Virus record (IMG/VR): IMGVR_UViG_3300049182_000044
Coordinates: 217,567 to 281,566 of that record
Reading direction: 5' to 3' (one strand)
Source of the DNA: a virus
Lineage: Duplodnaviria > Caudoviricetes
DNA: 64,000 nt
Shown here: piece by piece, positions 1 through 64,000 of the stretch
Numbering within the stretch: the first letter of the stretch is position 1
How the letters are laid out: each line of letters opens with the position of its first letter
The notes under the pieces: model-generated
The model's database searches: none
What the model was told of the DNA's origin: nothing
What the model saw: only the letters and a program-made list of their open reading frames with translations
Program-made: the position numbers and the translations under genes

Positions 1-326
1 ACTTTGATTTTGAGTTCTGCACACAACTCCTTAACCATTTCGAGCGTGACCGACCTGTAGCGTGCGATGCGAAACAGGAACAGCTTAAGGCTCAACGAGA
101 GGTACCTTGACTCGTGCAGCTTGAGCCGGAACTGCTTGGCACTCATACCAGTGCCTTTACAGAAAACCTTGATCTCGTCTTGATACCGGAATGCTTTCAT
201 ACCCTTCGTTAGGTACGAAATGCTTACTGCGTAGATAGTGTGAAAGTCATTACTATCGAGCTCTACCCCGAAACAGCGGCAGATAGTATGGGCTAGTGAG
301 CTAGCCTCTGAAGGTGTGGCGTTCAA
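1..326 (-). CDS. hypothetical protein, 3' end beyond window edge
   Basis: TTG start at 326 with AAGGAG RBS; frame open to window edge (MNATPSEASSLAHTICRCFG...); not in ORF track. Confidence 0.6.
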   Translation of the reverse strand, partial: MNATPSEASSLAHTICRCFGVELDSNDFHTIYAVSISYLTKGMKAFRYQDEIKVFCKGTGMSAKQFRLKLHESRYLSLSLKLFLFRIARYRSVTLEMVKELCAELKIK

Positions 327-392
327 GATTGCTCCTTAGTGCTATACAATATATTATTGGTCTTTATGACGTATTGGTCTAGCTGCTAAGGT

Positions 393-1124
393 TTACTCCC
401 AATTGATCCGAACCTCGTCGTTCGTCGCTTCCTTCTTCTCCTTCTTACCGCGAAGATGTCCACGACCCATACGAGCTACGAGACTGACTAGGTCATCCTT
501 AGCTGCCTTGTTCTTCAACGCCTTCTTGTCAATAATACCTTCCTCGACCGCTTGATCGAGAGGTATAACACCAGCTGCCCTACGCTTCAAACGTGCTTCC
601 TCTTCCTTGATCGCCGGATCGACATAGCGATTGTTCGCAGCCATTTCGATACGCAGCTTGTTGAATCGCTCGACCGTGTACACGGTCTCGCTGTCCTTGT
701 CGTTGATCGCGCTGATCGCTGTCGCGCCCGACTCGCCAACCACACGAATCGTATCCTTCGTAACGTCCAGAATGCGACCGACTACGAAATTACTGAAGTA
801 GTTCGAGTTCGACGAACCCCGGAAACGAACATACACCTTCTGGAAGAACTGATAACCTTGCTTGCGCGTGTGCTTCTCACGCAAGAGCAATGCACCCAAG
901 ATTTGCAGGTCGTTCGGACTCATCTGCCCCATCATCTCGGCAACCTTTGCGAGGCTACCGAGCGCGTCTTCACGAATGAGCGTGAACACATCAGGAACAT
1001 GACTGCCGCATGCCTTCGATACTGGGAGACGACCCAGGTCCGAACACCTTGTCTCAAGAATCTTAACCCTGTGAAGTCCCTCGCACGAACCACAATTGAG
1101 ACTCTTCTTTGGCTTTTCTGACAT
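393..1124 (-). CDS. hypothetical protein, Cys-containing N-terminus, basic C-terminus
   Basis: 243 aa ORF with AAGGA RBS; CGSC...C...C pattern. Confidence 0.8.
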   Translation of the reverse strand: MSEKPKKSLNCGSCEGLHRVKILETRCSDLGRLPVSKACGSHVPDVFTLIREDALGSLAKVAEMMGQMSPNDLQILGALLLREKHTRKQGYQFFQKVYVRFRGSSNSNYFSNFVVGRILDVTKDTIRVVGESGATAISAINDKDSETVYTVERFNKLRIEMAANNRYVDPAIKEEEARLKRRAAGVIPLDQAVEEGIIDKKALKNKAAKDDLVSLVARMGRGHLRGKKEKKEATNDEVRINWE

Positions 1125-1566
1125 TTGTTATTCCTTTACTGTGCAAAGTATAAGCGATGCAGTAATCGAACGTCTTCTCCATTGAGGAGAGCCCGAGGTC
1201 GCACTGAAGCATTTTTATATCCTCGAACGTGGACGTCTTTACTGAGGTTGTTATCGGATGGTTCCTTTCAAAACCAGCCGGAAGTGGCGTCATTAACGCC
1301 TTGACTAGAATCTCTAGCCAATGTTGGGCGCGTTGCTCATCCTCGGCGCGTTTCCAAAAGCGCTTCGGTTCACGAACCTTATTGCGACGTATCTGAGACA
1401 CGAGGAACACCGCGTGGGCGTGCAACGAGTTGTGACACGTAGGGCACAATATGATCTGCAGCGAGTTGTCTCCACCTCGAGAGCGAGGCACAGTGTGATG
1501 ACTGTGCATGATCGCCTCATTCTGCGTACATATCCTGCAAGGTTCGTTTGATTGGACGGCACCCAT
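1063..1566 (-). CDS. HNH endonuclease-domain protein
   Basis: CRIC...HSHHTVPRSRGGDNSLQIILCPTCHNSLH fits the HNH/McrA-type motif. Confidence 0.75.
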   Translation of the reverse strand: MGAVQSNEPCRICTQNEAIMHSHHTVPRSRGGDNSLQIILCPTCHNSLHAHAVFLVSQIRRNKVREPKRFWKRAEDEQRAQHWLEILVKALMTPLPAGFERNHPITTSVKTSTFEDIKMLQCDLGLSSMEKTFDYCIAYTLHSKGITNVRKAKEESQLWFVRGTSQG

Positions 1567-1575
1567 GATTACACC

Positions 1576-3585
1576 TTACTTGTCCGGACGTTTGGGGTTA
1601 GCAATACGCTTCGATTTCCATCCGTGCGGGTAGAACTTTTCCCGATACTCCGCGTTGTGCGGATACTCCAAGAACTCGTCAACCTGAGCCATGTCGTAGC
1701 GTGCAACCTTATCACCGATCTTTACCAGACGGCCTTTCGGGTCCTGCATGTCTTCGAGTGGGCGGCGACTGATGTGAGTCCAGCCTGTACGCTTCTCAGT
1801 CTTACCCGATACATGGTACGCATCGTCCCAGGGGAACGACCACTGACGAACCTTCGCCTTACCACCGGATGCTTTCAGCAGCGCTGCGAGCTTGCCTTTC
1901 GGCATGATCCAGAAGCAGATGATGTCTTGCAGGTTGCGAGGATTCGGCATGTGAATCTTCGTCACCAGCTCGTACTGCGTTGCACCGCGTTCGTTGATGA
2001 TCGACAGCACGGTCTGTGCGTAGTCTTCCGGCTTCATCACCGGAGCTTTCTTCACAGCCTTGCGGCCCTGCTCTAGGTTTTGCTCTTCCTTATCTAGCTT
2101 CTCCTGAAGTGCCTTGCGCTTCTCTTCGAGTTTGCGTACAACGGCTGTGTTCGCGTCTTCCTCTTTGCGCAATTCCTCAATCTTCTTCAGGCGCACTTCG
2201 TTCTTGGCCAACAGCGTGCGATCAGCTGCGTCCATACGGGCTTCGCGAAGCTTGTTCAGTTGCCTGTTCAGCTTGATGTAGCGTGCTTCAGCTTCTTCCA
2301 GTGTCTTCAGAATCTGAGGATCAATGCCTGTGCGCTTATCGACCGGCAATGCCTTCTGAGCATCTTCAGCGCGCTTGAATGCATTACGCGCTGCCAACAG
2401 GAAGCCCTGTTCGTGCGATTCTTTCTCGGTCTTGTCGGCCTTGAAAATCTCACGCGAAAGCTCGCGCTCTTTGTCGGTACGACCTTTAACCAACTTCGCA
2501 TTCAGTGAGCGATTCGCCTCGTCGATCTTCTTCTGAATTTCAACGATCTTCGGCAGCTTACTCTTCTTCTGCTTTTTGCGCTCTACTTTCAACTCTTCGT
2601 CGATTGCAGTAAGTTGCTCCTGCAGCTCGCCGATAATACCGCGCTTGTTCTTTGAAAACCCGCGCACGAACTTCTGACGGCCTTTGACCTGCGCTTCAAT
2701 CGAAGCGTTGATAGCCGAACGCGATACAAGCATGATGATCTGTTGCTCGAAGATCACATATCGCTCCATGCCTGCATACGGCATCGGAACTTCCGTGAAC
2801 GGTACGTGTGCCTTTTGAAGAGCATACGGGTTCGATGCGTTGCTCGTCTCGAAGATTGGGGCGACCGGCAAACGAATCAGTTCGTAGGGCGCTTTCAAGC
2901 TCTGAGGCAGCAAGCTACGCATTGCCCGCATACGTGCAAACCTGCGTTTGACGTCCTTCTCTTCTTGCGACAGGCGAACAATACGCTCGTTATCGCGTCG
3001 AGCTTCGCGCTCGTCCTCGTCCTCCGGCTTATCGTCCTCTTCGTCCTCGGAGTCTTCACCAGGAACAACTGCAGCTTCGACCTGGCGAATCGTGTTCGCG
3101 GCTTCCGCCAGCTTTTCCTTCCACTCCGCGTTGGCCGCGATTGCAGCTTTAGCGCGTGACTGAACGTCGGTCAGAGTCGCATCTGCTTCGACAGGCGCAG
3201 GTGCGGATACGTCGGACTCACCGGCCGAACGCGAGATGATTTTTTCAGATTCTGAGCTTAAGGATTCTACGAACTTCGGAACGAACTTCGTTTGAAGATT
3301 CGAGCAAACAGAGCGAAACTCCTTGACGGAGAGTTCCTTGGATGCCAAACCTTCGAGTAGTCCAGAGAAAGTGTTGTCGATGGAGACAAGCGCCTTCTTG
3401 GTTTGTGTGAGGCTGCGTCTCTTTTTAGACTCGGAGATGCTCTCGAGTGTTTTGCCAATTTCGCCTTTGGTGGAGGCCAAGGTGGATTGTAACACCTTGC
3501 TCTTATTGGATTTCTGGCACAGCTCAACCGTTGATAGGATGAGTGCTTGCACATTGTCCAATTGTGCGAGTACCCTACGTTTCAT
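1576..3585 (-). CDS. large coiled-coil hypothetical protein
   Basis: Long ORF; ATG at 3585 after AAGGGG RBS; K/E/R-rich heptad segments and an acidic patch. Confidence 0.8.
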   Translation of the reverse strand: MKRRVLAQLDNVQALILSTVELCQKSNKSKVLQSTLASTKGEIGKTLESISESKKRRSLTQTKKALVSIDNTFSGLLEGLASKELSVKEFRSVCSNLQTKFVPKFVESLSSESEKIISRSAGESDVSAPAPVEADATLTDVQSRAKAAIAANAEWKEKLAEAANTIRQVEAAVVPGEDSEDEEDDKPEDEDEREARRDNERIVRLSQEEKDVKRRFARMRAMRSLLPQSLKAPYELIRLPVAPIFETSNASNPYALQKAHVPFTEVPMPYAGMERYVIFEQQIIMLVSRSAINASIEAQVKGRQKFVRGFSKNKRGIIGELQEQLTAIDEELKVERKKQKKSKLPKIVEIQKKIDEANRSLNAKLVKGRTDKERELSREIFKADKTEKESHEQGFLLAARNAFKRAEDAQKALPVDKRTGIDPQILKTLEEAEARYIKLNRQLNKLREARMDAADRTLLAKNEVRLKKIEELRKEEDANTAVVRKLEEKRKALQEKLDKEEQNLEQGRKAVKKAPVMKPEDYAQTVLSIINERGATQYELVTKIHMPNPRNLQDIICFWIMPKGKLAALLKASGGKAKVRQWSFPWDDAYHVSGKTEKRTGWTHISRRPLEDMQDPKGRLVKIGDKVARYDMAQVDEFLEYPHNAEYREKFYPHGWKSKRIANPKRPDK

Positions 3586-3691
3586 GTAAAACCCCTTAAG
3601 GAACTTACCCAAGTTGTAGTGACAGGACAGCTTCTATCCTGTAGGATGCGTGATCTATAACTGAAACGATCACAGATGTAAATTATCATCT

Positions 3692-3901
3692 TCAACATGA
3701 AAATGACAACCTAAATTTTCGCCTCAGCTTTTGCCTGGCGTTTATTCTTTGTCGTGCTGGCGCATGATTCCTCCCATGGACTGCGCCTTGTTCATACCAC
3801 ATATTTACAGTTTTCACTTCATTGATAAATACCGCGAATACGGTCTTGCGGCTTGGATTGACGGCTTGCTGCAATTCGATTTCCTTGTGTGCGTTGCCCA
3901 C
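3692..3901 (-). CDS. possible small (leaderless?) ORF
   Basis: 69 aa GTG-start ORF beginning near the predicted +1 of the promoter at 3908-3936; no RBS. Confidence 0.3.
   Translation of the reverse strand: MGNAHKEIELQQAVNPSRKTVFAVFINEVKTVNMWYEQGAVHGRNHAPARQRINARQKLRRKFRLSFSC
3804..3813 (-). promoter_or_regulatory. AAACTGTAAA motif (candidate phage-specific promoter element)
   Basis: Exact decamer, one of at least seven copies. Confidence 0.4.
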
Positions 3902-3907
3902 AAACGT

Positions 3908-3936
3908 AGTATATCACACATCAAAATCGTTGTCAA
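3908..3936 (-). promoter_or_regulatory. sigma70-type promoter
   Basis: TTGACA-17 nt-TATACT on minus strand. Confidence 0.75.
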
Positions 3937-3951
3937 CCCCATGCATTTTTG

Positions 3952-4365
3952 TCATGTCTGCGATGATGCAGACTCGACCAACTTTTGCACCTTTGCGTAC
4001 AGTGCTGGCGACACACTTAACACCTTCGGCTCACCTTTGATCTTGTCTGTCTCAAACCCGAAGCGTTTGCTCCACTTCTTCTGAATACGCTCGTGATATT
4101 GATTACTCATCCAGCGTTTCTTCTTGTGCAGGCGTTTCGGTGTCAGCGGCTCCAACTCGACGGCAGGCATAAACCTGATGATGCGCTTGTACCCATGCGC
4201 GAACACGGGATGAACGCCTTCACTGTGAGGCCCGCATAGAGCTCGTGCGTTTGCACCAGCTATGTCTGGCTTGGTTGGAGCTTTGATGTAGTGCTTGAAG
4301 ATGTGGGGTTCGGGCGGTGCGAGGATGCGAACACTCTCACCCGGCTTCGGTTGGTAGAACTTCAT
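3952..4365 (-). CDS. hypothetical protein; N-terminus reminiscent of gp32-type SSB start
   Basis: 137 aa; MKFYQPKPGESVRILAPP; functional resemblance weak. Confidence 0.7.
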   Translation of the reverse strand: MKFYQPKPGESVRILAPPEPHIFKHYIKAPTKPDIAGANARALCGPHSEGVHPVFAHGYKRIIRFMPAVELEPLTPKRLHKKKRWMSNQYHERIQKKWSKRFGFETDKIKGEPKVLSVSPALYAKVQKLVESASSQT

Positions 4366-4368
4366 GGC

Positions 4369-4641
4369 TTATCTCCTCTTAACGAGTACGCCAAGTGTGT
4401 AGCCATCCCAGCTGTAGTGGTATGGGCCATACTCCGGGATGAGATCCGGAGCCCAAATCTCTACCTCGTCGAAGCCCTTCTTTGACTCAGGGTACTCCAA
4501 CATTGCGAGTGCCGCTACAGCTGCGAGGCCGTATTCCCCAGTGCGCACTGCAACCTGCTGCTCCGGGCCGCCATTGATTTTTACATGGAAGGTGTTGAGT
4601 TGTACTTCAGATGTTGGATTCTTCTTTGGCTTAGTAGCCAT
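4369..4641 (-). CDS. hypothetical protein
   Basis: 90 aa ORF with GGAG RBS. Confidence 0.75.
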   Translation of the reverse strand: MATKPKKNPTSEVQLNTFHVKINGGPEQQVAVRTGEYGLAAVAALAMLEYPESKKGFDEVEIWAPDLIPEYGPYHYSWDGYTLGVLVKRR

Positions 4642-4672
4642 GATATTCTCCTAGTGAGAAAGGTTGAAGGCT

Positions 4673-4686
4673 GGGGCCGAAGCCCC
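4673..4686 (-). terminator. GC hairpin with UUCG loop (terminator or processing hairpin)
   Basis: GGGGC-TTCG-GCCCC right after the topoisomerase A stop. Confidence 0.55.
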
Positions 4687-4701
4687 AAACCTTAGTGTTG
4701 C

Positions 4702-6330
4702 TTATTCGTCGCTGGCCTTCTTGTCCTTCTTGGACTTCTTGCTCTTCGACTTTTCCTTGGCTGTCGCAATTGCCTTGGCCTTCTTCGCCGCAGCTGCTGC
4801 CAACTGCTCTTCGATGCTGTCAATATGCTCCAGCACGTACTTCGCAGGATTCTTCTTGCGGCCTTCGTAGGTCTTGTACTCTTTCTCCAAGTCCTTGATC
4901 TTCGCAACAAGTGCCTTGTCTTCCAGCGCGCGCAATTGGCGAACTTTCAAATCAAGGATTTGGTTTGCCTGATCGACCGTGATCTTCAAACCTTTTGCAA
5001 TGTACTTTGCGAGTTCATCTTCCGAGCATTCTTTCTTCAATGCCTTGAGGATGAAGTCCCGCATCTTCACTGCGAGGCGCATCAGCTCGAGCTTCGCGAT
5101 CTCTTCCTTGCGCTTCTTGATCCAGTACGTACACGCATCTTGTTCGAGCTTGATGCGATAGTCGATCCAGTGCTGAATCAATGCCGGCACCGTTGTCGGA
5201 CGCAGCTTCGCGCCTTCAGTGCCATCGGGGTTCAGGAAGCGATCAGTGACCTGCACACTGAAACGCCACGACGCTGAGAACGCCTCGTTGACCTTCTTGA
5301 GCGCTGTTTTGAGCGCATCGCCTTTGCACGACTTGGCGAACTGCACGACATACGCAACCTGATGTTTGTCATGCTTGTCCGAATCGTCACGCGTCTTGAC
5401 CACGCCTGCAACGCCTTCAACCTTGGCGAGTACCTTCTCGATATCGCTGATCGGTGCGAACTCGTCGAAACGAATCTCGTTCCTCACATCAACATCGGTG
5501 TGCGTCGAGCGGAATGTAACAGCGCCGCGTCCGGTCTTGTAGAAGCGCTTGAACTCTTCCTTGTCGTACACAGCCTTGCCGCCGTACTTGGTAGTGAACT
5601 CCAAGTCCATGCACATCTTAGCCGTGCAAGCGCCTTCCTTGATTGCCTTGCGCACGACTGCGAGCGTAGACTTCAGACCGAAGGACGGGGTTCGAGTATT
5701 CACACCAGGCGTGATACCGAAGTTGCCGTTCAGGATTGTGTTCGGCAACAGGGCTGGCAGAATCAGCGGCTCCATCTTCGACCCGTCGTAGTTCGGGACG
5801 TAGTCGATTGTCGGCAAGTAGAACGGATCGAAGAACACGAGGTCCGAATACAGACTGAGGCGCATGTTCGTGTAACGATACGCCGCTGCGCCGTCGTTCA
5901 TCGTACCCCAGTTGCCCTCGCCGTCAACGAGGTTCATCGGGGACTTGGCTGCCGTGATGATCGCTCCGTAACAGGCCATGTCACCGTGCGGGTGGTAGTT
6001 AGCGAGCGTGTCGCCTACAACCTTCGCCGACTTGTCTGCCTTGACGTTGTGCCGCAAACCCGCTTTGTGAGCCGACCACAATGCACGACGCGCAACCGGC
6101 TTCAATCCGTCAATCGACCCGAAGATCGCTCGGTCTTCGATGACCGCGATACCGTACTTGTAGTACTCCTCGTTGGCTTTGTCCTCGAGGTGCACATCAG
6201 TAACAGTCTTGGCCATCGCTACGATTGAACGCATGTCGCTGGCGAAATCAATCGGGGCGCCTTTGCCCTTCTTGACTTTCTTGGCCTTCTTCTCAGGCTT
6301 GTCGGCCTTCGCCTTTACCTTCTTGACCAT
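4702..6330 (-). CDS. gyrA: type IIA DNA topoisomerase subunit A (GyrA/ParC-like), no C-terminal pinwheel
   Basis: DGLKPVARR, VVGDTLANYHPHGD, GNWG..DGAAAYRYT catalytic Tyr motif, P..LPN.ILNG..GI..G; 542 aa. Confidence 0.95.
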   Translation of the reverse strand: MVKKVKAKADKPEKKAKKVKKGKGAPIDFASDMRSIVAMAKTVTDVHLEDKANEEYYKYGIAVIEDRAIFGSIDGLKPVARRALWSAHKAGLRHNVKADKSAKVVGDTLANYHPHGDMACYGAIITAAKSPMNLVDGEGNWGTMNDGAAAYRYTNMRLSLYSDLVFFDPFYLPTIDYVPNYDGSKMEPLILPALLPNTILNGNFGITPGVNTRTPSFGLKSTLAVVRKAIKEGACTAKMCMDLEFTTKYGGKAVYDKEEFKRFYKTGRGAVTFRSTHTDVDVRNEIRFDEFAPISDIEKVLAKVEGVAGVVKTRDDSDKHDKHQVAYVVQFAKSCKGDALKTALKKVNEAFSASWRFSVQVTDRFLNPDGTEGAKLRPTTVPALIQHWIDYRIKLEQDACTYWIKKRKEEIAKLELMRLAVKMRDFILKALKKECSEDELAKYIAKGLKITVDQANQILDLKVRQLRALEDKALVAKIKDLEKEYKTYEGRKKNPAKYVLEHIDSIEEQLAAAAAKKAKAIATAKEKSKSKKSKKDKKASDE

Positions 6331-8531
6331 CAGTTACCCCTTTTCTTTTTGCCGGCGTCTTTCTTCGCCTTGCCTTTCACGACAACCTTGGACTCATTGT
6401 CCTTGGATGCCTTCTTGACCTTCTTTTCCTTGGCAGGCTTCTCAGCCTTCGCCTGGGTCTTCTTGGTCTTCTTCGCCTTGGGCGCATCGCTAACGTCTAC
6501 TTCCTCGTCAACGATCTTTTTCTTCTTGCCCTTAGCAGGCTTCTCAGCCTTCACCTTCTTTTCAGGCTTGTCGGCCTTGGCCTTCTTACCCTTCTTCTTA
6601 CCCTTGCCGTCTTCCTCGTCATCCTCGCCGTCACCGTTAGCGACAACGCCCAGGAGTTGTTGACGATAGGTTGACTTCTTGCCCATCAACATCTGGAACT
6701 GCAGGATGCCGTTCTTGTCACGCGGCGGGAGGATGCGATACATGCGACGATTGTCCACATCGAATGCAATCGGCTGCATGTCTTCAGCATTGAGTTCACC
6801 CCAGCCTTTGATGTGGCGCACATCAATCTTCTCCGTGCCTGCCTGCCTGTAGACTTCCTGAACAGTCGCACCGAAGTAGACCTCGCCGTTCTTCTTGCCC
6901 ATGTACTCAGGCGCCTCAAGCATGTAGATACGACCCTGCTTGTAGAGGTCTGGCAAATACTTCCAGAAGAGCGTCATCAACAGCGTGTTGATGTGGCACC
7001 CGTCAACGTCCGGGTCGGCGAGGAAAATGATCTTGCCGAACTGGATGTGGTCAATCGGATTCTTCTTGCTCAGGTCGAGACCGATGCCTGCGAAGATGCC
7101 TGCGATTTCCTTGTTCGCATTCACCTTGTCCTTGGTCGTCTCCATGACATTCAACGGCTTGCCCTTAAGGCTGAACGTTGCCTGGAACTCCTTGTGACGC
7201 GCAACCTTCGCAGTACCGCCTGCCGAATCGCCCTCAACGAGGTACAGCTCGCGTTCGGACACAGGAGTCTTGCTGTTGGAAACGTCTGCCAGCTTCGCCG
7301 ACAAACCTTTCATCGCGCCTTTGACCTTCTTAATCAGCTTCTTGTCTTTCAGGAAGTCAGCTGTCTTCTTGCGAAGCTCTGCTGCCCGTTCGACGATCTG
7401 CTTCGCCAGCGATTTGTTCTCCTTGAAGAACTCTTCGAGCGCGGCCAAACACTCTTTGTAGCACTCGCCCTTGACGCGATTATCGACCAGCTTTTCCTTG
7501 GTCTGCGAATCGAACATCGGCGCATTGATCTTGTAGTTCAGCACACCGACCAGACCTTCTTTCAAGTCGGTAGGCGTGTATTGGTTCTTGCCCTTGTACG
7601 GCTTCAGCGCATCGACCAACGCCTTATACATATCGTCAGCGTGAACGCCTTCCTCGACGTTGCGAATAGTGTTCGTGAAGAACTCCATCGCAGAACCTTC
7701 AACGTCAGCGAAGTGAATCGCAAGCTCAAGTGTCTCACTATTATGAAACACGAACTTCTTGCTCATTGGCGTGGCCTTCAACTTCGCAAGACGCTTTTCG
7801 AGGTACTCACGAATGCCGACCTTACTGTACCACTCCTGTTCCTTCTTGCCGTCAAGCAGTTGGATGCGCAACCCGACGTTCATGTAGGACGTCATCTCGC
7901 ACCAGTTTCTCAGCTGCTCGATGTTGACCTTCTCTTTACCGAAATACGTTTCATCAGGAACGAAACGCAGGATCGTACCGAGCTTCGGTCGCTTACCGTT
8001 CGGCATCTTCGGAGGCTTGTCAACCTTCTTGACCTTGACCTTCTCAACGCCTTTGGCGAATTTCGTGTAGTGCCAACCGCCCGCATCCTTGCGATACGTC
8101 CAAACCTCGAACTCCTTCGAGAACGCATTGGTCGCCTTGATACCGACGCCATGAGTACCGATTGCACTCTTGTATGCATCGCCTGTCATCTTGCCCGACG
8201 ATTGAAGGTTTGTCAGTACGTGTGTCAACGTACTGATCTTCATCTTCGGATGCATCTTGACTGGAATACCTACACCTTCATCCTGAACCCAGTAGGAACC
8301 GTCACCCGGCACCATGATGTTGACCAGTGTGTTACGGCCTGCACGAGCTTCATCGACGCCGTTGTCACTAGGTTCGCGCACGATGGTGTTGATACCTGCC
8401 TGCCCCAGCTCACCGATATACAACGAAGGCTTCGCCTGGATCTTTTCAATGTCCCGCGTAAAGCCCGAGATGTCACTCTCGCTATACTTGCCAGTCTTTG
8501 CGACTGGCTTGTCTTTGTCTTTCTTTGCCAT
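6330..8531 (-). CDS. gyrB: type IIA DNA topoisomerase subunit B (GyrB/ParE-like) with K-rich tail
   Basis: GHKL motifs EPSDNGVDE, DEGVGIP, GTHGVG; TOPRIM LYLVEGDSAGG, LKGKPLNV, ADPDVDGCHI, KGWGE; likely start MAKKDKD at 8531. Confidence 0.95.
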   Translation of the reverse strand: MAKKDKDKPVAKTGKYSESDISGFTRDIEKIQAKPSLYIGELGQAGINTIVREPSDNGVDEARAGRNTLVNIMVPGDGSYWVQDEGVGIPVKMHPKMKISTLTHVLTNLQSSGKMTGDAYKSAIGTHGVGIKATNAFSKEFEVWTYRKDAGGWHYTKFAKGVEKVKVKKVDKPPKMPNGKRPKLGTILRFVPDETYFGKEKVNIEQLRNWCEMTSYMNVGLRIQLLDGKKEQEWYSKVGIREYLEKRLAKLKATPMSKKFVFHNSETLELAIHFADVEGSAMEFFTNTIRNVEEGVHADDMYKALVDALKPYKGKNQYTPTDLKEGLVGVLNYKINAPMFDSQTKEKLVDNRVKGECYKECLAALEEFFKENKSLAKQIVERAAELRKKTADFLKDKKLIKKVKGAMKGLSAKLADVSNSKTPVSERELYLVEGDSAGGTAKVARHKEFQATFSLKGKPLNVMETTKDKVNANKEIAGIFAGIGLDLSKKNPIDHIQFGKIIFLADPDVDGCHINTLLMTLFWKYLPDLYKQGRIYMLEAPEYMGKKNGEVYFGATVQEVYRQAGTEKIDVRHIKGWGELNAEDMQPIAFDVDNRRMYRILPPRDKNGILQFQMLMGKKSTYRQQLLGVVANGDGEDDEEDGKGKKKGKKAKADKPEKKVKAEKPAKGKKKKIVDEEVDVSDAPKAKKTKKTQAKAEKPAKEKKVKKASKDNESKVVVKGKAKKDAGKKKRGN

Positions 8532-8591
8532 GTTTGACCTTGATGTGGAAACCTGCCTATTCGTAATGACGTTCACTACTGCCACCCACCC

Positions 8592-8601
8592 TTTACAGTT
8601 T
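8592..8601 (-). promoter_or_regulatory. AAACTGTAAA motif upstream of gyrB-like gene
   Basis: Exact intergenic decamer. Confidence 0.5.
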
Positions 8602-8644
8602 GAGTGTCATGACCGACATTACGAATTTCGAGTCCCAAACACGC

Positions 8645-8681
8645 AAAAAGGGCGTACAATGTATTTCAATTGTACGCCCTT
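8645..8681 (-). terminator. rho-independent terminator
   Basis: 13-bp stem AAGGGCGTACAAT/ATTGTACGCCCTT followed by a T run on minus strand. Confidence 0.75.
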
Positions 8682-8698
8682 CTCCGATATGAACCTGG

Positions 8699-9214
8699 TT
8701 AGACGGCCGCAACGGACGACTTACCGAGCTTCTTCTTGTCCTTCTTCTTCAGGCCAAGCGCCTTGGTAGCCGCCTTCTTCAGCGCCTTCTTGGACGAACC
8801 TTCGTCTTCGTCGTCGCCGTCTTCGTCGTCTTCGTCTTCATCGCGATCCTTCGCCTTCTTGCTAGCCTTCTCGGACTTCTTGTCCTTCTTGCTCAGCTTT
8901 TCAACGACGCCTTTGCGATCCGACTTGGCCTTTTCCTTGTTGGCCTTCTTGTCAGCCTTCTTGTCCTTCTTGGACTTCTTCTCGCCTTTGGCTTTCTTGC
9001 CTTCAGCTTTGTCCTTCTTGGACTTCTTCTCGCCCTTTTCCTTCTTGGACGATTTGCCTTCGGCCTTGCCATCTTCCTTCGATGCGGCCTTCGACGCAGC
9101 CTGAACATCGGCCAGTTGCTTTTCAGCGGCGCCGGTGATCGACTTCAGTTGCTTGATGAACTTCTCCAGACCTTTGGCCGATTTGGTGAGGCCTTTCACT
9201 GCTACTTTACTCAT
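8699..9214 (-). CDS. very Lys-rich, histone H1-like low-complexity protein
   Basis: 171 aa; N-terminal helix, KKSKKDK repeats, central D/E patch. Confidence 0.8.
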   Translation of the reverse strand: MSKVAVKGLTKSAKGLEKFIKQLKSITGAAEKQLADVQAASKAASKEDGKAEGKSSKKEKGEKKSKKDKAEGKKAKGEKKSKKDKKADKKANKEKAKSDRKGVVEKLSKKDKKSEKASKKAKDRDEDEDDEDGDDEDEGSSKKALKKAATKALGLKKKDKKKLGKSSVAAV

Positions 9215-9325
9215 GGCGAGTCCCTATTTTATTGAGGTTGATACTAAAATTGTTGTTGAGAGAGGCTACAAACCTGTAGCCTCCCTTGCCTACCAGGTGA
9301 TACGATCAGGAATCAGTGCAACGAA

Positions 9326-10405
9326 TTACTCGTCGTCTTCTTCTTCCCACTCTTCATCGCCGTCTTCGTCGTCGTCGCCGTCTTCGTCGTCGGAATCTTC
9401 ACCTTCTTCGTCGTCGTCGCCGTCTTCGTCGTCGTCACCTTCTTCATCGCCGTCGTCGCCGTCTTCGTCGTCGTCACCTTCTTCATCGCCGTCGTCGCCG
9501 TCTTCATCTTCGTCGTCGCCGTCTTCATCTTCGGACTCTTCGTCGTCGCCGTCTTCGTCTTCGTCGTCGCCGTCTTCATCTTCGGACTCTTCGTCGTTGC
9601 CGTCTTCATCTTCGGACTCTTCGTCGTCGCCGTCTTCGTCTTCGTCGTCTTCGTCCTCGTCTTCCGACTCGTCTTCAGCTTCAGCAGCGGCTGCCTTCTT
9701 GCCCTTCTTGCCCTTGCCTTCGGTCATGACTTCACCTTCTTGCGCGGTAGTCTGAACGTCGATGTTGGCCGAGTTTGCAGGATTCAGGATGATGGTTTCG
9801 CCATCCAGGGTTACGATCTGCAGCAGGCCGCCGTCGAGCGCTTCAACCTGACCCTTGTACTGTGCCAGGGTTGTCAGCTTGTTGACAGTGATCTTGGCTT
9901 GCTCGCCGACCGCGCCGATAACGCTGACTACATCGCGCATTGCGTAGGTTGTGAACACGCCCTTGCCGCCACGACCGGCCTTGGTATGGACAACCAGGGT
10001 GTCGGTGTCGATGCTGTGCAGGATGCCGCTGACTTCAACGATGGACTTGCCAATGACTGTGACATTGGACATGAGCTGATCCGGCGATGCATTGGATGCT
10101 TCAGCCTTGTCCTTCTTGCTGCCACGTGCCTTGGTCTGCTTCGGAGCCTTTTCAGCCTTCGCTGCCTTGCCGCCGCGCTTGCCCTTGGTTTCCTTCTCAG
10201 CCTTAGCTTTCGCGCCACGCTTGCCCTTAGCTTCCTTCGCCGGCTTTTCAGCCTTCGCCTTGCGCCCACGCTTGGATTCTTTTTCAGCAGCTGCAGCCTT
10301 GCCCTTGCCCTTCTTCACTTCCTTCTCTGCTGCCTTGCCCTTGGCTTTCTTGTCAGCCTTCTTGTTTGCTGCTTTGCCTGCCTTCTTGGTCGATTGACGT
10401 GCCAT
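9326..10405 (-). CDS. protein with basic N-tail, beta-rich core and very long acidic C-tail
   Basis: 359 aa, AAGGAG RBS; K/A-rich N-terminus, Sm/SH3-like core pattern, about 115-residue D/E/G tail. Confidence 0.85.
   Translation of the reverse strand: MARQSTKKAGKAANKKADKKAKGKAAEKEVKKGKGKAAAAEKESKRGRKAKAEKPAKEAKGKRGAKAKAEKETKGKRGGKAAKAEKAPKQTKARGSKKDKAEASNASPDQLMSNVTVIGKSIVEVSGILHSIDTDTLVVHTKAGRGGKGVFTTYAMRDVVSVIGAVGEQAKITVNKLTTLAQYKGQVEALDGGLLQIVTLDGETIILNPANSANIDVQTTAQEGEVMTEGKGKKGKKAAAAEAEDESEDEDEDDEDEDGDDEESEDEDGNDEESEDEDGDDEDEDGDDEESEDEDGDDEDEDGDDGDEEGDDDEDGDDGDEEGDDDEDGDDDEEGEDSDDEDGDDDEDGDEEWEEEDDE
9330..9680. repeat. coding tandem repeats (TCGTCGTCGCCGTCTTC core) encoding the acidic tail
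   Basis: Repeated DEDGDDEESE and DEDGDDGDEEGDD units in frame. Confidence 0.85.
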
Positions 10406-10559
10406 TTGAAACTCCTTAGTTTAATGGGTGCTACAAAAATGAATGATTGGTACTACGATTGATTGAAACGGTTTCGAGTTGTTAGTTCTAGTTCGGCTTC
10501 AATTTGTCCTCCACGGTTACAAACCCGACGAGTGCTGTTATCGCATCGTGTGCCCTACT

Positions 10560-10569
10560 TTTACAGTTT
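10560..10569 (-). promoter_or_regulatory. AAACTGTAAA motif
   Basis: Exact intergenic decamer upstream of the 10405 start. Confidence 0.5.
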
Positions 10570-10600
10570 CTGCGAATAACAGTTTCTGCGTCGGCCCTAT

Positions 10601-11749
10601 TTACTCAGCCGCACCGGCGCCTGCATCGTCGCCGTCTTCAGCTTCATCTTCTTCGCCCAGCAAACGCACGAACAGGAGGTCACCGTTCGGAACCAGCAGG
10701 TCGCGATCAACGCTGGTCTTCGATTGCGGCAGCCAGTCCGAAATGTCCAGGCCGTGCAGTTCGTTGCGAGTGTACAGGACGAAACCTTCTTCTTCGATCA
10801 GCTGGCCGATCAGATCACGGGTTGCAGCATCAGCGACCGATGCAGCGTCCATCACAACAGCGAGCAGCATGTTGGTCGAACCTTCTTCGCCGCGCTTTTC
10901 GGTAACGAGCTTCAGAATGTTTTCAACCTGGCCGATGTACTTGACCGGCTCTTCTGCATCGTACAGCATGCCCGGGGCGACCGTGAAGTTCAGCACTGCG
11001 TTATGGCTGCCGATTGCTTCCGGCGCGCTGTCCGGCCCAGCGGACGGCGAATGCAACCACGAACGTACCGAAATGATGTCCTTGAGCAGGAGCGGAATTT
11101 CTTGCTCGGACTCTTCGTCGATCAGCGTGGTGACAACCGTGTTCTCGTCCGGAAGCGCATTCGCTACGGAAGCGCGAAGCGTGTCCAGGCTGTTGCGGAA
11201 CGTAGCGAGCACTTCGCTGCTCTTGCCCAGGTACATCAAACGGCTGTTGTTGATCGAATCAGTAATATCCAGCGCCGCATTCAGCACGCTGCGAACGATG
11301 CCTTCGGCTGCAGGATTGGTTTCGGTCTTCTTACCGGCCTTGCGGAACGGGCTGTATAGGTTGAGCTCTTGGCCGTCCAGGTTGACACGCGACAGCTGTG
11401 CCTTCAGGCCGTGCATACGGCTGTCAGTCAGGTTGAGCGTGAACATGATGTTGGCGTTCAACGAGTGCATCGAAGCGTGCGGCGTGTTCACAACTGCTGC
11501 CGGCTTTTCGACAACCTGGACAGTCAGTTCAGTCTGCGGCGGCTGCGTGACTTCCGGCTTGTCAGTTGCAGCGGATGCTTGTTGCATCAGTTCTGCCTGG
11601 CCTTCCGGTACGATGCCCGACGAGTTGTCGAGAACAGCAGTAGTAGTTTGCGATTCGGCGGCAGCTTGTTGCTGAGCATTACCGTTCGTCTTGCCGGAAA
11701 TAGCGCCCGGGGCGACGGTGTGGGTTTTCGGGTGATTTACCTGGTTCAT
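10601..11749 (-). CDS. hypothetical protein
   Basis: ATG at 11749 after AAGGAG RBS; low-complexity N-terminus, acidic end. Confidence 0.85.
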   Translation of the reverse strand: MNQVNHPKTHTVAPGAISGKTNGNAQQQAAAESQTTTAVLDNSSGIVPEGQAELMQQASAATDKPEVTQPPQTELTVQVVEKPAAVVNTPHASMHSLNANIMFTLNLTDSRMHGLKAQLSRVNLDGQELNLYSPFRKAGKKTETNPAAEGIVRSVLNAALDITDSINNSRLMYLGKSSEVLATFRNSLDTLRASVANALPDENTVVTTLIDEESEQEIPLLLKDIISVRSWLHSPSAGPDSAPEAIGSHNAVLNFTVAPGMLYDAEEPVKYIGQVENILKLVTEKRGEEGSTNMLLAVVMDAASVADAATRDLIGQLIEEEGFVLYTRNELHGLDISDWLPQSKTSVDRDLLVPNGDLLFVRLLGEEDEAEDGDDAGAGAAE

Positions 11750-11824
11750 TTGCTTCTCCTTAGTTATACGGTTGTGAAACACGTAATTACGATTAACAGC
11801 TGTTTGTTTTTCGTACCCGCATTC

Positions 11825-11834
11825 TTTACAGTTT
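11825..11834 (-). promoter_or_regulatory. AAACTGTAAA motif
   Basis: Exact intergenic decamer upstream of the 11749 start. Confidence 0.5.
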
Positions 11835-11857
11835 CTGAAGAATGCGGATTTCGTCAA

Positions 11858-13441
11858 CTACGCCTTATGTGCTGCAATGGCGGATTTAACGAGGATCTTC
11901 AATTCCTGTTCGTTCATGACCCTGCGGAAGGATCTGCGAAACTTCATATCGACATCTACGAACTCTTCATTGTGCCCGGATACCAGCAAATGCGAATTTT
12001 CGTGAATCGCCAGGTCGAGTAAGTCGCCGACCAAAAACGATTTATCGAAGCTTTGCGGGTTACACAGCACGAGAATATCCGAGCCGTCGCTGCTTTGTTT
12101 TACATTTAATCCCTCCGTCTCCTTTGCAAACACAAAACCTGTGACAATGCGCTTACCGTGTCGGTAGAACGCTCCCTTTTCAAAATCAATGTCAGCAACT
12201 GACTGGCCTGGACCGAACTTGTCCAGCACCACGCCGTTGTCGAACACCCACTGACAGCCGCACTGCTTACCGAACTCGCTAAACAGTGTTCCGTACACCG
12301 CTACCTTCCATGCGAAAGCCAGCGACTGAACCCAACCCTTGCGCAATGTGCTGAGAACCTGTGCGACGCTAACCGTGCCGTCTTCGCGATCCTTACCGCC
12401 ACGCCCAACGGTGTTCTGAATACGAAGGTTGAAATTTTTCGGAAATGCGTCGTTCACCATGTAACGCAATTCCTCCTCCAGCGTTTCGTACTTGCCGCCT
12501 GCGATACCCAGGCCTTGCTCACCGTTACTTGCAGTTTCACGCTTTTCACTATCCAGAACTAAGGGTGCTGTGAAATTCAGCGTGATGTCTACGGTCGTGC
12601 CGCGCTTGAACGTGTGCCGATCATCAACCATCTTCTGAATCAGCTGGTTCAAATGATTGGCGTACATGCCGCGCAATGCATCCCGATTCGATGTGAGGAT
12701 CTCGCGGGTATCACCTTCGAGTTCCAGCACGCCGACAAAACCCGTCGAACCTGTTCCGTACACGCGCTGCACGAACATCGGCAACCCGCGTACTGACACG
12801 ATCACGTTTGACGTACCGCCCTGAGTCTCCTTGAATGAAAACATGCCCAGCGATGTAGGCACCGCGTACTCGAAGTCCTCGAACTGCGCTTTCAACTCCA
12901 CGCCGTTCACCGTAATCATGCATGAACGCTGCAGCGCCATGAACGATGCGAAGCGATGCAACCTTGAGATCCATTCTTCGACCGTCCAGCCCTCGAGATC
13001 GAGTTCGACGACTGACGTTGTTCCTTCCTTCCACTGCTTGCAATGAGTGATAGTGTAATCACCGCCATTGCCCTCGACCAACTGGTCTTGTGTGCGAATG
13101 CGATACGAACGGTGCGCGAAATACAGCAGCACCTTTGCGTAACCAAACCCGCCGATACCGCCTTCGGGTTTGTATGAACCGCCCATGCTCAAGAGCTTGT
13201 TCACCAAAACGTCTTCCGTCATGCCTGCGCCATTGTCGCTGCACTCGATGTAAATCGTGCCGCGATTTTCGATCAGGCCGATCTCGAAGTCGATACGACT
13301 GGCCTTCGCGTCGTAGCTGTTTTGGATCAGCTCTCGAAACAATGCCCAACGCCAGTCGCTGTACTCAAGCTTCGACTTGGCGAAGTATTCGTTGGGTAAT
13401 GCAACCTTACCAGCGCGTGTGATTTCGTTAATTGCGTTCAT
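11858..13441 (-). CDS. GHKL (HATPase_c, MORC/MutL-like) ATPase with C-terminal HExxH motif
   Basis: RELIQNSYDA, SDNGAGM, GGIGGFGYAK; C-terminal IHENSHLLVSGHNEEF; ATG at 13441 after GGGGAGG. Confidence 0.85.
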   Translation of the reverse strand: MNAINEITRAGKVALPNEYFAKSKLEYSDWRWALFRELIQNSYDAKASRIDFEIGLIENRGTIYIECSDNGAGMTEDVLVNKLLSMGGSYKPEGGIGGFGYAKVLLYFAHRSYRIRTQDQLVEGNGGDYTITHCKQWKEGTTSVVELDLEGWTVEEWISRLHRFASFMALQRSCMITVNGVELKAQFEDFEYAVPTSLGMFSFKETQGGTSNVIVSVRGLPMFVQRVYGTGSTGFVGVLELEGDTREILTSNRDALRGMYANHLNQLIQKMVDDRHTFKRGTTVDITLNFTAPLVLDSEKRETASNGEQGLGIAGGKYETLEEELRYMVNDAFPKNFNLRIQNTVGRGGKDREDGTVSVAQVLSTLRKGWVQSLAFAWKVAVYGTLFSEFGKQCGCQWVFDNGVVLDKFGPGQSVADIDFEKGAFYRHGKRIVTGFVFAKETEGLNVKQSSDGSDILVLCNPQSFDKSFLVGDLLDLAIHENSHLLVSGHNEEFVDVDMKFRRSFRRVMNEQELKILVKSAIAAHKA

Positions 13442-13455
13442 GTCTGCCTCCCCGA

Positions 13456-13596
13456 TTAAGTGCGACGAAGAACGTAAGCCACAGTAACGCAATAGCGTTT
13501 CTTCCCATGCTTGCGAACCCAGTGACGGCACAGGTCCGCCGAACCTTGCTTCATGACCTTGCCGTAGAACGTATCGAGTGCGACGAATGTTTTCAT
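13456..13596 (-). CDS. small basic hypothetical protein (46 aa)
   Basis: MKTFVALDTFYGKVMKQGSADLCRHWVRKHGKK...; GAGG RBS and conserved leader; below track cutoff. Confidence 0.65.
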   Translation of the reverse strand: MKTFVALDTFYGKVMKQGSADLCRHWVRKHGKKRYCVTVAYVLRRT

Positions 13597-13710
13597 AATG
13601 ACCTCAACTGTTGGGTGAATTTCCTACAGGCGAATTTCAAACTACAAGCGGAGCCGAAGCTCCGCCCAAATGGACAACATACATAGGTATTCATTGAAAT
13701 TCCCTACCTT

Positions 13711-13788
13711 TGAACCTAATGGTTCTGCGAATCATGCAGTGCAGATCCCCTACGTCTACATTATAACATGAAAAATCGGAAACGTCAA
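13711..13788 (-). promoter_or_regulatory. sigma70 promoter P1 with downstream operator-like element
   Basis: TTGACG-17-TATAAT (13783-13788, 13760-13765); AACC-TAAT-GGTT element 35 nt from the -10; leader shared with P2. Confidence 0.85.
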
Positions 13789-13906
13789 CGAATACGGGGT
13801 CACGTGACCTGCAACCCCGTATGGCGCTTCAATGACAGGTTTGAAGTTTTATCACTTCATTATACCGATTCCCTTTATGGTACCTGCCACCCTAATGCAT
13901 TAGTAC

Positions 13907-14428
13907 TTAATGGTGATGCCGCACTTTTGCAGAAGGCTGTTTCAACGTCAAGCTGTGCTTCGACACCTTGCAGGAGCGACGATGCTCCGTTAAGGTCTCT
14001 AGTGCCGATGACGCAGGTTTTCTGCTTCGGCTACGAGAAGTAACAGACATTTCGTTCTGTTCCTTCAAGGGCTTTTCGCCCGGGATCGAAGTGGTCATCT
14101 CACTCGCCATTTCAAAGTCTCCCCAGGTTTCATCCGCCTCGTTCAGGATTTCCATCCCTTCGCAATCGAAGACGAAGCCTTCCTCGACCTTCTTGGCAAC
14201 CGCCTTCGACAGCCTTTGCAGGACGTCGGAGATGTTATTGCAAACAGTCTCGGAGTTCTTCACGTTCAACGGCGTTGAGCGAGAATGAGTGAATGTCACT
14301 CGAGTGAGTAGGTACTGCTTAGTCTTGATGACGTATTCAGCATGAATGATGCATTTTGCTGAAGTGGTTTCGGAAATGGCACGTTTAAGAAATGCCACTC
14401 CCAGGCTGATGCGGGTATTTGCGTACAT
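13907..14428 (-). CDS. hypothetical protein (possible WGR-like segment)
   Basis: ATG at 14428 after GGAG; KAVAKKVEEGF resembles a WGR-domain end (weak). Confidence 0.6.
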   Translation of the reverse strand: MYANTRISLGVAFLKRAISETTSAKCIIHAEYVIKTKQYLLTRVTFTHSRSTPLNVKNSETVCNNISDVLQRLSKAVAKKVEEGFVFDCEGMEILNEADETWGDFEMASEMTTSIPGEKPLKEQNEMSVTSRSRSRKPASSALETLTEHRRSCKVSKHSLTLKQPSAKVRHHH

Positions 14429-14543
14429 GAGGAACTCCAGGTTCAGATGTGCGCGACCCATCCCGAGGCTCCGGTCGCGCATGGACTTTTACGATGATTA
14501 ACATTTTGTATTTTCTTCCTTAGTATAGATACTATCGGCTACC

Positions 14544-14810
14544 GCCACATCGGGGCATCGACCGCTCGGTCGCCATACCCGTGGGCTCTAGCAGTAACGG
14601 ATTGTACCAACGGCTGGTTCACATCCCGTAATGAGCAATAGAGGGGATGCCGATCCTTAGTCAGTGAACGCCAGTCTTCTTCGTTATAGTCTCCAAGAGA
14701 AACGAATAGCGTTAGCTCTTTTCATCAATGACTTACTTCCAGTTCAGTAAACCGCCGCCTCGTACTGAACCTTCGTGCTGCAATCTTTAGATCGTCTTAT
14801 TCGATATGGC
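14544..14810 (-). ncRNA. candidate structured non-coding RNA, family unassigned
   Basis: About 270 nt without a credible ORF; terminal helix GCCATATCG/CGATGTGGC encloses several hairpins. Confidence 0.5.
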
Positions 14811-14839
14811 CTCCCTTTCTTTACGGTTAATGGGTTGAC

Positions 14840-15373
14840 TTACTTCTTCTTGCGTTTGGCCGGCTTCACCTCCTTAGGTTTGGCCGGTTTGATACGAGCG
14901 GCGTAGCGGAACTTACCGCGCACCATGAGCTTCAAGCTAAAGCTATCGAGGAACTCAGGAGTAAGCCCTGTCTCGCTGTACACGCGAGTAATCCTGAAGC
15001 CTGCCGCCACGCCCTTCTCGAAGGCGTTCAGCGTCAGCTTGCTCTTGTACCGATACTCGCCGTCCTTAGTCTTGTACTCAACGTCATACAAGGGCGCTTC
15101 GAGCTTGAAATACGGAGGTACGAGCCAGCGTGTGCCTAAAGCCTTCGCTTCAGGATGTTGAACGAAGCGCATTGCCTTGAACGACTCAGGCGGCGTTTCG
15201 TTCGTACCGACTTCAACGATGAAGTTCAACTGCGCCTTCACCAAGGTGCGAATGTTTTCGATTGAGTATTCAATACTCGCAATACCATCCTCCCTTGCTG
15301 GGCAGTATTGCTGCTCTTCGAGTTTCAGTACCCGATCAATCTTGAGCAGGTTGTCAGTGATGTACAAGATCAT
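14840..15373 (-). CDS. hypothetical protein, paralog of 30201..30722
   Basis: MILYITDNLLKIDRVL vs MILFITDNLLKVNQVL; K-rich end. Confidence 0.85.
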   Translation of the reverse strand: MILYITDNLLKIDRVLKLEEQQYCPAREDGIASIEYSIENIRTLVKAQLNFIVEVGTNETPPESFKAMRFVQHPEAKALGTRWLVPPYFKLEAPLYDVEYKTKDGEYRYKSKLTLNAFEKGVAAGFRITRVYSETGLTPEFLDSFSLKLMVRGKFRYAARIKPAKPKEVKPAKRKKK

Positions 15374-15385
15374 GTTATTACTTTT

Positions 15386-15805
15386 CTAGTCAGTCGATTT
15401 GATCCTGCACACGCGAGGACCAGTCTTGCGGAATGAAACAAACTTGCGCTGCTCAGACCGAACCATTAAGCGGTCGAGCTCCTTAAACGGGAACGTTACG
15501 TGCCTGAGGAAGGTCTCCTTCCCAAGCGCCTGCATCAGGCCACGCATGTCCTTTACCTTGCGCACCAGGCAACGCGGGCTGAAATCAACCTCAAGACCAT
15601 CACCGATGTACGCAACCTCTGAAGAATCCTCGTAGTAGTCGTTGGCGTGAACTTCCAACGAGGCCTTGAGGTCTTCAAATTCTTCCTTTAATGCACTGAG
15701 ACGCTCAATCTCAGGCAGAAGCTCTTTCATTCTTTCGACTGCCTTCTCGACCACAACCTCGGGTCGTTTGGCGCGTTGCATTCGCTCTACCCATGACTTC
15801 TTCAT
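15386..15805 (-). CDS. hypothetical protein
   Basis: 139 aa ORF with RBS, helical N-terminus. Confidence 0.8.
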   Translation of the reverse strand: MKKSWVERMQRAKRPEVVVEKAVERMKELLPEIERLSALKEEFEDLKASLEVHANDYYEDSSEVAYIGDGLEVDFSPRCLVRKVKDMRGLMQALGKETFLRHVTFPFKELDRLMVRSEQRKFVSFRKTGPRVCRIKSTD

Positions 15806-15826
15806 GATCGTCCCCTTGCGAATGAG

Positions 15827-16423
15827 TTAGGTTTTTGGTGCTGCAATGTCAGCGAGGACAATCGAGCGCGCCCCGTCCTTCAACCAGAAGCCGCGCCCCT
15901 CTTCAATCGGCTTCACGTAGTAGGCGAACTCAAAGTCCTGCGAGACGTCCTCGACATTGTGCAATTCAGGAATCGCATGGCGAAACGAACGCACAAATTC
16001 ATTTCGCCACTGGTTCAGCGCAACCCGATGATCGCGTGTCACCATCGGTTGATGGTTGGCATCGACCGTCCACTGGCGCATCCAGCTATCAACGTGATCG
16101 CGGAACGCTGCGGTCTGACTAGGACGATCAAGGCGCACGATCTTCAACAAGCGAACGAACTGCAGACTGTTCGGATCGACGATCTGTATCCCTGCAGCTT
16201 CGGCAAAGTAATCGAGCGCGAAGTTGCGGTTGACGAAGTACGAAGCCATCAAATCTCGAATCGTGGTTGCGAGGTCCGCAGCCGTATCGTCAGGTATACC
16301 GACTGCATCTGTCTTCAGTTCGCTGAAGTGAATCTTCGGGATTGCCTTCAAGTTTATCCCACGATTGAAGAAGGACAAATAACGCTGTGAGCCATCGAGC
16401 ATGTTCAGGACGATGTGTTTCAT
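15827..16423 (-). CDS. hypothetical protein
   Basis: 198 aa ORF with conserved leader. Confidence 0.8.
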   Translation of the reverse strand: MKHIVLNMLDGSQRYLSFFNRGINLKAIPKIHFSELKTDAVGIPDDTAADLATTIRDLMASYFVNRNFALDYFAEAAGIQIVDPNSLQFVRLLKIVRLDRPSQTAAFRDHVDSWMRQWTVDANHQPMVTRDHRVALNQWRNEFVRSFRHAIPELHNVEDVSQDFEFAYYVKPIEEGRGFWLKDGARSIVLADIAAPKT

Positions 16424-16459
16424 GATTGTGCTTTCTTTTTCAAGGTTGTAGAGGTCTTG

Positions 16460-16780
16460 CTAGAAGTTGATGTAGTACGCCGACCGACGATTGAACGCAT
16501 CGTACTCCAGCGTCAACTTGTTATACCTGTTACCGAAGCGGTTCTTGTCGAACACAGCGTCGATACGATCTGGAGTGATCTTGAATTCTGTCACCACTCC
16601 TTCAGCTGCCCAAATCGGCAGCTTCTCAGACAACTTCTCATACAGTAGGTGAAACGATCCTACTGCAACACTGCACTCATACGCACCGCGCCCATTGTGC
16701 TGCGTAACACCGCGCACGTTCAGGTGCCGGCGAATGAAGGGCACCAGCGGCGCCCTGTTTGCGATGGCTTGAACTGTCAT
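16460..16780 (-). CDS. hypothetical protein
   Basis: 106 aa, AAGGAG RBS. Confidence 0.8.
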   Translation of the reverse strand: MTVQAIANRAPLVPFIRRHLNVRGVTQHNGRGAYECSVAVGSFHLLYEKLSEKLPIWAAEGVVTEFKITPDRIDAVFDKNRFGNRYNKLTLEYDAFNRRSAYYINF

Positions 16781-16789
16781 GCGAACTCC

Positions 16790-17086
16790 TTAGTCGCACT
16801 TGTTGCAATGATTGAGTGGCGACACTCCGTGTGGACAGCGCTGATCGCGTGTCTTGATTTCATCGACACGACGCAGCAAGTACTGGTGGTGCTGCCAGTG
16901 CGAGTACATCTGGCGCATCGCTGTAATGAGAGCGAGGAGAAACACCACGAACAGGAAGCCGTAAACCTTGTCGCCGGCCTGCCACTTCGCGTATGCAAGC
17001 GACCCCGTGATCGCGGTGAACGCGGAGGTCATAGTCACAGCGAAGCACGTAACCAAGAGGTCGAGGTCTTTGCGATTTGCTTTCAT
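16790..17086 (-). CDS. small membrane protein (2 TM)
   Basis: ATG at 17086 after AAGGAG; hydrophobic LLVTCFAVTMTSAFTAITGSL and VYGFLFVVFLLALITAM. Confidence 0.75.
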   Translation of the reverse strand: MKANRKDLDLLVTCFAVTMTSAFTAITGSLAYAKWQAGDKVYGFLFVVFLLALITAMRQMYSHWQHHQYLLRRVDEIKTRDQRCPHGVSPLNHCNKCD

Positions 17087-17096
17087 GGTCATCTCC

Positions 17097-17756
17097 TTAG
17101 TAGCCATGATGAACGCGCATCCGGCGAATGACAGTTGCGCGATGATTCGGGTTGTACACATCGAGTGCCGGGTCGTCTGCCGCTGCGTCCTCGTCCTCGA
17201 GCTTGCGACGCTCAACACCGCGCTGCACACCTTCGGCGTACTTCGCATGATGCTCTGTACTGGCCTCGAAAATGTTATCGAGCTTGCCTGCGTAGCCCGC
17301 TTCAAAGCCGTCAACCTCAGCCTGCTGCAAGCTGTACGCCTTGGCTTCTTCTGCGTCCTGCTTCTGACGCTCTGCCCATTCCGCAGCGTAGTACTGCTCA
17401 CGCGGGAAGCCTTTCGGTGTGCACCACCAGCCTTCAGTCGGGCCGTCCTGTTCCAGCCACTGCTCAACATCAACGAAGTCCGTGATCGGACGATTTTCGT
17501 CAACGTCGTACTCGAACACCGGAATCCATTCATGCGTGGTGTACAAGTAACGCCAGAACGTGTCCTTGAAACCCGGCACCGACAGCAGCTGATCGGCTGT
17601 CAGGTGCGACGTTTGAATCACCGTGCGCTTACCCTGGTACACGATTCCCAGGTGTGCCGAATCGTCGAGGTCGAGCACCTTTTCAACCTCATGCAGCGTG
17701 TACACATGACCGCGCTGGGGATAAACCTTTTGAATCTGAACTTGAATAGCAGACAT
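17097..17756 (-). CDS. hypothetical protein
   Basis: ATG at 17756 after conserved leader and AAGGAG. Confidence 0.8.
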   Translation of the reverse strand: MSAIQVQIQKVYPQRGHVYTLHEVEKVLDLDDSAHLGIVYQGKRTVIQTSHLTADQLLSVPGFKDTFWRYLYTTHEWIPVFEYDVDENRPITDFVDVEQWLEQDGPTEGWWCTPKGFPREQYYAAEWAERQKQDAEEAKAYSLQQAEVDGFEAGYAGKLDNIFEASTEHHAKYAEGVQRGVERRKLEDEDAAADDPALDVYNPNHRATVIRRMRVHHGY

Positions 17757-17811
17757 GCTGTTCTCCTTAACTGGTTGGTAAATTTCAAACAATGGGGCTT
17801 GCGCCCCGATT

Positions 17812-18258
17812 TCAGATGTGCGGCCGCTTCTTCTTGTCGAACTTGGCCTTCTTCACTTCTTCCTTGTCAACCTTCGGCTTCTTCTTGCCTTTGGCCTTCT
17901 TTTCCTTCTTGACCTTCTTCGGCGTGCCATCGTCGTCCGATGCTTTCGCCTTCTTCTTGTTCTTCTTCGGCTTGTCGCCGTCATCGCCCGAACCTTCGAG
18001 TTCATCAAGCGGCGTGATCTCGAAGTCTTCCTCCTCGCCTGGCTTCGGGATCAAGCCAGCCTCGCGGCCGAACTTGCGCAGCTTCTTGAAGAAGGCATAA
18101 AAATCTTCCGACGCGAGCGTGAAGCCCGATTTCGTCGGTAGCAGCTCGTCGTCATCACCGGTCTTGAACTCCCGAAGATTGACCAAGTCCTTGCCTTTGA
18201 ACTCCTCGCGCTTACCTACGATTGCGGTGGACTTGTTTTTAGTGTGCTTGAATTGCAT
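17812..18258 (-). CDS. PC4/YdbC-like ssDNA-binding protein with K-rich tail
   Basis: EEFKGKDLVNLREF...LLPTKSGFTL fits the PC4 pattern (xFKGKxxxDIRxx...PxxKGISL). Confidence 0.75.
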   Translation of the reverse strand: MQFKHTKNKSTAIVGKREEFKGKDLVNLREFKTGDDDELLPTKSGFTLASEDFYAFFKKLRKFGREAGLIPKPGEEEDFEITPLDELEGSGDDGDKPKKNKKKAKASDDDGTPKKVKKEKKAKGKKKPKVDKEEVKKAKFDKKKRPHI

Positions 18259-18316
18259 GTAGTACCCCTTATCGTGAACCTGCGATTGATCGAATCGCCA
18301 CGTTTTGTCCGATTGC

Positions 18317-18441
18317 GCAAACCTGATGGTTCTGTGAATCGCGCAGTGCAGATCCCCTACGTCTACATTATAACATAGATTCTGCGTTTTGTCAATAAAT
18401 CAACCCCTGACGGTCTAGGCTGCCAAAACCGTCAGGTTTGC
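18317..18441 (-). promoter_or_regulatory. promoter cassette P2: sigma70 promoter between inverted 18-bp elements
   Basis: TTGACA(18390-95)-17-TATAAT(18367-72); GCAAACCTGATGGTT 18317-31 and AACCGTCAGGTTTGC 18427-41. Confidence 0.9.
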
Positions 18442-18451
18442 AGAATCCGCG

Positions 18452-18751
18452 TCATACGTGGAAAGGCTCCGTATTGCGAATACGGTCGTACTCGAATCCG
18501 ATCAACTTCGGCTGCGTAACGAGTGAGCATTTGATCTCTGCGTCAGCGTACAGGTCTTCCGGCAGCTTGAAGGGTATATCCTTTTGGCGCCGATGGTGGC
18601 CGATGAAATTGTCGAGGCAGTCTTCGAGTCGGGCCTTCGTCGCCTTGATCGCATCAACGTCAGTCGATGCTAACGATAGTGTATGACACTTGATGTTGCG
18701 ACGAGGTATGTTGATCGAGACTTCAAATAGATGCAAATGCATAGCAGACAT
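18452..18751 (-). CDS. hypothetical protein
   Basis: 99 aa ORF with RBS. Confidence 0.75.
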   Translation of the reverse strand: MSAMHLHLFEVSINIPRRNIKCHTLSLASTDVDAIKATKARLEDCLDNFIGHHRRQKDIPFKLPEDLYADAEIKCSLVTQPKLIGFEYDRIRNTEPFHV

Positions 18752-18763
18752 GGCAGTTCCTTT

Positions 18764-19003
18764 CTATTTTATACTGCGGCCTACGTGCTTGCGCTTCTTC
18801 GCCTTTGCTGCACGGCGTTCGTCACGCGACATAAAATCGGCTGGGCCTAACGGCTCAGTCTTCGGTTTCGGTTTAACCTCCACTCGCTCTACGTTCTGTC
18901 CTGCGATTGCGAGTGCTGCCATTTGCAGCATCAAGCTTTTAGACAAGGACGAGCGCATAGATCCAGCGCCGATAACGATGGTCTTTTTCTTTTCGTCAGT
19001 CAT
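18764..19003 (-). CDS. hypothetical protein
   Basis: 79 aa, ATGA-coupled to upstream ORF. Confidence 0.7.
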   Translation of the reverse strand: MTDEKKKTIVIGAGSMRSSLSKSLMLQMAALAIAGQNVERVEVKPKPKTEPLGPADFMSRDERRAAKAKKRKHVGRSIK

Positions 19004-19239
19004 GTTGGGAGTACGGGTTGTTTGAAGGTGCGGGTGATCTGCGTTGGGGTTTCGCCTTGTACGTCGATGCGGAGATCAGTCATGCGGCAGACGCGGAGAA
19101 CACAGCACGGGCCGACATTGACCCAGAGTACACCACGTTCATCGGTAATGATTTCAACCGTGTGACCCGGTGCCGTAATGTCGGTGTGGCAGTCCATCAA
19201 TTGTTCGTCAGATGGACGTAGTAGATGATTTTGTGGCAT
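19000..19239 (-). CDS. hypothetical protein
   Basis: ATG at 19239 after AAAGGA (MPQNHLL...). Confidence 0.7.
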   Translation of the reverse strand: MPQNHLLRPSDEQLMDCHTDITAPGHTVEIITDERGVLWVNVGPCCVLRVCRMTDLRIDVQGETPTQITRTFKQPVLPT

Positions 19240-19352
19240 GTGATGTCCTTTCGGAATCAAGAATGTAGGCTGCGGCCTAAAATGCAATGCACAGTTCGTA
19301 TGTCTTACAGTTTTACGTCCTGTGCATGTTCTTTACAATTTTGCAGAAACCG

Positions 19353-19643
19353 TCAGATTGTGGGTTTCTTCGAGATCAAAGGGTTGGGAGAATCACCGCG
19401 TTCCCTCAGCTTTCGTATTCGGGTGTTCTGTTGAATCAGCATCTTACGCATATTGGCAACAGCCTCGTTGAAGGCTTTTTCAGCGTTATCGACGCGCTTA
19501 CCAACACCGCTCTCTTCCAGCCAACCCCACGTCTTAGCTGAGACAATCAGGTCTTCGAGAACGGCTTCTTGCTTTTTCGAGAGCTTATCAATTGAGCGAC
19601 GCACCTTGACCTTCGTTTCAGTGCGCGTGATCTTTGTAGTCAT
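19353..19643 (-). CDS. hypothetical protein, paralog of 20031..20252
   Basis: LSKKQEAVLEDLIVSAKTWGWLEESG. Confidence 0.8.
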   Translation of the reverse strand: MTTKITRTETKVKVRRSIDKLSKKQEAVLEDLIVSAKTWGWLEESGVGKRVDNAEKAFNEAVANMRKMLIQQNTRIRKLRERGDSPNPLISKKPTI

Positions 19644-19999
19644 TTCTTTTCTTTCTCTCTGAGTGTGTTTGCAGCTTCGGTGATGAAAGTCTGGAACGCA
19701 AGCGATGGTCGCACGTTATGCTCTTTAACGTAATGTGCGAATCCACATGGCCACATCCACTTCATGCTGAACATGCGGATCGAAAACTCCGCACTACCGT
19801 TCTTCTTTTCGCATACGCGACACGTAGACCAACCGCGATAGAGATTTCTCCGAGCGCGGCTCTCAACTTTGGTGAGAGCCTTGAGAAATTCCTTCTTGCC
19901 AGTCCAGGCACGCTCAAGCGATATAGGCTTCGGCAATCCCTTTTCATAGCCGCCGTGCCAAAAGCCCTCGCGTAGTACAAGTTCTTTTTGCGCGATCAT
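19640..19999 (-). CDS. Cys/His (probable Zn-binding) hypothetical protein
   Basis: YRGWSTCRVC...WMWPCGFAHYVKEHNVRP. Confidence 0.8.
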   Translation of the reverse strand: MIAQKELVLREGFWHGGYEKGLPKPISLERAWTGKKEFLKALTKVESRARRNLYRGWSTCRVCEKKNGSAEFSIRMFSMKWMWPCGFAHYVKEHNVRPSLAFQTFITEAANTLREKEKK

Positions 20000-20565
20000 C
20001 AGAACCTCCTCATTCGTGCGCGAAAGGCTTTCATCGGCGTGTGATAGTCAACAGCACGACGATCCTGTTTAGGCGTTGCAGTTCCTTCTCCATCTGCTTG
20101 CGACTGCGTGTCGCCCGCCGTTTGAACTCCGTCGTTACTTGCGCGTCGTTCCCCTCGGCTGCCTGCCAACCCCATACCTGTTGAGCTTCCTCGAACTCGT
20201 CGAGCAGGCTTTGCTGTTTCCTCGTCAGGTGTCCATGTTTGTTCCCAGCCATGTTGGAGCTCCTGTGCGTACAAAAGAATCCCCAATTCAGTTGGCTCCC
20301 AGACGTTCTCGAATACGAACTTGTTCTTCTCATAGGTTGATTGAACATGCACACGCTTCTTATTCAACCACCCCTTCTTGACCATGCGGCTCAGGATGCC
20401 GCCGACCACCATGTCCTTTTTCGAGTCGGACTTGATTCGCATACTCTGCCGTCCCCAATACGAGCCGTTGATAACGCGGTACGGGTATTCATGAAGCCTA
20501 TCGAAGACCATAAGTATGTCCATGATCTTCTTTTCAGCAGGCGTCATCACAAAATGCTTGGCCAT
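19999..20565 (-). CDS. hypothetical protein, N-terminal winged-helix-like region; C-terminus overlaps a nested ORF
   Basis: AAGGGAGG RBS; GGILSRMVKKGWL...WEPTELG pattern. Confidence 0.7.
   Translation of the reverse strand: MAKHFVMTPAEKKIMDILMVFDRLHEYPYRVINGSYWGRQSMRIKSDSKKDMVVGGILSRMVKKGWLNKKRVHVQSTYEKNKFVFENVWEPTELGILLYAQELQHGWEQTWTPDEETAKPARRVRGSSTGMGLAGSRGERRASNDGVQTAGDTQSQADGEGTATPKQDRRAVDYHTPMKAFRARMRRF
20031..20252 (-). CDS. nested small ORF, paralog of 19353..19643
   Basis: Own RBS CAGGAG; LTRKQQSLLDEFEEAQQVWGWQAAEG. Confidence 0.7.
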   Translation of the reverse strand: MAGNKHGHLTRKQQSLLDEFEEAQQVWGWQAAEGNDAQVTTEFKRRATRSRKQMEKELQRLNRIVVLLTITRR

Positions 20566-20575
20566 ATGGCCTCCC

Positions 20576-21391
20576 TTAGTATTCGTCAGACATCATTATG
20601 CCTTCTGCCTGTTTCAATTCAGCATACATTTCCAGCAAACGCAATGCGTTTGCCGGCGCATAACCCTTGTCGTCGTTATTGAAAAACACATAGACGCTAT
20701 GAGACTTCGTCCACTGGTACAGGTGCTCTAGGTCTTCGTGCAGTTGATCGTCACTATACAGCCCAGTGTACATTCGATGAGGCCCATGGCGTCGTACATA
20801 CAGGATGTCACTTGTCACTACGAGTGGTGTCTTGAACATAGACCAGTCAGCACTCACCAAGGTGGCCTCGTAGCGTTCGAGCAAGCGAAACGTGTCCATC
20901 TGAAACCAGCTAGGATGGCGCACTTCAAGTGCCACGCGAACGCCATACGCACGAGCCATGGTCAAGACCTTGCGTAATGCAACGAGGTCTTGTTGCATAC
21001 GGGCCGGCAGCTGCACCAGCACCGGGCCTCGATTGTGTTCAGGCAACATTAAGAAGCCCTCGAAGAAGTAATCGAGTAGGTCAACACCTTGTGCTGTGCC
21101 TCCTTCACGAATCAATTGCTCGGTCTTGCGTCGCCCGTTACCACGCAACCTCAAACGGCGATTGTGTGTGACAGAGCGTGGAGCTTTCAGTACCAAGGGA
21201 AAGTCCTTCGGTAGCTTCTTAGCCCACGATGCAACGGTCTCGGGTCGAGGTATGTTGTAGAACGAGGAGTTGATTTCGATTGTGTTCACGCGCTCGACGA
21301 TGTAGGACAAGCGGTCCTTCACGCCGGGCGGGTAAAACACGCCGTTGTCCCAGTGCCGATACTGGTAACCACTTGTGCCTACGTATAACAT
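20576..21391 (-). CDS. DUF72 (YecE-like) TIM-barrel protein
   Basis: VGTSGYQY..W..VFYP, TIEINSSFY.IP, LKAPRSVTH, GPVLVQLP, ALEVRHPSWF, YVRRHG, YVFFNND. Confidence 0.9.
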   Translation of the reverse strand: MLYVGTSGYQYRHWDNGVFYPPGVKDRLSYIVERVNTIEINSSFYNIPRPETVASWAKKLPKDFPLVLKAPRSVTHNRRLRLRGNGRRKTEQLIREGGTAQGVDLLDYFFEGFLMLPEHNRGPVLVQLPARMQQDLVALRKVLTMARAYGVRVALEVRHPSWFQMDTFRLLERYEATLVSADWSMFKTPLVVTSDILYVRRHGPHRMYTGLYSDDQLHEDLEHLYQWTKSHSVYVFFNNDDKGYAPANALRLLEMYAELKQAEGIMMSDEY

Positions 21392-21399
21392 AAGGGCCT

Positions 21400-21819
21400 T
21401 TACTCTTCGTCCTCGTTAGGATCCGACTTCATTTCTTCCATCGTGATCTTCGCGAGCTCTTCAGCGGTAGCTTTGCAATCGAGAGCTTCTTGATTCGTCT
21501 TGTAGAAGATGAACCACCCACCTGCATAGTTCGGCGGGAGCAGGTACCCAAGCTCGAGTACAAAGCTGTAGCCTTGTGCAACGTGTGCCGGGACATTCTC
21601 AAAGCCGGCGTAGGGAATCGGCTTCCCTTCAATGAATGCCTTGTATATGTTGAACAGGTCGCCAGTGACCTTGAACGCCGGTTCAGAGCGCGGCCCGACT
21701 TGCAGTAGATCAGACAAACCCATCGGGCCGAACGGCTCACTTAAAACGTAATGCTCCTCGCCCATAAGCTTGATGACAAGCTCGGTGTCAGAGGCTTTGA
21801 GTAACTTATCGGGTAACAT
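21400..21819 (-). CDS. hypothetical protein
   Basis: 139 aa, strong RBS. Confidence 0.8.
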   Translation of the reverse strand: MLPDKLLKASDTELVIKLMGEEHYVLSEPFGPMGLSDLLQVGPRSEPAFKVTGDLFNIYKAFIEGKPIPYAGFENVPAHVAQGYSFVLELGYLLPPNYAGGWFIFYKTNQEALDCKATAEELAKITMEEMKSDPNEDEE

Positions 21820-21822
21820 GAT

Positions 21823-22158
21823 TCATCCTTCCTTTTTCGGTTCAAATTCCCAGTCAAGCCTGTCACGAAAGCCGCGCCCGAATATAACGAGCTGCATGGT
21901 TCGCATGAATGTTTCCTCGTCGTCGATTTTGTACCGATCAACGGCTCTGCAAATCTTGTGACGAGTAATGTGGGTCATCGCAACCTGCACATCGCCTTGA
22001 TCTGTAGCGAGCAGCAGTCGATGCGGTGAGATTTCTTTCACATCGAAGCGTCTGCCTCGTTTGCAGGCATCGGATCGAAACAGGTAGGGCGGTTGCTCTA
22101 CGAATGGTTTTTCAGGAGTGAGCCGCCGTGGCAGACCTTCGAGGAGTGCTTTGCTCAT
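21823..22158 (-). CDS. hypothetical protein
   Basis: 111 aa, coupled to upstream gene. Confidence 0.75.
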   Translation of the reverse strand: MSKALLEGLPRRLTPEKPFVEQPPYLFRSDACKRGRRFDVKEISPHRLLLATDQGDVQVAMTHITRHKICRAVDRYKIDDEETFMRTMQLVIFGRGFRDRLDWEFEPKKEG

Positions 22159-22487
22159 GCGTCACCCCATGTGCCTTGAGTGCGCTCTGCCGGTGACGGA
22201 TCGTTCTCGTAATCCTTGTGTCGATCACGAATAGCCAACTTCATGTGGTGCCACCCACCTAGTACGAGGACCGCATACGGGTATGCAAAGGGCTTCCACC
22301 AATCGTCCGGTGCCCAATAGTAGTACCAAAACCATTCACGGTCATAGTGACCGCGATTGACCAGCCAGCCTATAGTACCATAGACGGCTCGCATCAGGAG
22401 CAGGAGCGCCACGATCAAACAAATGCTGACAAAAATGTGCCAGAGGCTGAACTCTTGCTGCAGCAGAAAAAAGAGAGTAGTTGTCAT
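22155..22487 (-). CDS. membrane protein
   Basis: Hydrophobic WHIFVSICLIVALLLLMRAVYGTIGW; aromatic-rich. Confidence 0.75.
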   Translation of the reverse strand: MTTTLFFLLQQEFSLWHIFVSICLIVALLLLMRAVYGTIGWLVNRGHYDREWFWYYYWAPDDWWKPFAYPYAVLVLGGWHHMKLAIRDRHKDYENDPSPAERTQGTWGDA

Positions 22488-23473
22488 GCGTTATCCTTTT
22501 CTATTACGACATAGTCCTTTGAGACGATGCCCTTAGCTTTGTTACCGCGACCGTGGTCATTCCACCAAAAGATACCCGTCGCCCGCGTTTTGAAATGACC
22601 GATCACAGTTCCCCAACGACGTTCAGAAGAAGTATTGGTGAACATATCACGTATTGCTCCGAAGTTCACCTTCTTCCGGTCTACCCGCTTGGCACCTTCA
22701 CTGACGAAGATATCAAGTGTGTAGTAGTCAAAGAATGGTATGCGCTTGTTCCTCTTCCGCTTCTTGTTCAACTTCTCAGGAGCTTCTGATGCTTGCACGA
22801 CTTTCAGGTTGCGCGTGTTGAGCAACAAGCAGGCGCGAATCGCAGTACACAATTCCTCGGCTACGTCATTGGTCAACGCCGCATGCTGATCCTTCGGAGG
22901 CATGTGACCCATTGTATCGGCGATCATTTCGGTCAAGAACGGATACGTATGAAAGTAGGCCTTGAGCGTTTGATTGTCGATCAGCATACCGTGATCGGTA
23001 GAGCCTGCTATCTCCTCGTCGATGTATGCGGCACCCATGCTCGGTATCCACATCTTCTTTTCGTCGGCGTAGTAGAAGCTCAGCACCAGTACGCCTTGAG
23101 CATTCTGCGGCAAGAAACCTTGCTTCCGGTAGCGTAAGACGGGTCCTGAATTGACACGAGCATCGTACACCAAAGCGATGCGTCGCGTGCTAGCGGCGGT
23201 AGGTACATAAACATCTGCACCGCCTTCGTCCCGTGCGTGGGGACAGCTGTACTCGAATGCGCAAACCTTGTAAGGCAGCCTGAGGAACTTCAACGCAGGT
23301 AGCGTTGCCTTTACGTTCAAAGCATTCGGTGGAGGCAGTAGGAACTTCTTGGCGGCCATCAAGTCGTAGCAAACAGCTTGCAACTCGAAGAAGTCTTTTG
23401 GCATCTTCAACTTTGTCTTCATTAACAGAAGGAGTTTGTCCATCTGCTCCAGACAGTCAGTAACGTAGTTCAT
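22484..23473 (-). CDS. conserved-looking phage hypothetical protein
   Basis: 329 aa; C-terminal V.GHFKTR.TGIFWW..H.RG motif and basic patch. Confidence 0.85.
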   Translation of the reverse strand: MNYVTDCLEQMDKLLLLMKTKLKMPKDFFELQAVCYDLMAAKKFLLPPPNALNVKATLPALKFLRLPYKVCAFEYSCPHARDEGGADVYVPTAASTRRIALVYDARVNSGPVLRYRKQGFLPQNAQGVLVLSFYYADEKKMWIPSMGAAYIDEEIAGSTDHGMLIDNQTLKAYFHTYPFLTEMIADTMGHMPPKDQHAALTNDVAEELCTAIRACLLLNTRNLKVVQASEAPEKLNKKRKRNKRIPFFDYYTLDIFVSEGAKRVDRKKVNFGAIRDMFTNTSSERRWGTVIGHFKTRATGIFWWNDHGRGNKAKGIVSKDYVVIEKDNA

Positions 23474-23510
23474 AGTAGTTCTTTTTCAAATGGGATTGGT
23501 GAAGGCCTTA

Positions 23511-23807
23511 CTAATGGCTTGCTCGTGCCTCTTTTAAGGTGTCCTCCAGTTTCTGAAGGTACGGCTCAATTTCAGATCGGAAAGAAGCAGGAGTGAGTGG
23601 TCTCTCAATACGCAAAGGCTCTCCAACGACCTCCTTGTTTTTCAAGATGCGCTCACTCCCGTCATCGTCGATGAACACCACTCGATGTGCCAGAGCTACG
23701 TCTTGCATCGTGCATGAAAGATCGTAGTAATGAACCTGTCCTGCAGGTTTCATCCGAGCTGCCGAACGTAGGTTGTGGCGACGAATAATCAGTTCGAGGT
23801 ATTTCAT
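23511..23807 (-). CDS. hypothetical protein
   Basis: 98 aa, coupled to upstream gene. Confidence 0.75.
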   Translation of the reverse strand: MKYLELIIRRHNLRSAARMKPAGQVHYYDLSCTMQDVALAHRVVFIDDDGSERILKNKEVVGEPLRIERPLTPASFRSEIEPYLQKLEDTLKEARASH

Positions 23808-24517
23808 GGAATCTCCTGCGCATGCTGCATACGATACCTAGGGTTCTCCCACAAGGATAACTTCTCGTTCCAAGTAGGGTTCTTCAACACCCCGGTGCTT
23901 TGCGTTTCCTTGAACATCCACTGCACTGACTCCTCATAGTCTTTGCCCAAGATGGCATAGTTCTGAAGGTTGATGACCGGGTCCATGCCGCGCATAATTA
24001 ACTCGGCCGTGGCATCGAGCGAAATAAACAGCGCGCGACGAATTGCGTACAAGGGTATGCGACCGCGATAAGCGCATGTGCCCATTGCTTCGAGGCTGCG
24101 CTCAGCGCTCACCTTGTGCATGTCCTTGCGGTGATCCTGCAGGAACATGCTGATTGCTTTGTCGCCTGTGACGCCTCCTTCAACCAACTGACCTGCCGCC
24201 TGGCGCAGCCACAGGATCAATACGTCTTCGTCAGCACAGAACTTGTCCTGCTCAAGAAGCTCTGTATTGATTTCGTAGATGACCGTCTTGTAGACGTCGT
24301 TTTCGTGCAGCGCCTGTTCTGCGAAGAACAACGGGTAAGCACTCGTCAAGTAGATGTGATCGGGGCTCGATTCACCAAATGCATGAGCTGGCCCGACGTT
24401 TGGGTTGCGCACACAGGTTGCGGCGATGCGCGACAAGCAGCGAGGAAGCAGTCCGTTCTCTGCAATTGAATCGTGCCGCGCAGCCGTAGTGCCGTGATAA
24501 AGGAACTTTGGAATCAT
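23804..24517 (-). CDS. ADP-ribosyltransferase-fold protein (H-type; Tpt1/PARP-like start)
   Basis: LYHGTT...SIAENGLLP, HIYLTS, VIYEIN, DED. Confidence 0.65.
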   Translation of the reverse strand: MIPKFLYHGTTAARHDSIAENGLLPRCLSRIAATCVRNPNVGPAHAFGESSPDHIYLTSAYPLFFAEQALHENDVYKTVIYEINTELLEQDKFCADEDVLILWLRQAAGQLVEGGVTGDKAISMFLQDHRKDMHKVSAERSLEAMGTCAYRGRIPLYAIRRALFISLDATAELIMRGMDPVINLQNYAILGKDYEESVQWMFKETQSTGVLKNPTWNEKLSLWENPRYRMQHAQEIP

Positions 24518-24533
24518 TACTTCTCCTTCGACA

Positions 24534-24896
24534 TTAGCTTATTGTGTAGCATTTATTGTTGAGAAGCTCGATCACCCGAGACTTAGGAAGAACTGCTACG
24601 CCTTGACCTTTCACAATACCGTCTCGCAAGTGTTGAATGTAGTTGCCGTATCGAGGTTCAGGTGAACGCTGCGCATCAAGGAGTTGGTGATACTCAGAGC
24701 TTCTTGAAGAGACGTCTGTAATAAGGACGTGCTGCTCCGGCCCGTAAGTTCCTTTCTCGTACACCCACACATTGCAGATAATAGTTTTGTTAGTTACTGG
24801 ATCAACAACCTTGAACAGTGGATGCGTACTTTCGATCTGCGTGTTCGGTGCCAAACCTTCTAGCAGCTCCGGTGTCAATTGCTTAAAGTCTGTCAT
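24534..24896 (-). CDS. hypothetical protein
   Basis: ATG at 24896 after GGGAG. Confidence 0.75.
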   Translation of the reverse strand: MTDFKQLTPELLEGLAPNTQIESTHPLFKVVDPVTNKTIICNVWVYEKGTYGPEQHVLITDVSSRSSEYHQLLDAQRSPEPRYGNYIQHLRDGIVKGQGVAVLPKSRVIELLNNKCYTIS

Positions 24897-25279
24897 TCGA
24901 CTCCCCATTCAATGCGAACGTGATTGTCGAAACAGCCGAGCAGCTTGTATGTGAGTGCAAAGAACTCTATCACTTCACGAATGCACTCAAGCTGCACCCG
25001 ACCATAGTCTTGATTGACCCGAGTGCCTGCATCGACAAATTGCTCTACCAGTTTTCCAATGCGATACAAGTCGTTGAATCGAATTGAAGGTTGCAGAGGT
25101 TTCGGACAAGCCGCTTCGAGATACACATAGCGTGCCGCGTTAGGGTTGATCTTAATTTTGGTGAAATTCAAAAAGCACTCAGCATCAATCTGCTTCACTA
25201 GCACGAGATGCTCTCCGCAGTATAGGTCTGGTGGCAGCGTGGTTTGATTTACGGCTAAGAGCTTCAACGTTGTTTTCAT
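24893..25279 (-). CDS. hypothetical protein
   Basis: 128 aa, AAGGA RBS. Confidence 0.75.
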   Translation of the reverse strand: MKTTLKLLAVNQTTLPPDLYCGEHLVLVKQIDAECFLNFTKIKINPNAARYVYLEAACPKPLQPSIRFNDLYRIGKLVEQFVDAGTRVNQDYGRVQLECIREVIEFFALTYKLLGCFDNHVRIEWGVE

Positions 25280-25463
25280 GCTTGTCCTTCGTAGGTTGTT
25301 TGAATCGAGGCGGAAGACCCGCAGCGAGAAGTGCTTCGAGGCAGCGCCTGTTGAAGTCTCGCTTCGGAATCTTCCTGCTAATAAGTGGAACGATCACATC
25401 GAGCTGCTTTTGATTGAGGAGCGCCTCGGTGTCATTCGGCCCTTTCAGATATACGTGCAACAT
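25185..25463 (-). CDS. hypothetical protein
   Basis: ATG at 25463 after TAAGG; overlaps the next gene. Confidence 0.55.
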   Translation of the reverse strand: MLHVYLKGPNDTEALLNQKQLDVIVPLISRKIPKRDFNRRCLEALLAAGLPPRFKQPTKDKHENNVEALSRKSNHAATRPILRRASRASEAD

Positions 25464-25470
25464 GACTGCC

Positions 25471-25920
25471 TTATGTCGGAGGGTACTCGGAGAACAAGCA
25501 ACTGTTAATCTTGAACAGCAGCTCATCCACGGGTATCGTATGACCGGAACGCTTCTCAAGCTCGTCACGCAACCGAAGAAGCGAACTGACGATTGTTGGA
25601 TGAGGTTGTAGCGGTTGCTCAATACGAGGTATTGTCTCTGCATTGAACGGGTCGTATCCCTCACCGGCTGCGGTCATGTCGAATGCTAGGTCGAACATGC
25701 CACGATGGGTGAAGAAGACGTAGTTTTTCGGTCCACGGTTTGCACCTGTCCATTGTGCAGGTGTCGCAGTAGTGACCTGCACGCCTTCATTTGCGAAGTC
25801 TTGGTCTGCGACACCTGCGCGGTCAATGAACACCGCCTCGTGCTCTTTGCACATCTTGATGACGAGGGCCTTGTTTGCGGGGCTCCACCCCGTGTTTGAA
25901 GCTACTCTAATACGCATCAT
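25471..25920 (-). CDS. hypothetical protein
   Basis: 149 aa, coupled to upstream gene. Confidence 0.75.
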   Translation of the reverse strand: MMRIRVASNTGWSPANKALVIKMCKEHEAVFIDRAGVADQDFANEGVQVTTATPAQWTGANRGPKNYVFFTHRGMFDLAFDMTAAGEGYDPFNAETIPRIEQPLQPHPTIVSSLLRLRDELEKRSGHTIPVDELLFKINSCLFSEYPPT

Positions 25921-26141
25921 CCCTCCTCGACCATATCAATGATGACTTCGCAACCTGCAGCGGTCAGAATGTTGCGAAGAATGTTTGCGGTAATGTCACC
26001 GGACGCCTTGTTGCGCACCACACCGTTACAGCCTTCAAACACCTCGAGGCTGTTCGTCTCGAACTTCTCATGCCCTGCTGGGTAGTTCGAGACGGTTACG
26101 CTATGTTCGTCGGTGGTTAGATAGATTCTTGGTTTTTCCAT
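25917..26141 (-). CDS. hypothetical protein
   Basis: 74 aa. Confidence 0.7.
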   Translation of the reverse strand: MEKPRIYLTTDEHSVTVSNYPAGHEKFETNSLEVFEGCNGVVRNKASGDITANILRNILTAAGCEVIIDMVEEG

Positions 26142-26144
26142 TTC

Positions 26145-26465
26145 TCACTTTCCTTTTACAGGAGTAACGTTGCCTTCAACGGGTGTCTCACCGATGACTG
26201 CACCGGGTACGCGCAGCTTGCATGGGACTGGCTTGCCTGTGTTCGGGTCGAGCCGTTCCTTGCCCCAGCTGCCGTTGCCGTTTGCGAAGTATTCATGCAG
26301 CGTTCCTCGCCAGCAGAACTCGTACACATAAACGGCCGCGCCAGTTGGCGACAAGTCAACGGCGCCCACTAAGCGCGGCTGTGAATCGTACTTTTGAGGG
26401 GCCGGAATCTCTTCACGACAACCGGCAAGCAGCAACGCTGCGGGAATAATGAATAACTGTTTCAT
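26145..26465 (-). CDS. predicted lipoprotein
   Basis: MKQLFIIPAALLLAGC lipobox. Confidence 0.75.
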   Translation of the reverse strand: MKQLFIIPAALLLAGCREEIPAPQKYDSQPRLVGAVDLSPTGAAVYVYEFCWRGTLHEYFANGNGSWGKERLDPNTGKPVPCKLRVPGAVIGETPVEGNVTPVKGK

Positions 26466-26920
26466 TAGGCGGCCTTCTGTTTGTCACCGTCATAAACCTT
26501 GAATGCGGGAACCTTGTGTGGACGTTCCTGCGCTGGCGGCTGCTTCACTGCCTTGCCCTCGACAAAATAGTGAGGATGAATCAAGCGCGGCTGCACATCC
26601 TTTTCATACGAAGCGGGAGGTGCTGTGTACAAACCCAGCATCTTCGGCTTCATGTGAACGAGGCCGAGCGTCTCAGTTGCGTAGTCAACAGCTTCTTGAA
26701 ACGACTTGAATCGGAGGATCGGATACATCAACGTGTGGTCGTCGTCCGAAATCGGTTCTCCGTCTTGCGAATGCACTGTATGCCATCCGTTGCCTGCGTC
26801 AACCTCAAGCTCGAAAAACGGCGACACGAACACGACACGGAACTTCAAGTTGCACTGATACCGAGCATTGTCCTTACGGCGACGGATGAGTGCAAGAATA
26901 AGGTGCGCGATCTTTTTCAT
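26465..26920 (-). CDS. hypothetical protein
   Basis: 151 aa after conserved leader and GAGGGAG. Confidence 0.75.
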   Translation of the reverse strand: MKKIAHLILALIRRRKDNARYQCNLKFRVVFVSPFFELEVDAGNGWHTVHSQDGEPISDDDHTLMYPILRFKSFQEAVDYATETLGLVHMKPKMLGLYTAPPASYEKDVQPRLIHPHYFVEGKAVKQPPAQERPHKVPAFKVYDGDKQKAA

Positions 26921-26977
26921 TTGTTACTCCCTCAAAGTGAATGGTTGGTACTGGTTGGTGAATTTACTGCAGGTGAA

Positions 26978-27685
26978 TCATTTTGGCGTTTTAGGTTTGG
27001 CGGTGATTACATTAACCTCCATTACCTTCTGCCCGTTGTGAGTGAGTGACGTTTTATGCTCGCCGTCATCCGCCCAGACGATGTGCGGGATGGCCATGCG
27101 TGTCGCAGCCTTGATACCGTCGCCTTCGAGTTTCTTTCCAGTCTCTTCCTCGATGCTGGCGATCATTGCGGTGCGCCCAAGACGGACTGCACGAATGCTT
27201 TCCTTCAACTGATCGAGACAATCATCAAGGCGATCATCTGGAATGTCGAGCAAGTCCGTCATGTAGCGGAGGACGTAGCGGTTCGGAGCGTCGTCAAATG
27301 CTGACCGTCCTGTTGCAACCTGCGCCACACCTCGATCTTCCAAGCTAGCAGGAGGAGCATTCGGTACGGCGAGCACCTGCGCCAGGCGATCTTCCCCATC
27401 TTCCCCATCTTCCTCTTCCTCCTCGATGCCCAATTCATCCAGTTCGCTCTGCAAACCGGGGTTGTAATGCTCGAAGGTTGCTGAGAGTTGCGAGATCTTC
27501 ACTTCGCCGTCCACAGCATCACTTTCGTAGGTGATATGGTCAGAGTATACGCCGGTGACACGCACGTATTCAGGAGCAGAGCCTTCGCCCATGCTATTCT
27601 CGAACTCCTCTTCGGCGTCTTCAGTGAAGCTGAGGAGAGTCCCTTGGGTGACCGGCCTGCCTTTAAGCATTGTGCTTTTATTCAT
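26978..27685 (-). CDS. acidic hypothetical protein
   Basis: 235 aa, AAGGGG RBS. Confidence 0.8.
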   Translation of the reverse strand: MNKSTMLKGRPVTQGTLLSFTEDAEEEFENSMGEGSAPEYVRVTGVYSDHITYESDAVDGEVKISQLSATFEHYNPGLQSELDELGIEEEEEDGEDGEDRLAQVLAVPNAPPASLEDRGVAQVATGRSAFDDAPNRYVLRYMTDLLDIPDDRLDDCLDQLKESIRAVRLGRTAMIASIEEETGKKLEGDGIKAATRMAIPHIVWADDGEHKTSLTHNGQKVMEVNVITAKPKTPK

Positions 27686-27695
27686 TTTAAACCCC

Positions 27696-28109
27696 TTATG
27701 GTCTGCGGCTCTTGGAGCCGATTGTTTTAACGTCGATGCCTTCTGTAACGTACTGGGCGGGACCCTTGTTATACATCGGCATCAATGATTCACTCTTTGC
27801 CTTGGTCTGTGCTGCGACCTCTGGCGATTCCTCGGCTAAGCTGCGTGGATCCATTGCCGAACGCTTCAATGCAACTGCACCTTTCACAGTGTCCTTCTTC
27901 GACTTGGCTTTACGTGCCTCCTTAACACGTTTCGCCACAACCTCGTCGATGATGACCTTCGTCTTCTTTGCCTTCTTCGGCGCCGAAGCCTGCACAGTTG
28001 ATTTCAATGTTGCGTTCGACCACTTGTCCTTCAGCTTGTTCCAGCTTTGCTGTTGCTCTTCGTACTGGCGCTTCTGTTCAGCCGATTTGAACTTCTTCGG
28101 CTTCTTCAT
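27696..28109 (-). CDS. basic hypothetical protein
   Basis: 137 aa; C-terminal PMYNKGPAQY motif typical of myophage ORFs. Confidence 0.8.
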   Translation of the reverse strand: MKKPKKFKSAEQKRQYEEQQQSWNKLKDKWSNATLKSTVQASAPKKAKKTKVIIDEVVAKRVKEARKAKSKKDTVKGAVALKRSAMDPRSLAEESPEVAAQTKAKSESLMPMYNKGPAQYVTEGIDVKTIGSKSRRP

Positions 28110-28119
28110 GGCGCACTCC

Positions 28120-28539
28120 TTAAAGTATTTCTTTGCCTTCGAGGCGATTGTTGAACTCTTCCCAGGTCAATTTGACTAGGGGCCTAGACAGATCGTTGAG
28201 AGGGCAATCGAGGATCATCTGAGTAATCGAGGATACAGCTTCGGCATAACTCAGGTTGCCGGAATCGCCACCACTGATCGCAAACGCAGCCGTGTTACCC
28301 ATGCCACCGTCTGATACATCGTCACCTTCCTCAAAGGTCATCACGTTTGCCGTAATGAGGTATTGTACCAACTTGGTGAACGTTGACTGCATAAATGCAT
28401 CTGCGTCTTTGATATTTACACCAGGTATGTACATGAGGATGTAGTTGTACTGGCACTTCGTGGTCTTGAGTGCAAAGCCTAAGTGAAACTCCTCAACGTC
28501 AAGCTCTTGAGTGTTATGTCGATCTTCATCGCGTATCAT
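28120..28539 (-). CDS. hypothetical protein
   Basis: 139 aa. Confidence 0.75.
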   Translation of the reverse strand: MIRDEDRHNTQELDVEEFHLGFALKTTKCQYNYILMYIPGVNIKDADAFMQSTFTKLVQYLITANVMTFEEGDDVSDGGMGNTAAFAISGGDSGNLSYAEAVSSITQMILDCPLNDLSRPLVKLTWEEFNNRLEGKEIL

Positions 28540-28570
28540 CGGGTTCCTTTCTTGATCTTAGTCCAGGCTT

Positions 28571-29101
28571 TCAGGCTTTCAGGATTTCCTTGCACTCCCT
28601 TGCCTGACAGCCCTGCCATCGAGAAGCCCACAACAGCATCAAATCCAACTGGTGCTTCACACCGTCGAGGCCGTAATGAAGCGCTGCCTTAGCCATTGCA
28701 TTAGCATAGACGTAAGCGCTTGTGTTCATTTCAGGTGTTACGTTCACCATTGCGAGGCGCAAGGCGTGAATGACTTCGGGTTTGACCTGCATGAGCTTGA
28801 GCCACTCGCGCAATGTCTCGCTCATTACAACGCCGCCTTCCGGCGGGTTGAGTACAACCTTTATGTATTTGGAATGGCCGCTGTAGTTGCCGACTGCTTC
28901 GTCAGTCATGAGTTCATTGCAGACGTATTTATACGTCTCGCAGTTATGCTCAATCGTGTCTGGCCAAAGTCTTGAGTAGGCCAGCATATCGGCGTATGCG
29001 TAGAGTGTGTCGCCTACAACGTGACGTACTATCACTTGGTTGCGGCGCATGTAATCGGAGGAATGGATGGTGGGAGCACGATCTTTCGTGGAGTAGGACA
29101 T
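28571..29101 (-). CDS. hypothetical protein
   Basis: ATG at 29101 after leader and GAAGGAAG. Confidence 0.75.
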   Translation of the reverse strand: MSYSTKDRAPTIHSSDYMRRNQVIVRHVVGDTLYAYADMLAYSRLWPDTIEHNCETYKYVCNELMTDEAVGNYSGHSKYIKVVLNPPEGGVVMSETLREWLKLMQVKPEVIHALRLAMVNVTPEMNTSAYVYANAMAKAALHYGLDGVKHQLDLMLLWASRWQGCQARECKEILKA

Positions 29102-29138
29102 TGCAGCTTCCTTCAAGTGTAAGTTGGTAGAGGTCTTA

Positions 29139-29636
29139 CTAGCCTTGGCTTTCATCAGCGGCGGCTTCAGGCAAATACAGCTGGTTTGATCGTAGCGTAT
29201 CGACAATCGACTCTACGAGTCCGACGCCGACGCCAGGTAGTTCAAGTAAACCCTTTTCAGTCATACGAAGCAGTTGTGCAATGTGCGTGATACCGTGCTT
29301 CTCAAGCGCAGTAAGCGCACGTTGCCGGAATCCGTAATCAATCAGCGGCTTGTTCAAGCGACGTGCTAGGTGCATTGGGTTCTGCACTCGGGTTTTCACA
29401 ACCTGAGCATCCGGAACTCCTTCGCCAGAAGCCTGAGGCGTTTCAGCTTTCTTTTCAACCCAACCGCCGACTGGCATGTTCACGCGCAGACCATGCTGGA
29501 CTTTCTCCTCGTTCACGATCTTGTCAACGTCTTCCATCGAGTGCCCGCTAATCAGGAGAGCACGTACCGAAGCGCGAAGCATTTCCTGCAATGCGTAGTT
29601 CATGTTGGATTTTTCAAACAGTTCCTTGTTGTTCAT
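29139..29636 (-). CDS. protein with RNA polymerase alpha-subunit C-terminal-domain-like region
   Basis: LNKPLIDYGFRQRALTALEKHGITHIAQLLRMTEKGLLELPGVGVGLVESIVDTL aligns by eye with alpha-CTD ([55 protein letters not shown]). Confidence 0.75.
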   Translation of the reverse strand: MNNKELFEKSNMNYALQEMLRASVRALLISGHSMEDVDKIVNEEKVQHGLRVNMPVGGWVEKKAETPQASGEGVPDAQVVKTRVQNPMHLARRLNKPLIDYGFRQRALTALEKHGITHIAQLLRMTEKGLLELPGVGVGLVESIVDTLRSNQLYLPEAAADESQG

Positions 29637-29649
29637 GTTCTTCTCCTAG

Positions 29650-30171
29650 TTACGCTGCTTGTTGGTGAAATCGTAGGGCACGCTCGCGTTGAACGCGCAA
29701 CACTTCAGGATTGTTTTCACGAACCCAGTAGTCCAACTGCTCGATGTTGGGCACACCTTCGATGCGACGCGGGTGCTCCTCGTCTTTGACATATGCCCAG
29801 CCTGAAACCTTAGGCCACGGCTCCTGTCCACGTTCGATATTTACATTCTCTGCAACGTAGACGTTGACGCGGCCTGGCGTTAGGAACGAAACGCCTTTCT
29901 CGTCCGGATGTGGACGTGCTGTGGTGCTGCACATGCTGCCACTCATTTCAAAGCCCGAGTGCTTCACCAAACGATCATCAGACCGAATAAGCCTCACGAA
30001 AAACAGACGAGGCATACCCGTGTCAGCGTGCGGTTGGTAGCCGGTAATCATTACCTCGACTTCGCTACCAACCGCAGGGTTTCGCTCACGCTTCGGAAAC
30101 AGTGCTATGACAGCACCGATCTTGGCGATCACTTGCCCAGGTTCACGACCTTGTAACACGGTCACTTTCAT
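29650..30171 (-). CDS. hypothetical protein (possible TRAM/OB-like N-terminus)
   Basis: 173 aa, GGAGG RBS. Confidence 0.75.
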   Translation of the reverse strand: MKVTVLQGREPGQVIAKIGAVIALFPKRERNPAVGSEVEVMITGYQPHADTGMPRLFFVRLIRSDDRLVKHSGFEMSGSMCSTTARPHPDEKGVSFLTPGRVNVYVAENVNIERGQEPWPKVSGWAYVKDEEHPRRIEGVPNIEQLDYWVRENNPEVLRVQRERALRFHQQAA

Positions 30172-30200
30172 TTATACCTCCTTGTGGTTGTTGTTCAATG

Positions 30201-30722
30201 TTACTGATGCACCTTGCGTGTTGATTTCTTGCCGTTGCTCGCCTTCTGCATACGAGCATAACAGAAATCACCTTCCTCAACTACTTCAAGTCCGAATCGC
30301 CGGAGGAAGGATTTCTTGAATCGCTTGCTTTGTTCGGGTGCGATGCGACGTACACGAACGCCGGACTCGATTGCGTGCTTGAGTGCCTTTTCGGTCACGC
30401 CACTCTTGAATGCAACCTTGTCTTCCTTCTTGTACTGAATCGAGTATGTTTCAGGTGCTTCGGCACGCGAAGGAACATATTCAGGTACGAACATGCGAGT
30501 GCCTTCTGCGTACAGCTTGAAGTTCAAGTGCTTCGTCGGAATCTTCTCGCCCTTTTCGAGATCGAGGACGAAACGAATGCGGTTCTGGTACAGCTTCTTG
30601 ATGTTGGACTTCGAGCACTTGATCGACGCCGGTGTTTCGTGATCCCCTGCTGAGAACTCGTTCTCAGCAAGCGGCAGGACTTGGTTGACTTTCAGCAGAT
30701 TGTCGGTGATAAACAGAATCAT
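30201..30722 (-). CDS. hypothetical protein, paralog of 14840..15373
   Basis: Shared N-terminus and internal similarity. Confidence 0.85.
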   Translation of the reverse strand: MILFITDNLLKVNQVLPLAENEFSAGDHETPASIKCSKSNIKKLYQNRIRFVLDLEKGEKIPTKHLNFKLYAEGTRMFVPEYVPSRAEAPETYSIQYKKEDKVAFKSGVTEKALKHAIESGVRVRRIAPEQSKRFKKSFLRRFGLEVVEEGDFCYARMQKASNGKKSTRKVHQ

Positions 30723-30750
30723 GATCTTCTCCTAATGTAGTTGATGAACA

Positions 30751-31257
30751 TTACTTCTTACTGGTCACACGAATAAACTCCGAGTGCGATCGCACTACGG
30801 TTGCTGCAATTTGAATTGCATACGATGGCGTTTCGTTGTGCCCACCACCTATCATACGCTGTCGATACTCGAACAGCATCGAACCATTTGTGACTTGCAT
30901 CAAATGGCATCCCTTCTTTGGGAGCATCTTCACCAAGTACGCCAGAACCTTAGTGCCGTATGGGAACAACTCTTTGAAACCCTCGTCGAAGTAAAAATAC
31001 AACGGCACTGAATCCTTATCGACGATGAACTTTCCATCTATTGCGTCACCGCTCTCCTCGTCAAACTTTGCTGCACGAAACACCTTGTTCTCAGGTGTGT
31101 TTAAGTACGTGTACAGTGCGTTGAAGAATAAGTTGAGCGAATCCGCTTCACTCAACGCGCCGACCGCTTCACGATTGGCCTTAGTACGCTTCATAAGGCC
31201 GATGCGGTGTTTAAGTTCATTGCTCTTGCTGACTTTTGCTTTTTCTGTCTTTTTCAT
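30751..31257 (-). CDS. hypothetical protein
   Basis: ATG at 31257 after GGGGAG. Confidence 0.75.
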   Translation of the reverse strand: MKKTEKAKVSKSNELKHRIGLMKRTKANREAVGALSEADSLNLFFNALYTYLNTPENKVFRAAKFDEESGDAIDGKFIVDKDSVPLYFYFDEGFKELFPYGTKVLAYLVKMLPKKGCHLMQVTNGSMLFEYRQRMIGGGHNETPSYAIQIAATVVRSHSEFIRVTSKK

Positions 31258-31258
31258 T

Positions 31259-31468
31259 TTAGCTCCCCTGAATTTCGTCGAACAGCTTAAGTGCGGCTTT
31301 GTCTTCGTAAAATACCTTGCCGCATTCACACTTGATTTGAGCAGTTGCACCTAGCAGCTTCCTAGCTGGCTTCACTGTGTGCGTCCACATTCGATGTGAA
31401 TCTAGCCCGTTTAATATCGCGTGTGTCGCATGAGCTAGGTTTGCCCAGATGACTTTAATCAGTTTCAT
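31259..31468 (-). CDS. small hypothetical protein with CECG motif
   Basis: ATG at 31468 after GGAGG. Confidence 0.65.
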   Translation of the reverse strand: MKLIKVIWANLAHATHAILNGLDSHRMWTHTVKPARKLLGATAQIKCECGKVFYEDKAALKLFDEIQGS

Positions 31469-31479
31469 AGGACCTCCTA

Positions 31480-31755
31480 TCACGCGGGTGCCAAGCATTC
31501 GATCCTCGGGCGTGAGACCTTTATATATTCCTGAGGTCGCGCGACTGCCCCAGGATAGCCGCACACCGAAGTCCATTCAACGGCCAATTTGACAGGGTTG
31601 CAGAACCGGCCGTTCTTCTGCAATTGGATTGATGGGATCGATAGCAGCTTCACGCCGTCCTCAATCACAACTCGAATGCGAGGGTCACCTTCAACCTCGC
31701 GTCGTTTTACTCGCCAGCCTGTCTTCCGGTCGAAGCTGCATATCAAAATTCCCAT
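31480..31755 (-). CDS. hypothetical protein
   Basis: 91 aa, GAGGA RBS. Confidence 0.65.
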   Translation of the reverse strand: MGILICSFDRKTGWRVKRREVEGDPRIRVVIEDGVKLLSIPSIQLQKNGRFCNPVKLAVEWTSVCGYPGAVARPQEYIKVSRPRIECLAPA

Positions 31756-31771
31756 AACCGTTCCTCAAATG

Positions 31772-32002
31772 TTAGTTGTTAGCAACAGGAGATGTAAGGA
31801 CGAACGGTGCCTTATCCCTGCCTATTTTGTTACCAGATTCGTCGTAACAGAATCCATCGCGACAGTTTTCAAGAATCAACGTGCCTGTCTGTACAACCTC
31901 TCCCTTGACAGGCTCGTTGGCGCGAATGTACCAGCTCGTGATCGCCGATGCTACGAAAGCGCTCACGAACGTCAGCAGTGCGATACGTTTCAGGCGACTC
32001 AT
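31772..32002 (-). CDS. small membrane-anchored or secreted protein
   Basis: N-terminal hydrophobic helix IALLTFVSAFVASAITSW. Confidence 0.7.
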   Translation of the reverse strand: MSRLKRIALLTFVSAFVASAITSWYIRANEPVKGEVVQTGTLILENCRDGFCYDESGNKIGRDKAPFVLTSPVANN

Positions 32003-32298
32003 ACCTTCAACTGCTCTTCAGCCCAAATCTGGCAGTCGTTCCAGGTGTACTCAAGCAAGTAGTACACGATTTCACCCATCGTGGGTTCCCCCGCCGCCTT
32101 CGCTACCTCGTCGCAGGACTCGCGGAGTGTCTTGCGGTAGAACTGAGCATAGTCAACCATGTCTGCGTAGGAGTTGTCAGGGTCGGCCTTGCGTTCAGCT
32201 TCAGACTTAGCTGAAGCTTCGGCTGAGGCGGCTTTATCGTAGGATTCTTCACGAACACGCATGGCGTCGAGAAGCATTTGAGCAAATTTCTTATTCAC
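31999..32298 (-). CDS. hypothetical protein
   Basis: 99 aa, AAGGAG RBS. Confidence 0.8.
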   Translation of the reverse strand: MNKKFAQMLLDAMRVREESYDKAASAEASAKSEAERKADPDNSYADMVDYAQFYRKTLRESCDEVAKAAGEPTMGEIVYYLLEYTWNDCQIWAEEQLKV

Positions 32299-32333
32299 AT
32301 TTTCTCCTTGTTAGTGAAGTCTATAACCATGCC

Positions 32334-32741
32334 TTATTTAACCACACGCGGCCTGAAACCTTCCAAGCACCTTGGAAAGATTTCGAGCAATTTTTCGTTG
32401 GCTTGGCGCAGTACGAAGCCTCGCATTTCAGCACGCAAACGATCATACAGCTTATTGCGATCAAAATCGTTCATGTGTGCATCGAATTGATAGTGCTTTG
32501 GAAAATTATCGACGGTCATATCAACCAGCACTAGATGCTCAGAGCTTTGTGTCGCCTGGTATAAAACTACAACTACGTTTTCGCCGCTCTTATCGGTGAC
32601 GGTCAAACCCAACTGACTTCGTCCTTGTAAGATGGGTTCCGCCTTCAGCGCCAAAAGCTCAGGGTTTAACTTCAAAAACAAATCTGATGCTTCATTCGGC
32701 TCTTCGATGACGATAAGTTGATTCTCGATGCTGTGTGGCAT
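32334..32741 (-). CDS. hypothetical protein
   Basis: 135 aa, AAGGAG RBS. Confidence 0.8.
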   Translation of the reverse strand: MPHSIENQLIVIEEPNEASDLFLKLNPELLALKAEPILQGRSQLGLTVTDKSGENVVVVLYQATQSSEHLVLVDMTVDNFPKHYQFDAHMNDFDRNKLYDRLRAEMRGFVLRQANEKLLEIFPRCLEGFRPRVVK

Positions 32742-32790
32742 TTCGTTACTCCTTCAAGGTTGAACGGGGCAGGTGCCCCGCTCTTTTGCG

Positions 32791-33240
32791 CTACAAACCT
32801 TTGCGCAGGGTTGTCATCAGTTCAATGAAGTCTTCCCGATGCTCAAGGGCAAACTTAAGCAGCTCTCGGGCGTTGCGTATACCCATGAGCTTGTTCAACG
32901 ACCTCAGGTGGTCATTGATGAACGAGCGAACCCGCATCGACGAGCCAAACAGCGTCATGAGGTTGCGCAGCATTTCACAGACCGTGGTCTGCCGATCCAG
33001 GTTGAGCTGGACGGCAATCGAGTCTTGCGTATAGCCACTGATGAACAGCCTGACAACCTGATAGGCTGTCTCAGTTATGGTTATAGGCTCTGTGCTGAAT
33101 GCGTGATCGAGATTGCGGTTCAGATCTTGCAATACAAACCCGTATGCCGCACCTACCTCGTGAGCGTCCACGCGATCAGCTGAGTACCGAAGTGCCGTTG
33201 ACAGGATGTGCCTGTAACAGTCCTCAGTTAAAATTTTCAC
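32791..33240 (-). CDS. LuxR/GerE-type HTH protein
   Basis: ITETAYQVVRLFISGYTQDSIAVQLNL...TV...LRNLMTLFG and LRSLNKLMGIRNARELLKFALEH. Confidence 0.65.
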   Translation of the reverse strand: MKILTEDCYRHILSTALRYSADRVDAHEVGAAYGFVLQDLNRNLDHAFSTEPITITETAYQVVRLFISGYTQDSIAVQLNLDRQTTVCEMLRNLMTLFGSSMRVRSFINDHLRSLNKLMGIRNARELLKFALEHREDFIELMTTLRKGL

Positions 33241-33307
33241 GATACCTCCCCAAGCTGGTGAGCCATGCTGTACCTTTCAAATGATGATTGATGAATTTCC
33301 TACTTGC

Positions 33308-33430
33308 GCAACCTGACGGTTTTGCGAATCGTGTGGGGCAGGTCCCCCACGCCTCGATTATAACACACATTCCCTGATTTGTCAAATCGACGGGCCAGGA
33401 ACGGGCATACGTCAGAACCGTCAGGTTTGC
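33308..33430 (-). promoter_or_regulatory. promoter cassette P3: sigma70 promoter between inverted elements
   Basis: TTGACA(33380-85)-17-TATAAT(33357-62); GCAACCTGACGGTT 33308-21 and AACCGTCAGGTTTGC 33416-30. Confidence 0.9.
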
Positions 33431-33471
33431 GGAATCCATGCGACAAAGGGAGCCACGATGGGCTCCAGATG

Positions 33472-33945
33472 TTATTGCTTGTGTGCGAGGCGCTCGATAA
33501 TGATCTTAGCTGCCTCGTAGAACGAATCAGTGTTACTCTCACGGTCGGACTCCCCGGTCGGGCCTGTCACAGTTACTACGTGTGGGTATGGATACATCTC
33601 GTGCTTATAGGCAAACGTGAACTCCCAGCCATCCGGCAGTCGATCACGCAGGAGGTCTGTTGCATCAGCAATGCGCGTCGCGGCAGACATGGTGTTGACC
33701 TCTACCAGCTTGACGCCTGTGATCTTAGCGATGAAGGCTGTCTTATGCTCTTCGGAGAGATTGGCCTGAGCTTCACGCACGTTCTTGATGAACGCATCGG
33801 CAACCTCTTGAGCGGTGTGCTCTTCATACGTGCCACCTGTTGCGCGATCATGTGCAATACGCACTTGCTGCAAGTCGCGCATGTTGTGTCCTACGATATA
33901 GGCTTCTCGCGCAATATCGCTGGTGATGATAAGAATCTTTTTCAT
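33472..33945 (-). CDS. hypothetical protein
   Basis: 157 aa, followed by a hairpin near 33448-33465. Confidence 0.8.
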   Translation of the reverse strand: MKKILIITSDIAREAYIVGHNMRDLQQVRIAHDRATGGTYEEHTAQEVADAFIKNVREAQANLSEEHKTAFIAKITGVKLVEVNTMSAATRIADATDLLRDRLPDGWEFTFAYKHEMYPYPHVVTVTGPTGESDRESNTDSFYEAAKIIIERLAHKQ

Positions 33946-34005
33946 AATCGTTTTTCTAATCGTTGTGAGACAACGGGAAGCCGCATAGGACTTCCCGTGT
34001 GTTAC

Positions 34006-34359
34006 TTACTGCTTGATATATTCAAGGTGGTTCTGCTCGTTGCGTCCGAGCTTCGCTACCTGGAGATGGTCTTCGAGATTGTTGCGGTCATGGATATCGG
34101 ACACGAAGCGGCCAAGTGCAATTCGGTCGCCACGTTCGATAGTGTTCCATGAGTCTTGTGTGAACAAATCCTTGACTTCAAACACGATTCCGCGAGGAAC
34201 CATACGCATTTGGTCAAACACCTGTTTCCCCATGGCTGTGATCCCACCCTCTTCAAGAGGGACTGGTGTGTAGTCATCGAGGCGCCGCTCTTGCTCTGGA
34301 GCCACTACAACCACTGATACAGACACGTTGATTTGCACACCTTGTTGCGCTAAACTCAT
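34006..34359 (-). CDS. DUF1413-like protein
   Basis: FEVKDLFTQDSWNTIERGDRIALGRFV pattern. Confidence 0.55.
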   Translation of the reverse strand: MSLAQQGVQINVSVSVVVVAPEQERRLDDYTPVPLEEGGITAMGKQVFDQMRMVPRGIVFEVKDLFTQDSWNTIERGDRIALGRFVSDIHDRNNLEDHLQVAKLGRNEQNHLEYIKQ

Positions 34360-34380
34360 AGAGTTTCCTTTCACTGCACC

Positions 34381-34485
34381 TTAATGACGGGTGCGAAGTA
34401 GGTTGTACACGTAAGCGTGTAAGGCTTGCCGTGGTGTGATGTCCATACGGAACACTACGACCTTGGCTTGCATGGTAACGGTCAT
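34381..34485 (-). CDS. small hypothetical protein (34 aa)
   Basis: AAGGAG RBS; MTVTMQAKVVVFRMDITPRQALHAYVYNLLRTRH. Confidence 0.5.
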   Translation of the reverse strand: MTVTMQAKVVVFRMDITPRQALHAYVYNLLRTRH

Positions 34486-34949
34486 AACGCACTCTCCTTT
34501 CCTATTGAGCCGTTGAATACGTACTCGAGCTTACGGGGTCGGTACGTCCCCTTTTCGACCCGGGTCAGGTCGAAACCGAAATGATTGACGAATGGACGGC
34601 TGAACTCGTCTAACATCTCTTGACTAACGCTGCACACAGGCTTGTCACAATCGAGCTTGCGTAACATGCGTTCTGTTAAATGGATACCGATGCCTCGGGA
34701 TCGGTAGACCGGATCGACGCGAATTGCCCTCAGCTTTGTTTCCTCTTCAGTGCGCTTACCCAACGCGACACCGACGATGCGATCATGCTCCTTGGCGAGT
34801 AAAAGCGTGTCATGACCTGTAAGGATGCCTGGGAGTACCTTGTTAGTCAACCAAAACTCAAAGCCTGGGTAGTAAGTGCCTAAACTCCGAAGTGTCTGAA
34901 AGGCAAGCACAGCCTCGGTTAAGGTTGTGCCCTGTTGATATGCGATCAT
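34482..34949 (-). CDS. GNAT-family acetyltransferase
   Basis: RIVGVALGK...KLRAIRVDPVYRSRGIGIHL (acetyl-CoA motif A), FGF near the end. Confidence 0.85.
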   Translation of the reverse strand: MIAYQQGTTLTEAVLAFQTLRSLGTYYPGFEFWLTNKVLPGILTGHDTLLLAKEHDRIVGVALGKRTEEETKLRAIRVDPVYRSRGIGIHLTERMLRKLDCDKPVCSVSQEMLDEFSRPFVNHFGFDLTRVEKGTYRPRKLEYVFNGSIGKESAL

Positions 34950-35518
34950 TATCCCTCGACCTCAGCCGGAACTTCCGGCGCGACGTACACCGCAGCGTCA
35001 CTGAACTCCGTGCAGTCGCTAATACTTACACGCAGGTCGTAGAACGGATGCGGATCATCAACGGTGTCCACTTGATGCGACAACCAGATATCTCCCAGGC
35101 GGGATGCGCCCGTCACACGATAGCGCCAGTTCTTATAGGTGCAGAACAGACGCTTGTCTTTGAAAAAGGGCTTGAAGAGCTCCTTAAGGCCGGCACTGAG
35201 CGTAAAGTACAGGAACATGAAGCGCGCGTACGCCTGAGAGCGCGGTCCGTAGTCGATGAAGAAGTTGACGTGCTTTTCTTCCTTGTTCTGCTTCGCGTAC
35301 ATGCGATCTGCAACGCTGGCCATCTTCCCATACATGGCTTCAAATGAATCGAGCACCTTGCCCCTCTCCGCCTGCGCGATCTTGAGAGTGTCGGTTGTGA
35401 GTCGATGTTCGACGATGGAACAAGCGCATTCAAGCAGATTGACGAGCGCGTTCGTGTCGAGCAATTCGAGATTGACGTATTTTTCAGTTTCAAGATGGCT
35501 GTTGTTGGCGCTGTTCAT
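34949..35518 (-). CDS. hypothetical protein
   Basis: 189 aa, GAGG RBS. Confidence 0.75.
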   Translation of the reverse strand: MNSANNSHLETEKYVNLELLDTNALVNLLECACSIVEHRLTTDTLKIAQAERGKVLDSFEAMYGKMASVADRMYAKQNKEEKHVNFFIDYGPRSQAYARFMFLYFTLSAGLKELFKPFFKDKRLFCTYKNWRYRVTGASRLGDIWLSHQVDTVDDPHPFYDLRVSISDCTEFSDAAVYVAPEVPAEVEG

Positions 35519-35909
35519 GTTTTACCTCGTCGATTTGTTCATGCAGGGTTTGAAAATCGGTCTTGAACTTACGCAGCAGATCGTGCTGCAAGTTGAAGTG
35601 CAAGAGGCTGCCGGCAGAATTGATTGCGTCCTTCCAATCGTTGCCTACGTCACCACATTCGGCGAGCATGGCTCCTGTGAAGCCGCAACGGACAACTGCA
35701 TCCCAAGAGCCTCGTCCGTTCTTCACAGCCCGAAGTTTGAAGATAGCACCGATGCCGTTTTCGTCAGGAAAGTTAGATGCAGTTCTCGGGCGATTCGGGC
35801 CGTGATAAGCCTTGTCAAAAAGGTCAGCCACTTCTTGATTGGGGAATACCAAAACCTGTTTGACTGCTGGGTCGCCTTCCCAGTCATGAGCTTGCGTGAA
35901 TACGAGCAT
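35490..35909 (-). CDS. hypothetical protein
   Basis: ATG at 35909 after AGGAGG. Confidence 0.75.
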   Translation of the reverse strand: MLVFTQAHDWEGDPAVKQVLVFPNQEVADLFDKAYHGPNRPRTASNFPDENGIGAIFKLRAVKNGRGSWDAVVRCGFTGAMLAECGDVGNDWKDAINSAGSLLHFNLQHDLLRKFKTDFQTLHEQIDEVKHEQRQQQPS

Positions 35910-35910
35910 G

Positions 35911-36135
35911 TTACCTCCTTGAGAGTTCGCGTTTGCGGCGGGCAGCTTCCGCATGTTGAGCTTCGGGTGCAGCGAGATCAATCTCGGTGATACCCAGTTC
36001 CTTTTGGTATGCGATCAAGAAGTCACCGAAGGCTTCCACCAGCGTTCGACCGCGTCCTACTTTAGGACTGCCTGGTGCACCTTTCGGCTCGACTTGAAAC
36101 TGCCCTTTCGTAGGGCTTGTAACGAGTAGTTCCAT
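35911..36135 (-). CDS. small protein with HicB-like G.G.T..EA motif
   Basis: VGRGRTLVEAFGDF; functional call weak. Confidence 0.65.
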   Translation of the reverse strand: MELLVTSPTKGQFQVEPKGAPGSPKVGRGRTLVEAFGDFLIAYQKELGITEIDLAAPEAQHAEAARRKRELSRR

Positions 36136-36139
36136 AATG

Positions 36140-36619
36140 TCACACGATTGATGGGTTGTTGGTGAACACTCGAACCAGCTTCTTCATCGTTGCATCGAGT
36201 GAATTTTCGTTTCGCTCGCTTGGGAGTACCTCGTCAAGGGCTTCAGCGATCTCTCCCCAGGTGAGATGCACAAGCTCGGGAGCTCGAAACGATGTGCCGT
36301 TTCGTATGCGCTTTAATCGAATACCTAGGTCGCGGTAGTCAGGTTTCGCAGACACGATCTCCAGAAGCTGCTCGATTACGGCTTCGGGCTTTCGAGGTTG
36401 CGTTACACCGCGATGCTCTGCTGTCAACGTATCGAAAATTTCCCGTGCTCGATCCCGACTGCAAGTCAACTGCTGATTCAAGTAAGAGTGATACTCGGTG
36501 AACAGCTCGTCGCTTTCAATGTCTCGTTCTATCTCAGCACGGCGAAGTTCATGCACCAACATGAGGCTTCCAAGTGCTATCAGGTGGGTTGCGCGTTCAC
36601 GCTCACGAATTGGTGACAT
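36140..36619 (-). CDS. hypothetical protein
   Basis: 159 aa. Confidence 0.75.
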   Translation of the reverse strand: MSPIRERERATHLIALGSLMLVHELRRAEIERDIESDELFTEYHSYLNQQLTCSRDRAREIFDTLTAEHRGVTQPRKPEAVIEQLLEIVSAKPDYRDLGIRLKRIRNGTSFRAPELVHLTWGEIAEALDEVLPSERNENSLDATMKKLVRVFTNNPSIV

Positions 36620-37079
36620 TTGTCTTCTCCTTAGCTACTTCTTCACGAATTTGTTGAAGGGACTTGAAGCCATACTTTTGATGATGTTGCAGCATCCGTT
36701 CAGTGCGTTCCTCTCGCTTCAACTTACTGAACACGGCCTCGCCCGCATCGATCTCTTCCCAGGTAGCCTGATCGTACACAGGCTGCTTCTTCCAGTCAAG
36801 AGCACCGAACCATCCGATTCGTACTGCAGCCCGCATTGCAGGGTTGATGTTGTTTTCATCGCACCAGGACTCGAAGATCTGATCTGGGTTCGGTGCCCAC
36901 ATTACGCAATTCAGTGCAGGGAAATAATAGAGCTGCATGGTCTTGCGAGCGGCGTACTCGTTCTCAATGAACTCTTTACCGCGCAAACCCCTACGCACTC
37001 CATCTTCCCGAGACTTGTTTAGTACGTCAAAGAAGTGGCGTGTCTCTTCTTCAGTGGCTTTACGATGCGTGAGTGGCAT
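36603..37079 (-). CDS. hypothetical protein
   Basis: 158 aa. Confidence 0.75.
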   Translation of the reverse strand: MPLTHRKATEEETRHFFDVLNKSREDGVRRGLRGKEFIENEYAARKTMQLYYFPALNCVMWAPNPDQIFESWCDENNINPAMRAAVRIGWFGALDWKKQPVYDQATWEEIDAGEAVFSKLKREERTERMLQHHQKYGFKSLQQIREEVAKEKTNVTNS

Positions 37080-37521
37080 TACCTTCTCCCAAGTTGAGAC
37101 CTCCGTTATTCAAGATATCCGCAGTCATTCGCTTACGGTCATCGTCGTAGGCATCACGTACCTGCTGCCAAGGCATGATAGGGAAGTTAATGAACTTGTG
37201 ATATGCTTCACCATCGAGTGGTGTGCCGTTGGGCACGTAGGTATCACGATTGCGGTACCACGTACAGTCACTAAGGTTGACGATCATCTTGGCTTTGAAG
37301 AACAAAGCGACGGGAAGATCGTCACGTTTGGCGATCGTCTGAAATGCAGCACCGCTACTGAACTCGAATGCCCAGTTGACATCCGTCTGCATACGCTCTT
37401 CGTACTTGCGTTTGCGATACTCACGCAGCTCATGATCGAACAGCATTTTAGCTGACCAGCCGACGATCAGGCCGATCAAGACTAAGCCAGCTATTCCCCA
37501 CATAGACATTTGGATCATCAT
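37060..37521 (-). CDS. membrane-anchored hypothetical protein
   Basis: N-terminal TM WGIAGLVLIGLIVGWSA. Confidence 0.75.
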   Translation of the reverse strand: MMIQMSMWGIAGLVLIGLIVGWSAKMLFDHELREYRKRKYEERMQTDVNWAFEFSSGAAFQTIAKRDDLPVALFFKAKMIVNLSDCTWYRNRDTYVPNGTPLDGEAYHKFINFPIMPWQQVRDAYDDDRKRMTADILNNGGLNLGEGNATHAS

Positions 37522-37523
37522 TT

Positions 37524-37937
37524 TTATTCTCCAGGTAGTAGTAAAGCGATTTCACGATTGACTTTGCGGGCGTAGCGCACAGTAGACCAAGTGCCGCTAC
37601 GCAGCTGTTCTTCTCTCTCGTAAGGTGTCGCTACGAGGGTTGAGCAGACCTTAACTATGTCCTTGTTGCGATCAAGATACTCCTTCTCAGGTAGTATCGC
37701 GTCATAGTCACAGTGCGCTCGTTTGTTTGGGTTCTTCGGAGGATGAATCACGATGCGGCAATCAGGACACACCTTACGCACTATCTTATGCGCGTCTGCG
37801 TCTGCCCCAATACAGTCACCATGATGGAATTCATCCGGCTCGTACATCTTCACAAAGGCTCTGAAGGCGGTGCGCTGGTATAGCGTCATGCCCTGCTGAG
37901 TACCTGTGAAGCCGAGTATCTTGATTAGATTCAACAC
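37524..37937 (-). CDS. SLOG-superfamily (DprA/YpsA-like) nucleotide-binding protein
   Basis: GFTGTQQG, HHGDCIGAD, YLDRNKDIV, SGTWSTVRYARK. Confidence 0.8.
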   Translation of the reverse strand: MLNLIKILGFTGTQQGMTLYQRTAFRAFVKMYEPDEFHHGDCIGADADAHKIVRKVCPDCRIVIHPPKNPNKRAHCDYDAILPEKEYLDRNKDIVKVCSTLVATPYEREEQLRSGTWSTVRYARKVNREIALLLPGE

Positions 37938-37946
37938 GGCAACCCC

Positions 37947-38423
37947 TTAGGTATCTTCCTCGGCGCATTCGTACACAATGCTGCGAAGTGCCTCGAAGTG
38001 CTGATGTGATGCGTATTGCTCGAGGTACTCGTCAAGCAATTTACGTACTTCATCTGCATCGAGTATTTCCTTAGGAAGGGTTTCGCGGAAACGTCTGTAG
38101 ATTTCACCGGCCCGAACCTGAAGGCGTGTACTATACTCTTGCTCAGCATCTTTGCGCGCCTTAGCTTTCGCATTTAAGGAGCCAAGGAAGTCAATGATGA
38201 AGCGAGCGTCTTCGCCAGTCCATTTTACGCTATCGCCTGTATGTGAACGAATGCCCTGCACATTAGCGTAAATGAATTTCAGCTCTTTACCGCTAGCTAT
38301 GATCTCGTAGTTCAGCTGAGACTGGCTCTGTTCTACAGGAAACGGGTTCCCAACTTCCCAGGTAAATAAAGCAGCGGCTTCAGGATCGAGAGCGCGTTTG
38401 TGGATTGAAGTAAATGTCAACAT
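37947..38423 (-). CDS. hypothetical protein
   Basis: 158 aa. Confidence 0.75.
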   Translation of the reverse strand: MLTFTSIHKRALDPEAAALFTWEVGNPFPVEQSQSQLNYEIIASGKELKFIYANVQGIRSHTGDSVKWTGEDARFIIDFLGSLNAKAKARKDAEQEYSTRLQVRAGEIYRRFRETLPKEILDADEVRKLLDEYLEQYASHQHFEALRSIVYECAEEDT

Positions 38424-38435
38424 GATTGGCCCTTG

Positions 38436-39023
38436 TTAGTCAATTTCTTTCCGCGATTTCTTCCAGCCCATGCAGTCGAAAAGCTGAAGTCCGATAGGCT
38501 CTCGTGCGCTGAATGCTTTGCCTGCACGATTCTCAACTCGAATCGTCAGCTTTACCGCAAGCCGCTTTTTCAACGTCTTGGGTTGCACGTCCTTCGTAGC
38601 CATCCAACTACTTTGAGCGAGAGGCGTATAGAAGCCTCGTGCGAATAGCAAATGCATCGAGGTGATCTGGTTGTGATACTCCTTGCCCTTAGGTCCGCTG
38701 ACGCTTGTAGCGATAAACCTGCGCGTCACATCGTCTTTGCGCGAACGAACAATCTTGCCGTGTATCAACAAGGACTTGGGCACTTCGCCACCCCAGTCTT
38801 TGTATTCAGCATTATTCAAATGCCTTGGCACACCACTCTTGCGCAAGATCGTAATGATCTCTGGATCGAGATCCTTGACCTGCAGCTTGAGGTTGCGATA
38901 TTCGAGGATGAGCGTCTTTCCCTTGAAGATGGGTTGAATGAACACCTCCTTCGACTTGCGCTTCAACGCCTTCTTCTTTACTTCATGTGCCTCTTCAAGC
39001 CAATTAGTCGTAGTCGATGCCAT
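38436..39023 (-). CDS. hypothetical protein
   Basis: 195 aa. Confidence 0.8.
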   Translation of the reverse strand: MASTTTNWLEEAHEVKKKALKRKSKEVFIQPIFKGKTLILEYRNLKLQVKDLDPEIITILRKSGVPRHLNNAEYKDWGGEVPKSLLIHGKIVRSRKDDVTRRFIATSVSGPKGKEYHNQITSMHLLFARGFYTPLAQSSWMATKDVQPKTLKKRLAVKLTIRVENRAGKAFSAREPIGLQLFDCMGWKKSRKEID

Positions 39024-39099
39024 TTGGATCCGCCTTAAAAGGTTCTAAGAGTGTCTGCGTTAAGCCAATCTGCGGAACGCTCAAATGTTGGAAGCAGTC

Positions 39100-39585
39100 T
39101 CATGTTTCATCCTTTCGGACAGGAAGGTCGACGATCTGAACTGCACTGCCGTCAACAAAGTCGCCCATCAATAGGGCTTTGCCGGCGCCTTTCGGCAAAT
39201 GCGCCTCGTCAATGATGTTGATGCCGATGTCACCGAAATGAAAGTCGCCCTTAATATCCAGGCGACGGGGCTTCAGCGTATGCATGATGATCGGCGCAGC
39301 TGGCAGAGGCTCTTGAGAGGCACTGATAGCGATAATCATGTCAGCCGCACCTATGTCAGAAGGCCTCATATGTATGGCCTCCGGTTTCGGCATGAGAATC
39401 ATAGGAGGCGGAGGGTTCTCCTGAAAATGCCTTACTAATCGGCTAAGGCTTTGACTAGCTGGTACGAATGTTTCGAGGCGCGCGCCCATCTTCTTGATCG
39501 AATCAAGAACTTTCAGTTGATGCGGGTATAGCTTGAAGCCTTTCGCTCTTGCACGAAGAGCTTTGCGGCGTTGATGAGCGTTCAT
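39100..39585 (-). CDS. hypothetical protein with helicase-like LYPHQ and IIDEAH motifs
   Basis: 161 aa; no Walker A between the motifs. Confidence 0.65.
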   Translation of the reverse strand: MNAHQRRKALRARAKGFKLYPHQLKVLDSIKKMGARLETFVPASQSLSRLVRHFQENPPPPMILMPKPEAIHMRPSDIGAADMIIAISASQEPLPAAPIIMHTLKPRRLDIKGDFHFGDIGINIIDEAHLPKGAGKALLMGDFVDGSAVQIVDLPVRKDET

Positions 39586-39586
39586 G

Positions 39587-39973
39587 TTAACTCCTTATAA
39601 GAAGGCATAGCACGCCGACGCTCAGAATCAAAAAACCAAACTCGGCGCATAGAGTGATTCGAGCGAGTACTGCCGACTGCTTTGACCGGCGCACCCTCAT
39701 ACCTTTGCTCCAGATACAGTACATGCAAACTACGCAAGCCATCCAGGCGAAGAAGAACCAGTGCATGTGCTGAGCTACCCACGTTGGTGGGTTCACGAAG
39801 CTTGAAGCTAAGAACACCATCGTAGCATGAGTAACGAAAATGCCGATGAACAGGACGATGCGATTATGCCGCGTGATACGTCCGCTGTTCACCAGTTTGC
39901 CGATCAACAGGCCTGCACTGGTGCTTATCGCAATCCAAATCAACGACACGAAGAAGTTTGAGAACTGTTCCAT
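39587..39973 (-). CDS. integral membrane protein (about 4 TM)
   Basis: Four hydrophobic segments. Confidence 0.8.
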   Translation of the reverse strand: MEQFSNFFVSLIWIAISTSAGLLIGKLVNSGRITRHNRIVLFIGIFVTHATMVFLASSFVNPPTWVAQHMHWFFFAWMACVVCMYCIWSKGMRVRRSKQSAVLARITLCAEFGFLILSVGVLCLLIRS

Positions 39974-39983
39974 TCATTACTCC

Positions 39984-40433
39984 TTATCGTTCGCGCCACG
40001 AGGACGGGATGCCGATGCCTTGACCGAGGTCAACGGTTTGGCGATCTTCACCCATGCTGTACAGCGGCCCGTCATCCTGAATCTCAGGAAAGCCTGCGAG
40101 CCGTACCTTGACACCTGCACCTACGCCGTTACTCGACAATGCGCCGGGGATGATTTCAATGGATTCCTCTTTCAAGAAACCTTCACGAACCATCCAGGCG
40201 CCGTCCACGTGCTGGCACTTGTCGTGCAACTCCTGCAAGCACTTCTCTTGCTTTGCAGGGTTCTCAGCGTACTTGACGAACTCCTTCTTTGCCAGATCGT
40301 AGATCATGTTGAAACGATGCAGCATCAGCGGCGTCAGCTCGCCAGTGTAGCTGATGAACGAGAAGCCAACAGGGGCATGTACCCTGCGTGGGTTGAGGCG
40401 CACACGAATCAAGTAGGAACTTTCTTTGCCCAT
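39984..40433 (-). CDS. hypothetical protein
   Basis: 149 aa, GGAGG RBS. Confidence 0.75.
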   Translation of the reverse strand: MGKESSYLIRVRLNPRRVHAPVGFSFISYTGELTPLMLHRFNMIYDLAKKEFVKYAENPAKQEKCLQELHDKCQHVDGAWMVREGFLKEESIEIIPGALSSNGVGAGVKVRLAGFPEIQDDGPLYSMGEDRQTVDLGQGIGIPSSWRER

Positions 40434-40441
40434 ACTGCCTC

Positions 40442-40813
40442 CTATTCGAGGATGAGGATGTTGAATGCCTCAACTGCCGCGTGATTGCGCAGCAGTTCAA
40501 GGAAGCTGACTCGAACTCCCGTGCGCGGTACGTGCGGGAGGACCTCGGGTGCTACGTGTCGAATGTAAATCAATACCTCCGGGTATGTCTCGACCAGCAC
40601 AAGCGTTACATCGTTCATCTTGTGCTTGCCAGCTAGGTAGTCCTCGACTGTGCAGACGTCAACCTTGTCCTGCAGTTCCCAGCCGATAATGTCCCGCCGC
40701 CATTGTGTTTCGATGACCTTCGCGCACACCACACGCGACTTCGGGTGTACACGAAGTTCATTCGCCAGTGCTTGGCGTGCACCGGTCATTACGCTTGTTT
40801 TCATTACGAGCAT
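40442..40813 (-). CDS. hypothetical protein
   Basis: ATG at 40813 just after the upstream stop. Confidence 0.7.
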   Translation of the reverse strand: MLVMKTSVMTGARQALANELRVHPKSRVVCAKVIETQWRRDIIGWELQDKVDVCTVEDYLAGKHKMNDVTLVLVETYPEVLIYIRHVAPEVLPHVPRTGVRVSFLELLRNHAAVEAFNILILE

Positions 40814-40815
40814 GA

Positions 40816-41880
40816 TTACCACTCCCCGCGTTCTTCGTCTTGCATTGCGCTCTTCGCGGTCAGCATGCGAACCATTGTGAACATTTGCTTCGGTTCTGTG
40901 AATGTGCACTGCATCGACGCCGGCTTGTTTTCAGTAGCAGCAATGACCTTGACGCCCTTGGGATGCTTGTACTTCAGCTCGGTCATGAACGAGTACATAT
41001 CCGGGCCGCTGCACAATGCTGCAGCGACGTCTTCGTTCAGCGTGTGTTCTTTGCGTGTGGTGCGAACGAAGTAGAGATTGCCTCGTGAACTGCCACTACC
41101 GTCAGAGTGGGGATACTTCTTCAGCCACTCAGAGAACTCACCGCGATACTTGATTAAAATGGTGGGACGATCCTTCTGAATCCACTCTTCGTCGGGAATA
41201 TCATCCGGGTCACGGCGAGGCTGGCTCAAACGAACCGGACGCTCTTCCTCGTCATCGCTGCGGTCTACGTCACCATCACCCTCGTCTTCATCGTCATACC
41301 GGGAAGAACGAGACGATACGGACTTCTCAACCTTGTTGTACGGGTCTTTACCGTCCTTCGGCTTGAAGTCATCTTCGGGGAAGCCGCAAGGGTCACCATA
41401 CGGGTATGCATTGCGGATAATGTCGATCACATGGGCGATGAAGCTGTGTGGGTTGCGCCAAACATCGTGGTCGATAACCGAATCGAACAGCGTATGCGAG
41501 AAGCGATGCGAACGCGCCCTCACCAGGTACGCTTCGATCTCCTCGAACGTGTTAGCGTCATACGCATCCTTGAGAAGACGATTCAGGTATTTGTTCTTCG
41601 TGCGGTCGGTCTTACTACGGCGACCCAGCTCGTTGTACAGGATGTGCTTCCAAACAGCGGGCAAATGACGAGCGTAGAATTGCTTGAACTCCTCAGGGTC
41701 AATGACCGCGCCATGATTGAGTGTCCAGAGTGCGTCATCCTTACCGCCGACGAGTGCGACAACATGCAACGGGATGCGTTGCTCTTTCACTTCAGTGTTG
41801 ATGCCGAAGAATGAAGCCATACGTGTGAAACCCGGAACACATGCTTCGCTAGCTTTGAGGATGTTCAGTGTGGTGTACAT
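40816..41880 (-). CDS. hypothetical protein with N-terminal domain shared with 41983..42768
   Basis: MYTTLNILKASEAC...IPLHVVALVGGKDDALWTL. Confidence 0.85.
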   Translation of the reverse strand: MYTTLNILKASEACVPGFTRMASFFGINTEVKEQRIPLHVVALVGGKDDALWTLNHGAVIDPEEFKQFYARHLPAVWKHILYNELGRRSKTDRTKNKYLNRLLKDAYDANTFEEIEAYLVRARSHRFSHTLFDSVIDHDVWRNPHSFIAHVIDIIRNAYPYGDPCGFPEDDFKPKDGKDPYNKVEKSVSSRSSRYDDEDEGDGDVDRSDDEEERPVRLSQPRRDPDDIPDEEWIQKDRPTILIKYRGEFSEWLKKYPHSDGSGSSRGNLYFVRTTRKEHTLNEDVAAALCSGPDMYSFMTELKYKHPKGVKVIAATENKPASMQCTFTEPKQMFTMVRMLTAKSAMQDEERGEW

Positions 41881-41929
41881 GATTTATTATGCCTTCCCAA
41901 ATATAGGTTGTGAATTTCGTACAAGGTTG

Positions 41930-41968
41930 AAGTGGGTGTGCGCCCCTTTTTATCTAGCACACCCACTT
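41930..41968. terminator. intergenic hairpin (12-bp stem)
   Basis: AAGTGGGTGTGC/GCACACCCACTT. Confidence 0.6.
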
Positions 41969-41982
41969 AGTGCATCTACTGC

Positions 41983-42768
41983 TTACAGCTTGGCGATGTG
42001 GTCACGCAGATATGCACGAACGTCTTTCGGGTCTGCCAGGTCCCCCACGTATTCGGTGAACAAGCGGCTGCCGGTCGGCGACGAGGCGTACTTCACAGCT
42101 TCATCAAACGATTTCTGCTTGTTGCGAATGATGCGGCCGATTGCGACGTAGAAGGCCCCGAGGACTTCAAAGTTCGGTGTAGTAGGTGCTGCAACGCCAG
42201 CCAGATTGACCAGGTCGAGCGGAGGGTTGTTCTTCGCACCACCTTGAATCGCATCCGAACGAGCAGGAGCTTCTTCAGCAGCGCCGCCTGCGAGATCAGT
42301 CGTCGAGGTGTTCGCCAGGTCAACTGTCGGGTTTGCAGCGGTCGGAGGAGCGATTGCAACTGCGCCTTCACCGTTTTCCAGCTGCGTAGTCGGCAATGCG
42401 TCTGCCTGGACGGCTACTTGTGGGAACACAGCCAGGTATGCAGCGTTGTACTTCGGCGTGATTTCAGCCAGTGCCTTGGCCTTGCCGTTACGCAGGGCGC
42501 GCACGATGAACTCCTCGTGCTCTTCAGCGTTCTTGTGACCGAACTGCGCCAGGACTGCCTTTTCCATTGCCGGCCACTTCGCATGAGTGGAAGTGACGTT
42601 GAACACCCATTCAACGTCATCGACAACGTTGCTGTTTGCGATGGCGAAGATCGGGAACTTGTCTTCCGGTTTCCATTCCGGGTTCTGACGCTTCAGCCAG
42701 TTATCGACAGTGTTGACACGGGAAGTCATGGCGTGGCTGGCGCGGAGTGCTTTGATAGTGGTAAACAT
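41983..42768 (-). CDS. hypothetical protein, Ala-rich linker
   Basis: 261 aa; highly biased codon usage suggests high expression. Confidence 0.85.
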   Translation of the reverse strand: MFTTIKALRASHAMTSRVNTVDNWLKRQNPEWKPEDKFPIFAIANSNVVDDVEWVFNVTSTHAKWPAMEKAVLAQFGHKNAEEHEEFIVRALRNGKAKALAEITPKYNAAYLAVFPQVAVQADALPTTQLENGEGAVAIAPPTAANPTVDLANTSTTDLAGGAAEEAPARSDAIQGGAKNNPPLDLVNLAGVAAPTTPNFEVLGAFYVAIGRIIRNKQKSFDEAVKYASSPTGSRLFTEYVGDLADPKDVRAYLRDHIAKL

Positions 42769-42827
42769 CTTGGTATTTCCTCTCTTAGTTATTTATGAAA
42801 TGGTACTACAAGTTGTGACAGCAAAAA

Positions 42828-43007
42828 CTACTTCGATTCTTTTTGGCAGCGATTGACCTCCTCTAACGCATCACGGCATTGCTTCTCAACACCGATGAAG
42901 TATCCGAGCATAGAGTCTTTAGCCGTGCCATTAGGCATGTGGCGCTCGACCATGCGAATGCTTTCAATCGTGTTAGTGAGTGCCTGCTTAATGATGTTGA
43001 TGTTCAT
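42828..43007 (-). CDS. small hypothetical protein (59 aa)
   Basis: MNINIIKQALTNTIESIRMVERH...; GAGGGG RBS; below track cutoff. Confidence 0.65.
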   Translation of the reverse strand: MNINIIKQALTNTIESIRMVERHMPNGTAKDSMLGYFIGVEKQCRDALEEVNRCQKESK

Positions 43008-43845
43008 CTGAACCCCTCATTTCTGGCTTCGGTAACATGCCTGAGGTAATCAAAAAGTCGATGGTACGTTTCGTCTCACCCGTCGTACCGTTGATGCTGG
43101 TGTAGCGTGTCGGTATAGTTTTGCGCAAGTGTGTATCAATCTTATGCGCGAAACGCGCTAGGCCGATTACGCGATCACATGTCTGCACCTTCTTCACAAC
43201 CTCGGCCTCAGTCGTCGATTCAATGAACACGAACTGCAAATGCGGGAAGCATCTTTCGATCGCTTGAGCTTGAACAGACATCATACCGATGATGCCTACC
43301 CTTGCCTTGCGCGTTTGCAAATCACGACGCTCTGTGCCCGCATAAGGTTCTTGTCGCAATGAACGCTCGATCATTACTGCGTCGCCCTGGTACATAGCGT
43401 TGCGCTGGATACCTTTGAGCAGCTCTTCCATGCGATCAAGCTGTGGCTGTTGTTGGCGTACGACCTCAGCAGCGATCAACGCGATCAACGGCTTAAATGC
43501 CTGTTCGTAGGCATTAACTTCAGCTGCTGCCGGCTCCTGAACTGGAGCGACCTCCTCTTTCTGGGATTGCGCTGCCTCTTGCACTTGCGCATGATAGTAC
43601 GCTGCGGCCTCTTCCAATTGACGCTTGAAGATGCTGATCTGAAACGTCTTGCGATGCTTCCAGTTGTCGATTACAGCGTTCTGTGCGGCCTCGATATGCT
43701 TAGCACGAATGCCGTTAATTGATCCTGTGCTTGCGATCATCAGGCCAGGATTGTTTTCATCAATGTGCTTTACAACCTTGACCCAATCGCCCAACACCCA
43801 GTTGCTACGGCGCTTGACGGTTTCAGTGGTAGGAACGTTCTTCAT
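42988..43845 (-). CDS. hypothetical protein
   Basis: 285 aa after conserved leader. Confidence 0.8.
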   Translation of the reverse strand: MKNVPTTETVKRRSNWVLGDWVKVVKHIDENNPGLMIASTGSINGIRAKHIEAAQNAVIDNWKHRKTFQISIFKRQLEEAAAYYHAQVQEAAQSQKEEVAPVQEPAAAEVNAYEQAFKPLIALIAAEVVRQQQPQLDRMEELLKGIQRNAMYQGDAVMIERSLRQEPYAGTERRDLQTRKARVGIIGMMSVQAQAIERCFPHLQFVFIESTTEAEVVKKVQTCDRVIGLARFAHKIDTHLRKTIPTRYTSINGTTGETKRTIDFLITSGMLPKPEMRGSDEHQHH

Positions 43846-43890
43846 GAGGATCTTTCTAAATGGTTGGTAAAGGTTTTACAAGTGCGTCGA

Positions 43891-44391
43891 TTAAGGTTGA
43901 CGCAAACCCAGGCGAACAACAGCTTCAAACGAGGAGCAGAAGCGCAAACGATACACATAGCTTTCGTAGAGCTTATGCACCTTAGCTACGTCTGTTTCAT
44001 GTGAACAGAACGTAGCTTTGAACCAATCGAAGGTCGATTCAAGGCGGCCTGCAAGAAACTTCTGAACGTCGAACGGGCGATCTGCAAAACGATCTGCCCA
44101 CAAGTCGTGCGTGTGTTTCTTGAGCTGACCGATTGGTCTTCCATCTTCAACATCGACAGCGCGTACCAGCCAGTTGTTGATACCGTCGATAAGCTGTGCT
44201 TCAACTACCAAGTACCAGGTGCAGCTTGCTGCATCATAGTAGTAACGGTTGACGTAGCGGCTATCTGCTACTGCGATTTGATTACCGGAAGGAAATCCAG
44301 CCGGGAGCCCTTCAGCAACAGGTGCTGTTGAAGAAGCGATTACGGGGTTGTGTGTGGTCTTCATCATAAATGTCCGCATGATGTTAGTCAA
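43891..44391 (-). CDS. hypothetical protein (start uncertain)
   Basis: About 160 aa ORF. Confidence 0.7.
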   Translation of the reverse strand: MTNIMRTFMMKTTHNPVIASSTAPVAEGLPAGFPSGNQIAVADSRYVNRYYYDAASCTWYLVVEAQLIDGINNWLVRAVDVEDGRPIGQLKKHTHDLWADRFADRPFDVQKFLAGRLESTFDWFKATFCSHETDVAKVHKLYESYVYRLRFCSSFEAVVRLGLRQP

Positions 44392-44392
44392 G

Positions 44393-44713
44393 TTAGTTTG
44401 AATCGACGAGGCAATCGGGTCGCGCTACCATGTTCATTATCAGCAAAGTTTCCTCTACTGAAGCGCACACAAGATAGGGCCAATTGTCTTTTGCCAAATG
44501 GCGATACGATCTGTGTAACGGGCAATGTTGTGATGTACACGTTACGTCTTTGAACTTCATGTTCACTAGTGTTTGAGCAATTTCGCCTAAACCTATGAGA
44601 GCTGCATCTCGAGTTTCAAACTCTTTGATGACGTTTGCACCGACGACCTTTCCGCCAATGATATTGGCGATTATCGCTACGTGCATAGTCATAGGATTGT
44701 ATCCGGCAACCAT
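44393..44713 (-). CDS. hypothetical protein
   Basis: ATG at 44713 after TAAGGAG. Confidence 0.7.
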   Translation of the reverse strand: MVAGYNPMTMHVAIIANIIGGKVVGANVIKEFETRDAALIGLGEIAQTLVNMKFKDVTCTSQHCPLHRSYRHLAKDNWPYLVCASVEETLLIMNMVARPDCLVDSN

Positions 44714-44723
44714 GAAAGTCTCC

Positions 44724-45218
44724 TTAGAGCCAGTCAGGTGGAAGTCGATACGCACCATACTGAGTACGACACCTGTCGAGATCGAAGTCGGTGATACTGT
44801 GAAGTATGTCACCGCATTGAACGACGAATCGAGTGTGATTGTACTTACGAACCCTCAGTAAGTGGTTGTGAAACACGCTGCTCAGCAAAGTGGCGAATGT
44901 CAGCGCGTCGTGCTTGTTCTTGCAGTACAAGTTGTACAGGACTGTACTGTCCGCATCCGGTACGCTGATTTCAACACACCAGTAATCGGTGTTGTCGAAG
45001 TCGAACGCAGGTATTGGTTTGCAAACCCGTTCGATGCCTGCGTCCTTCAAGCTTGTTACAAGGTAGTCTGCTTTAACTGGAACGGTGCGAACGTAAATAC
45101 GAGCGAGGTCGTTGACGATAGCGTACCAGTGAACGTACCGGCCTTGACCATCGCGTGGTGAATCTTCACCTGAAGGCGATGCAAAGCGAGTAGTAAGTGC
45201 CATGAATAAGTTTTTCAT
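44724..45218 (-). CDS. hypothetical protein
   Basis: 164 aa after GACCTCCACAACC leader. Confidence 0.75.
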   Translation of the reverse strand: MKNLFMALTTRFASPSGEDSPRDGQGRYVHWYAIVNDLARIYVRTVPVKADYLVTSLKDAGIERVCKPIPAFDFDNTDYWCVEISVPDADSTVLYNLYCKNKHDALTFATLLSSVFHNHLLRVRKYNHTRFVVQCGDILHSITDFDLDRCRTQYGAYRLPPDWL

Positions 45219-45263
45219 GATCGGTGCTTTCTTGTGTTAGGTTGTGGAGGTCCTACTAAACTA

Positions 45264-45611
45264 CTAGCACTGCTGATACGCTTGTTGCATCACCAGTGCG
45301 CAAAGGTCGCGCAATTTTATGGAAGGAGAGCGAAGTTCGATGTTGAACTCCACGTTATGAAGAAACTGCATCTGCACCATTTCGGCGAAAGCGTAAAAGC
45401 CGAAACCATCCTCGAAGTGCTTATCCCATTCATGAATGATGATAGCAGCTTCATTTTCGAGAATGCTGAGTTCAGTAGTACTATGCGTTCGGATGATTGA
45501 ATCGAGAATGCCTGTGCATTCAAGCGCTAATTGCGGATCAGCTTCGACTGCATTAGCGAGCAAGTAGCGAAACAGGCGCGAAAGGTTCGCGAATTTGAAG
45601 AAGTGGCTCAT
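45264..45611 (-). CDS. hypothetical protein
   Basis: 115 aa after AAGACCTCTACAACC leader. Confidence 0.75.
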   Translation of the reverse strand: MSHFFKFANLSRLFRYLLANAVEADPQLALECTGILDSIIRTHSTTELSILENEAAIIIHEWDKHFEDGFGFYAFAEMVQMQFLHNVEFNIELRSPSIKLRDLCALVMQQAYQQC

Positions 45612-45663
45612 GGCTTGTCCTATCTTGTACTGGGTTGTAGAGGTCTTACGATGGAACTGCGTA

Positions 45664-46062
45664 CTACGGTTTCAAGACCATGCTAAACATTAGATGGCCG
45701 TCGATCCAAGTTGTTAGGAACTCGCCTTCGATGCTGGTTGTAACAGGTATCTCAAGATTCTTACTGAGCTTTAGAGCAAGCTCTGCTGCCTTGACCCTAT
45801 CAGACATGAACGCGACAACCTCGAGACTGAAGTCGTACTCAATACCTTCCTTACTGGAAACGTCTAGCTTAACAGTCACCTGATCGTCGAGGTCCGGTAG
45901 TTCGTCGGCACTAGAAATGTCCTTGACCTGAACACCTGACATGCCCAACAGGCCGACTAAACGCGATACATCCGACTTCACAGTCTGCGTGAACAGCGTT
46001 CCAAGGTCTGTCCAGATGTTGAAGTTTTGAACTTGCGCCGGGTTTGTTGCATTCGTTTCCAT
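45664..46062 (-). CDS. hypothetical protein
   Basis: 132 aa, AAAGGA RBS. Confidence 0.8.
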   Translation of the reverse strand: METNATNPAQVQNFNIWTDLGTLFTQTVKSDVSRLVGLLGMSGVQVKDISSADELPDLDDQVTVKLDVSSKEGIEYDFSLEVVAFMSDRVKAAELALKLSKNLEIPVTTSIEGEFLTTWIDGHLMFSMVLKP

Positions 46063-46090
46063 GATACTTCCTTTACAGTTGGTGAATTCC

Positions 46091-46267
46091 TTACTTGAAC
46101 TTCGAGTGCCCGCATGACGGGCATTTCAAACATTCACTCAGGCTGCCGTGACTGCCTTGTCGCCAGAGCACCATCGGGCCGAAACGCCATGCTTCAACCC
46201 GCCTGTAGTCGTATGACAGCGCAACACCTACGACCATCGGTGTCTTGCAAACCTTGCAGTTAGCCAC
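46091..46267 (-). CDS. small zinc-ribbon protein (58 aa)
   Basis: GTG start after AAGGAG; CKVC...CPSCG; below track cutoff. Confidence 0.65.
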   Translation of the reverse strand: MANCKVCKTPMVVGVALSYDYRRVEAWRFGPMVLWRQGSHGSLSECLKCPSCGHSKFK

Positions 46268-46541
46268 TGGCCTTCTCCTTCTTTAGGACTTGATCTGGCA
46301 AGTGATCGGGACCAACCGACACCTTCAACGCAGCGCGAATGTCGCGCAACTCAGTAAGGCATTGATCGAGTACCTCCTTTGCAACGTCAACCTTCGGCGG
46401 CGTCCTGCCCAGTGCTGCCGATACGTTCTGCAACCTCGTGATCGTACCTTCAAGGTTGCGGTATGCGGTAATGCGCTGCTTTTCAGTGTCGTACTTCAAA
46501 TGCATGTACGCATCGGCGTCACTCAGTGTGTTCTTAGCCAT
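46260..46541 (-). CDS. hypothetical protein
   Basis: 93 aa. Confidence 0.75.
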   Translation of the reverse strand: MAKNTLSDADAYMHLKYDTEKQRITAYRNLEGTITRLQNVSAALGRTPPKVDVAKEVLDQCLTELRDIRAALKVSVGPDHLPDQVLKKEKASG

Positions 46542-46842
46542 TTGCAGGCTCCCGCATCAAGGTTTGCAGGCGGTGTTGCAGGCGACCCATATCCTTCACA
46601 CACTTCAACCCGACGGCCTTCTTGCCGTTGTCGGTGAGTGCGTATTGCTCCTTGCCGACCTTTGCGACAAGACCGAGGTTGACCGCGCAACGCACTTCCT
46701 CAGGAATGAGTGTCATATCGGTGCGAAGGATTTCCTCCACCGTGGGGTTTTCATACCACGTAATGCGATCCAGAATTGCTTCGCACACCAAAATCTCGCG
46801 GGGATAAATGTCTACGAACTGGTCATTGATCTTGACGTCCAT
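46534..46842 (-). CDS. small winged-helix-like protein
   Basis: PEEVRCAVNLGLVAKVGKEQYALTDNGKK wing pattern. Confidence 0.65.
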   Translation of the reverse strand: MDVKINDQFVDIYPREILVCEAILDRITWYENPTVEEILRTDMTLIPEEVRCAVNLGLVAKVGKEQYALTDNGKKAVGLKCVKDMGRLQHRLQTLMREPANG

Positions 46843-46848
46843 GATGTT

Positions 46849-46894
46849 CTCCTAACTGGTTGGTGAATTTCAAACAGTGGGGCCGAAGCCCCAC
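46849..46894 (-). repeat. intergenic hairpin + leader + SD module (near-copy of 17763-17807)
   Basis: CTCCT(T)AACTGGTTGGT(A/G)AATTTCAAACA(A/G)TGGGG-loop-GCCCC. Confidence 0.75.
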
Positions 46895-46904
46895 AAACCT
46901 GCAA

Positions 46905-47264
46905 TCAGTCTTGCACTATCACATCGAAGTGCAAATCGTCCTCGCCTGGGAGGTGACTAATGTTACGGTCAAACTCCGTCATGCGGTTCGGCCCGAGGTC
47001 CCACTCGTAGCCTTTCAGGGCGTAGTCATTGTCTTCGCACAATGCCCAATCGACCTTACGTTCGACGAACTCCTCGAACGCTGTCCGATCAGCGAAGAAC
47101 GCAATGTTGATGTACCCGTCCCAGCCAACCGGCCACGTATGGAAGCGGTAAACGGCTGCGAACACTGCGTCGTTCGGCCACGCGATACCCAGCGTATTGC
47201 ACTTGGCAACGTTCTTCATGACTGCTTGTGCTACCTGTTGTCCTACGCTTGTTGTGGTGTTCAT
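46905..47264 (-). CDS. hypothetical protein, first gene after P4
   Basis: ATG at 47264 after conserved leader. Confidence 0.8.
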   Translation of the reverse strand: MNTTTSVGQQVAQAVMKNVAKCNTLGIAWPNDAVFAAVYRFHTWPVGWDGYINIAFFADRTAFEEFVERKVDWALCEDNDYALKGYEWDLGPNRMTEFDRNISHLPGEDDLHFDVIVQD

Positions 47265-47345
47265 ATACTCTTTCAAGTGATGGTTGATAAATTTCCTGCC
47301 TTTGCAACCTGTGGTTTTTGACGTCCCGTGATTCCGCCCTATTGT

Positions 47346-47468
47346 GCAAACCTGATGGTTCTGAATGTCGCGGTGCAGGTCGTATCCACGTCTTCATTAT
47401 ATCATGTTTTTGGCGTCCTGTCAAATCCGACGCACAGATGAAGATAGGCGCTAAAACCGTCAGGTTTG
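47346..47468 (-). promoter_or_regulatory. promoter cassette P4: sigma70 promoter between inverted elements
   Basis: TTGACA(47419-24)-17-TATAAT(47396-401); GCAAACCTGATGGTT 47346-60 and AACCGTCAGGTTTG 47455-68. Confidence 0.9.
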
Positions 47469-47487
47469 ACGATTTTGCGCCCAGGGG

Positions 47488-47817
47488 TCATTTCTTCGGT
47501 TGTGATGCGATACGAAACGAGTGAACTACCTCGTGTTTTTCAGGGTCGATTTTCGACGTTACTTCAACGACGATATCTGATGTCTTGAGCAGCGCCGGGT
47601 CGGCTTTCTTGACGAACAATCGCAAAGCCTTGTCCAGCGTATAGTCGCCTTTCTCTTGATTGGCGGCCACGGTTTCATTGAGGCTTTGCAGGAACGCATT
47701 CAGCGTAGCGATCCTGTAATCACCTGCAATTGATCCCGAAGTCTTGCTGTTCGGGATTTTGAAGTCACCGCTCAAGTTCAAATAGATAGGACCTTCTGTC
47801 TGCTGTGTCTTCGGCAT
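47488..47817 (-). CDS. hypothetical protein
   Basis: 109 aa, GAGGA RBS. Confidence 0.8.
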   Translation of the reverse strand: MPKTQQTEGPIYLNLSGDFKIPNSKTSGSIAGDYRIATLNAFLQSLNETVAANQEKGDYTLDKALRLFVKKADPALLKTSDIVVEVTSKIDPEKHEVVHSFRIASQPKK

Positions 47818-47834
47818 TTGCGTTCCTCAAGATG

Positions 47835-48683
47835 CTATGCGGCCACAGGCTGCTTCTGTGCGGCTGCCGCAATCGTCTTGCCACGCGACGGCTTGTTCGC
47901 AGTAGCCGCCTCGACAATCGAACGAAGGTACTTCATCTCGTAGTCACTCGTGCCGAACTTCTTGCAGATCGCTTGCAATGCAGGAGTCTTACCATCGTCC
48001 TTCGATTCGCGGAATGCCTTGAATGCAGCACGATAGTTCTCACCAACTTCCGACTTGAGAATCTCTTTCAGCTTATCGCGCACACGCTTGCTGATAATGA
48101 CGCCCTTGATGCCGTCAAGCATCTCCTCAAGCTTCTCGAAACTCTTGCCCTTGTACAGGTACATGGCGACTGCTTCCTTGACCGGGGTCTGGTGAGTAGC
48201 ACTCGGTAAGGTGTAGAGGAATGTCATCAACGGATTCAGCAGAGAACCACGTTTGACGTTATCGGTCAGCATCGTCAGGTATTCAGCTGTCTTACGCTTG
48301 ACTTCCTGCGCATCGACTTTGCAGCCTTTGCGATAAGCATTCAGATCGAGTTCCTTCTTGAGGATGAAACCCAGGCCGGCGGTCGCTGCATTGACCTCGA
48401 AGTCCAGAGGGACTATGTTTGCCAGCTCACGAATACGCAGCGGGGATGCGAACACGAATACCTGAGCGCCCTCGTACTTCTTGGAGTTCAACACCTCGAC
48501 ATTGCGATAGAAGTCCATCACCGTCAAGATGAAGAGGATCGGGCGTACAGGCTTTTTGCCTTCTTTCAGAATCGTACCGGATGGCACGATAGCAACTTCG
48601 GAAGAATCCTTGATTACCTTCTTGGTAGTCAAGAAGCGAAGTGCCTGATCTGGCGAGTGATTTGTAATTCCAAAACAGTGCAT
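47835..48683 (-). CDS. hypothetical protein
   Basis: 282 aa, GAGG RBS. Confidence 0.85.
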   Translation of the reverse strand: MHCFGITNHSPDQALRFLTTKKVIKDSSEVAIVPSGTILKEGKKPVRPILFILTVMDFYRNVEVLNSKKYEGAQVFVFASPLRIRELANIVPLDFEVNAATAGLGFILKKELDLNAYRKGCKVDAQEVKRKTAEYLTMLTDNVKRGSLLNPLMTFLYTLPSATHQTPVKEAVAMYLYKGKSFEKLEEMLDGIKGVIISKRVRDKLKEILKSEVGENYRAAFKAFRESKDDGKTPALQAICKKFGTSDYEMKYLRSIVEAATANKPSRGKTIAAAAQKQPVAA

Positions 48684-48715
48684 TTGAGCTACCTCATTAG
48701 TGTCATTGATCTATA

Positions 48716-48725
48716 TTTACAGTTT
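48716..48725 (-). promoter_or_regulatory. AAACTGTAAA motif
   Basis: Exact decamer overlapping the SbcC stop, about 33 nt above the next start. Confidence 0.5.
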
Positions 48726-51209
48726 CTTAGCTTTGCTTTTCTTCTTCACGCCTTCCTTCTTCGACTTCTTCACCTTCTTCAGGCGTTCAGTCTTCTGGAG
48801 GGATTTGGTGAGTTCTTCCACCACATCCGTCATGTTGGCGTATGGATCAGTAATCAGCTTTGATACGCCACGCTGCTTACATACAATCCACTCACTGCTA
48901 CCGTTAATGTACTCGTCGTGCGGAGTAATCACGTAGATGTGCGGTACAACTTCCATAAGGGCTGGAAGGAAACGCTCGACGAAAATTTGACGAGAGACGC
49001 CATCCATGTGTGCTGTCGGTTCATCCAACACCACCATGTTCAGGCGACGCTCCTCAGGGATCAATGGAAGCAGCGCGATAAGAAACAGCAGGCGGAAACA
49101 GTCCGATTCAGCACCTGAGAGGTTCCTAACGTCTGATGCAACTCCATTACCACGGTCAACACGAATTGCCAAACCAGTCTCAGAGGCCTTGATCGAGAAC
49201 GTGAACGGCTCCGCGTAGATCAAATTGCGGTAGTAGTTCATGTTTGTTTCGAGCAAGCCACAGATCTGATTTGCAACAATCGTCTTGAGGCCTTTGGTGC
49301 TGTATGCCTTGATTAGGACTTCCAGCACCTTCTTGTCTTCCAAGGCAGGCTTCAGCTTGGCTATTTCAGCCTTCACTTCTGCCAGCTCGGATGAATACAG
49401 GTCATGCTCTGATTTGTAGGCAGCCTGTTGTTCGATCACATGGCTAATTTCAGCCAGCTTCTTACGAGCAACAGTAAGAACGCCGGAAATCTTTTCGATC
49501 TCCTCTTTGACGCCTGCTATCTTCTGTTTGACAGTCTTCACCGATTTGTATTCAGCGAAGTCCGGATGCTTTTCAAGCAGCTTGTTCTTTGCCTGAACGT
49601 GCTTGAGAATGTCGGTACACAGATCGATCTGCTCGTCCAACTCGTCATACGACAAGTCTGTTTCGGCCTTCTCTTTCGGTGCCTTAGGTTTCTCGACATC
49701 CCCTAGCGAGGCGGTCAACTCGGTGTGACGTTTAATCGTCTTGAGTTGCTCCTTAGCTTCCTCGATACGCTTCTCAAGTCCGTCCTGCTCTTCCTGCAAG
49801 CCTTTCAGCTCTTCTGGATCGAACTTGATTTCCTTAGCTTTCGCACGAAGTTCTTTCAGCTGTCGATAGAGGTTTTGTGCATCTTGCTGCTTTTCCAGCT
49901 TCGGTAGTTCCTGCTTTGCCTTCTTCACCACCTTGCGAATGTTGTCCAAATCAACTTCGGACATACACGTTGGGCAACTGTTGCCTTCAAGGTGATCGTG
50001 ATTCAGCAGCGATTGCAGACGAAGCGACGTGCGGTAAGATTCAATGTCCTTAGAGTAATCAGCTTCCAAGTCCACTTTGTCGGATTTGCCGACGCCGTGT
50101 TCCTCCTCAAGCTCCGTAGCAATGGGTTTGGCCTTCTTAATGATTCGGTCATACTCGGACTTGGTCTCCTCAATCTTCTCGATTCGACCCTCATTGCTAG
50201 AATGCTTGAACTCCAAGGCCTCGATCTTGCTTTCCAGTTCCTTGCGTGTAGCCTTTGGGAGCTTAATAGCATCGAGTTTCTCCTGAATGGTTTTGATCGA
50301 CTTCTCGTAGGCCTTCAATAGGCCACTGTATTCTTCCCAGCGGCGAACGAGCGATTTCTGCTCTTTGAGCCAAGTGACACGCTTTGATGGGTGTTCTTTC
50401 GATGCGTACTTACTGCGAAGGTCGTCTAGCTCACGTTCAACCGTCAATAGCGTTTCGAGCAGTTGCTGAGTGTTAATCAGCTCGTACTCACGCTTCACAT
50501 CCTTTTGAACTCGTTTGTCTAGGTCCTTGTACTCTTCCTTCGCTTTCGCAAGGTCTTCCTTTGATAAGAGCTTGCTTACCTTTTTGACCTTTGCGCGTAG
50601 TGTCACCAGCTTTTGCTCGAGGACGGAGAGCTTGACCTCGTTGTCCTTGATCGTTCGCAGCTTCGTGGCGAAGTACGTTCGCATATCAGCATAGCTGTCG
50701 AGTCGGAAGATGTTCGACAAGTGCTCCAAACGATTGGAGTCCGTATCCATCTGCATCAAGAACGGACGCAATGAGGATACAAAGCCGTGCGAGTAGTATT
50801 CGATTTCAGGGAGCGGGAAGATGTGCTTGCGAATGTATTCTTCCGCGAGAGGGACGGTACGGATTTCGATGTCCTTACCGTCCTTGAAAATTTGGTACTT
50901 CGAGGGTGTCTGTATGACGCGATACTGGTGGCCATCACCACCCGTTTTCAAGTCCCAAGTGATCTTGGACTTCTTTGCCAGAACTTCCTTCTTCGCTTTC
51001 TTGCGCGTTGCAGTTGGAGGTGAGGCGTAGGCAACGGTGGGGATACCTCCGAAGAAGAGGCTCTTACCCGATCCGTTGCCTGTAGGCGTAGCTGGGTCAG
51101 CATCCAAATTCGACCCACGCACAAATGTTACCGGATTCTGATTAAGCTTTGCAGACGCCTTCTTAAAGTAGACGACGTTCTCATAGCCTAAGCCTTCAAT
51201 TTCAATCAT
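48717..51209 (-). CDS. SbcC/Rad50/gp46-like SMC-type ATPase
   Basis: Walker A GNGSGKS, coiled coil with CPTC zinc hook, signature LSGAE, Walker B VVLDEP, ITPH. Confidence 0.92.
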   Translation of the reverse strand: MIEIEGLGYENVVYFKKASAKLNQNPVTFVRGSNLDADPATPTGNGSGKSLFFGGIPTVAYASPPTATRKKAKKEVLAKKSKITWDLKTGGDGHQYRVIQTPSKYQIFKDGKDIEIRTVPLAEEYIRKHIFPLPEIEYYSHGFVSSLRPFLMQMDTDSNRLEHLSNIFRLDSYADMRTYFATKLRTIKDNEVKLSVLEQKLVTLRAKVKKVSKLLSKEDLAKAKEEYKDLDKRVQKDVKREYELINTQQLLETLLTVERELDDLRSKYASKEHPSKRVTWLKEQKSLVRRWEEYSGLLKAYEKSIKTIQEKLDAIKLPKATRKELESKIEALEFKHSSNEGRIEKIEETKSEYDRIIKKAKPIATELEEEHGVGKSDKVDLEADYSKDIESYRTSLRLQSLLNHDHLEGNSCPTCMSEVDLDNIRKVVKKAKQELPKLEKQQDAQNLYRQLKELRAKAKEIKFDPEELKGLQEEQDGLEKRIEEAKEQLKTIKRHTELTASLGDVEKPKAPKEKAETDLSYDELDEQIDLCTDILKHVQAKNKLLEKHPDFAEYKSVKTVKQKIAGVKEEIEKISGVLTVARKKLAEISHVIEQQAAYKSEHDLYSSELAEVKAEIAKLKPALEDKKVLEVLIKAYSTKGLKTIVANQICGLLETNMNYYRNLIYAEPFTFSIKASETGLAIRVDRGNGVASDVRNLSGAESDCFRLLFLIALLPLIPEERRLNMVVLDEPTAHMDGVSRQIFVERFLPALMEVVPHIYVITPHDEYINGSSEWIVCKQRGVSKLITDPYANMTDVVEELTKSLQKTERLKKVKKSKKEGVKKKSKAKKL

Positions 51210-51227
51210 GCTACTACGCCTGTATGG

Positions 51228-51437
51228 TTATCGTTTGTTTGCCATGCGCTGGCAGATAGCGTAAGCATTCCATGCCGCGATTGCTGCGAAAGTGGATTCT
51301 TGGTGATCCCCACCTACTGGAGTAAAGCCGCACTCCTCACACTGAACTGCACAGTGCTTTGGAACAGTATAGAGTGAGAGGCAAGCTTGATCGCAGCGTG
51401 GGCACGGCTCAAGCTTCGGTAGATTGTCCGTTGTCAT
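51228..51437 (-). CDS. Lar-like (restriction alleviation) zinc-finger protein
   Basis: KLEPCPRC...VQCEECG...AIAAWN pattern; ATG at 51437 after GGAG. Confidence 0.7.
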   Translation of the reverse strand: MTTDNLPKLEPCPRCDQACLSLYTVPKHCAVQCEECGFTPVGGDHQESTFAAIAAWNAYAICQRMANKR

Positions 51438-52179
51438 CGGAATGCTCCAGGCCGATGGTGCCTTGGTCAATCATCGAACGCACATCATCGAAAGCTACGT
51501 ACACGCCGTCTGCTTGTTGCTGGATAACGACCTTGCCTTCGTCTTCAAATACGGAATAACGAGGCAGGTCATTGATGGCCACCACATGGTGATCTGGGCA
51601 ACTGAGTGTGCGAATGTTCTGCGCAAAGTCGTACACGTACTGATTCAGATCGTCAGGACCACCGCGTTGCGGGCGAGTCTTGAAACCGTGCTTGAGAGCA
51701 GTTTCAAGGATAGTTTCACGAGTGAGTTCAGGCTGCGTGAGAACAACTACACTAACCGTTTCCACGTCTTCCTCCCGAGCTTCCTCGACGCCAACTTCAG
51801 AGGCGATCAAGTTTTCATTGAAGCCACGATTGCCGAAATCTTCAGGAGTACCGCCGTCACTGAGCGCGTTGCGATTGACGCTCTTGAACGCATCGACGTT
51901 GATCGGGTTTTTCTGAATGTTGTCGATGATTGCGGCCATAACATCAGGCGTAGTTGGGGTCACATCAGTACCAACGTCCAGATGCAGCACTTGACGCTCT
52001 ACAGGCTGAGCGGTATTCAGCATAGCATTCAGATGCATGATGCGGTCGTGAGCGGCCTGCAAAACAGAGCGCAGAGTTGTGCTATGAGCTGTCTGTTGCA
52101 GACACATATTCGCCAGCTGTTCGTTAGCGATATCGCCCATTGCGAGGGCATTCAGATTGCTATAGTCTTTTGCAGACAC
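51409..52179 (-). CDS. modular hypothetical protein
   Basis: 256 aa; GFK..Q..G..DLN.YVYDFA and RY...DGVYV.FDD modules common in phage ORFs. Confidence 0.8.
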   Translation of the reverse strand: MSAKDYSNLNALAMGDIANEQLANMCLQQTAHSTTLRSVLQAAHDRIMHLNAMLNTAQPVERQVLHLDVGTDVTPTTPDVMAAIIDNIQKNPINVDAFKSVNRNALSDGGTPEDFGNRGFNENLIASEVGVEEAREEDVETVSVVVLTQPELTRETILETALKHGFKTRPQRGGPDDLNQYVYDFAQNIRTLSCPDHHVVAINDLPRYSVFEDEGKVVIQQQADGVYVAFDDVRSMIDQGTIGLEHSDDNGQSTEA

Positions 52180-52218
52180 GGTTGACTCCTATAAAATTGA
52201 GTGTTCTAACATGAATTA

Positions 52219-52228
52219 TTTACAGTTT
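52219..52228 (-). promoter_or_regulatory. AAACTGTAAA motif
   Basis: Exact intergenic decamer about 40 nt above the start. Confidence 0.5.
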
Positions 52229-52275
52229 AAAGGCGAAAAAGGGCCCAGGCACGTTAATGCGAGGACCCTTTTGGC

Positions 52276-52491
52276 TCAGTCTTCAAACGGATACAAGTCG
52301 TCGAAACGACCTTGGACGACGATCATGATGACTGCAGACATGTACGAAATGCACAGCGAGTTTTTGATCGTCACCAGGAAGGACTGTTCAGGAGGAATCA
52401 ACCCCAACGCCCGTAAAGGGATTATGCAGATAAAGGCGAACGCAAAACTATCCTTTATCCACCTTGTGAAATTGGGGTTGAACTTCTTCAT
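52276..52491 (-). CDS. small hypothetical protein
   Basis: 71 aa, ATGA-coupled to dnaX-like gene. Confidence 0.65.
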   Translation of the reverse strand: MKKFNPNFTRWIKDSFAFAFICIIPLRALGLIPPEQSFLVTIKNSLCISYMSAVIMIVVQGRFDDLYPFED

Positions 52492-53708
52492 TCCTTGGCC
52501 TTCTTTTCCTTGAATGGGAGTATGTGCTCGATGATAAAGTTTCCGATCATTGACTGCAGCTGCACCGTCTCGTCGATACTCATTGTGTTGAAGCGATTCT
52601 CGACTTCAATCAAAGTGTACTGAAGCTTAATCAACCCGTTCAGCTTGACCTTGACGTTGTTCTCTTTGGCGATCTTGGCAAAGATCTTTGCATTGTACGG
52701 GCTGTACTTTGCAAGGCCGACTGCGTTATCGAGAAGGTATTGAATCAGCCAACGACTCTTGTTCAACAAGCCTCGTGCGTTCTGTGCTGCACGAGTCTGA
52801 TGCACTACGTCTTTCAGGTCGCCATTGAGTACCGACGCCACAAAGTACGCAGATGCCTTATCGAGGTCCGCTTCACCAGCCGTCAACACCTTCGACATGA
52901 TGGACTTGGCATCCAGCTTGCTGTTCTCACGCAAGGCATAGATAACAGACTCCAACATTTCGATGCCGTCGCGCATGTGACCATTCGACATGTCCGCAAC
53001 CGCGCGAAGGATTTGCTTGCCGTCCTCGCGCTCTTTCAGATCGAGGCCTTCCTTCTTTGCGATATACGACAGGCGCTGCATCATCACTTCCGGCTCGATC
53101 AACTGAACAGGAAGCTTCTTGCAACGACCAACGATAGTCGGCTTCAGCTTTTCAGGATTCGTGGTGCAAAGAATCCACATTGTCCGTGTCGGCGGCTCTT
53201 CGAGAGGTTTCAGGAACGCCTGCTCTGCCTGGGTTGTCCACGCATGTACTTCGTCGATGATGAAGATGCGGAACTTGCCAATAGTCGGCATGTTCTTGGA
53301 GGATGCGATCAGCTGGCGAACATCGTCAATGCCTCGCGTTTCCGCCATGTTGATCTCTGCCAGATCAGGATGCGAGTCACCATAACGGCATGACGGGCAT
53401 TCACCACACGGCTTGAATCCTTCGCCGAGATTCGAGCAGAAGAGTGTACGTGCGATGATACGTGCTGTAGTGGTCTTACCACAACCTGAGCTACCGTTGA
53501 GTAGCATCGAATTGGAGAATTTACCACTCTTCAGCATGCCCTTCACTTGAGAGACAATCGCGTCTTGGCCGACGAGATCATCAATGCAACGAGGACGATA
53601 CTTGACCGCCATGCTTTCAAGCGAAATGTCGCCGCCATTCTTCAGAATGACAGAACCTTCGCCCTTGTCCTTCTTCTTTTTCTTCTTTTCGTCTTTATCT
53701 TTTGCCAC
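52488..53708 (-). CDS. dnaX: DNA polymerase III gamma/tau-like clamp-loader AAA+ ATPase
   Basis: KYRP...DLVGQ, GSSGCGKTT, C..PCGECPSC zinc module, IIDEVH, FLKPLEEPP, GRC. Confidence 0.9.
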   Translation of the reverse strand: MAKDKDEKKKKKKDKGEGSVILKNGGDISLESMAVKYRPRCIDDLVGQDAIVSQVKGMLKSGKFSNSMLLNGSSGCGKTTTARIIARTLFCSNLGEGFKPCGECPSCRYGDSHPDLAEINMAETRGIDDVRQLIASSKNMPTIGKFRIFIIDEVHAWTTQAEQAFLKPLEEPPTRTMWILCTTNPEKLKPTIVGRCKKLPVQLIEPEVMMQRLSYIAKKEGLDLKEREDGKQILRAVADMSNGHMRDGIEMLESVIYALRENSKLDAKSIMSKVLTAGEADLDKASAYFVASVLNGDLKDVVHQTRAAQNARGLLNKSRWLIQYLLDNAVGLAKYSPYNAKIFAKIAKENNVKVKLNGLIKLQYTLIEVENRFNTMSIDETVQLQSMIGNFIIEHILPFKEKKAKE

Positions 53709-53760
53709 AATAAACCCCTTGTTGATGTATCGAACGCTTTCTATTTACAATTCGAGAGCA

Positions 53761-54864
53761 TTACTTGAGTCCGTCCATGCGCTTCTTCTTTTTCTTCTTG
53801 AGCTTGTTGCCGCCGTCAACGTCAACTTCCTCGTCACTGATTTTCTTCTTTTTCTTCTTGACCTCTTCCTCTTTCTTTTCACGCTTCACTTCAGCGCCAC
53901 CACCCTTAACAAGGCGAGCCATCGTGATTTCGTAGAGAGATTCTACCTTCTTCGGTAGCTTACGGCCCTCGAACTTATGCGCGATGGCTTCAGCGAAGAA
54001 CTCTTCAGGGCTCTTACGAGCGTAATCGGTGATGCACGCCTCGGTCTCGGACATTTCGATGAACGACGGCCAGTACTCCTTAATCGAGTCGCCGTTCTCA
54101 AGAGCCATTTCAAGGTGCTTGACATTGAGGCCATGCACTTCGTTGATGTGCTTCAGAACCTTCTTGAGGACTAGCTTTGATTCGTCATCGGCTTCTGCCT
54201 GGAACGCACGAATACTTTCTGCGCTTTCGATCTCGCCAAGGATGTCTTCGAGTTCTTTCTCCTCGATCTCTTGCAGCGTGACGTATTCATGGTACAGCTT
54301 GACCCATGCGAAGCGCATCTTGGCCGTCATCCCGCGATACCACATGCCATGAGCGTATTCGTGGAACACAATGTAGGAGAAGCCTTCAAACGTGTTCTCC
54401 GGCTTGACGCACAGGATATCAGTCTCCGCCTTCGGACGATATTTGTAGTAGCCTGCGTACTTGCCTTGCGGCTGTCGTACTTCGACTTCGGCTTTGAACA
54501 TGCCGGTGACACGCAGCTTCTTCAGGTGCTCTGCAGCAACCTTCAGTTCATCCTTGAGCATCTTGATCTGGTGATCCTCAAAGAAATTGTACAGACGTAC
54601 CGAACCCCAGTATGGGACGTCAAGGCGGCGCACAAGTGGCTCGATCTTCTGACCGTACACAGAACCGTTCTTGGGTCGCTTGCCCAGCACCGCCATAACG
54701 TCACTGCGTTCAAACTTGACTACCGGAGGGCTCTTCTCGTCCTTCTCCTTGTCGCGTTCGAGTACTGCCTTGAATGTGTCACCGTCAGCGAAAGTACATT
54801 TCGCCAACTCTGATTTATTGCCCACACTCAGAATAATGTAGGCGCCTTGGACAAGTTTTGTCAT
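53761..54864 (-). CDS. zincin-like metallopeptidase-domain protein with K-rich tail
   Basis: VFHEYAHGMW and distal YARKSPEEFFAEAIA. Confidence 0.75.
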   Translation of the reverse strand: MTKLVQGAYIILSVGNKSELAKCTFADGDTFKAVLERDKEKDEKSPPVVKFERSDVMAVLGKRPKNGSVYGQKIEPLVRRLDVPYWGSVRLYNFFEDHQIKMLKDELKVAAEHLKKLRVTGMFKAEVEVRQPQGKYAGYYKYRPKAETDILCVKPENTFEGFSYIVFHEYAHGMWYRGMTAKMRFAWVKLYHEYVTLQEIEEKELEDILGEIESAESIRAFQAEADDESKLVLKKVLKHINEVHGLNVKHLEMALENGDSIKEYWPSFIEMSETEACITDYARKSPEEFFAEAIAHKFEGRKLPKKVESLYEITMARLVKGGGAEVKREKKEEEVKKKKKKISDEEVDVDGGNKLKKKKKKRMDGLK

Positions 54865-54866
54865 TT

Positions 54867-55106
54867 CTAGGTATCCTTTTTGCCCCACTTGGAACGTTCG
54901 TTCGCATAGAGGTCTTTGATTTGATCGTGTACTTTCTTTTCGAGAGGAATAACGACACCGCCTGGCGTCTTCCCATCGTGAAAGCGTAATTCGGGAGCGT
55001 CACTTACCAACGTGAAATTTCCCTTCTTAACGAGAAAGGGATTCTTCGCGTGCTGTTCCTTCGTGCCAGTAGTGAGCAGAATCAAAACGTCACTGATAAT
55101 GTTCAT
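54867..55106 (-). CDS. hypothetical protein
   Basis: ATG at 55106 just after the tmk stop. Confidence 0.65.
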   Translation of the reverse strand: MNIISDVLILLTTGTKEQHAKNPFLVKKGNFTLVSDAPELRFHDGKTPGGVVIPLEKKVHDQIKDLYANERSKWGKKDT

Positions 55107-55110
55107 AGGC

Positions 55111-55848
55111 TTACTTTTCGGTATCCATCCTGAAATCAGGCAGCGGAACTTTCGCAATTTGGCGTTGAAGCTGGGTAGCACTAGAGTCTCCGAAGTTACC
55201 TACTTGACTACCTCCGAGCATCAATGCCTTGAAGTGGGATTGAATGTCTCGGGCTACGTCACCGATTGTTTGAGCCGCATCAACAAGACGAATGCGGTTC
55301 ATGTTCTCCTGCCAGTCGCACAGGTCCTGCAACATCCAGCGCACCTTGTCGAAAAATGATCCGGGTTCCATCTCAAACTTGTCGAGCTTAACACGCTCAC
55401 CTTTAGCTACGCGATCTTCCATGCGCCGGTATGACTCACCGATCTCCATATCGAGCATGATTGTCAGATCAGGAGCGAAGCCCCGCAAGGTCCATCGTTG
55501 GAGTTCCTTCATGCGGTCAACAGGGAAACCCCGACCACCGCACTGGTACGCATAGGATGAATCAAAGAACCGATCCGAAATCACCCAGATGCCCCGCTCG
55601 AGATGCGGCTTGATTACGGTTTCAACGTGATCGACACGCGCAGTCCACATAATCATTACTTCAGTTTCAATGGGCATCTTCTCCTGGATCACCATTGCAC
55701 GAAGTTGCTCTGCAAGAGGAGAGCCACCAGGTTCACGGGTGACGATGTGTTCGATGCCTCTAGACTTTAAGTAGTCTGAGGCCATTTGTATCTGTGTGGA
55801 CTTGCCTGCACCGTCCACGCCTTCAAACGAAATGAATTTGCCCTTCAT
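55111..55848 (-). CDS. tmk: thymidylate (dTMP) kinase
   Basis: FISFEGVDGAGKSTQ, TREPGG, DRFFDSSYAYQ, PDLTIMLD. Confidence 0.95.
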   Translation of the reverse strand: MKGKFISFEGVDGAGKSTQIQMASDYLKSRGIEHIVTREPGGSPLAEQLRAMVIQEKMPIETEVMIMWTARVDHVETVIKPHLERGIWVISDRFFDSSYAYQCGGRGFPVDRMKELQRWTLRGFAPDLTIMLDMEIGESYRRMEDRVAKGERVKLDKFEMEPGSFFDKVRWMLQDLCDWQENMNRIRLVDAAQTIGDVARDIQSHFKALMLGGSQVGNFGDSSATQLQRQIAKVPLPDFRMDTEK

Positions 55849-57038
55849 TATGCCCTCTTCGCAGCATAGTGCGGACCTAGAAGAGATATCAACTGGTCAG
55901 CCTGTTGTTTCGTCAATTGACGCTTTTCATCACCGAATATCAGCAACAGCTCGCCGTCGGAGAATAAGGCTGCGCGGAAGTTATCCGTGGCAGCACGAGG
56001 GATGGAAAGACCTGCGCTGCCTGACGAAATTCCCGCGGTCAGGGAATCGTCGCAAGTGCCTTCATCACCATCACTGTCTTCATTTACAGTAATGTCGGGC
56101 TCGCTAGGAGGAGCATAGGGTGCGGTGACGATCGAGCCATCGGGCATCGGACAAGACATTCCAACCTTTTCTTCTGCTGCTTTGACTTCGGCGTTCTCAC
56201 GAATCAGCCGTGCGATCTCTGACTCAGTCTCGTCTTCTGTCAATTGCTCGGTAGGAAGATGGTCGAGCGGTGCTGCATCTTCAACTTCCTCGGCGTTGTA
56301 CAACGGAACTCCAACACCATCGTCGGGGTAACGTGCTGCGAATGGATAGCGGTATTTCTTATTCCACTGATAGGTGTTCTCGTATCGAGTGGCACCTTCA
56401 AAACGAATGAAGTAGTCCTTACCGGGCAATTGAGAGCTGAGCTGACTGATAACACGAGCTACGTCCGTGCGTGATACGCCTGGGCACAGGGAAGTCGCAC
56501 CATCAATACTCAGACGTACATCACGGTACTTGAACATCGCGCTAGCGACCTTGCTCGTGATTGCACCGCGCCGAATACCTCCGGGTTCACCTTCAGGATC
56601 AGGACGCATAGGCAATGCGGCAGTCTCACTCGGAGGAACGAGCAGCCCACTTCGCGTCTTAACCTTAGTTAAAACAGGCGTAGCCGAGGGCTTCTGCTCA
56701 GGAGGAATAGCCGCCTCGTGATTCGGCTTCGCTCGGAAGTCGGTCTTCGCGTATTCGGGTATGTCAACACCCGGTGGCATTTCAGGCTTTACACCTGACG
56801 CTGCAACAGCACGAGCGGTCAGTACAGTCCAATAAAGAACTTGACCGTTCGGTGCTGGTGAGCGAAGGATTTGAACAGAGCGCCACAGACGCCCCAAAGC
56901 CATTTTCACAGTGCTTTCATCCATGATATTGGACGCAACACCTTTCAAATGTGCCAAGGTGGTTGTAGGCTTGGCGTGCAATTCAATCAAACGTAGAACT
57001 GCGTCGTCAAACACTTCAAAATCTTCTGAGGCACTCAT
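55848..57038 (-). CDS. hypothetical protein with possible winged-helix regions
   Basis: 396 aa; ESTVKMALGRLWRSVQILRSPAPNGQVLYW. Confidence 0.8.
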   Translation of the reverse strand: MSASEDFEVFDDAVLRLIELHAKPTTTLAHLKGVASNIMDESTVKMALGRLWRSVQILRSPAPNGQVLYWTVLTARAVAASGVKPEMPPGVDIPEYAKTDFRAKPNHEAAIPPEQKPSATPVLTKVKTRSGLLVPPSETAALPMRPDPEGEPGGIRRGAITSKVASAMFKYRDVRLSIDGATSLCPGVSRTDVARVISQLSSQLPGKDYFIRFEGATRYENTYQWNKKYRYPFAARYPDDGVGVPLYNAEEVEDAAPLDHLPTEQLTEDETESEIARLIRENAEVKAAEEKVGMSCPMPDGSIVTAPYAPPSEPDITVNEDSDGDEGTCDDSLTAGISSGSAGLSIPRAATDNFRAALFSDGELLLIFGDEKRQLTKQQADQLISLLGPHYAAKRA

Positions 57039-57070
57039 GTTATTCTCCCTATTAGTGAATCAGCTCCCGA

Positions 57071-58177
57071 TCACTTAGATACGGGCGCCTTGATTTCTCC
57101 TTGGTGTTCGTAATCAACGATCTCCAAATGTGGCCATTCGTACTCAAAGAGCGAGGCCGGCTTGTCCGTGAACTTCAAACGCGGTGTCAACCTGGAGGGT
57201 GTACGTGACAGAATCTCTTCGACTTGAGTGAAGTGATCGTTGTAGATGTGACAGTCACCACCGACCCAGACAAACTCACCGGCCGCCATGTCCAGCTGAT
57301 GCGCCATCATGTGTACCAGCAGCGAGTACGAAAGGATATTGAACGGCACACCGAGGAACGAGTCCGCACTGCGTTGATACAGCATACAGTCCAAGCGACG
57401 TTTTGGGATACCGATTGTGTCCATCACTTCGAGCTTCTCTTCCATCGAAGTAGCTCGCGCTGGGAAGAACGCAACCGGATCGTCGATCAAGGACAGGCGC
57501 TCCTGGAATGTCAGCTCGACCGTGTAGAACTGGAACATCATGTGACACGGAGGAAGTGCCATCTTGCTGATATAGCCTGGGTTCCAAGCGTTTACCACGA
57601 TGCGGCGTGAATCAGGGCTCTTGCGTAGGATGTCTAAAACTTCGCTGATCTGATCGACTTGCACAACCCTAACAGCAGCACCAGTGTATGCGTAAGCACT
57701 TCCGTCCTCATTGAAGGACAGCGGCGTCCAGTCTTGAGTACCGACGATGCGTTGCTGAATTTCACCCGGCCAGTGGCGCCACTGAAAGCCGTAGCCTGGG
57801 CCAATGCCGCCTGTCTTCGGGTCTGCCCATTCTTCCCAGATGGTGTCCTTCTCCGACCAGTCGAGCTTGCTGTGCGCCTGATTGATTTCACGCAGGCGGT
57901 GATTGCTAGTAGAACCTTCGAGGAACCATTTCAGTTCGTCGAATACGGTCTTGGCCGGAACGAACTTAGTGGTCAGACGGGGAATGTAGCCGCCGAACAG
58001 GTCAAAACGCATCATGTAGCCGAACGCTGATCGTGTGCCAGTGCCTGTGCGATCCATCTTGTCGCGACCACGGGTGTAGATGTACCGGAGATAATCCAGG
58101 TACGGCTGTTCGAGGGCTGCTGACATTGGGTGACGCCGCGCAGTAAACTCTTTCGGGGCGTGAATAAGATTCGTCAT
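57071..58177 (-). CDS. thyA: thymidylate synthase (long, insertion-bearing)
   Basis: DRTGTGT, LTTKFV, GPGYGFQWRHW, DSRRIVVNAWNP, ALPPCH, YQRSAD..LGVPFN, GGDCHIY. Confidence 0.97.
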   Translation of the reverse strand: MTNLIHAPKEFTARRHPMSAALEQPYLDYLRYIYTRGRDKMDRTGTGTRSAFGYMMRFDLFGGYIPRLTTKFVPAKTVFDELKWFLEGSTSNHRLREINQAHSKLDWSEKDTIWEEWADPKTGGIGPGYGFQWRHWPGEIQQRIVGTQDWTPLSFNEDGSAYAYTGAAVRVVQVDQISEVLDILRKSPDSRRIVVNAWNPGYISKMALPPCHMMFQFYTVELTFQERLSLIDDPVAFFPARATSMEEKLEVMDTIGIPKRRLDCMLYQRSADSFLGVPFNILSYSLLVHMMAHQLDMAAGEFVWVGGDCHIYNDHFTQVEEILSRTPSRLTPRLKFTDKPASLFEYEWPHLEIVDYEHQGEIKAPVSK

Positions 58178-58231
58178 GTGGGTCTTCCTTAGTTTTATTA
58201 TGGGAACGGGAGCTCTAAGGCTCCATGTTCT

Positions 58232-58432
58232 TTACGACTTCGGTTTGTCCAGTGCGGCACGAACGAAGCAATCTTTCGCTTCAAGCAGTTTGCGCATGCC
58301 TGCGCTCTTCTCAGGTCCGTCCGGAAGCTCGGCTTCCATCTGCTTTGCGAGGTCGCCAATTGGCTTGCTCACAGCCTGCAAGTGCGAAGGCAAGTGCGCG
58401 TACTCGAAATACTTGATTGTAGTGCTGGGCAT
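58232..58432 (-). CDS. small helical-hairpin protein, possible Acb2/Tad1-hairpin relative
   Basis: YFEYAHLP..LQAVSKP...LPDGPEKSAGMRKLLEAKDCFVRAAL. Confidence 0.7.
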   Translation of the reverse strand: MPSTTIKYFEYAHLPSHLQAVSKPIGDLAKQMEAELPDGPEKSAGMRKLLEAKDCFVRAALDKPKS

Positions 58433-58434
58433 GA

Positions 58435-58950
58435 TTACATCTTCCCGCTGGAGCCGAAGCCACCTTCACCGCGATCAGTTTCGGTCAGTTGGTCTTTGGC
58501 TTCAACCACTTCCCAGTTGATACGCTCGACACGGGTGATGACGCCCTGGGCGATGCGCTCGAACGGCTTGATCGTGATCGGCTCAGCGCTGTGATTGATG
58601 AAAATCACACCGATGACACCACGGTAGTTTGCGTCGATAGTGCCCGGCGCATTCAGGACCGAACCGCCGAACTTGGCAGCCATGCCACTACGCGGACGCA
58701 CTTGCAGTTCGAAGCCGACAGGCATTTCAGTAGTGAGGCCGGTGCTGATGATTTGGCGCTCGCCCGGCTGAATCACCAGGTCAGTTGCGATGAATGCACG
58801 AAGGTCGAAACCGGAGTCACCGATCTTGTTGTATGCCGGAAGGAGGTCAGGATGTTCAGCGTGGATCTTGAAGCCAGGTGTCAGCTCGTTTGTCTTTGCG
58901 CGCTCGAGTGCGTTGGCGATATACAGCATCATGCCGTCAAAAAGTTTCAT
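58435..58950 (-). CDS. dut: trimeric dUTPase
   Basis: SGFDLRA, QVRPRSG, GTIDANYRG, RIAQGV, RGEGGFGSSG. Confidence 0.97.
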   Translation of the reverse strand: MKLFDGMMLYIANALERAKTNELTPGFKIHAEHPDLLPAYNKIGDSGFDLRAFIATDLVIQPGERQIISTGLTTEMPVGFELQVRPRSGMAAKFGGSVLNAPGTIDANYRGVIGVIFINHSAEPITIKPFERIAQGVITRVERINWEVVEAKDQLTETDRGEGGFGSSGKM

Positions 58951-59297
58951 GTCAGTTCTTTCTTAAGTAGTTGGTGTGGATAGTTCTCCAGCACCTGTTG
59001 AAAAAGGATCTCGAAGCAGGTTTCCCAAGTAGGATTGTTACGTGCTTGTTTGATAGCTCTCTCACTTTCCCAGATGGCTATCCAAGAAAGTGCTTTTGCA
59101 AGTGTCGGCTCAAGTGTTGCCCGTTCCACCAACTTGCTTACATGAGCAGGTCCTAGCAGGAGATCGTGCTTCCGCTTTTCGATCTGTGCGTGACGTTGCT
59201 CTAGGAGAGTGTTACGTTGAAGCATCTGTTCGACAAGCTCTTCGCTGCATTTCTTGCACGAACAAATACCCCAAGTGACTTTTGTACAAAAACTCAT
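58947..59297 (-). CDS. hypothetical protein
   Basis: ATG at 59297 after GGTAGGA. Confidence 0.7.
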   Translation of the reverse strand: MSFCTKVTWGICSCKKCSEELVEQMLQRNTLLEQRHAQIEKRKHDLLLGPAHVSKLVERATLEPTLAKALSWIAIWESERAIKQARNNPTWETCFEILFQQVLENYPHQLLKKELT

Positions 59298-59357
59298 AAC
59301 ATTCCTACCCTGTTGTTTAGGTCTGTTCTTCCTAAAGTATGCTTGCCCTAGCCACAT

Positions 59358-59543
59358 CTATTTCAATGCAGCTAGTGCAGCCCGAAGCCGTTCAAGTTCA
59401 GCAAGCAGTATCCAAAACTCTTCAGGCACGTATTCGCCCATCGCAGAAGTCATCTCTTGACCCTGCGTCGAGCGCCATTTTGCGATCTGCTCATTCGAGA
59501 TAACTGCTTGACTTGAATCGAGTAGCGATTGAGTGGTACTCAT
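59358..59543 (-). CDS. small hypothetical protein
   Basis: ATG at 59543 just after the nrdJb stop. Confidence 0.7.
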   Translation of the reverse strand: MSTTQSLLDSSQAVISNEQIAKWRSTQGQEMTSAMGEYVPEEFWILLAELERLRAALAALK

Positions 59544-59544
59544 T

Positions 59545-60192
59545 TCATCCACATTTTGAATCGCCACAGGCTGTGCATGTCGGGCAGCCGTCCATGAGGA
59601 TGACAGCTACTTCACCGCACTTCGAGCAAGCGGTCGCACCAGTGAGGGTACCGCCGGCAGCAACGTGTGCCTCAGTCTTCTTGGCGATGAACTCCTTCAT
59701 TTCAGGAGATACTTCGTCGCTGGGCAGAAGCCCGTAACGCTTGAAGTGACGTTCAACCACCAGGCCGATCTCAGCAACAATCGAAGGAAGGTGCTTGCGG
59801 TGCTTCGACGAGAAATACCCGCCGTTCGGATCAGATACGCCTTTCAGTTCTTCAAGCAGGAACAACGGGCTACCGCCTTTGCGGAAAACTGCGCTAATCA
59901 GTAGCGTGATCGTAGCGATCCACTGGAAGCTGCTGACGTCCTTCGAGTTGATGAACACCTCGAACGGGTGCACCGATTCATGTTCCGTGTCTTCGTTCAG
60001 CGTGATGTTGTTGATCGTGACGTAGATCGCGTGGTCGATTGTCGGCGGCTTGATCTTATATGTCCAGCCAGGCAGCTCGTCCGGCCTCTTCACTGTTTCG
60101 TTCAGGGTCTGGATGTTCGCCGGTATCACCTTCGTTTGCACCACTCCCACCGATTTGATCTTCGACGAGATCTTGACTGTTTTGTCTGTCAT
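59545..60192 (-). CDS. nrdJb: class II ribonucleotide reductase C-terminal subunit (NrdJb/TSCPD-like)
   Basis: YVTINN...PFEVFINSK...LISAVFRKGG...PSIVAEIG; C-terminal CSKC...GCPTCTACGDSKCG. Confidence 0.88.
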   Translation of the reverse strand: MTDKTVKISSKIKSVGVVQTKVIPANIQTLNETVKRPDELPGWTYKIKPPTIDHAIYVTINNITLNEDTEHESVHPFEVFINSKDVSSFQWIATITLLISAVFRKGGSPLFLLEELKGVSDPNGGYFSSKHRKHLPSIVAEIGLVVERHFKRYGLLPSDEVSPEMKEFIAKKTEAHVAAGGTLTGATACSKCGEVAVILMDGCPTCTACGDSKCG

Positions 60193-60586
60193 TTACTTCT
60201 CCAGCATAAGTTAATTGTCTCTGTACGAGTGCGATTAGTTCAGCACCGTTATTACAGGGTATGGTATTGGCCAGCACAGCATCCCACTCTATGTTGACCT
60301 TCTCGGTCAACTCCCGAATCAGAGCCTCTAGACGTTCTTCCTTAGTTCCAATGTCGATGAACATATCATCTTCATTGTGAGGCGGAACGTAGTATTCAAA
60401 AGGACCGCCGCGACGAAACACCTTGGTGAGAATCATCCCACTGACTACGTCTTGATACGGTTCAGTCTTCTCTGCGAGATACAGTGCGCGTAGTAGCTCG
60501 AGGTCGTCTGAGCGAGCCACGGCAAGAAGCTGCGGCCCGCGATCCGGAACACTGGCTACCAACTCAACGAGTTGAAGCAAGACCAT
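60056..60586 (-). CDS. hypothetical protein inserted between nrdJa and nrdJb
   Basis: 176 aa; starts 2 nt after the nrdJa stop and overlaps the nrdJb 5' end by about 137 nt. Confidence 0.65.
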   Translation of the reverse strand: MVLLQLVELVASVPDRGPQLLAVARSDDLELLRALYLAEKTEPYQDVVSGMILTKVFRRGGPFEYYVPPHNEDDMFIDIGTKEERLEALIRELTEKVNIEWDAVLANTIPCNNGAELIALVQRQLTYAGEVNDRQNSQDLVEDQIGGSGANEGDTGEHPDPERNSEEAGRAAWLDI

Positions 60587-60588
60587 GG

Positions 60589-62724
60589 TTAGAGTTTCCC
60601 GTAATAACCTTCTTTGATCGCAGCATACAGGTTGGCTGCGGTGGACGTCTGACCTTCGTACTCGATGATCTCGTTACCGAACGCAGTGATCGAATCACCG
60701 TTGTCGAGCTCGAACACATACTGCGATTTCCGCAAGTCGTCTTCCTTAAGAAGGACGCCGACCTGGCCTTTCGGATTCGGACGATAGGTCGTGCAACCTT
60801 TGAGACCCTTCTCGTAGGCGTACATATAAACGCCCTTGAAGTCCTCGAAGGAGATGCTTTGCGGTACGTTCACCGTCTTCGAGATTGAGCTGTCGATCCA
60901 CTTCTGAGCAGCAGCTTGCATGTCAACGTGCTGCTTCGGAGTCAGGTCGTCAGTGGCAACAAAGTAAGCCGGCAGCTTGTGCTCTGCGAGAGCGAGGCTG
61001 TTCATTTCGTCCACGGTCAGATCGCCATCCTCAGCTACATAGCGAACAGGCTCAGCTTGCGGGTCGACCAAGGTCTTGTATGCAAGGTATTCAAACGAGC
61101 ATACCTGGATAGTGTCTTTGGCTTTCTTGCCTTGACGAATAACGCTGCGTGGGTAAGCATGAGCAAACGTAGGCTCGATGCCATTCGATGCGTTGTTACC
61201 AATCGAGAGGCTGATCGTGCCCGTCGGTGCGATCGAGCTGTGATGCGAGAAGCGGGAACCGTTTTCCGCGAGCATCTTGAGGATCAGACGGCCGTCCTTG
61301 TGGTCACGCCATGCATCGAAGTAGTGTGATTCGAGGAACAATTCACGACCAGTGTACACGCCGCTCTTCTTGCTCGCGCCGTACTTCTTCTTACCGTGGT
61401 TGCTGTTGTATTTCAAGTGCGAAGAGATTTGTTCGCGGGTGTAATGCGCTTTCAGTACAGGAGCTTCGCCCTTCTCTTTCGCTAGCGCCGCACCTTCCTC
61501 GAAGCCTGCAAATGCCAGCAAGCGGGAGATTGAATCGGTGAACGAGATAGCTGTGTCCGAACCGTAGTAGTCGCACTGCATTGCGAGAGCAGAACCCAGG
61601 CCGAGGTAGCCCATACCGTGACGACGCTTGTGTTCGATCTCGTGACGCTGTTGCGGCAACGGAAGTCCACTGATCTCGACCACGTTGTCCAACATACGGG
61701 TAAAGATGCGAGCGACTTCGTAGTACTTGTCGAAGTCGAAGCGCGATTTGTTGGTGAACGGGCTAATAATGAACTTGGTAAGGTTCAACGAGCCGAGCAG
61801 GCAGGAACCATACGGAGGCAGAGGTTGTTCGCCGCAAGGGTTCGTAGCACGCAGATGCTCAGTGAACCACAAGTTGTTGTACTTGTTGATGTGGTCGATC
61901 AGGAGGAAGCCTGGCTCAGCATGGTAGTAGTTGCTGTCCATGATAGCATCCCACAATTCGCGGGCCGGCATTTCAGCAGGCTTCTTGTTGCCTTGCTCGT
62001 CCTTCACGTAGAACTGTTCGCCGTTCCACATGAACTTCCACATCGCGTTGGTTTTAACCGCCTCGACGAACTCGTCCGTAATCAGGAGCGAGAGATTGAA
62101 TTGCCGGAAGCGTCCATCTTCGCGCTTTGCTTTAATGAATGCGAGTACATCAGGATGTGTAACGTCGAACGTTGCCATCTGTGCACCGCGACGGCCACCT
62201 GCAGAGGAAACGGTGAAGCACGTCTTGTCGTAAATGTCCATGAAGGACAGTGGGCCAGATGTAGAAGCACCTGCGCCTGACACGTAAGCGCCATTCGGAC
62301 GCAACGTGGAAAATTCGTAACCGATACCGCAGCCTGCCTTGAGTGTCAAACCTGCTTCCCAGTTCTTCATCAGGATGCCATCCATAGAATCGGGAATGGT
62401 ATCCGACACTGTGCAGTTAATCAGGGACACTGCACGCTTGTACGCTTCCGCGCCAGCGTTAGAGAGAATGCGTCCGGCAGGAGTCGCACCCATCTGCATT
62501 GCCTCGAAGAATAGCTTGACCAGTCGCTTGCGATAGCGAAGCTTTTCACGCGACGCGAGTGCAACTGCGGTACGGTACTGCGAGGCTTCGAGGTCTTGGT
62601 CGATGATCGCACCGTCAGCGTCTCGCACACGGTACTTCTGATCCCATATATCGAAGCTGGCTTCTTGCAGCGGTATGTTGACGTATGGCGCCAAGATAAT
62701 AGGCGACTTGTTGTTCTGAGTCAT
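60589..62724 (-). CDS. nrdJa: class II (B12-dependent) ribonucleotide reductase, large subunit
   Basis: TPAGRIL, INCTV, RRGAQM, TNPCGEQPL, CLLGS, RRHGMG, IAPTGTIS, DSSISKTVN, KGCTTYR. Confidence 0.95.
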   Translation of the reverse strand: MTQNNKSPIILAPYVNIPLQEASFDIWDQKYRVRDADGAIIDQDLEASQYRTAVALASREKLRYRKRLVKLFFEAMQMGATPAGRILSNAGAEAYKRAVSLINCTVSDTIPDSMDGILMKNWEAGLTLKAGCGIGYEFSTLRPNGAYVSGAGASTSGPLSFMDIYDKTCFTVSSAGGRRGAQMATFDVTHPDVLAFIKAKREDGRFRQFNLSLLITDEFVEAVKTNAMWKFMWNGEQFYVKDEQGNKKPAEMPARELWDAIMDSNYYHAEPGFLLIDHINKYNNLWFTEHLRATNPCGEQPLPPYGSCLLGSLNLTKFIISPFTNKSRFDFDKYYEVARIFTRMLDNVVEISGLPLPQQRHEIEHKRRHGMGYLGLGSALAMQCDYYGSDTAISFTDSISRLLAFAGFEEGAALAKEKGEAPVLKAHYTREQISSHLKYNSNHGKKKYGASKKSGVYTGRELFLESHYFDAWRDHKDGRLILKMLAENGSRFSHHSSIAPTGTISLSIGNNASNGIEPTFAHAYPRSVIRQGKKAKDTIQVCSFEYLAYKTLVDPQAEPVRYVAEDGDLTVDEMNSLALAEHKLPAYFVATDDLTPKQHVDMQAAAQKWIDSSISKTVNVPQSISFEDFKGVYMYAYEKGLKGCTTYRPNPKGQVGVLLKEDDLRKSQYVFELDNGDSITAFGNEIIEYEGQTSTAANLYAAIKEGYYGKL

Positions 62725-62746
62725 GCTGTTCCTCATTTATCGAAAA

Positions 62747-63172
62747 CTACTTGCTCTTCAGCTTCTTCTTTTTCGGCTTCGGCTCATCCTCGTCTTCATC
62801 TCCCAGACGTGGCCTCAGCTTCTTAGATTTAGCTTTTGGTTCATCGGAGGTCTCAGTCTTTTTCTTCTTGACCTTGACCTCTTCTTTCTCCGAAGCCTCA
62901 ACAAGTTCCAGATCAGTTTCCTGTTGCTGCTTCGCCTCAATTTCATCGTAAAGATGGAAATACGGTTTGGCTACCTTCTTGATCCCTTTGAAGATGCCCC
63001 GCGACAACTCACCTGGAATGTTCAAGCCCTTTGTAGTGGGTGTCCACTTCTTGGTCTTCTTATCGAGGAAGAACTTACGGATGCTAAGGATTGGGCGTCC
63101 TTTGTACATCTCGATCTCTACCTCGTAACGTTCCGTACGGGATTTCTGGATGATTGCTTTGTCGTTAGGCAT
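62747..63172 (-). CDS. second PC4-like ssDNA-binding protein with K-rich tail
   Basis: EMYKGRPILSIRKFF...WTPTTKGLNIP. Confidence 0.75.
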   Translation of the reverse strand: MPNDKAIIQKSRTERYEVEIEMYKGRPILSIRKFFLDKKTKKWTPTTKGLNIPGELSRGIFKGIKKVAKPYFHLYDEIEAKQQQETDLELVEASEKEEVKVKKKKTETSDEPKAKSKKLRPRLGDEDEDEPKPKKKKLKSK

Positions 63173-63211
63173 GGGAATATACCGAAAAGGTAATGATTTC
63201 GTATAATGTTC

Positions 63212-63221
63212 TTTACAGTTT
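63212..63221 (-). promoter_or_regulatory. AAACTGTAAA motif
   Basis: Exact intergenic decamer about 40 nt above the PC4-like start. Confidence 0.5.
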
Positions 63222-63251
63222 CGGTGCGACGTACTGAGGGCGCCAACGCGC

Positions 63252-63545
63252 CTAGGTCAACAGGGCAAGATGCTTTTCGAGTTCGAGCTGAAATGGATGA
63301 AGGCTGCATCCTTCGACGATTTTCAATTCCTGGGTATCCAGAACGTACCACCAGTTGATCCATGCGCGAAGGGAATCGCTGTCTACATCACGACAGTACC
63401 ATTCTGTACCGCCGTATTCAGGAGTTTCTTCGACCAGCCCGGCGCGCTCTTTTGCCTGTTCGACCGTATCACCGGACCCGATCAGGTCACGAAGTCCACC
63501 GAGAGGATAACACGTAGCACCAGCAAATAGGAGGAATCGTTTCAT
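63252..63545 (-). CDS. hypothetical protein
   Basis: MKRFLLFAGATCYPLGG, a common phage ORF pattern. Confidence 0.75.
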   Translation of the reverse strand: MKRFLLFAGATCYPLGGLRDLIGSGDTVEQAKERAGLVEETPEYGGTEWYCRDVDSDSLRAWINWWYVLDTQELKIVEGCSLHPFQLELEKHLALLT

Positions 63546-63552
63546 GTCTGGC

Positions 63553-63885
63553 CTAGTGAGTAATGAGGATATTGCGCGGCGTATGAGCCACACGCTTAAT
63601 AAAATTTCGTGCCTCCACTACATCCTCGAGGAGGCGCTGTATCACCACCTTCTTGCAGTCAGGGTTGGTCACTTCAGGCAAGCCGAGCGCGATTCGGTGA
63701 TATTTAAGCACCAAGTCCATTACGTGGACTGGCGAATTGGCTAACGCCTTTTCTGCGGTTTTGATGGTTGGGCTGTAGATGAACTCACGCTCGTCCTCAA
63801 CTTCTCCGAACATACTGCACAACAGGATGACCAGCTGGATCGGGCGGGCGCCTGTGAGTTCAAGACTTCCGGATTGCATTTTCAT
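63553..63885 (-). CDS. hypothetical protein
   Basis: 110 aa, GAGGAG RBS. Confidence 0.75.
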   Translation of the reverse strand: MKMQSGSLELTGARPIQLVILLCSMFGEVEDEREFIYSPTIKTAEKALANSPVHVMDLVLKYHRIALGLPEVTNPDCKKVVIQRLLEDVVEARNFIKRVAHTPRNILITH

Positions 63886-64000
63886 GTTTTTCTCCTCAGA
63901 TTTTCTTGATTGATTTTGCGACGATGTGCGCAGGGGTGCGCGATTGCGCGAAAGGGGGCGGGGGTCGCGACGCGACGCGCGGCGGCAGAAAGTTTTCCAT

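What the first reader, a model, noticed from the sequence alone, without database searches (positions are those of the whole stretch)
13711..47468. Fixed-geometry promoter cassettes: sigma70 promoters bracketed by an inverted 18-bp element
Seen: four near-perfect promoters (P1 13760-88, P2 18367-95, P3 33357-85, P4 47396-424). In all four, an element of consensus CA(G/A)AACC(G/A)TCAGGTTTGC ends exactly 35 nt from the -10 box inside the transcribed leader. In P2-P4 a second copy in the opposite orientation starts 30-31 nt upstream of the -35, about 109-110 bp centre to centre. The element is a pseudo-palindrome (AACC-N4-GGTT) with an asymmetric core. P1 and P2 also share about 35 nt of leader (GTAGACGTAGGGGATCTGCACTGC). 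Known: paired operators about 113 bp apart form the GalR repression loop, and promoters flanked by inverted recombinase sites form invertons. Inference: (a) a DNA-looping shut-off system for early promoters, (b) invertible promoter switches controlling accessory gene blocks, or (c) a MITE-like mobile promoter unit. I know of no description of this arrangement in such a phage.
Basis: partly seen in the sequence, partly recalled or inferred. Interest (0 to 1): 0.82.

Follow-up and report, generated by a model that had tools for sequence, protein, structure and literature searches.

The report
Phased operator pairs boxing phage early promoters
A 281-kb uncultured soil phage and its relatives box each strong host-type early promoter between two inverted copies of a short DNA word, and the spacing changes only by whole turns of the DNA helix, which suggests that an unidentified protein bridges the two copies to control early transcription.

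Summary
The window holds four homologous cassettes of about 200 bp on the minus strand. A fifth, with the same geometry, lies on the plus strand at genome 42,062. Each has an upstream element, a consensus extended -10 sigma70 promoter, a leader, the inverted element 32 nt after the -10, then a CA-rich ribosome site. The element occurs nowhere else in the 281,566-bp genome.

Fourteen more cassettes were found in nine metagenomic contigs, from eight or nine related phages, many at orthologous positions. The word differs by lineage, but its upstream and downstream copies change together. Only the ends CAAAC...GTTTG stay constant.

Two findings decide the reading. Six independent length changes in the cassettes are 9.3-31.2 nt, each within about 1 nt of a whole helical turn. 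The element also keeps its distance to the promoter, not to the start codon. Both point to recognition on DNA, most likely a protein bridging two operators (a GalR-like loop) to throttle or shut off early promoters. The protein is unidentified.

Invertons and MITEs are unlikely. An RNA duplex in read-through transcripts is not excluded. The cassettes also mark the borders of shuffled accessory gene blocks, like T4 PeSL cassettes. This scan has noted boxed early promoters in other phages before. The tool for finding sequencing runs was closed, so inversion could not be tested on reads.

The parts
13827..13846 (-). P1 upstream element remnant (CTTCAAACCTGTCATTGAAG). It keeps the CAAACC half-site; the first C of CAAAC lies 55 nt before the -35.
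   Evidence: It is conserved in the L014 orthologue: the 17-nt core CAAACCTGTCATTGAAG is identical.
13792..13822 (-). P1 GC-rich hairpin (ATACGGGGT...ACCCCGTAT) inserted between the upstream remnant and the -35. It looks like a terminator for the upstream unit.
   Evidence: Fold (z -3.5). The stem co-varies in the L014, L018, L019, L020 and L021 orthologues.
13760..13788 (-). P1 promoter: TTGACG, 17-nt spacer, TATAAT with TG extended -10.
13710..13727 (-). P1 downstream element (CAGAACCATTAGGTTCAA), 32-nt gap after the -10.
18424..18441 (-). P2 upstream element (sense strand GCAAACCTGACGGTTTTG).
   Evidence: a 24-nt inverted repeat with the leader copy; 0 of 200 shuffles reached its score.
18406..18414 (-). 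P2 third partial copy (ACCGTCAGG). It pairs with the upstream element to give a 9-11 bp hairpin followed by a U-rich tract.
18367..18395 (-). P2 promoter: TTGACA, 17-nt spacer, TATAAT with TG.
18317..18334 (-). P2 downstream element (CAGAACCATCAGGTTTGC).
33413..33430 (-). P3 upstream element.
33357..33385 (-). P3 promoter: TTGACA, 17-nt spacer, TATAAT with TG.
33307..33324 (-). P3 downstream element (CAAAACCGTCAGGTTGCG).
47452..47469 (-). P4 upstream element. It lies inside a long hairpin (GGCGCAAAATCGTCA-AACC-TGACGGTTTTAGCGCC) directly after the stop codon of the upstream gene.
   Evidence: z -3.7.
47396..47424 (-). P4 promoter: TTGACA, 17-nt spacer, TATAAT with TG.
47346..47363 (-). P4 downstream element (CAGAACCATCAGGTTTGC).
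47303..47320 (-). P4 second, degenerate downstream copy (CAAAAACCACAGGTTGCA), followed by the shared AGGAAATTYATCAAYCATCA leader motif.
13728..13759 (-). Shared leader segment of P1 and P2 (GTAGACGTAGGGGATCTGCACTGC...). The corresponding P2 segment is 18335-18366.

Best explanation
Each cassette is the start of an early transcription unit read by the host RNA polymerase.

Layout. The cassette runs from the end of the upstream unit (often a terminator-like hairpin) through an upstream operator, a consensus extended -10 sigma70 promoter and a leader to a downstream operator at about +26 to +43, then a CA-rich translation start region.

The operators. They are inverted copies of a lineage-specific word of 12-18 bp with constant CAAAC...GTTTG outer ends. 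They are read as double-stranded DNA by an unidentified protein, probably encoded by the phage.

Proposed mechanism. Protein bound at the two sites bridges them across the promoter. This closes a loop of about 107 bp, or one to four helical turns longer, that throttles or shuts off early transcription, as the GalR, NagC or DeoR loops do.

Second role. The cassettes also sit at the junction between conserved modules and shuffled blocks of accessory genes. They may therefore serve as recombination joints, like PeSL cassettes.

Shown: the anatomy, restriction to promoters, conservation in relatives, co-variation of the two copies, and helical quantisation of the spacing.

Inferred: protein binding, bridging and the direction of the effect (repression).
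For: 1. Restriction to promoters. In the 281,566-bp genome, matches to the 18-mer at up to 3 mismatches lie at the cassettes, apart from one isolated 3-mismatch match at genome 140867. In relatives, exact copies of each lineage's word lie only at cassettes. Three 1-mismatch copies lie elsewhere and look like chance.

2. Conservation. Fourteen further cassettes were found in nine contigs. Several are orthologous: P1 = L014 c2 = L018 = L019 c2 = L020 = L021; P2 = L014 c1 = L019 c1; P4 = L166 c1 = L167.

3. Co-variation. The word differs by lineage (CAAACCTGACGG, CAAACATCAGGA, CAAACATTCGAT, CAAACCCACGG, GCAAACATGCG). The upstream and downstream copies carry the same variant. Inverted-repeat scores of 11.5-17 were reached by 0 of 200 shuffles.

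4. A constant half-site. Every one of the 19 cassettes keeps CAAAC upstream, even where the rest of the upstream copy has decayed.

5. Helical quantisation.
- The distance from CAAAC to the -35 is 44-45 nt in nine cassettes with unrelated spacer sequences, and 55-56, 65 or 75-76 nt in the others of the main clade.
- The distance from the -10 to GTTTG is 42-45 or 53-54 nt.
- The six independent length changes are 11.0, 20.5, 31.2, 10.5, 9.3 and 10.3 nt, all within 1.1 nt of multiples of 10.4. The simulation gave about 1e-5; by my own arithmetic the naive chance is about 1e-4.
- The period scan peaks at 10.3-10.5 with R 0.95.

6. Anchoring to the promoter. The distance from the -10 to the start codon varies from 38 to 223 nt. 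In L019 c1 the element lies inside the first called gene.

7. No conserved RNA fold. The element forms a hairpin only in the window's clade and in L022. There is no Rfam match.
Against: - No binding protein was found. The genome has no hit above threshold to the HTH_3, LacI-type, HU/IHF or resolvase families.
- The one HTH-like gene beside a cassette, the first ORF after P3, scores only E 0.027 to GerE. It had no homologue in a search of 5.8 billion proteins, although the cassettes are conserved.
- The two most distant lineages, L022 and L023, are out of phase with the main clade. Their own upstream positions differ by 21-24 nt, about two turns.
- I noticed the phasing after looking at the distances, and it rests on six events.
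- Upstream copies often lie in or next to terminator-like hairpins.
- In a read-through RNA the two copies are predicted to pair in 8 of 12 cassettes. An RNA function is therefore physically possible.
- Consensus promoters need no activator, but nothing here shows that the effect is repression.
Confidence: 0.45

Rival explanations
1. RNA-level function. When transcription reads through from the upstream unit, the upstream copy and the leader copy pair into a 13-24 bp duplex that encloses the promoter region. Host RNase III could cut this duplex to separate or destabilise early messages. Alternatively, the upstream copy, displayed in the loop of the preceding unit's 3' hairpin, acts as an antisense partner of early leaders.
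For: - Complementarity is perfect or nearly so.
- The predicted fold of read-through RNA contains the long-range helix in 8 of 12 cassettes.
- In the folds of L020, L166 c2 and L167, the invariant AAACAUY lies in the loop of a hairpin with variable stems. In L018 the flanking AAUCC/GGAUU pair in the same way. The L166 c2 and L167 hairpins are followed by U runs.
- In the window's clade the leader copy is itself a small hairpin. L014 c2 and c3 keep it through a C-to-U change that still allows a G-U pair.
Against: - RNA pairing gives no reason for spacing to change only in steps of about 10.4 nt.
- Differences between the two copies within a cassette are not compensated. P2 and P4 share the same C-A mismatch. 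The upstream copies of different cassettes resemble each other more than their own partners.
- P1-type cassettes keep only the CAAAC half-site upstream.
- The element is not a hairpin in most lineages.
- The phage encodes no RNase III, although a host enzyme could act.
Confidence: 0.2
2. A passive composite of terminator, promoter and leader, as in PeSL cassettes, with no dedicated binding protein. On this view the inverted copies are by-products of cassette duplication and gene conversion. The main role of the repeats is to provide homology for shuffling accessory gene blocks.
For: - Upstream of the P4-type cassette, synteny is tight. Downstream of it, gene order is a mosaic in the window, L166 and L167.
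- The PC4-like gene directly after the P2-type cassette is present in the window and L019 but absent in L014.
- L014 c3 has no counterpart in the window.
- Upstream flanks fold more stably than shuffles (z of -2 or below) in 10 of 19 cassettes.
- PeSLs are defined as a sigma70 consensus promoter plus a stem-loop terminator in hyperplastic regions (PMC2839356, PMC4122927).
Against: - It does not explain why an inverted copy of the leader word is kept upstream.
- It does not explain why length is conserved where sequence is not.
- It does not explain why all six length changes are whole helical turns.
- It is compatible with the best explanation as a second role.
Confidence: 0.15
3. Invertible promoter switches (invertons). 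A site-specific recombinase flips the segment of about 125 bp between the inverted repeats.
For: - Inverted repeats of 13-24 bp flank a promoter that lies almost in the centre of the segment.
- Synapsis of sites this close together could also require helical phasing.
Against: - The genome is rated 100% complete and shows no match to the resolvase (serine recombinase) or phage-integrase (tyrosine recombinase) families.
- All 19 cassettes in ten contigs point with the genes. Two independent assemblies agree.
- P1-type cassettes lack an intact upstream arm.
- The leader side is conserved and the other side is not, so the flipped state would have no conserved function.
Confidence: 0.04
4. A MITE-like mobile promoter unit that spreads by transposition.
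For: It is a short unit with terminal inverted repeats. It is present in several copies, and L014 c3 shows one gain or loss.
Against: - Cassettes keep orthologous positions across deep divergence.
- No direct repeat flanks the ends (sequence).
- No TnpB-type match was found.
- There are only five copies, all in front of gene blocks and all oriented with them.
Confidence: 0.03

Closest known systems
GalR (gal operon) repression loop, and similar NagC, DeoR and AraC loops
   Same: Two operators lie upstream and downstream of the promoter, about 107-115 bp apart and on the same face of the helix. The promoter lies inside the loop. Spacing is tolerated only in whole helical turns.
   Different: - No LacI/GalR-family protein was found in the phage, and the binding protein is unknown.
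- The sites are inverted copies of an asymmetric, lineage-specific word rather than two near-palindromes.
- The arrangement is repeated at five consensus early promoters of a lytic jumbo phage instead of at one cellular operon.
PeSL (promoter-early stem-loop) cassettes of T4-like phages (Arbiol et al. 2010, PMC2839356; Comeau et al. 2014, PMC4122927)
   Same: Both are repeated composite regulatory cassettes with a consensus sigma70 early promoter preceded by a stem-loop. Both lie at the borders of variable accessory-gene regions where gene order is shuffled between relatives.
   Different: - PeSLs are not described with an inverted copy of a leader word on the other side of the promoter, nor with phased spacing.
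- Here there are only five cassettes per genome, each heading a block of 4-14 kb rather than single ORFans.
- Recombination between the cassettes was not tested here.
Phage phi29 p4/p6 nucleoprotein hairpin at the early promoters A2c and A2b (PMC3100819)
   Same: A lytic phage switches off host-polymerase early promoters by bending the DNA that carries them between protein-binding sites containing inverted repeats.
   Different: - phi29 has one control region with known proteins, and the complex also activates a late promoter.
- Here the arrangement is dispersed over five promoters and the proteins are unknown.
Dispersed operator regulons such as the phage P1 C1 operators or RK2 KorB (from my own knowledge, not checked in papers here)
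   Same: One protein-specific word is placed at many promoters around a replicon. The word and the protein can co-evolve.
   Different: Those systems do not place two inverted copies at phased distances around each promoter. Both belong to temperate or plasmid maintenance circuits.

Membership tests
Operator-pair DNA-looping repression (GalR type) | Two copies of one binding site flank the promoter. | tested here: met
   An upstream and a downstream copy are present in P2, P3 and P4 and in L014 c1, L018, L019 c1, L022, L023 c1, L023 c2, L166 c1, L166 c2 and L167. The remaining cassettes keep the CAAAC half-site upstream.
Operator-pair DNA-looping repression (GalR type) | The sites are kept in helical register, so spacing varies by whole turns. 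| tested here: met
   The six independent length changes are within 1.1 nt of multiples of 10.4. The outer span is 120-124, 132, 134, 142, 144, 154, 154 and 164 bp. L022 and L023 are out of phase with the main clade.
Operator-pair DNA-looping repression (GalR type) | A bivalent DNA-binding repressor binds both sites. | tested here: inconclusive
   No HTH_3, LacI or HU/IHF hit above threshold was found in the genome. The weak GerE-like ORF after P3 is an orphan. Divergent phage proteins could escape these searches.
Operator-pair DNA-looping repression (GalR type) | The promoter is repressed when both sites are occupied. | not testable with these tools
   This needs reporter or in vitro transcription assays.
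PeSL regulatory cassettes | A sigma70 consensus early promoter is repeated in the genome. | tested here: met
   There are five cassettes, four with 12 of 12 or 11 of 12 hexamer matches plus a TG extended -10.
PeSL regulatory cassettes | A stable stem-loop (terminator) lies directly upstream of the promoter. | tested here: inconclusive
   Ten of 19 upstream flanks fold with z of -2 or below. The L166 c2, L167 and L018 hairpins have clear U runs. W_P3, W_P5 and L014 c1 show no significant fold. The generic terminator scan showed no enrichment.
PeSL regulatory cassettes | The cassettes lie at the borders of hyperplastic, shuffled accessory-gene regions. | tested here: met
   Synteny is conserved upstream of the P4-type cassette and is a mosaic downstream. 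Genes are gained or lost directly after the P2-type cassette.
PeSL regulatory cassettes | Recombination between cassettes produces mini-circles or indels. | not testable with these tools
   This needs inverse PCR or read-level data.
Inverton (invertible promoter) | Inverted repeats flank a promoter. | tested here: met
Inverton (invertible promoter) | A cognate site-specific recombinase is present. | tested here: not met
   No match to PF00239 or PF00589 was found in the complete genome, and both searches passed their controls.
Inverton (invertible promoter) | Both orientations are present in the population. | tested here: inconclusive
   All 19 cassettes point with their genes. L014 and L015, two independent assemblies, agree. 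Read-level evidence was unavailable.
MITE-like element | Target-site duplications and non-orthologous insertion sites. | tested here: not met
   No direct repeats flank the ends. Positions are orthologous in relatives.
RNase III long-range processing stem | Compensatory changes maintain the pairing within each cassette. | tested here: not met
   The differences between the two copies in P2, P3, P4, L014 c1 and L167 are uncompensated. They include a recurring C-A mismatch. The change of word occurs genome-wide, not cassette by cassette.

The most novel reading that the evidence does not exclude
A clade of uncultured jumbo phages uses a dedicated 'early-promoter clamp'. In this reading, a phage protein, possibly one delivered with the DNA, binds an inverted pair of lineage-specific words. 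It closes a helically phased micro-loop of about 107 bp around every consensus host-type early promoter. This would time or insulate early transcription of whole blocks of accessory genes. The word and the protein would co-evolve from lineage to lineage.
Probability: 0.35. Interest if true: 0.7.

Novelty: new variant of a known kind. Interest (0 to 1): 0.55.

Why it matters
How lytic jumbo phages without their own RNA polymerase time their early genes is poorly known. The usual answers are polymerase-modifying proteins, not site-specific operators.

The sequence data here suggest a dispersed, phased operator pair around every strong early promoter. The evidence is helical quantisation of the spacing, which can be tested directly with reporters carrying 5-bp or 10-bp insertions.

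The five word variants also offer a handle for finding the binding protein by co-variation. The cassettes are compact, strong promoter units that may be controllable. They also mark where accessory gene blocks are exchanged in this phage group.

Tried and rejected
- Close relatives in the phage collection: none at DNA level.
- Protein search: the nearest listed phages are PaBG, Lu11 and HRDY3, at 29-33% identity to the window's SbcC-like protein.
- PaBG, Lu11 and HRDY3: none has a perfect TTGACA-17-TANAAT. A full scan of Lu11 found no boxed promoter; the best inverted-repeat score was 7.
- Pattern scans of viral contigs: single chance hits or nothing.
- My one metagenome scan: the pattern was too loose and returned only chance matches. 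In 126 matches the repeat never extended beyond 9 nt. This serves only as a null.
- Distant relatives of the GHKL-type ATPase in IMG/VR: no cassettes. One AT-rich boxed promoter in L144 is a singleton.
- The LuxR-like ORF after P3 as the binding protein: the Pfam match is weak (E 0.027) and it had no homologue in any relative. I rejected it as the general factor.
- Pfam and PHROG scans of the conserved early ORFs beside the cassettes: nothing DNA-binding.
- Own-genome searches for resolvase, integrase, TnpB, RNase III, HTH_3, HU/IHF and LacI: negative or below threshold.
- Rfam: no family.
- IHF-site resemblance: seen in only one lineage's word, so dropped.

Full report
**What is there.**
The window is the last 64 kb of a 281,566-bp virus record. 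Earlier notes of this scan describe it as an uncultured soil jumbo phage distantly related to Lu11 and PaBG. My protein search agrees: the nearest listed phages share 29-33% identity with the window's SbcC-like protein.

The four promoters lie at the stated coordinates, but on the minus strand, which carries essentially all long ORFs of the window. P2, P3 and P4 are perfect TTGACA-17-TATAAT with a TG extended -10. P1 has TTGACG.

The 18-mer matches six times in the window, against 0.17 expected by chance. In the whole genome, matches at up to 3 mismatches are those six, one at genome 42123-42140 and one isolated 3-mismatch match at 140867. The match at 42123 belongs to a fifth cassette on the plus strand. 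Its promoter is at 42062-42090, and it has the same 32-nt gap from the -10 to the element and a degenerate upstream copy.

An alignment shows that the whole unit is homologous among the cassettes. It runs in this order:
- upstream element
- a spacer whose length is conserved but whose sequence is not
- the -35 and -10
- a leader, of which P1 and P2 share at least 24 identical nucleotides
- the downstream element
- in several cassettes, a shared AGGAAATTCAYCAAYCATCA stretch before the ribosome site

P1 keeps only CAAACCTGTC of the upstream copy, followed by a 31-nt GC-rich hairpin. P4 has an extra, degenerate downstream copy.

The gap from the -10 to the element is 32 nt. The gap from the upstream 18-mer to the -35 is 27-28 nt. 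Centre to centre is 106-107 bp.

**Relatives.**
Homologues of the GHKL-type ATPase downstream of P1 and of the SbcC-like protein upstream of P4 led to metagenomic contigs. Nine of these contigs hold 14 more cassettes.

Several cassettes lie at orthologous positions:
- P1 = L014 c2 = L018 = L019 c2 = L020 = L021
- P2 = L014 c1 = L019 c1
- P4 = L166 c1 = L167

The neighbouring proteins are only 45-80% identical, so these are old, stable features and not recent insertions.

The element differs by lineage:

| Lineage | Element word |
|---|---|
| Window, L014 | GCAAACCTGACGG |
| L018, L167 | CAAACATCAGGATTT |
| L019, L020, L166 | CAAACATTCGATTTT |
| L022 | CGCAAACCCACGG |
| L023 | GCAAACATGCG |

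Within each genome the upstream copy and the inverted leader copy carry the same variant. Where both copies are intact, no shuffle of 200 reached the observed inverted-repeat score. Only the ends CAAAC...GTTTG are constant, and all 19 cassettes keep CAAAC upstream.

Exact copies of each lineage's word occur only at cassettes. Lu11 has nothing comparable. One relative at 49% identity (L016) has early-type promoters without the element.

**What decides between DNA and RNA.**
I measured two distances: from the first C of CAAAC to the -35, and from the -10 to GTTTG.

| Distance | Value (nt) | Cassettes |
|---|---|---|
| CAAAC to -35 | 44-45 | nine cassettes with unrelated spacer sequences |
| CAAAC to -35 | 55-56 | P1, L014 c2, L019 c1 |
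| CAAAC to -35 | 65 | L018 |
| CAAAC to -35 | 75-76 | L019 c2, L020, L021 |
| -10 to GTTTG | 42-45 | all others |
| -10 to GTTTG | 53-54 | L019 c1, L021 |

- These amount to six independent length changes of 11.0, 20.5, 31.2, 10.5, 9.3 and 10.3 nt. All lie within 1.1 nt of a multiple of 10.4.
- The simulation gave about 1e-5. By my own arithmetic the naive chance is about 1e-4. I treat it as about 1e-3, because I saw the pattern after looking at the data.
- A period scan of the main clade peaks at 10.3-10.5 with R 0.95.
- The outer span takes the values 120-124, 132, 134, 142, 144, 154, 154 and 164 bp, that is 0 to 4 added turns.
- Only a function on double-stranded DNA, with proteins on defined faces of the helix, predicts this.
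- The element also follows the promoter and not the gene. The distance from the -10 to the start codon ranges from 38 to 223 nt, and in L019 c1 the element lies inside the first called gene.
- The element forms a small hairpin only in the window's clade and in L022. There is no Rfam match.

**What keeps the RNA rival alive.**
- The upstream copies often lie in or beside terminator-like hairpins of the preceding unit. In L020, L166 c2 and L167 the invariant AAACAUY is predicted to lie in the loop.
- In a read-through RNA the two copies are predicted to pair in 8 of 12 cassettes.
- Against pairing, the differences between the two copies are not compensated. P2 and P4 share the same C-A mismatch. 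Upstream copies of different cassettes resemble each other more than their own partners.

**Inverton and MITE readings.**
- The genome is rated 100% complete. It shows no match to the resolvase, phage-integrase or TnpB-type families, and the searches passed their controls.
- All 19 cassettes point with their genes. Two independent assemblies of one relative agree.
- No target-site duplication is visible.

**The missing protein.**
- Searches of the genome for HTH_3, LacI-type and HU/IHF domains found nothing above threshold.
- The first ORF after P3 has a weak GerE-like match. It has no homologue in relatives that carry cassettes, so it is not the general factor.
- The first gene after P2 is a PC4-like single-strand DNA-binding protein.
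- An early ORF at 29139-29636 has an RNA polymerase alpha-CTD-like domain above the Pfam cut-off. Its link to the cassettes is untested.

**Relation to known systems.**
By geometry the cassettes work most like GalR-type repression loops. No family membership can be claimed without the protein.

By genome role they resemble the PeSL cassettes of T4-like phages. Those combine a consensus early promoter with a stem-loop at the borders of shuffled accessory regions (PMC2839356, PMC4122927). Here, too, synteny is tight upstream of the P4-type cassette and a mosaic downstream, and genes come and go directly after the P2-type cassette.

I found no description of this arrangement for the Lu11/PaBG group. 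Earlier notes of this scan report boxed early promoters in other, unrelated phages. The general layout may therefore be common, even if it is little described.

**Verdict.**
The best reading is a phased operator pair for an unidentified protein that bridges each early promoter (0.45). The rivals are an RNA duplex (0.2), a passive PeSL-like composite (0.15), an inverton (0.04) and a MITE (0.03). It is a new variant of a known kind of control.

Noticed in passing
window 29139-29636 (-): A 165-aa early ORF has a C-terminal domain that matches RNA polymerase alpha-CTD above the Pfam cut-off (26.7 bits, E 1.2e-6). Alpha-CTD binds A-rich upstream DNA on the same helical face where the upstream elements lie. 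It could be a decoy, or it could take part in control of the cassettes.
   Followed up: partly
window 17812-18258 (-): The first gene after P2 has a PC4-type single-strand DNA-binding domain (E 2.7e-8) and a long lysine-rich tail. The gene is present after the orthologous cassette in L019 and absent in L014.
   Followed up: partly
window 32791-33240 (-) and 33241-33267: The first long ORF after P3 has a weak GerE/LuxR-like helix-turn-helix and no detectable homologue anywhere. It starts with GTG, overlapping the stop codon of a 9-codon mini-ORF (MAHQLGEVS) in the leader.
   Followed up: partly
window 3908-3936 (-): Another strong promoter-like site (TTGACA-17-TATACT with TG) has neither element. 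It may be an early promoter outside the cassette family.
   Followed up: no
L014 7300-7330; L020 590-620: The phage group's CTGTAAA(T) motif, read as a middle promoter in earlier notes of this scan, lies directly after the downstream element in L014 c3. In L020 it lies directly before the -35. Early and middle signals may therefore be stacked at some cassettes.
   Followed up: no
L144 12010-12130: A distant relative, a 215-kb IMG/VR contig, has one AT-rich promoter boxed by a 17-nt inverted repeat with gaps of 29 and 31 nt. The word is not repeated elsewhere in that genome, so this may be chance.
   Followed up: partly
window 13593-13694 (-): A 33-codon ORF with a good ribosome site starts 16 nt after the P1 downstream element. 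A 46-codon ORF follows it, ahead of the GHKL ATPase gene. Whether either is translated is unknown.
   Followed up: no

Follow-up and report, generated by a model that had tools for sequence, protein, structure and literature searches.

Does the 411-nt gap between two genes of a putative jumbo phage hold a conserved RNA, and what might such an RNA do there? The gap lies on the minus strand of a 64-kb window (the whole stretch of DNA analysed, 64,000 nt), between a gene for a 177-aa protein and a gene for a protein with a predicted WGR fold. A preliminary description had placed in it a candidate novel, stand-alone non-coding phage RNA at 14544-14810 with its own promoter and a helix closing its 5' and 3' ends, and had proposed an Rfam scan and a search for covariation among homologues as checks.

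The locus and its relatives

The window is the 3' end of a 281,566-bp virus contig, 51% GC. One conserved gene was 26-32% identical to its counterparts in phages NCTB, PaBG and Erwinia/Dickeya jumbo phages, and the nearest GyrB was that of Rhizobium phage RHEph12 (47%). As these matches are distant, the source genome is classed by its sequence as an uncultured jumbo phage to which a close isolate is absent.

Relatives were found via homologues of both flanking proteins. Ten more metagenomic contigs (L001-L008, L010 and L011) displayed the same gene order, with an upstream protein 46-61% identical to that of the window and a gap of about 205-460 nt between the flanking genes. The comparison set therefore comprised 11 sequences (the window and ten relatives), and the alignment across groups was made by hand. 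The coordinates of all features are collected in Table 1.

Table 1. Features of the RNA locus and its surroundings (window coordinates)
Feature	Position	Strand	Basis or remark
Structured RNA element, 244 nt	14528..14771	-	Synteny in 11 loci, helix table, covariation
P1 hairpin, whose loop (14762-14750) forms the 5' half of the pseudoknot	14741..14771	-	Stem changes on both sides (window, L001, L002)
P2 arm with internal loop 14712-14706/14680-14674	14659..14733	-	Comparison; loop conserved in 7 of 11 loci
P2b hairpin with conserved 16-nt loop	14622..14649	-	Two-sided changes in 3 of 8 pairs
Pseudoknot 3' strand, partner of P1 loop 14759-14751, directly 5' of P3	14609..14618	-	Loop/partner classes
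P3 hairpin, variable tip, C-C mismatch 14599/14537	14528..14608	-	Comparison
Shine-Dalgarno (SD)-like GGGAGG with no AUG behind it	14810..14815	-	Similar motif 5' of the RNA in most relatives
Leader ORF, 39 codons, SD at 14521-14516; 44-nt overlap with the WGR gene, -1 frame	14385..14504	-	10 of 11 loci
P5 hairpin within the leader ORF, about 12 nt 5' of the WGR SD	14450..14481	-	Counterpart in nearly all loci
Stand-alone WGR-fold protein (predicted), 173 aa, acidic motif, basic tail	13907..14428	-	True start 14428, not 14482 (alignments)
177-aa gene, always directly 5' of the RNA	14840..15373	-	Family not found, best fold Z 5.0
Sigma-70 promoter at the head of the RNA's operon, consensus (12/12, extended -10)	18367..18395	-	Promoter scan
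Next sigma-70 promoter, 3' of the WGR gene	13760..13788	-	Kept by 8 of the 9 RNA-bearing relatives checked

Outside this set, blastn and tblastn against cultured phages gave zero matches for the RNA or for either flanking gene. Profile and RNA-model searches of RHEph12, NCTB, PhiXhv-15, PaBG and BCSR5, run without a positive control, were empty, and scanning IMG/VR, JGI and GTDB for the flanking proteins and for RNA patterns brought up no relatives. A loose RNA pattern matched 73 times in these scans, the upstream hairpin being absent in all but one doubtful case. The RNA, or any RNA motif linked to WGR, was not described in the literature searched, in which subscription papers were thinly covered. 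Within its genome the RNA is single-copy, as a descriptor search yielded no convincing second copy. A non-coding stretch at G000 89928-90132 (plus strand) passes the loose descriptor; by eye it is unlike this RNA and may be another structured RNA. A paralogue of the 177-aa gene (34% identity) lies at 30201-30722 of the window, minus strand; its next gene begins 30 nt later, so that no RNA stands behind this copy.

A fold conserved at the RNA level

In all 11 gaps the same parts were found in the same order, namely P1, a P2 arm that varies greatly in length, a short strand and P3; the helices in this 11-locus table were placed by hand. The RNA measures 120-274 nt in the relatives (smallest in L011, 120 nt). 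Its P1-P2-pseudoknot-P3 core was kept in the window and all ten relatives, with an atypical pseudoknot in L010, which has a P1 loop of only 3 nt and a G-U-rich pairing. The C-C mismatch of P3 is present in 9 of the 11 loci, P2b is confined to the four closest sequences, and A-rich single-stranded flanks lie on either side of the RNA.

The window sequence alone folds like its shuffles, with z = -1.2 for 14544-14810 and z = -0.6 for 14528-14771. This would fit a DNA-level element (an origin or a protein-binding array) or a chance structure, as would a set of only 11 sequences aligned across groups by hand. Since the single-sequence fold is no better than chance, the support for an RNA comes from the homologues. 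When the four closest sequences were aligned with MAFFT, 92% of the cells paired, and 19 of 66 pairs showed two-sided changes, compared with 2-4 in slid controls; the structure under test was derived from one of those four sequences, a bias in its favour. When RNAalifold was run without that structure, P2, P2b and P3 reappeared together with the long-range pairing, and two-sided changes were counted in 20 of 62 pairs. P1, which crosses the long-range pairing, was not drawn in full.

A second group (L003-L005) displayed two-sided changes in 9 of 17 pairs of P2, against 0-3 in slid controls. A covariance model of this group found L008 (E 7e-4) and L002 (E 3e-3) at the syntenic site, with 145 kb searched, and missed the window copy and L001. 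These matches tie the two sequence groups together. They also speak against a DNA-level element or chance, as do the counts of two-sided changes, which stem from tool-made alignments, and 3-5 G-U pairs in P3b that are compatible with the minus strand only; either origin is considered highly improbable.

The loop of P1 falls into four sequence classes (GGCGGC, GGCG, GCAGCA and TCAGC), and its partner strand changes along with it. For the loops of L003-L007 and L011, exchanging their own partner for that of the window group weakened the pairing by 1.4-8.8 kcal/mol. Against shuffled targets, the loop/partner pairing gave p values of 0.002-0.018 in five loci and of 0.04-0.11 in another five; among the four closest sequences the 3' strand of the pseudoknot is invariant. 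A descriptor tuned on these loci returned the same boundaries in 8 of 11 and matched 5 of 220 shuffled gaps. Judged from the aligned loci, the P1-P2-pseudoknot-P3 fold was thus shown to be conserved at the RNA level on the minus strand, and two-sided changes above the slid controls provide the covariation that the preliminary description had proposed to look for.

All the helices drawn in that description could be formed where it had placed them, and three of them, the P1 hairpin (14771-14741), CATCCC/GGGATG (P2b, 14649-14622) and P3c, the inner stem of the 3' hairpin, carry compensatory changes. Comparative support was missing for its closing helix and for two internal helices. The latter, AAGAG-AACG and CTGG-GTTCAC, are not in the RNAalifold consensus and occupy bases of the conserved internal loop and of the pseudoknot. 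The closing helix (14810-14802/14552-14544) is a perfect 9-bp duplex in this genome, 3 kcal/mol better than the alternative, but it is not conserved and shows zero compensatory changes: the duplex scored -16.2 kcal/mol in the window, and its equivalents in the three closest relatives scored -8.7, -5.1 and -4.6 kcal/mol. The compatibly varying P3b (14598-14589/14547-14538) competes with it. The 3' end moves from 14544 to 14528, and the element extends from 14771 to 14528.

The internal loop of P2 contains a strand, ACGCTA, that is invariant in the seven loci sharing the loop. It reads GCUA/GAA, where AGUA/GAA is usual for the sarcin-ricin or loop E motif, and judged by its bases it may be a loop-E-like variant. 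Bulged-C variants of this motif exist (PMC8450098). The window also has a sarcin-ricin-like 9-mer where the P1 loop meets its base; the relatives do not conserve it. The loop of P2b (14643-14628, minus strand) holds CUCAU(U/A)A, restricted to the four closest sequences and, in the form present in L001, equal to the anticodon loop of an initiator tRNA.

It had been stated that the RNA lacks the motifs of tRNA, tmRNA, RNase P, SRP, group I/II introns and common riboswitches, and this held: the proposed scan with Rfam 15 cmscan gave no hit at the gathering score (best E 0.67 for the window stretch, none below E 1.9 for the relatives), and no tRNA or tmRNA match was found in the RNA stretch. A new ribozyme class, self-cleaving or self-splicing, would agree with a pseudoknot stacked on a hairpin, with the size and loop conservation, and with a GCG after the pseudoknot strand in five loci, as in pistol. 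However, no Rfam ribozyme or intron hit appeared at any threshold, almost no nucleotide is invariant in the alignments of all 11 loci, P2 closes 5' of the pseudoknot strand, unlike in pistol, and the hammerhead core is absent in most loci. This reading is therefore held to be very doubtful. Pistol and hammerhead themselves were rejected, as Rfam gave no hit and helix order and core bases do not fit. Of the roles offered in the preliminary description, ribozyme lacks a known core and nothing indicates a guide; a scaffold or decoy role is possible. On these comparative grounds the RNA is regarded as a real, uncatalogued family, so far limited to one uncultured jumbo-phage clade.

Leader frame, operon and possible function

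The earlier statement that the RNA contains no ORF was borne out, since a conserved open frame through it was not found; readthrough, frameshift or bypass across the RNA were rejected for the same reason. Behind P3, 23-32 A/U-rich nt with an SD-like AGG lead to an ATG in 10 of the 11 loci. In all ten this distance is kept despite an RNA length between 129 and 274 nt and a 5' spacer of 8 to 86 nt, and the leader frame is stop-free, has 35-56 codons and overlaps the next gene in a fixed frame, ending 41-89 nt inside the WGR gene. The distances from leader ATG to WGR ATG were 58, 61, 70, 73, 76 and 79 nt, all 1 mod 3, for which the probability would be about 0.004 if the six lengths were independent. 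The leader peptides are poorly conserved; with the frame kept, this suggests that translation matters more than the leader product. The downstream hairpin of the preliminary description, P5, is real (14481-14450), but lies inside this leader ORF, which had been overlooked. In local folds the WGR SD is mostly paired (mean unpaired probability 0.23-0.48). The loop of P5, in the window (14450-14481) and relatives, often carries GGA motifs, a feature of CsrA/RsmA sites; a CsrA gene was not found in this genome.

The protein encoded downstream is, according to its structure model, a WGR-fold protein. The model had a pLDDT above 90 for residues 11-90, and its fold matched the WGR domains of 2ra8, PARP1 and PARP3 with Z 8.9-10.0. 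Four PARP WGR domains were among the top five VIA-align rows (rmsd 2.0-4.0, 72-88 aligned), the best Foldseek E was 0.045, and there was no sequence match to Pfam PF05406. Nucleic-acid binding by this fold is seen in PARP1-DNA structures (7s68, 4dqy). For the upstream 177-aa protein neither a recognisable family nor a clear fold was obtained.

The RNA sits 3.6 kb inside an operon headed by a sigma-70 promoter, and similar sites were found 2.2-5.6 kb upstream in five relatives. With the next promoter after the WGR gene, the latter is the last gene dependent on the upstream operon. No conserved promoter or terminator of the RNA's own was detected in the 11 loci, and no terminator was called on the minus strand between 13907 and 14840; a terminator-like hairpin at 17807, inside the operon, may attenuate the transcript. 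Given this promoter layout and the lack of a terminator from 14840 to 13907, we infer that the RNA is most simply part of an early polycistronic mRNA. The AACCGTAAA promoter that had been proposed upstream of the RNA was not conserved in the relatives: the copy has a core mismatch to AACTGTAAA, and none of the ten relatives carries a match with at most one mismatch in the gap. As neither promoter nor closing helix is conserved and the RNA lies inside a polycistronic unit, at a fixed distance from the leader ORF, the reading as a stand-alone gene was not supported, while synteny, covariation and the lack of Rfam hits uphold a novel, uncatalogued structured phage RNA. Elsewhere in the genome, AACTGTAAA has 19 exact copies (nine plus-strand copies at 24.9-104 kb and ten minus-strand copies), most of them a short way 5' of a gene. 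In the relatives, ACTGTAAA is found at corresponding positions, though not in front of the RNA. Judged by position and recurrence, AACTGTAAA/ACTGTAAA is likely a phage promoter motif.

From this arrangement the RNA most likely controls the amount of WGR-fold protein made. The form of control tentatively favoured, at somewhat below an even chance, is a cis-acting, protein-binding translational leader that couples WGR synthesis to translation of the leader ORF. Ribosomes on the leader ORF would melt P5 and a weak stem at the WGR ribosome-binding site. The stack of pseudoknot and P3 with its C-C mismatch would form a protein platform beside the A/U-rich leader start, joined in the long forms by the internal loop of P2, and a protein bound there would stop leader initiation and lower WGR output. 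The ligand would most likely be the WGR-fold protein itself, in a feedback comparable to that of T4 gp32 at its pseudoknot; alternatively, it could be the upstream 177-aa protein or a host factor.

Several observations were counted in favour of such a leader: the constant spacing from P3 to the leader ATG despite the variable RNA and 5' spacer, the single frame kept between leader ATG and WGR ATG over a poorly conserved peptide, the mostly paired WGR SD, and the nucleic-acid binding of the WGR fold in the PARP1-DNA structures. The fixed 3' spacing may, for its part, reflect just the room needed by the ribosome-binding site. Co-loss was counted as well. L011, with the smallest RNA, has no in-frame leader, and the gap of L014, a locus that keeps both flanking genes, carries a plain hairpin but neither a leader ATG nor a match to the descriptor. 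Both encode short WGR proteins (121-125 aa versus 165-182 in the others) with a basic tail of 19-27 aa, versus 63-77 aa where the leader ORF is present; the argument concerns these two loci only, in a tree without resolved branching. In L014, an 80-aa ORF (5650-5892) stands where the other loci have the RNA and uses the SD left orphan there; it looks helix-turn-helix-like by eye, and no homologue was found in the window genome. Counted against a cis-acting leader were that P3 covers no ribosome-binding site, that no conserved alternative fold was found in the 11 loci, and that the long forms are richer in conserved loops than an operator requires. A conserved two-state switch, in which P1 exchanges strands with P3, gained no support when tested.

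Because both flanking genes are syntenic, position alone cannot separate action in cis from action in trans. A small RNA cut from the early operon transcript, serving in trans as a scaffold or decoy and probably complexed with a neighbouring protein, is nearly as likely as the leader, though in itself doubtful, as the long forms exceed the needs of an operator and no switch was found. It would account for a modular fold complete in itself, in which several loops are conserved and an expression platform is missing, for the A-rich single-stranded flanks, and for the long basic WGR tail being found only with the longer RNA forms; moreover, the phage has further RNA genes (three tRNA-Lys genes and a two-piece, permuted tmRNA at G000 79748-83611). 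Set against this are the lack of a conserved promoter or terminator, the single copy with none found away from the locus, the lack of antisense targets of the P1 or P2b loop at any gene start in the genome, and the leader ORF, which is left unexplained. A more specific variant, in which the RNA released from the early operon would be bound by the WGR protein as a phage ribonucleoprotein of a new class and act in trans in host takeover or counter-defence, is thought unlikely.

The SD-like motif 5' of the RNA could be attributed to a role in mRNA stability or processing. The transcript would be cut in the A-rich spacer, and the leader/WGR message would be shielded at its 5' end by the orphan SD and pseudoknot, or 3' decay of the upstream genes would be blocked by P3. 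An SD without a start codon, as seen in most loci, stabilises mRNA in Bacillus (PMC3997798), and GGAG with an A-rich 3' side matches a RegB-type cut site of T4. However, orphan SDs are frequent in the genome as a whole (15 of 37 intergenic regions), a search for a RegB gene, run without a positive control, was empty, and the conserved internal loops exceed what a blocker needs, so that this role seems improbable. In eight loci an ATC or ATT follows the orphan SD (window 14815-14800, minus strand) by 3-8 nt, which may represent a decayed start or a non-AUG start; a minigene beginning there was rejected, as the lengths and frames behind it are not conserved.

A further possibility is a switch of the IncI/IncB type, in which leader translation would move the P1 loop to the P5 region and free the WGR ribosome-binding site. 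The order of pseudoknot, leader ORF, hairpin and gene is that of repY/repZ, and in the window the pairing that the P1 loop can form with the P5 loop region (-14.0) is stronger than its cognate one (-11.9). Apart from a weaker equivalent in L006, however, this pairing was absent from the other eight loci tested (2 of 10 in all), and extended alternative duplexes exceeded the null in only 2 of 11. On the antisense strand no conserved sigma-70 site was found (6-9/12), sigma-70 being the sole promoter type scored. Such a switch is scarcely probable, and the protein-binding leader stays the preferred reading.

Comparison with known systems

The RNA constitutes an uncatalogued pseudoknotted family whose natural variants, 120-274 nt long, mark a minimal core (P1, pseudoknot and P3) that is easily probed. 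Its reach is limited, as the element was found in one uncultured clade only. If the ribonucleoprotein reading were true, a free WGR domain would be a dedicated reader of structured RNA; if the cis-acting leader were, a stand-alone phage WGR-fold protein would gain its first ligand, and the RNA would be a phage case combining pseudoknot, leader ORF and translational coupling.

Retron msr-msd and DRT ncRNAs were rejected as relatives, since the flanking proteins are not RTs and the terminal helix is not conserved, and so was a type III antitoxin RNA, given a single unit without tandem repeats and no terminator at 13907-14840, minus strand. Like the large phage RNAs ROOL and GOLLD, the present RNA is phage-encoded, covarying, pseudoknotted and not assigned a function, but it is much smaller, has no Rfam match and lies between protein genes outside the tRNA island. 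In three-stemmed frameshift pseudoknots of the coronavirus type, the loop of a stem pairs downstream and a third stem lies inside the connecting loop. The same three-stem topology is found here; unlike those elements, the RNA follows a stop codon, outside a conserved frame, and has no conserved slippery site.

The closest likenesses are to T4 gene 32 and to the plasmid replication leaders. The gene 32 leader contains a pseudoknot and an A+U-rich stretch and is subject to translational autoregulation, and a 2010 review considered it possibly the sole viral pseudoknot in this role (PMC3014915). As in that operator, a pseudoknot stands upstream of the initiation region in a phage mRNA, and the downstream gene encodes a protein with a predicted nucleic-acid-binding fold. 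The A/U-rich stretch may have a counterpart in the 23-32 nt that run into a ribosome-binding site here, though these follow P3 and precede the leader ORF. In contrast to gene 32, the fold here spans 120-274 nt, its pseudoknot encloses one hairpin and is followed by a second, fold and gene are separated by a leader ORF, and the protein is of the WGR fold rather than a gp32-type SSB, its autoregulation being a proposal.

Coupling through a leader peptide is described for R1, IncI1 and IncB/O plasmids (PMC8053102). As in repY-repZ of IncI1 and IncB/O and tap-repA of R1, a hairpin-loop pseudoknot, a presumably translated leader ORF and a probably coupled downstream gene occur together, and the leader ORF overlaps the gene start, with the frame kept in 10 of 11 loci. 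The differences from repY-repZ are that the partner of the loop is found on the 5' side of P3, some 100 nt ahead of the leader ATG rather than beside the gene's SD, and that the downstream gene is not a replication initiator. The RNA resembles both T4 gene 32 and repY/repZ and is best described as a member of neither.

Follow-up and report, generated by a model that had tools for sequence, protein, structure and literature searches.

In the 64,000-nt window of viral DNA analyzed here, a gene encodes a 165-residue protein (P0001) in which an RNA-polymerase alpha-CTD fold domain stands on a flexible linker behind a hairpin predicted to dimerize, and in which most alpha-CTD contact residues are lost. 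Stand-alone phage alpha-CTD proteins are, as a class, already known, auto-annotated and widespread; what is new here is the predicted dimerization module together with the loss of contact residues, P0001 being an unusually degenerate member, whose features suggest a loose DNA binder with two arms rather than a faithful decoy. The features are as follows, in window coordinates:

29139-29636, minus strand: alpha-CTD protein gene (P0001), an ORF of 165 aa with an ATG start, encoding a predicted dimerization hairpin, a linker and a divergent alpha-CTD
29643-29647, minus strand: Shine-Dalgarno sequence AGGAG of the P0001 gene, 6 nt before the ATG
29478-29636, minus strand: N-terminal two-helix hairpin of P0001, residues 1-53, a predicted homodimerization module with weak likeness to the YtrA-type GntR C-terminal hairpin
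29379-29477, minus strand: linker of P0001, residues 54-86, flexible, poorly conserved and of low pLDDT
29166-29378, minus strand: alpha-CTD-fold domain of P0001, residues 87-157, in which R106 is E. coli R265 and G137 is G296
29226-29249, minus strand: helix-hairpin-helix (HhH) hairpin motif of P0001, residues 130-137 (L-x-x-x-P-G-x-G)
33357-33385, minus strand: perfect sigma70 promoter P3 (TTGACA-17-TATAAT), 3.7 kb upstream of the P0001 gene and without an AT-rich UP element

The gene is well supported and stands as the first-pass annotation had drawn it: preceded by AGGAG, it lies in the one frame whose codon score is positive (+0.14, against -0.21 to -0.62 for the other five). That annotation had also taken the C-terminal 60 or so residues for an alpha-CTD, and this is borne out. 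Residues 93-149 match PF03118 at 25.4 bits (E 1.1e-5), over the Pfam gathering cut-off of 23.8 bits, while HHH_5 stays below its own Pfam cut-off for this protein; the top PDB sequence matches are all RpoA CTDs, the best being Thermus 1DOQ (E 3e-4), and an RpoA-CTD profile scores P0001 at 14.9 bits, where the highest of 1000 shuffles reached 8.6. In the AlphaFold2 model, residues 3-29 and 34-47 are helical and residues 87-150 fold into a compact domain of pLDDT 94-98; over residues 51-90 pLDDT is 48-68, with a low-confidence linker at about 51-80. The domain superposes on E. coli alpha-CTD with an rmsd of 0.9 A over 64 residues. An exhaustive fold search places alpha-CTDs first (Z 12.0, 11.8, 10.3 and 9.8; for the top match, rmsd 1.1 A over 67 aligned residues), a match that is partly circular in that the folding alignment contained alpha-CTD-like rows; the Atlas's own model of P0001 likewise retrieves PF03118 clusters only. 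A generic HhH domain is not the best match, such rivals scoring lower in the same fold search (RAD51C-N Z 7.9, NusA-AR Z 5.2). Residues ~90-157 are an RNA-polymerase alpha-CTD fold domain. The motif to which the annotation had pointed is present, as L130-x-x-x-P134-G-x-G137, but it fails as an alpha-CTD hallmark, because 58/58 proteobacterial RpoA CTDs read P-N-(L/F)-G at this position.

Retention of the fold is not matched by retention of the surfaces. P0001 was mapped to E. coli numbering (P97 = P256) and compared with 58 distinct proteobacterial RpoA CTDs, 13 other phage copies and 153 orphan domains, at the DNA (265), sigma-contacting (261) and CRP-contacting (287) determinants (PMC1874639; PMC9178005). 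Seven residues of the DNA determinant (R265, N268, C269, N294, G296, K298 and S299) do not vary among the 58 RpoA CTDs, and 5-7 of the seven are retained in the 13 other phage copies, whereas P0001 and its orthologue P0008 retain two, R265 and G296. These two residues are common to both orthologues and 13/13 of the other phage copies; D258, E261, N268, K298, S299 and E302 are not. In the orthologue pair N268, K298 and S299, which form part of the alpha-CTD DNA-binding surface (PMC1874639, PMC9178005), are replaced by T, G/T and L/T, and DNA binding may therefore be weak or lost. Residue loss is nevertheless not proof of its absence, because Thermus RpoA itself keeps only 3/7 of these residues plus R298. 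Still in place are the Arg with which helix 1 begins and the HhH glycine hairpin; the main-chain amides of such a hairpin contact phosphates whatever the side chain. Each orthologue has another Arg next to the DNA face, at position 263 in P0001 and 294 in P0008. Positions of the DNA face are identical between the orthologues in 6/9 cases, against 52% overall, a comparison of two sequences and thus of weak statistics.

The 261 determinant (D258 and E261, contacting sigma region 4) is lost from the pair, which has I/F at 258 and G at 261. The 287 determinant (T285-E288, contacting CRP AR1) differs between the two orthologues: against the reference T-E-V-E, P0008 reads T-L-T-E and P0001 T-E-K-G, keeping T285 and E286 and carrying V287K and E288G. 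Mean identity of P0001 to proteobacterial RpoA CTDs is ~26% (~31% to E. coli), and its CTD is net neutral to acidic in charge, as in E. coli. With 2/7 DNA residues kept, the acidic sigma patch lost and the CRP patch unconserved, the pair are, judged by their residues, poor mimics of the alpha-CTD of the presumed proteobacterial host.

These surfaces bear directly on the earlier proposal of a decoy titrating host activators. In its wider form, a free dimer would titrate a host alpha-CTD partner (NusA AR2/NTD, SoxS/MarA/Rob-type or CRP activators) or absorb an R265-attacking enzyme, such as an Alt/ModA-like ADP-ribosyltransferase. The exact alpha-CTD fold and the kept R265 are consistent with such a role, and so are several precedents: free alpha-CTD binds NusA-AR2 with a KD of about 8 uM, relieving autoinhibition (PMC7171158), the target of T4 Alt/ModA is R265 (PMC2988021), and alpha-CTD is a known phage target (Rac, PMC7552054); moreover, phage promoters should not require alpha-CTD. 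A decoy should, however, track the host surface, and the degenerate surfaces of P0001, including the low identity to RpoA and the divergent 287 patch, thus disfavor faithful activator titration. From the Rob contacts V264, R265, P293, N294, L295 and K298 (PMC9178005), P0001 matches R265 and P293 only, and better mimics exist in other phages, among them IMG/VR copies that are 62-78% identical to E. coli. The supposed ADP-ribosyltransferase of this phage, an ORF with a YHGT motif at 23804-24517 (minus strand), has no Pfam or PHROG match. We consider a decoy role rather unlikely.

The helical N-terminal domain had been described as an unrelated one, joined by a linker, and the model and homology searches agree. 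Alpha-NTD homology was considered and rejected (hhalign probability 0.4% against E. coli 1-240, and no PF01193 match); Atlas structure rows with PF01193 have TM <=0.51, are CTD-driven and lend it no support. Two copies of residues 1-56 gave a homodimer prediction score of 0.46, against 0.00 for the best control, passing a mark that was reached by 20/30 solved dimers and 1/23 monomers; the runs had at least 97% of contacts in agreement and pLDDT of at least 77, and many of the interface residues (16, 19, 20, 27, 37, 40 and 41) are shared identically with P0008. The hairpin (residues 3-47) is predicted to homodimerize, a pass that may stem from likeness to solved hairpin dimers, including YtrA-type GntR. 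It has no Pfam match, blank Atlas features, no specific fold match (best Z 6.6) and, in a search of 5.8 billion proteins, no detectable relative beyond P0008. In YtrA-type GntR regulators, such a hairpin dimerizes the DNA-binding heads. Like their C-terminal hairpin (3BY6, 3NEU, 4R1H), that of P0001 has two helices and a Gly turn, and 3BY6 aligns with an rmsd of 1.7 A over 46 residues at 24% identity (Z 5.5); unlike them, P0001 lacks a winged-helix domain and carries its hairpin at the N-terminus, and the Z scores, only 5.2-5.5, lie within the helical-hairpin background.

P0008 (153 aa, E 8.5e-12; PF03118 score 27.7 bits) is the sole full-length orthologue among 1.84 billion representatives. 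Its contig consists of 15.9 kb of small unannotated genes, and similar neighbor sizes hint at synteny (182/153/179 aa at its locus, 173/165/176 aa at the P0001 locus). The two proteins are identical at 18/47 positions in the hairpin (residues 1-47), 6/46 in the linker (48-93) and 33/64 in the CTD, a profile that fits a pair of conserved domains joined by a free linker. The 5.8-billion-protein search, IMG/VR, JGI metagenomes and cultured phages yielded no further orthologue, P0001 has no PHROGs family, and searches with a neighbor gene and a core gene found no sister phage. Its other matches are mostly small orphans or proteins of tandem alpha-CTD repeats; frequent among them are proteins that measure 300-610 aa and carry 4-7 alpha-CTD-like repeats in tandem (P0002-P0007).

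In a tree of 85 domains the long branches of the pair fall not within the clade of proteobacterial RpoA but with orphan and tandem-repeat copies; the tree is largely unresolved and points to no donor. This position, poorly resolved as it is, would suit a repurposed scaffold, that is, an alpha-CTD-derived domain binding a phage protein or another non-transcription target, whose ancestry tells little of its function. The nature of the nearest matches points the same way, as do the non-RpoA residues Q105, T109, V138 and S143, identical in both orthologues; but R265 and the HhH glycine persist and no other partner is indicated, and repurposing appears somewhat improbable to us.

The top viral fold matches in BFVD are phage proteins named “RNA polymerase, alpha subunit, C-terminal.” Stand-alone alpha-CTD genes are present in the cultured Bacillus phage Goe8 (QDP42789), Microbacterium phage Mazun (gp26) and Ruegeria phage V16 (gp23), with further such proteins in Rhodococcus phage Finch and in many uncultured Caudovirales in BFVD. 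The Goe8 gene (1959-2591) scores 78 bits, is well conserved and is present twice near both record ends, probably in a terminal repeat; the Goe8 copy is a better experimental model for the class. V16 gp23 (2432-3298) is a 288-aa protein with its alpha-CTD at the N-terminal end; its RefSeq copy is annotated as a pyrophosphatase, and its C-terminal part looks MazG-like by eye. The literature searched, mostly without subscription papers, yielded no functional study of phage alpha-CTD proteins.

The window forms the last part of a viral record of 281,566 bp, from a PaBG/Lu11-like jumbo phage. The phage SbcC is closest to those of the Pseudomonas jumbo phages PaBG and Lu11 (30-33% identity), and nearly all cultured matches of the phage infect proteobacteria. 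Its genome contains a single alpha-CTD and no match to RNAP beta, beta' or alpha-NTD, nor to PF01000. Because PF03118 is not found over cut-off in PaBG, Lu11 or HRDY3, the P0001 gene is considered accessory. Elsewhere in the genome, outside the window, 79748-83611 holds three tRNA-Lys genes and a permuted tmRNA (ARAGORN); within the window, a GNAT acetyltransferase (phrog_13728; 34482-34949, minus strand) is 45-53% identical to those of FLC9, RSF1, RSL2, AH04 and 201phi2-1.

Starting at P3 (33385), minus-strand genes follow one another closely, with gaps of <50 nt, and the P0001 gene is approximately the tenth of them. P3 probably drives this co-directional run, and from its position downstream of P3 the gene is probably early. 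Together with P1, P2 and P4, P3 belongs to a set of four putatively early promoters in the window (13713-13788, 18320-18438, 33310-33427 and 47349-47466, minus strand) with similar leaders; all are near-perfect sigma70 promoters, matching the consensus at 11-12/12, and none has an UP element, AT content in the upstream region being 0.33-0.48. An AACC-N4-GGTT dyad lies ~36 nt after the -10 box in each, and a second ~31 nt upstream of the -35 box in three of the four; such dyads number 8, against 0.61 expected, and have the look of operators at which a dimeric regulator would act. A dyad-like match at 30070-30081 was set aside as probably due to chance, lying inside the upstream ORF with a center and flanks unlike those of the promoter dyads. 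The product of the first gene downstream of P3 (32791-33240, minus strand), a candidate for binding the dyads, matches GerE/HTH weakly (E 0.03-0.05, below cut-off). A GC-rich hairpin with a T-run (32765-32780, plus strand), which separates this gene from the second one, would terminate antisense transcription, not that from P3.

The first-pass annotation had offered, as a second function, a factor redirecting RNAP to these phage promoters. An adaptor that brings host RNAP to P1-P4 or to the dyads flanking them would accord with the gene's place downstream of P3 in a phage dependent on host RNAP, and with the excess of dyads. Such an adaptor is nonetheless very improbable: P0001 has no alpha-NTD to assemble with beta/beta', it has lost the acidic determinant that contacts sigma region 4, and the promoters are already at consensus without UP elements. 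The dyads, moreover, are symmetric and operator-like, unlike the AT-rich minor-groove targets of alpha-CTD, and PaBG, Lu11 and HRDY3 were not found to carry the domain.

The reading that we tentatively favor, as possible rather than probable, is that P0001 is an early, two-armed, low-specificity DNA binder that hinders host alpha-CTD. In a phage without a multi-subunit RNAP of its own, the protein would probably be made early from the host-type promoter P3 and would pair via its hairpin, giving two alpha-CTD-fold domains on flexible linkers; the dimer would resemble the two CTD arms of alpha2 without the means to join polymerase. Each domain may retain a minimal contact with DNA backbone and minor groove through the R265 equivalent, the HhH glycine hairpin and the neighboring Arg, most side chains for UP-element, sigma and activator contacts having been lost. 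The dimer might then coat or bridge DNA and hinder host alpha-CTD at upstream promoter DNA, and the phage's consensus, UP-less promoters, which depend on no UP contacts and no activators, would escape this. This scheme starts from an observed ORF, fold, residue pattern and set of promoter features, takes its dimer from a structure model, and infers early expression, DNA binding and the effect on transcription. A more specific version, which we think unlikely, is that alpha-CTD has been remodeled along H-NS/Lsr2 lines, with an N-terminal dimer, a linker and a minor-groove head bearing Arg, and silences UP-element- or activator-dependent host promoters in trans; if true, such a silencer would be the counterpart of T4 ModA that is not an enzyme, and would give a first mechanism to a class of phage proteins that is widespread but unstudied.

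Many unrelated phages have free copies of alpha-CTD, and a test of any one of them would tell whether host transcription is tuned by phages through a copied piece of polymerase. P0001 stands at the degenerate end of this class and, with its predicted dimerization module, is a useful contrast, though less suited to a first test than copies from cultured phages that keep the host surface. Like the rest of the class it is small and phage-encoded, with PF03118 fused to an unrelated domain and no alpha-NTD; it departs from the 13 copies examined in its DNA face, and in having a hairpin without a detectable relative except in one orthologue.

Compared with the RpoA CTD (RpoA 249-329; PF03118; PDB 1LB2, 1Z3E_B, 1DOQ), P0001 has the same fold (rmsd 0.9-1.1 A over 64-67 residues) and likewise carries it on a flexible linker behind a dimerization domain, in this case a predicted one. 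It differs in its PF03118 score (25 bits, versus 73-98 for RpoA), in its DNA determinant (2/7 residues, versus 7/7 in proteobacterial RpoA), in its degenerate 261 and 287 patches, and in lacking alpha-NTD (PF01000/PF01193), so that it cannot assemble RNAP. Phage enzymes that inactivate alpha-CTD, namely T4 Alt/ModA and the phiKMV-like Rac, a GNAT protein that induces alpha cleavage, possibly reach the same outcome, the disabling of alpha-CTD-dependent host promoters; those enzymes modify or cleave host alpha, whereas P0001 is a non-catalytic copy of the domain.
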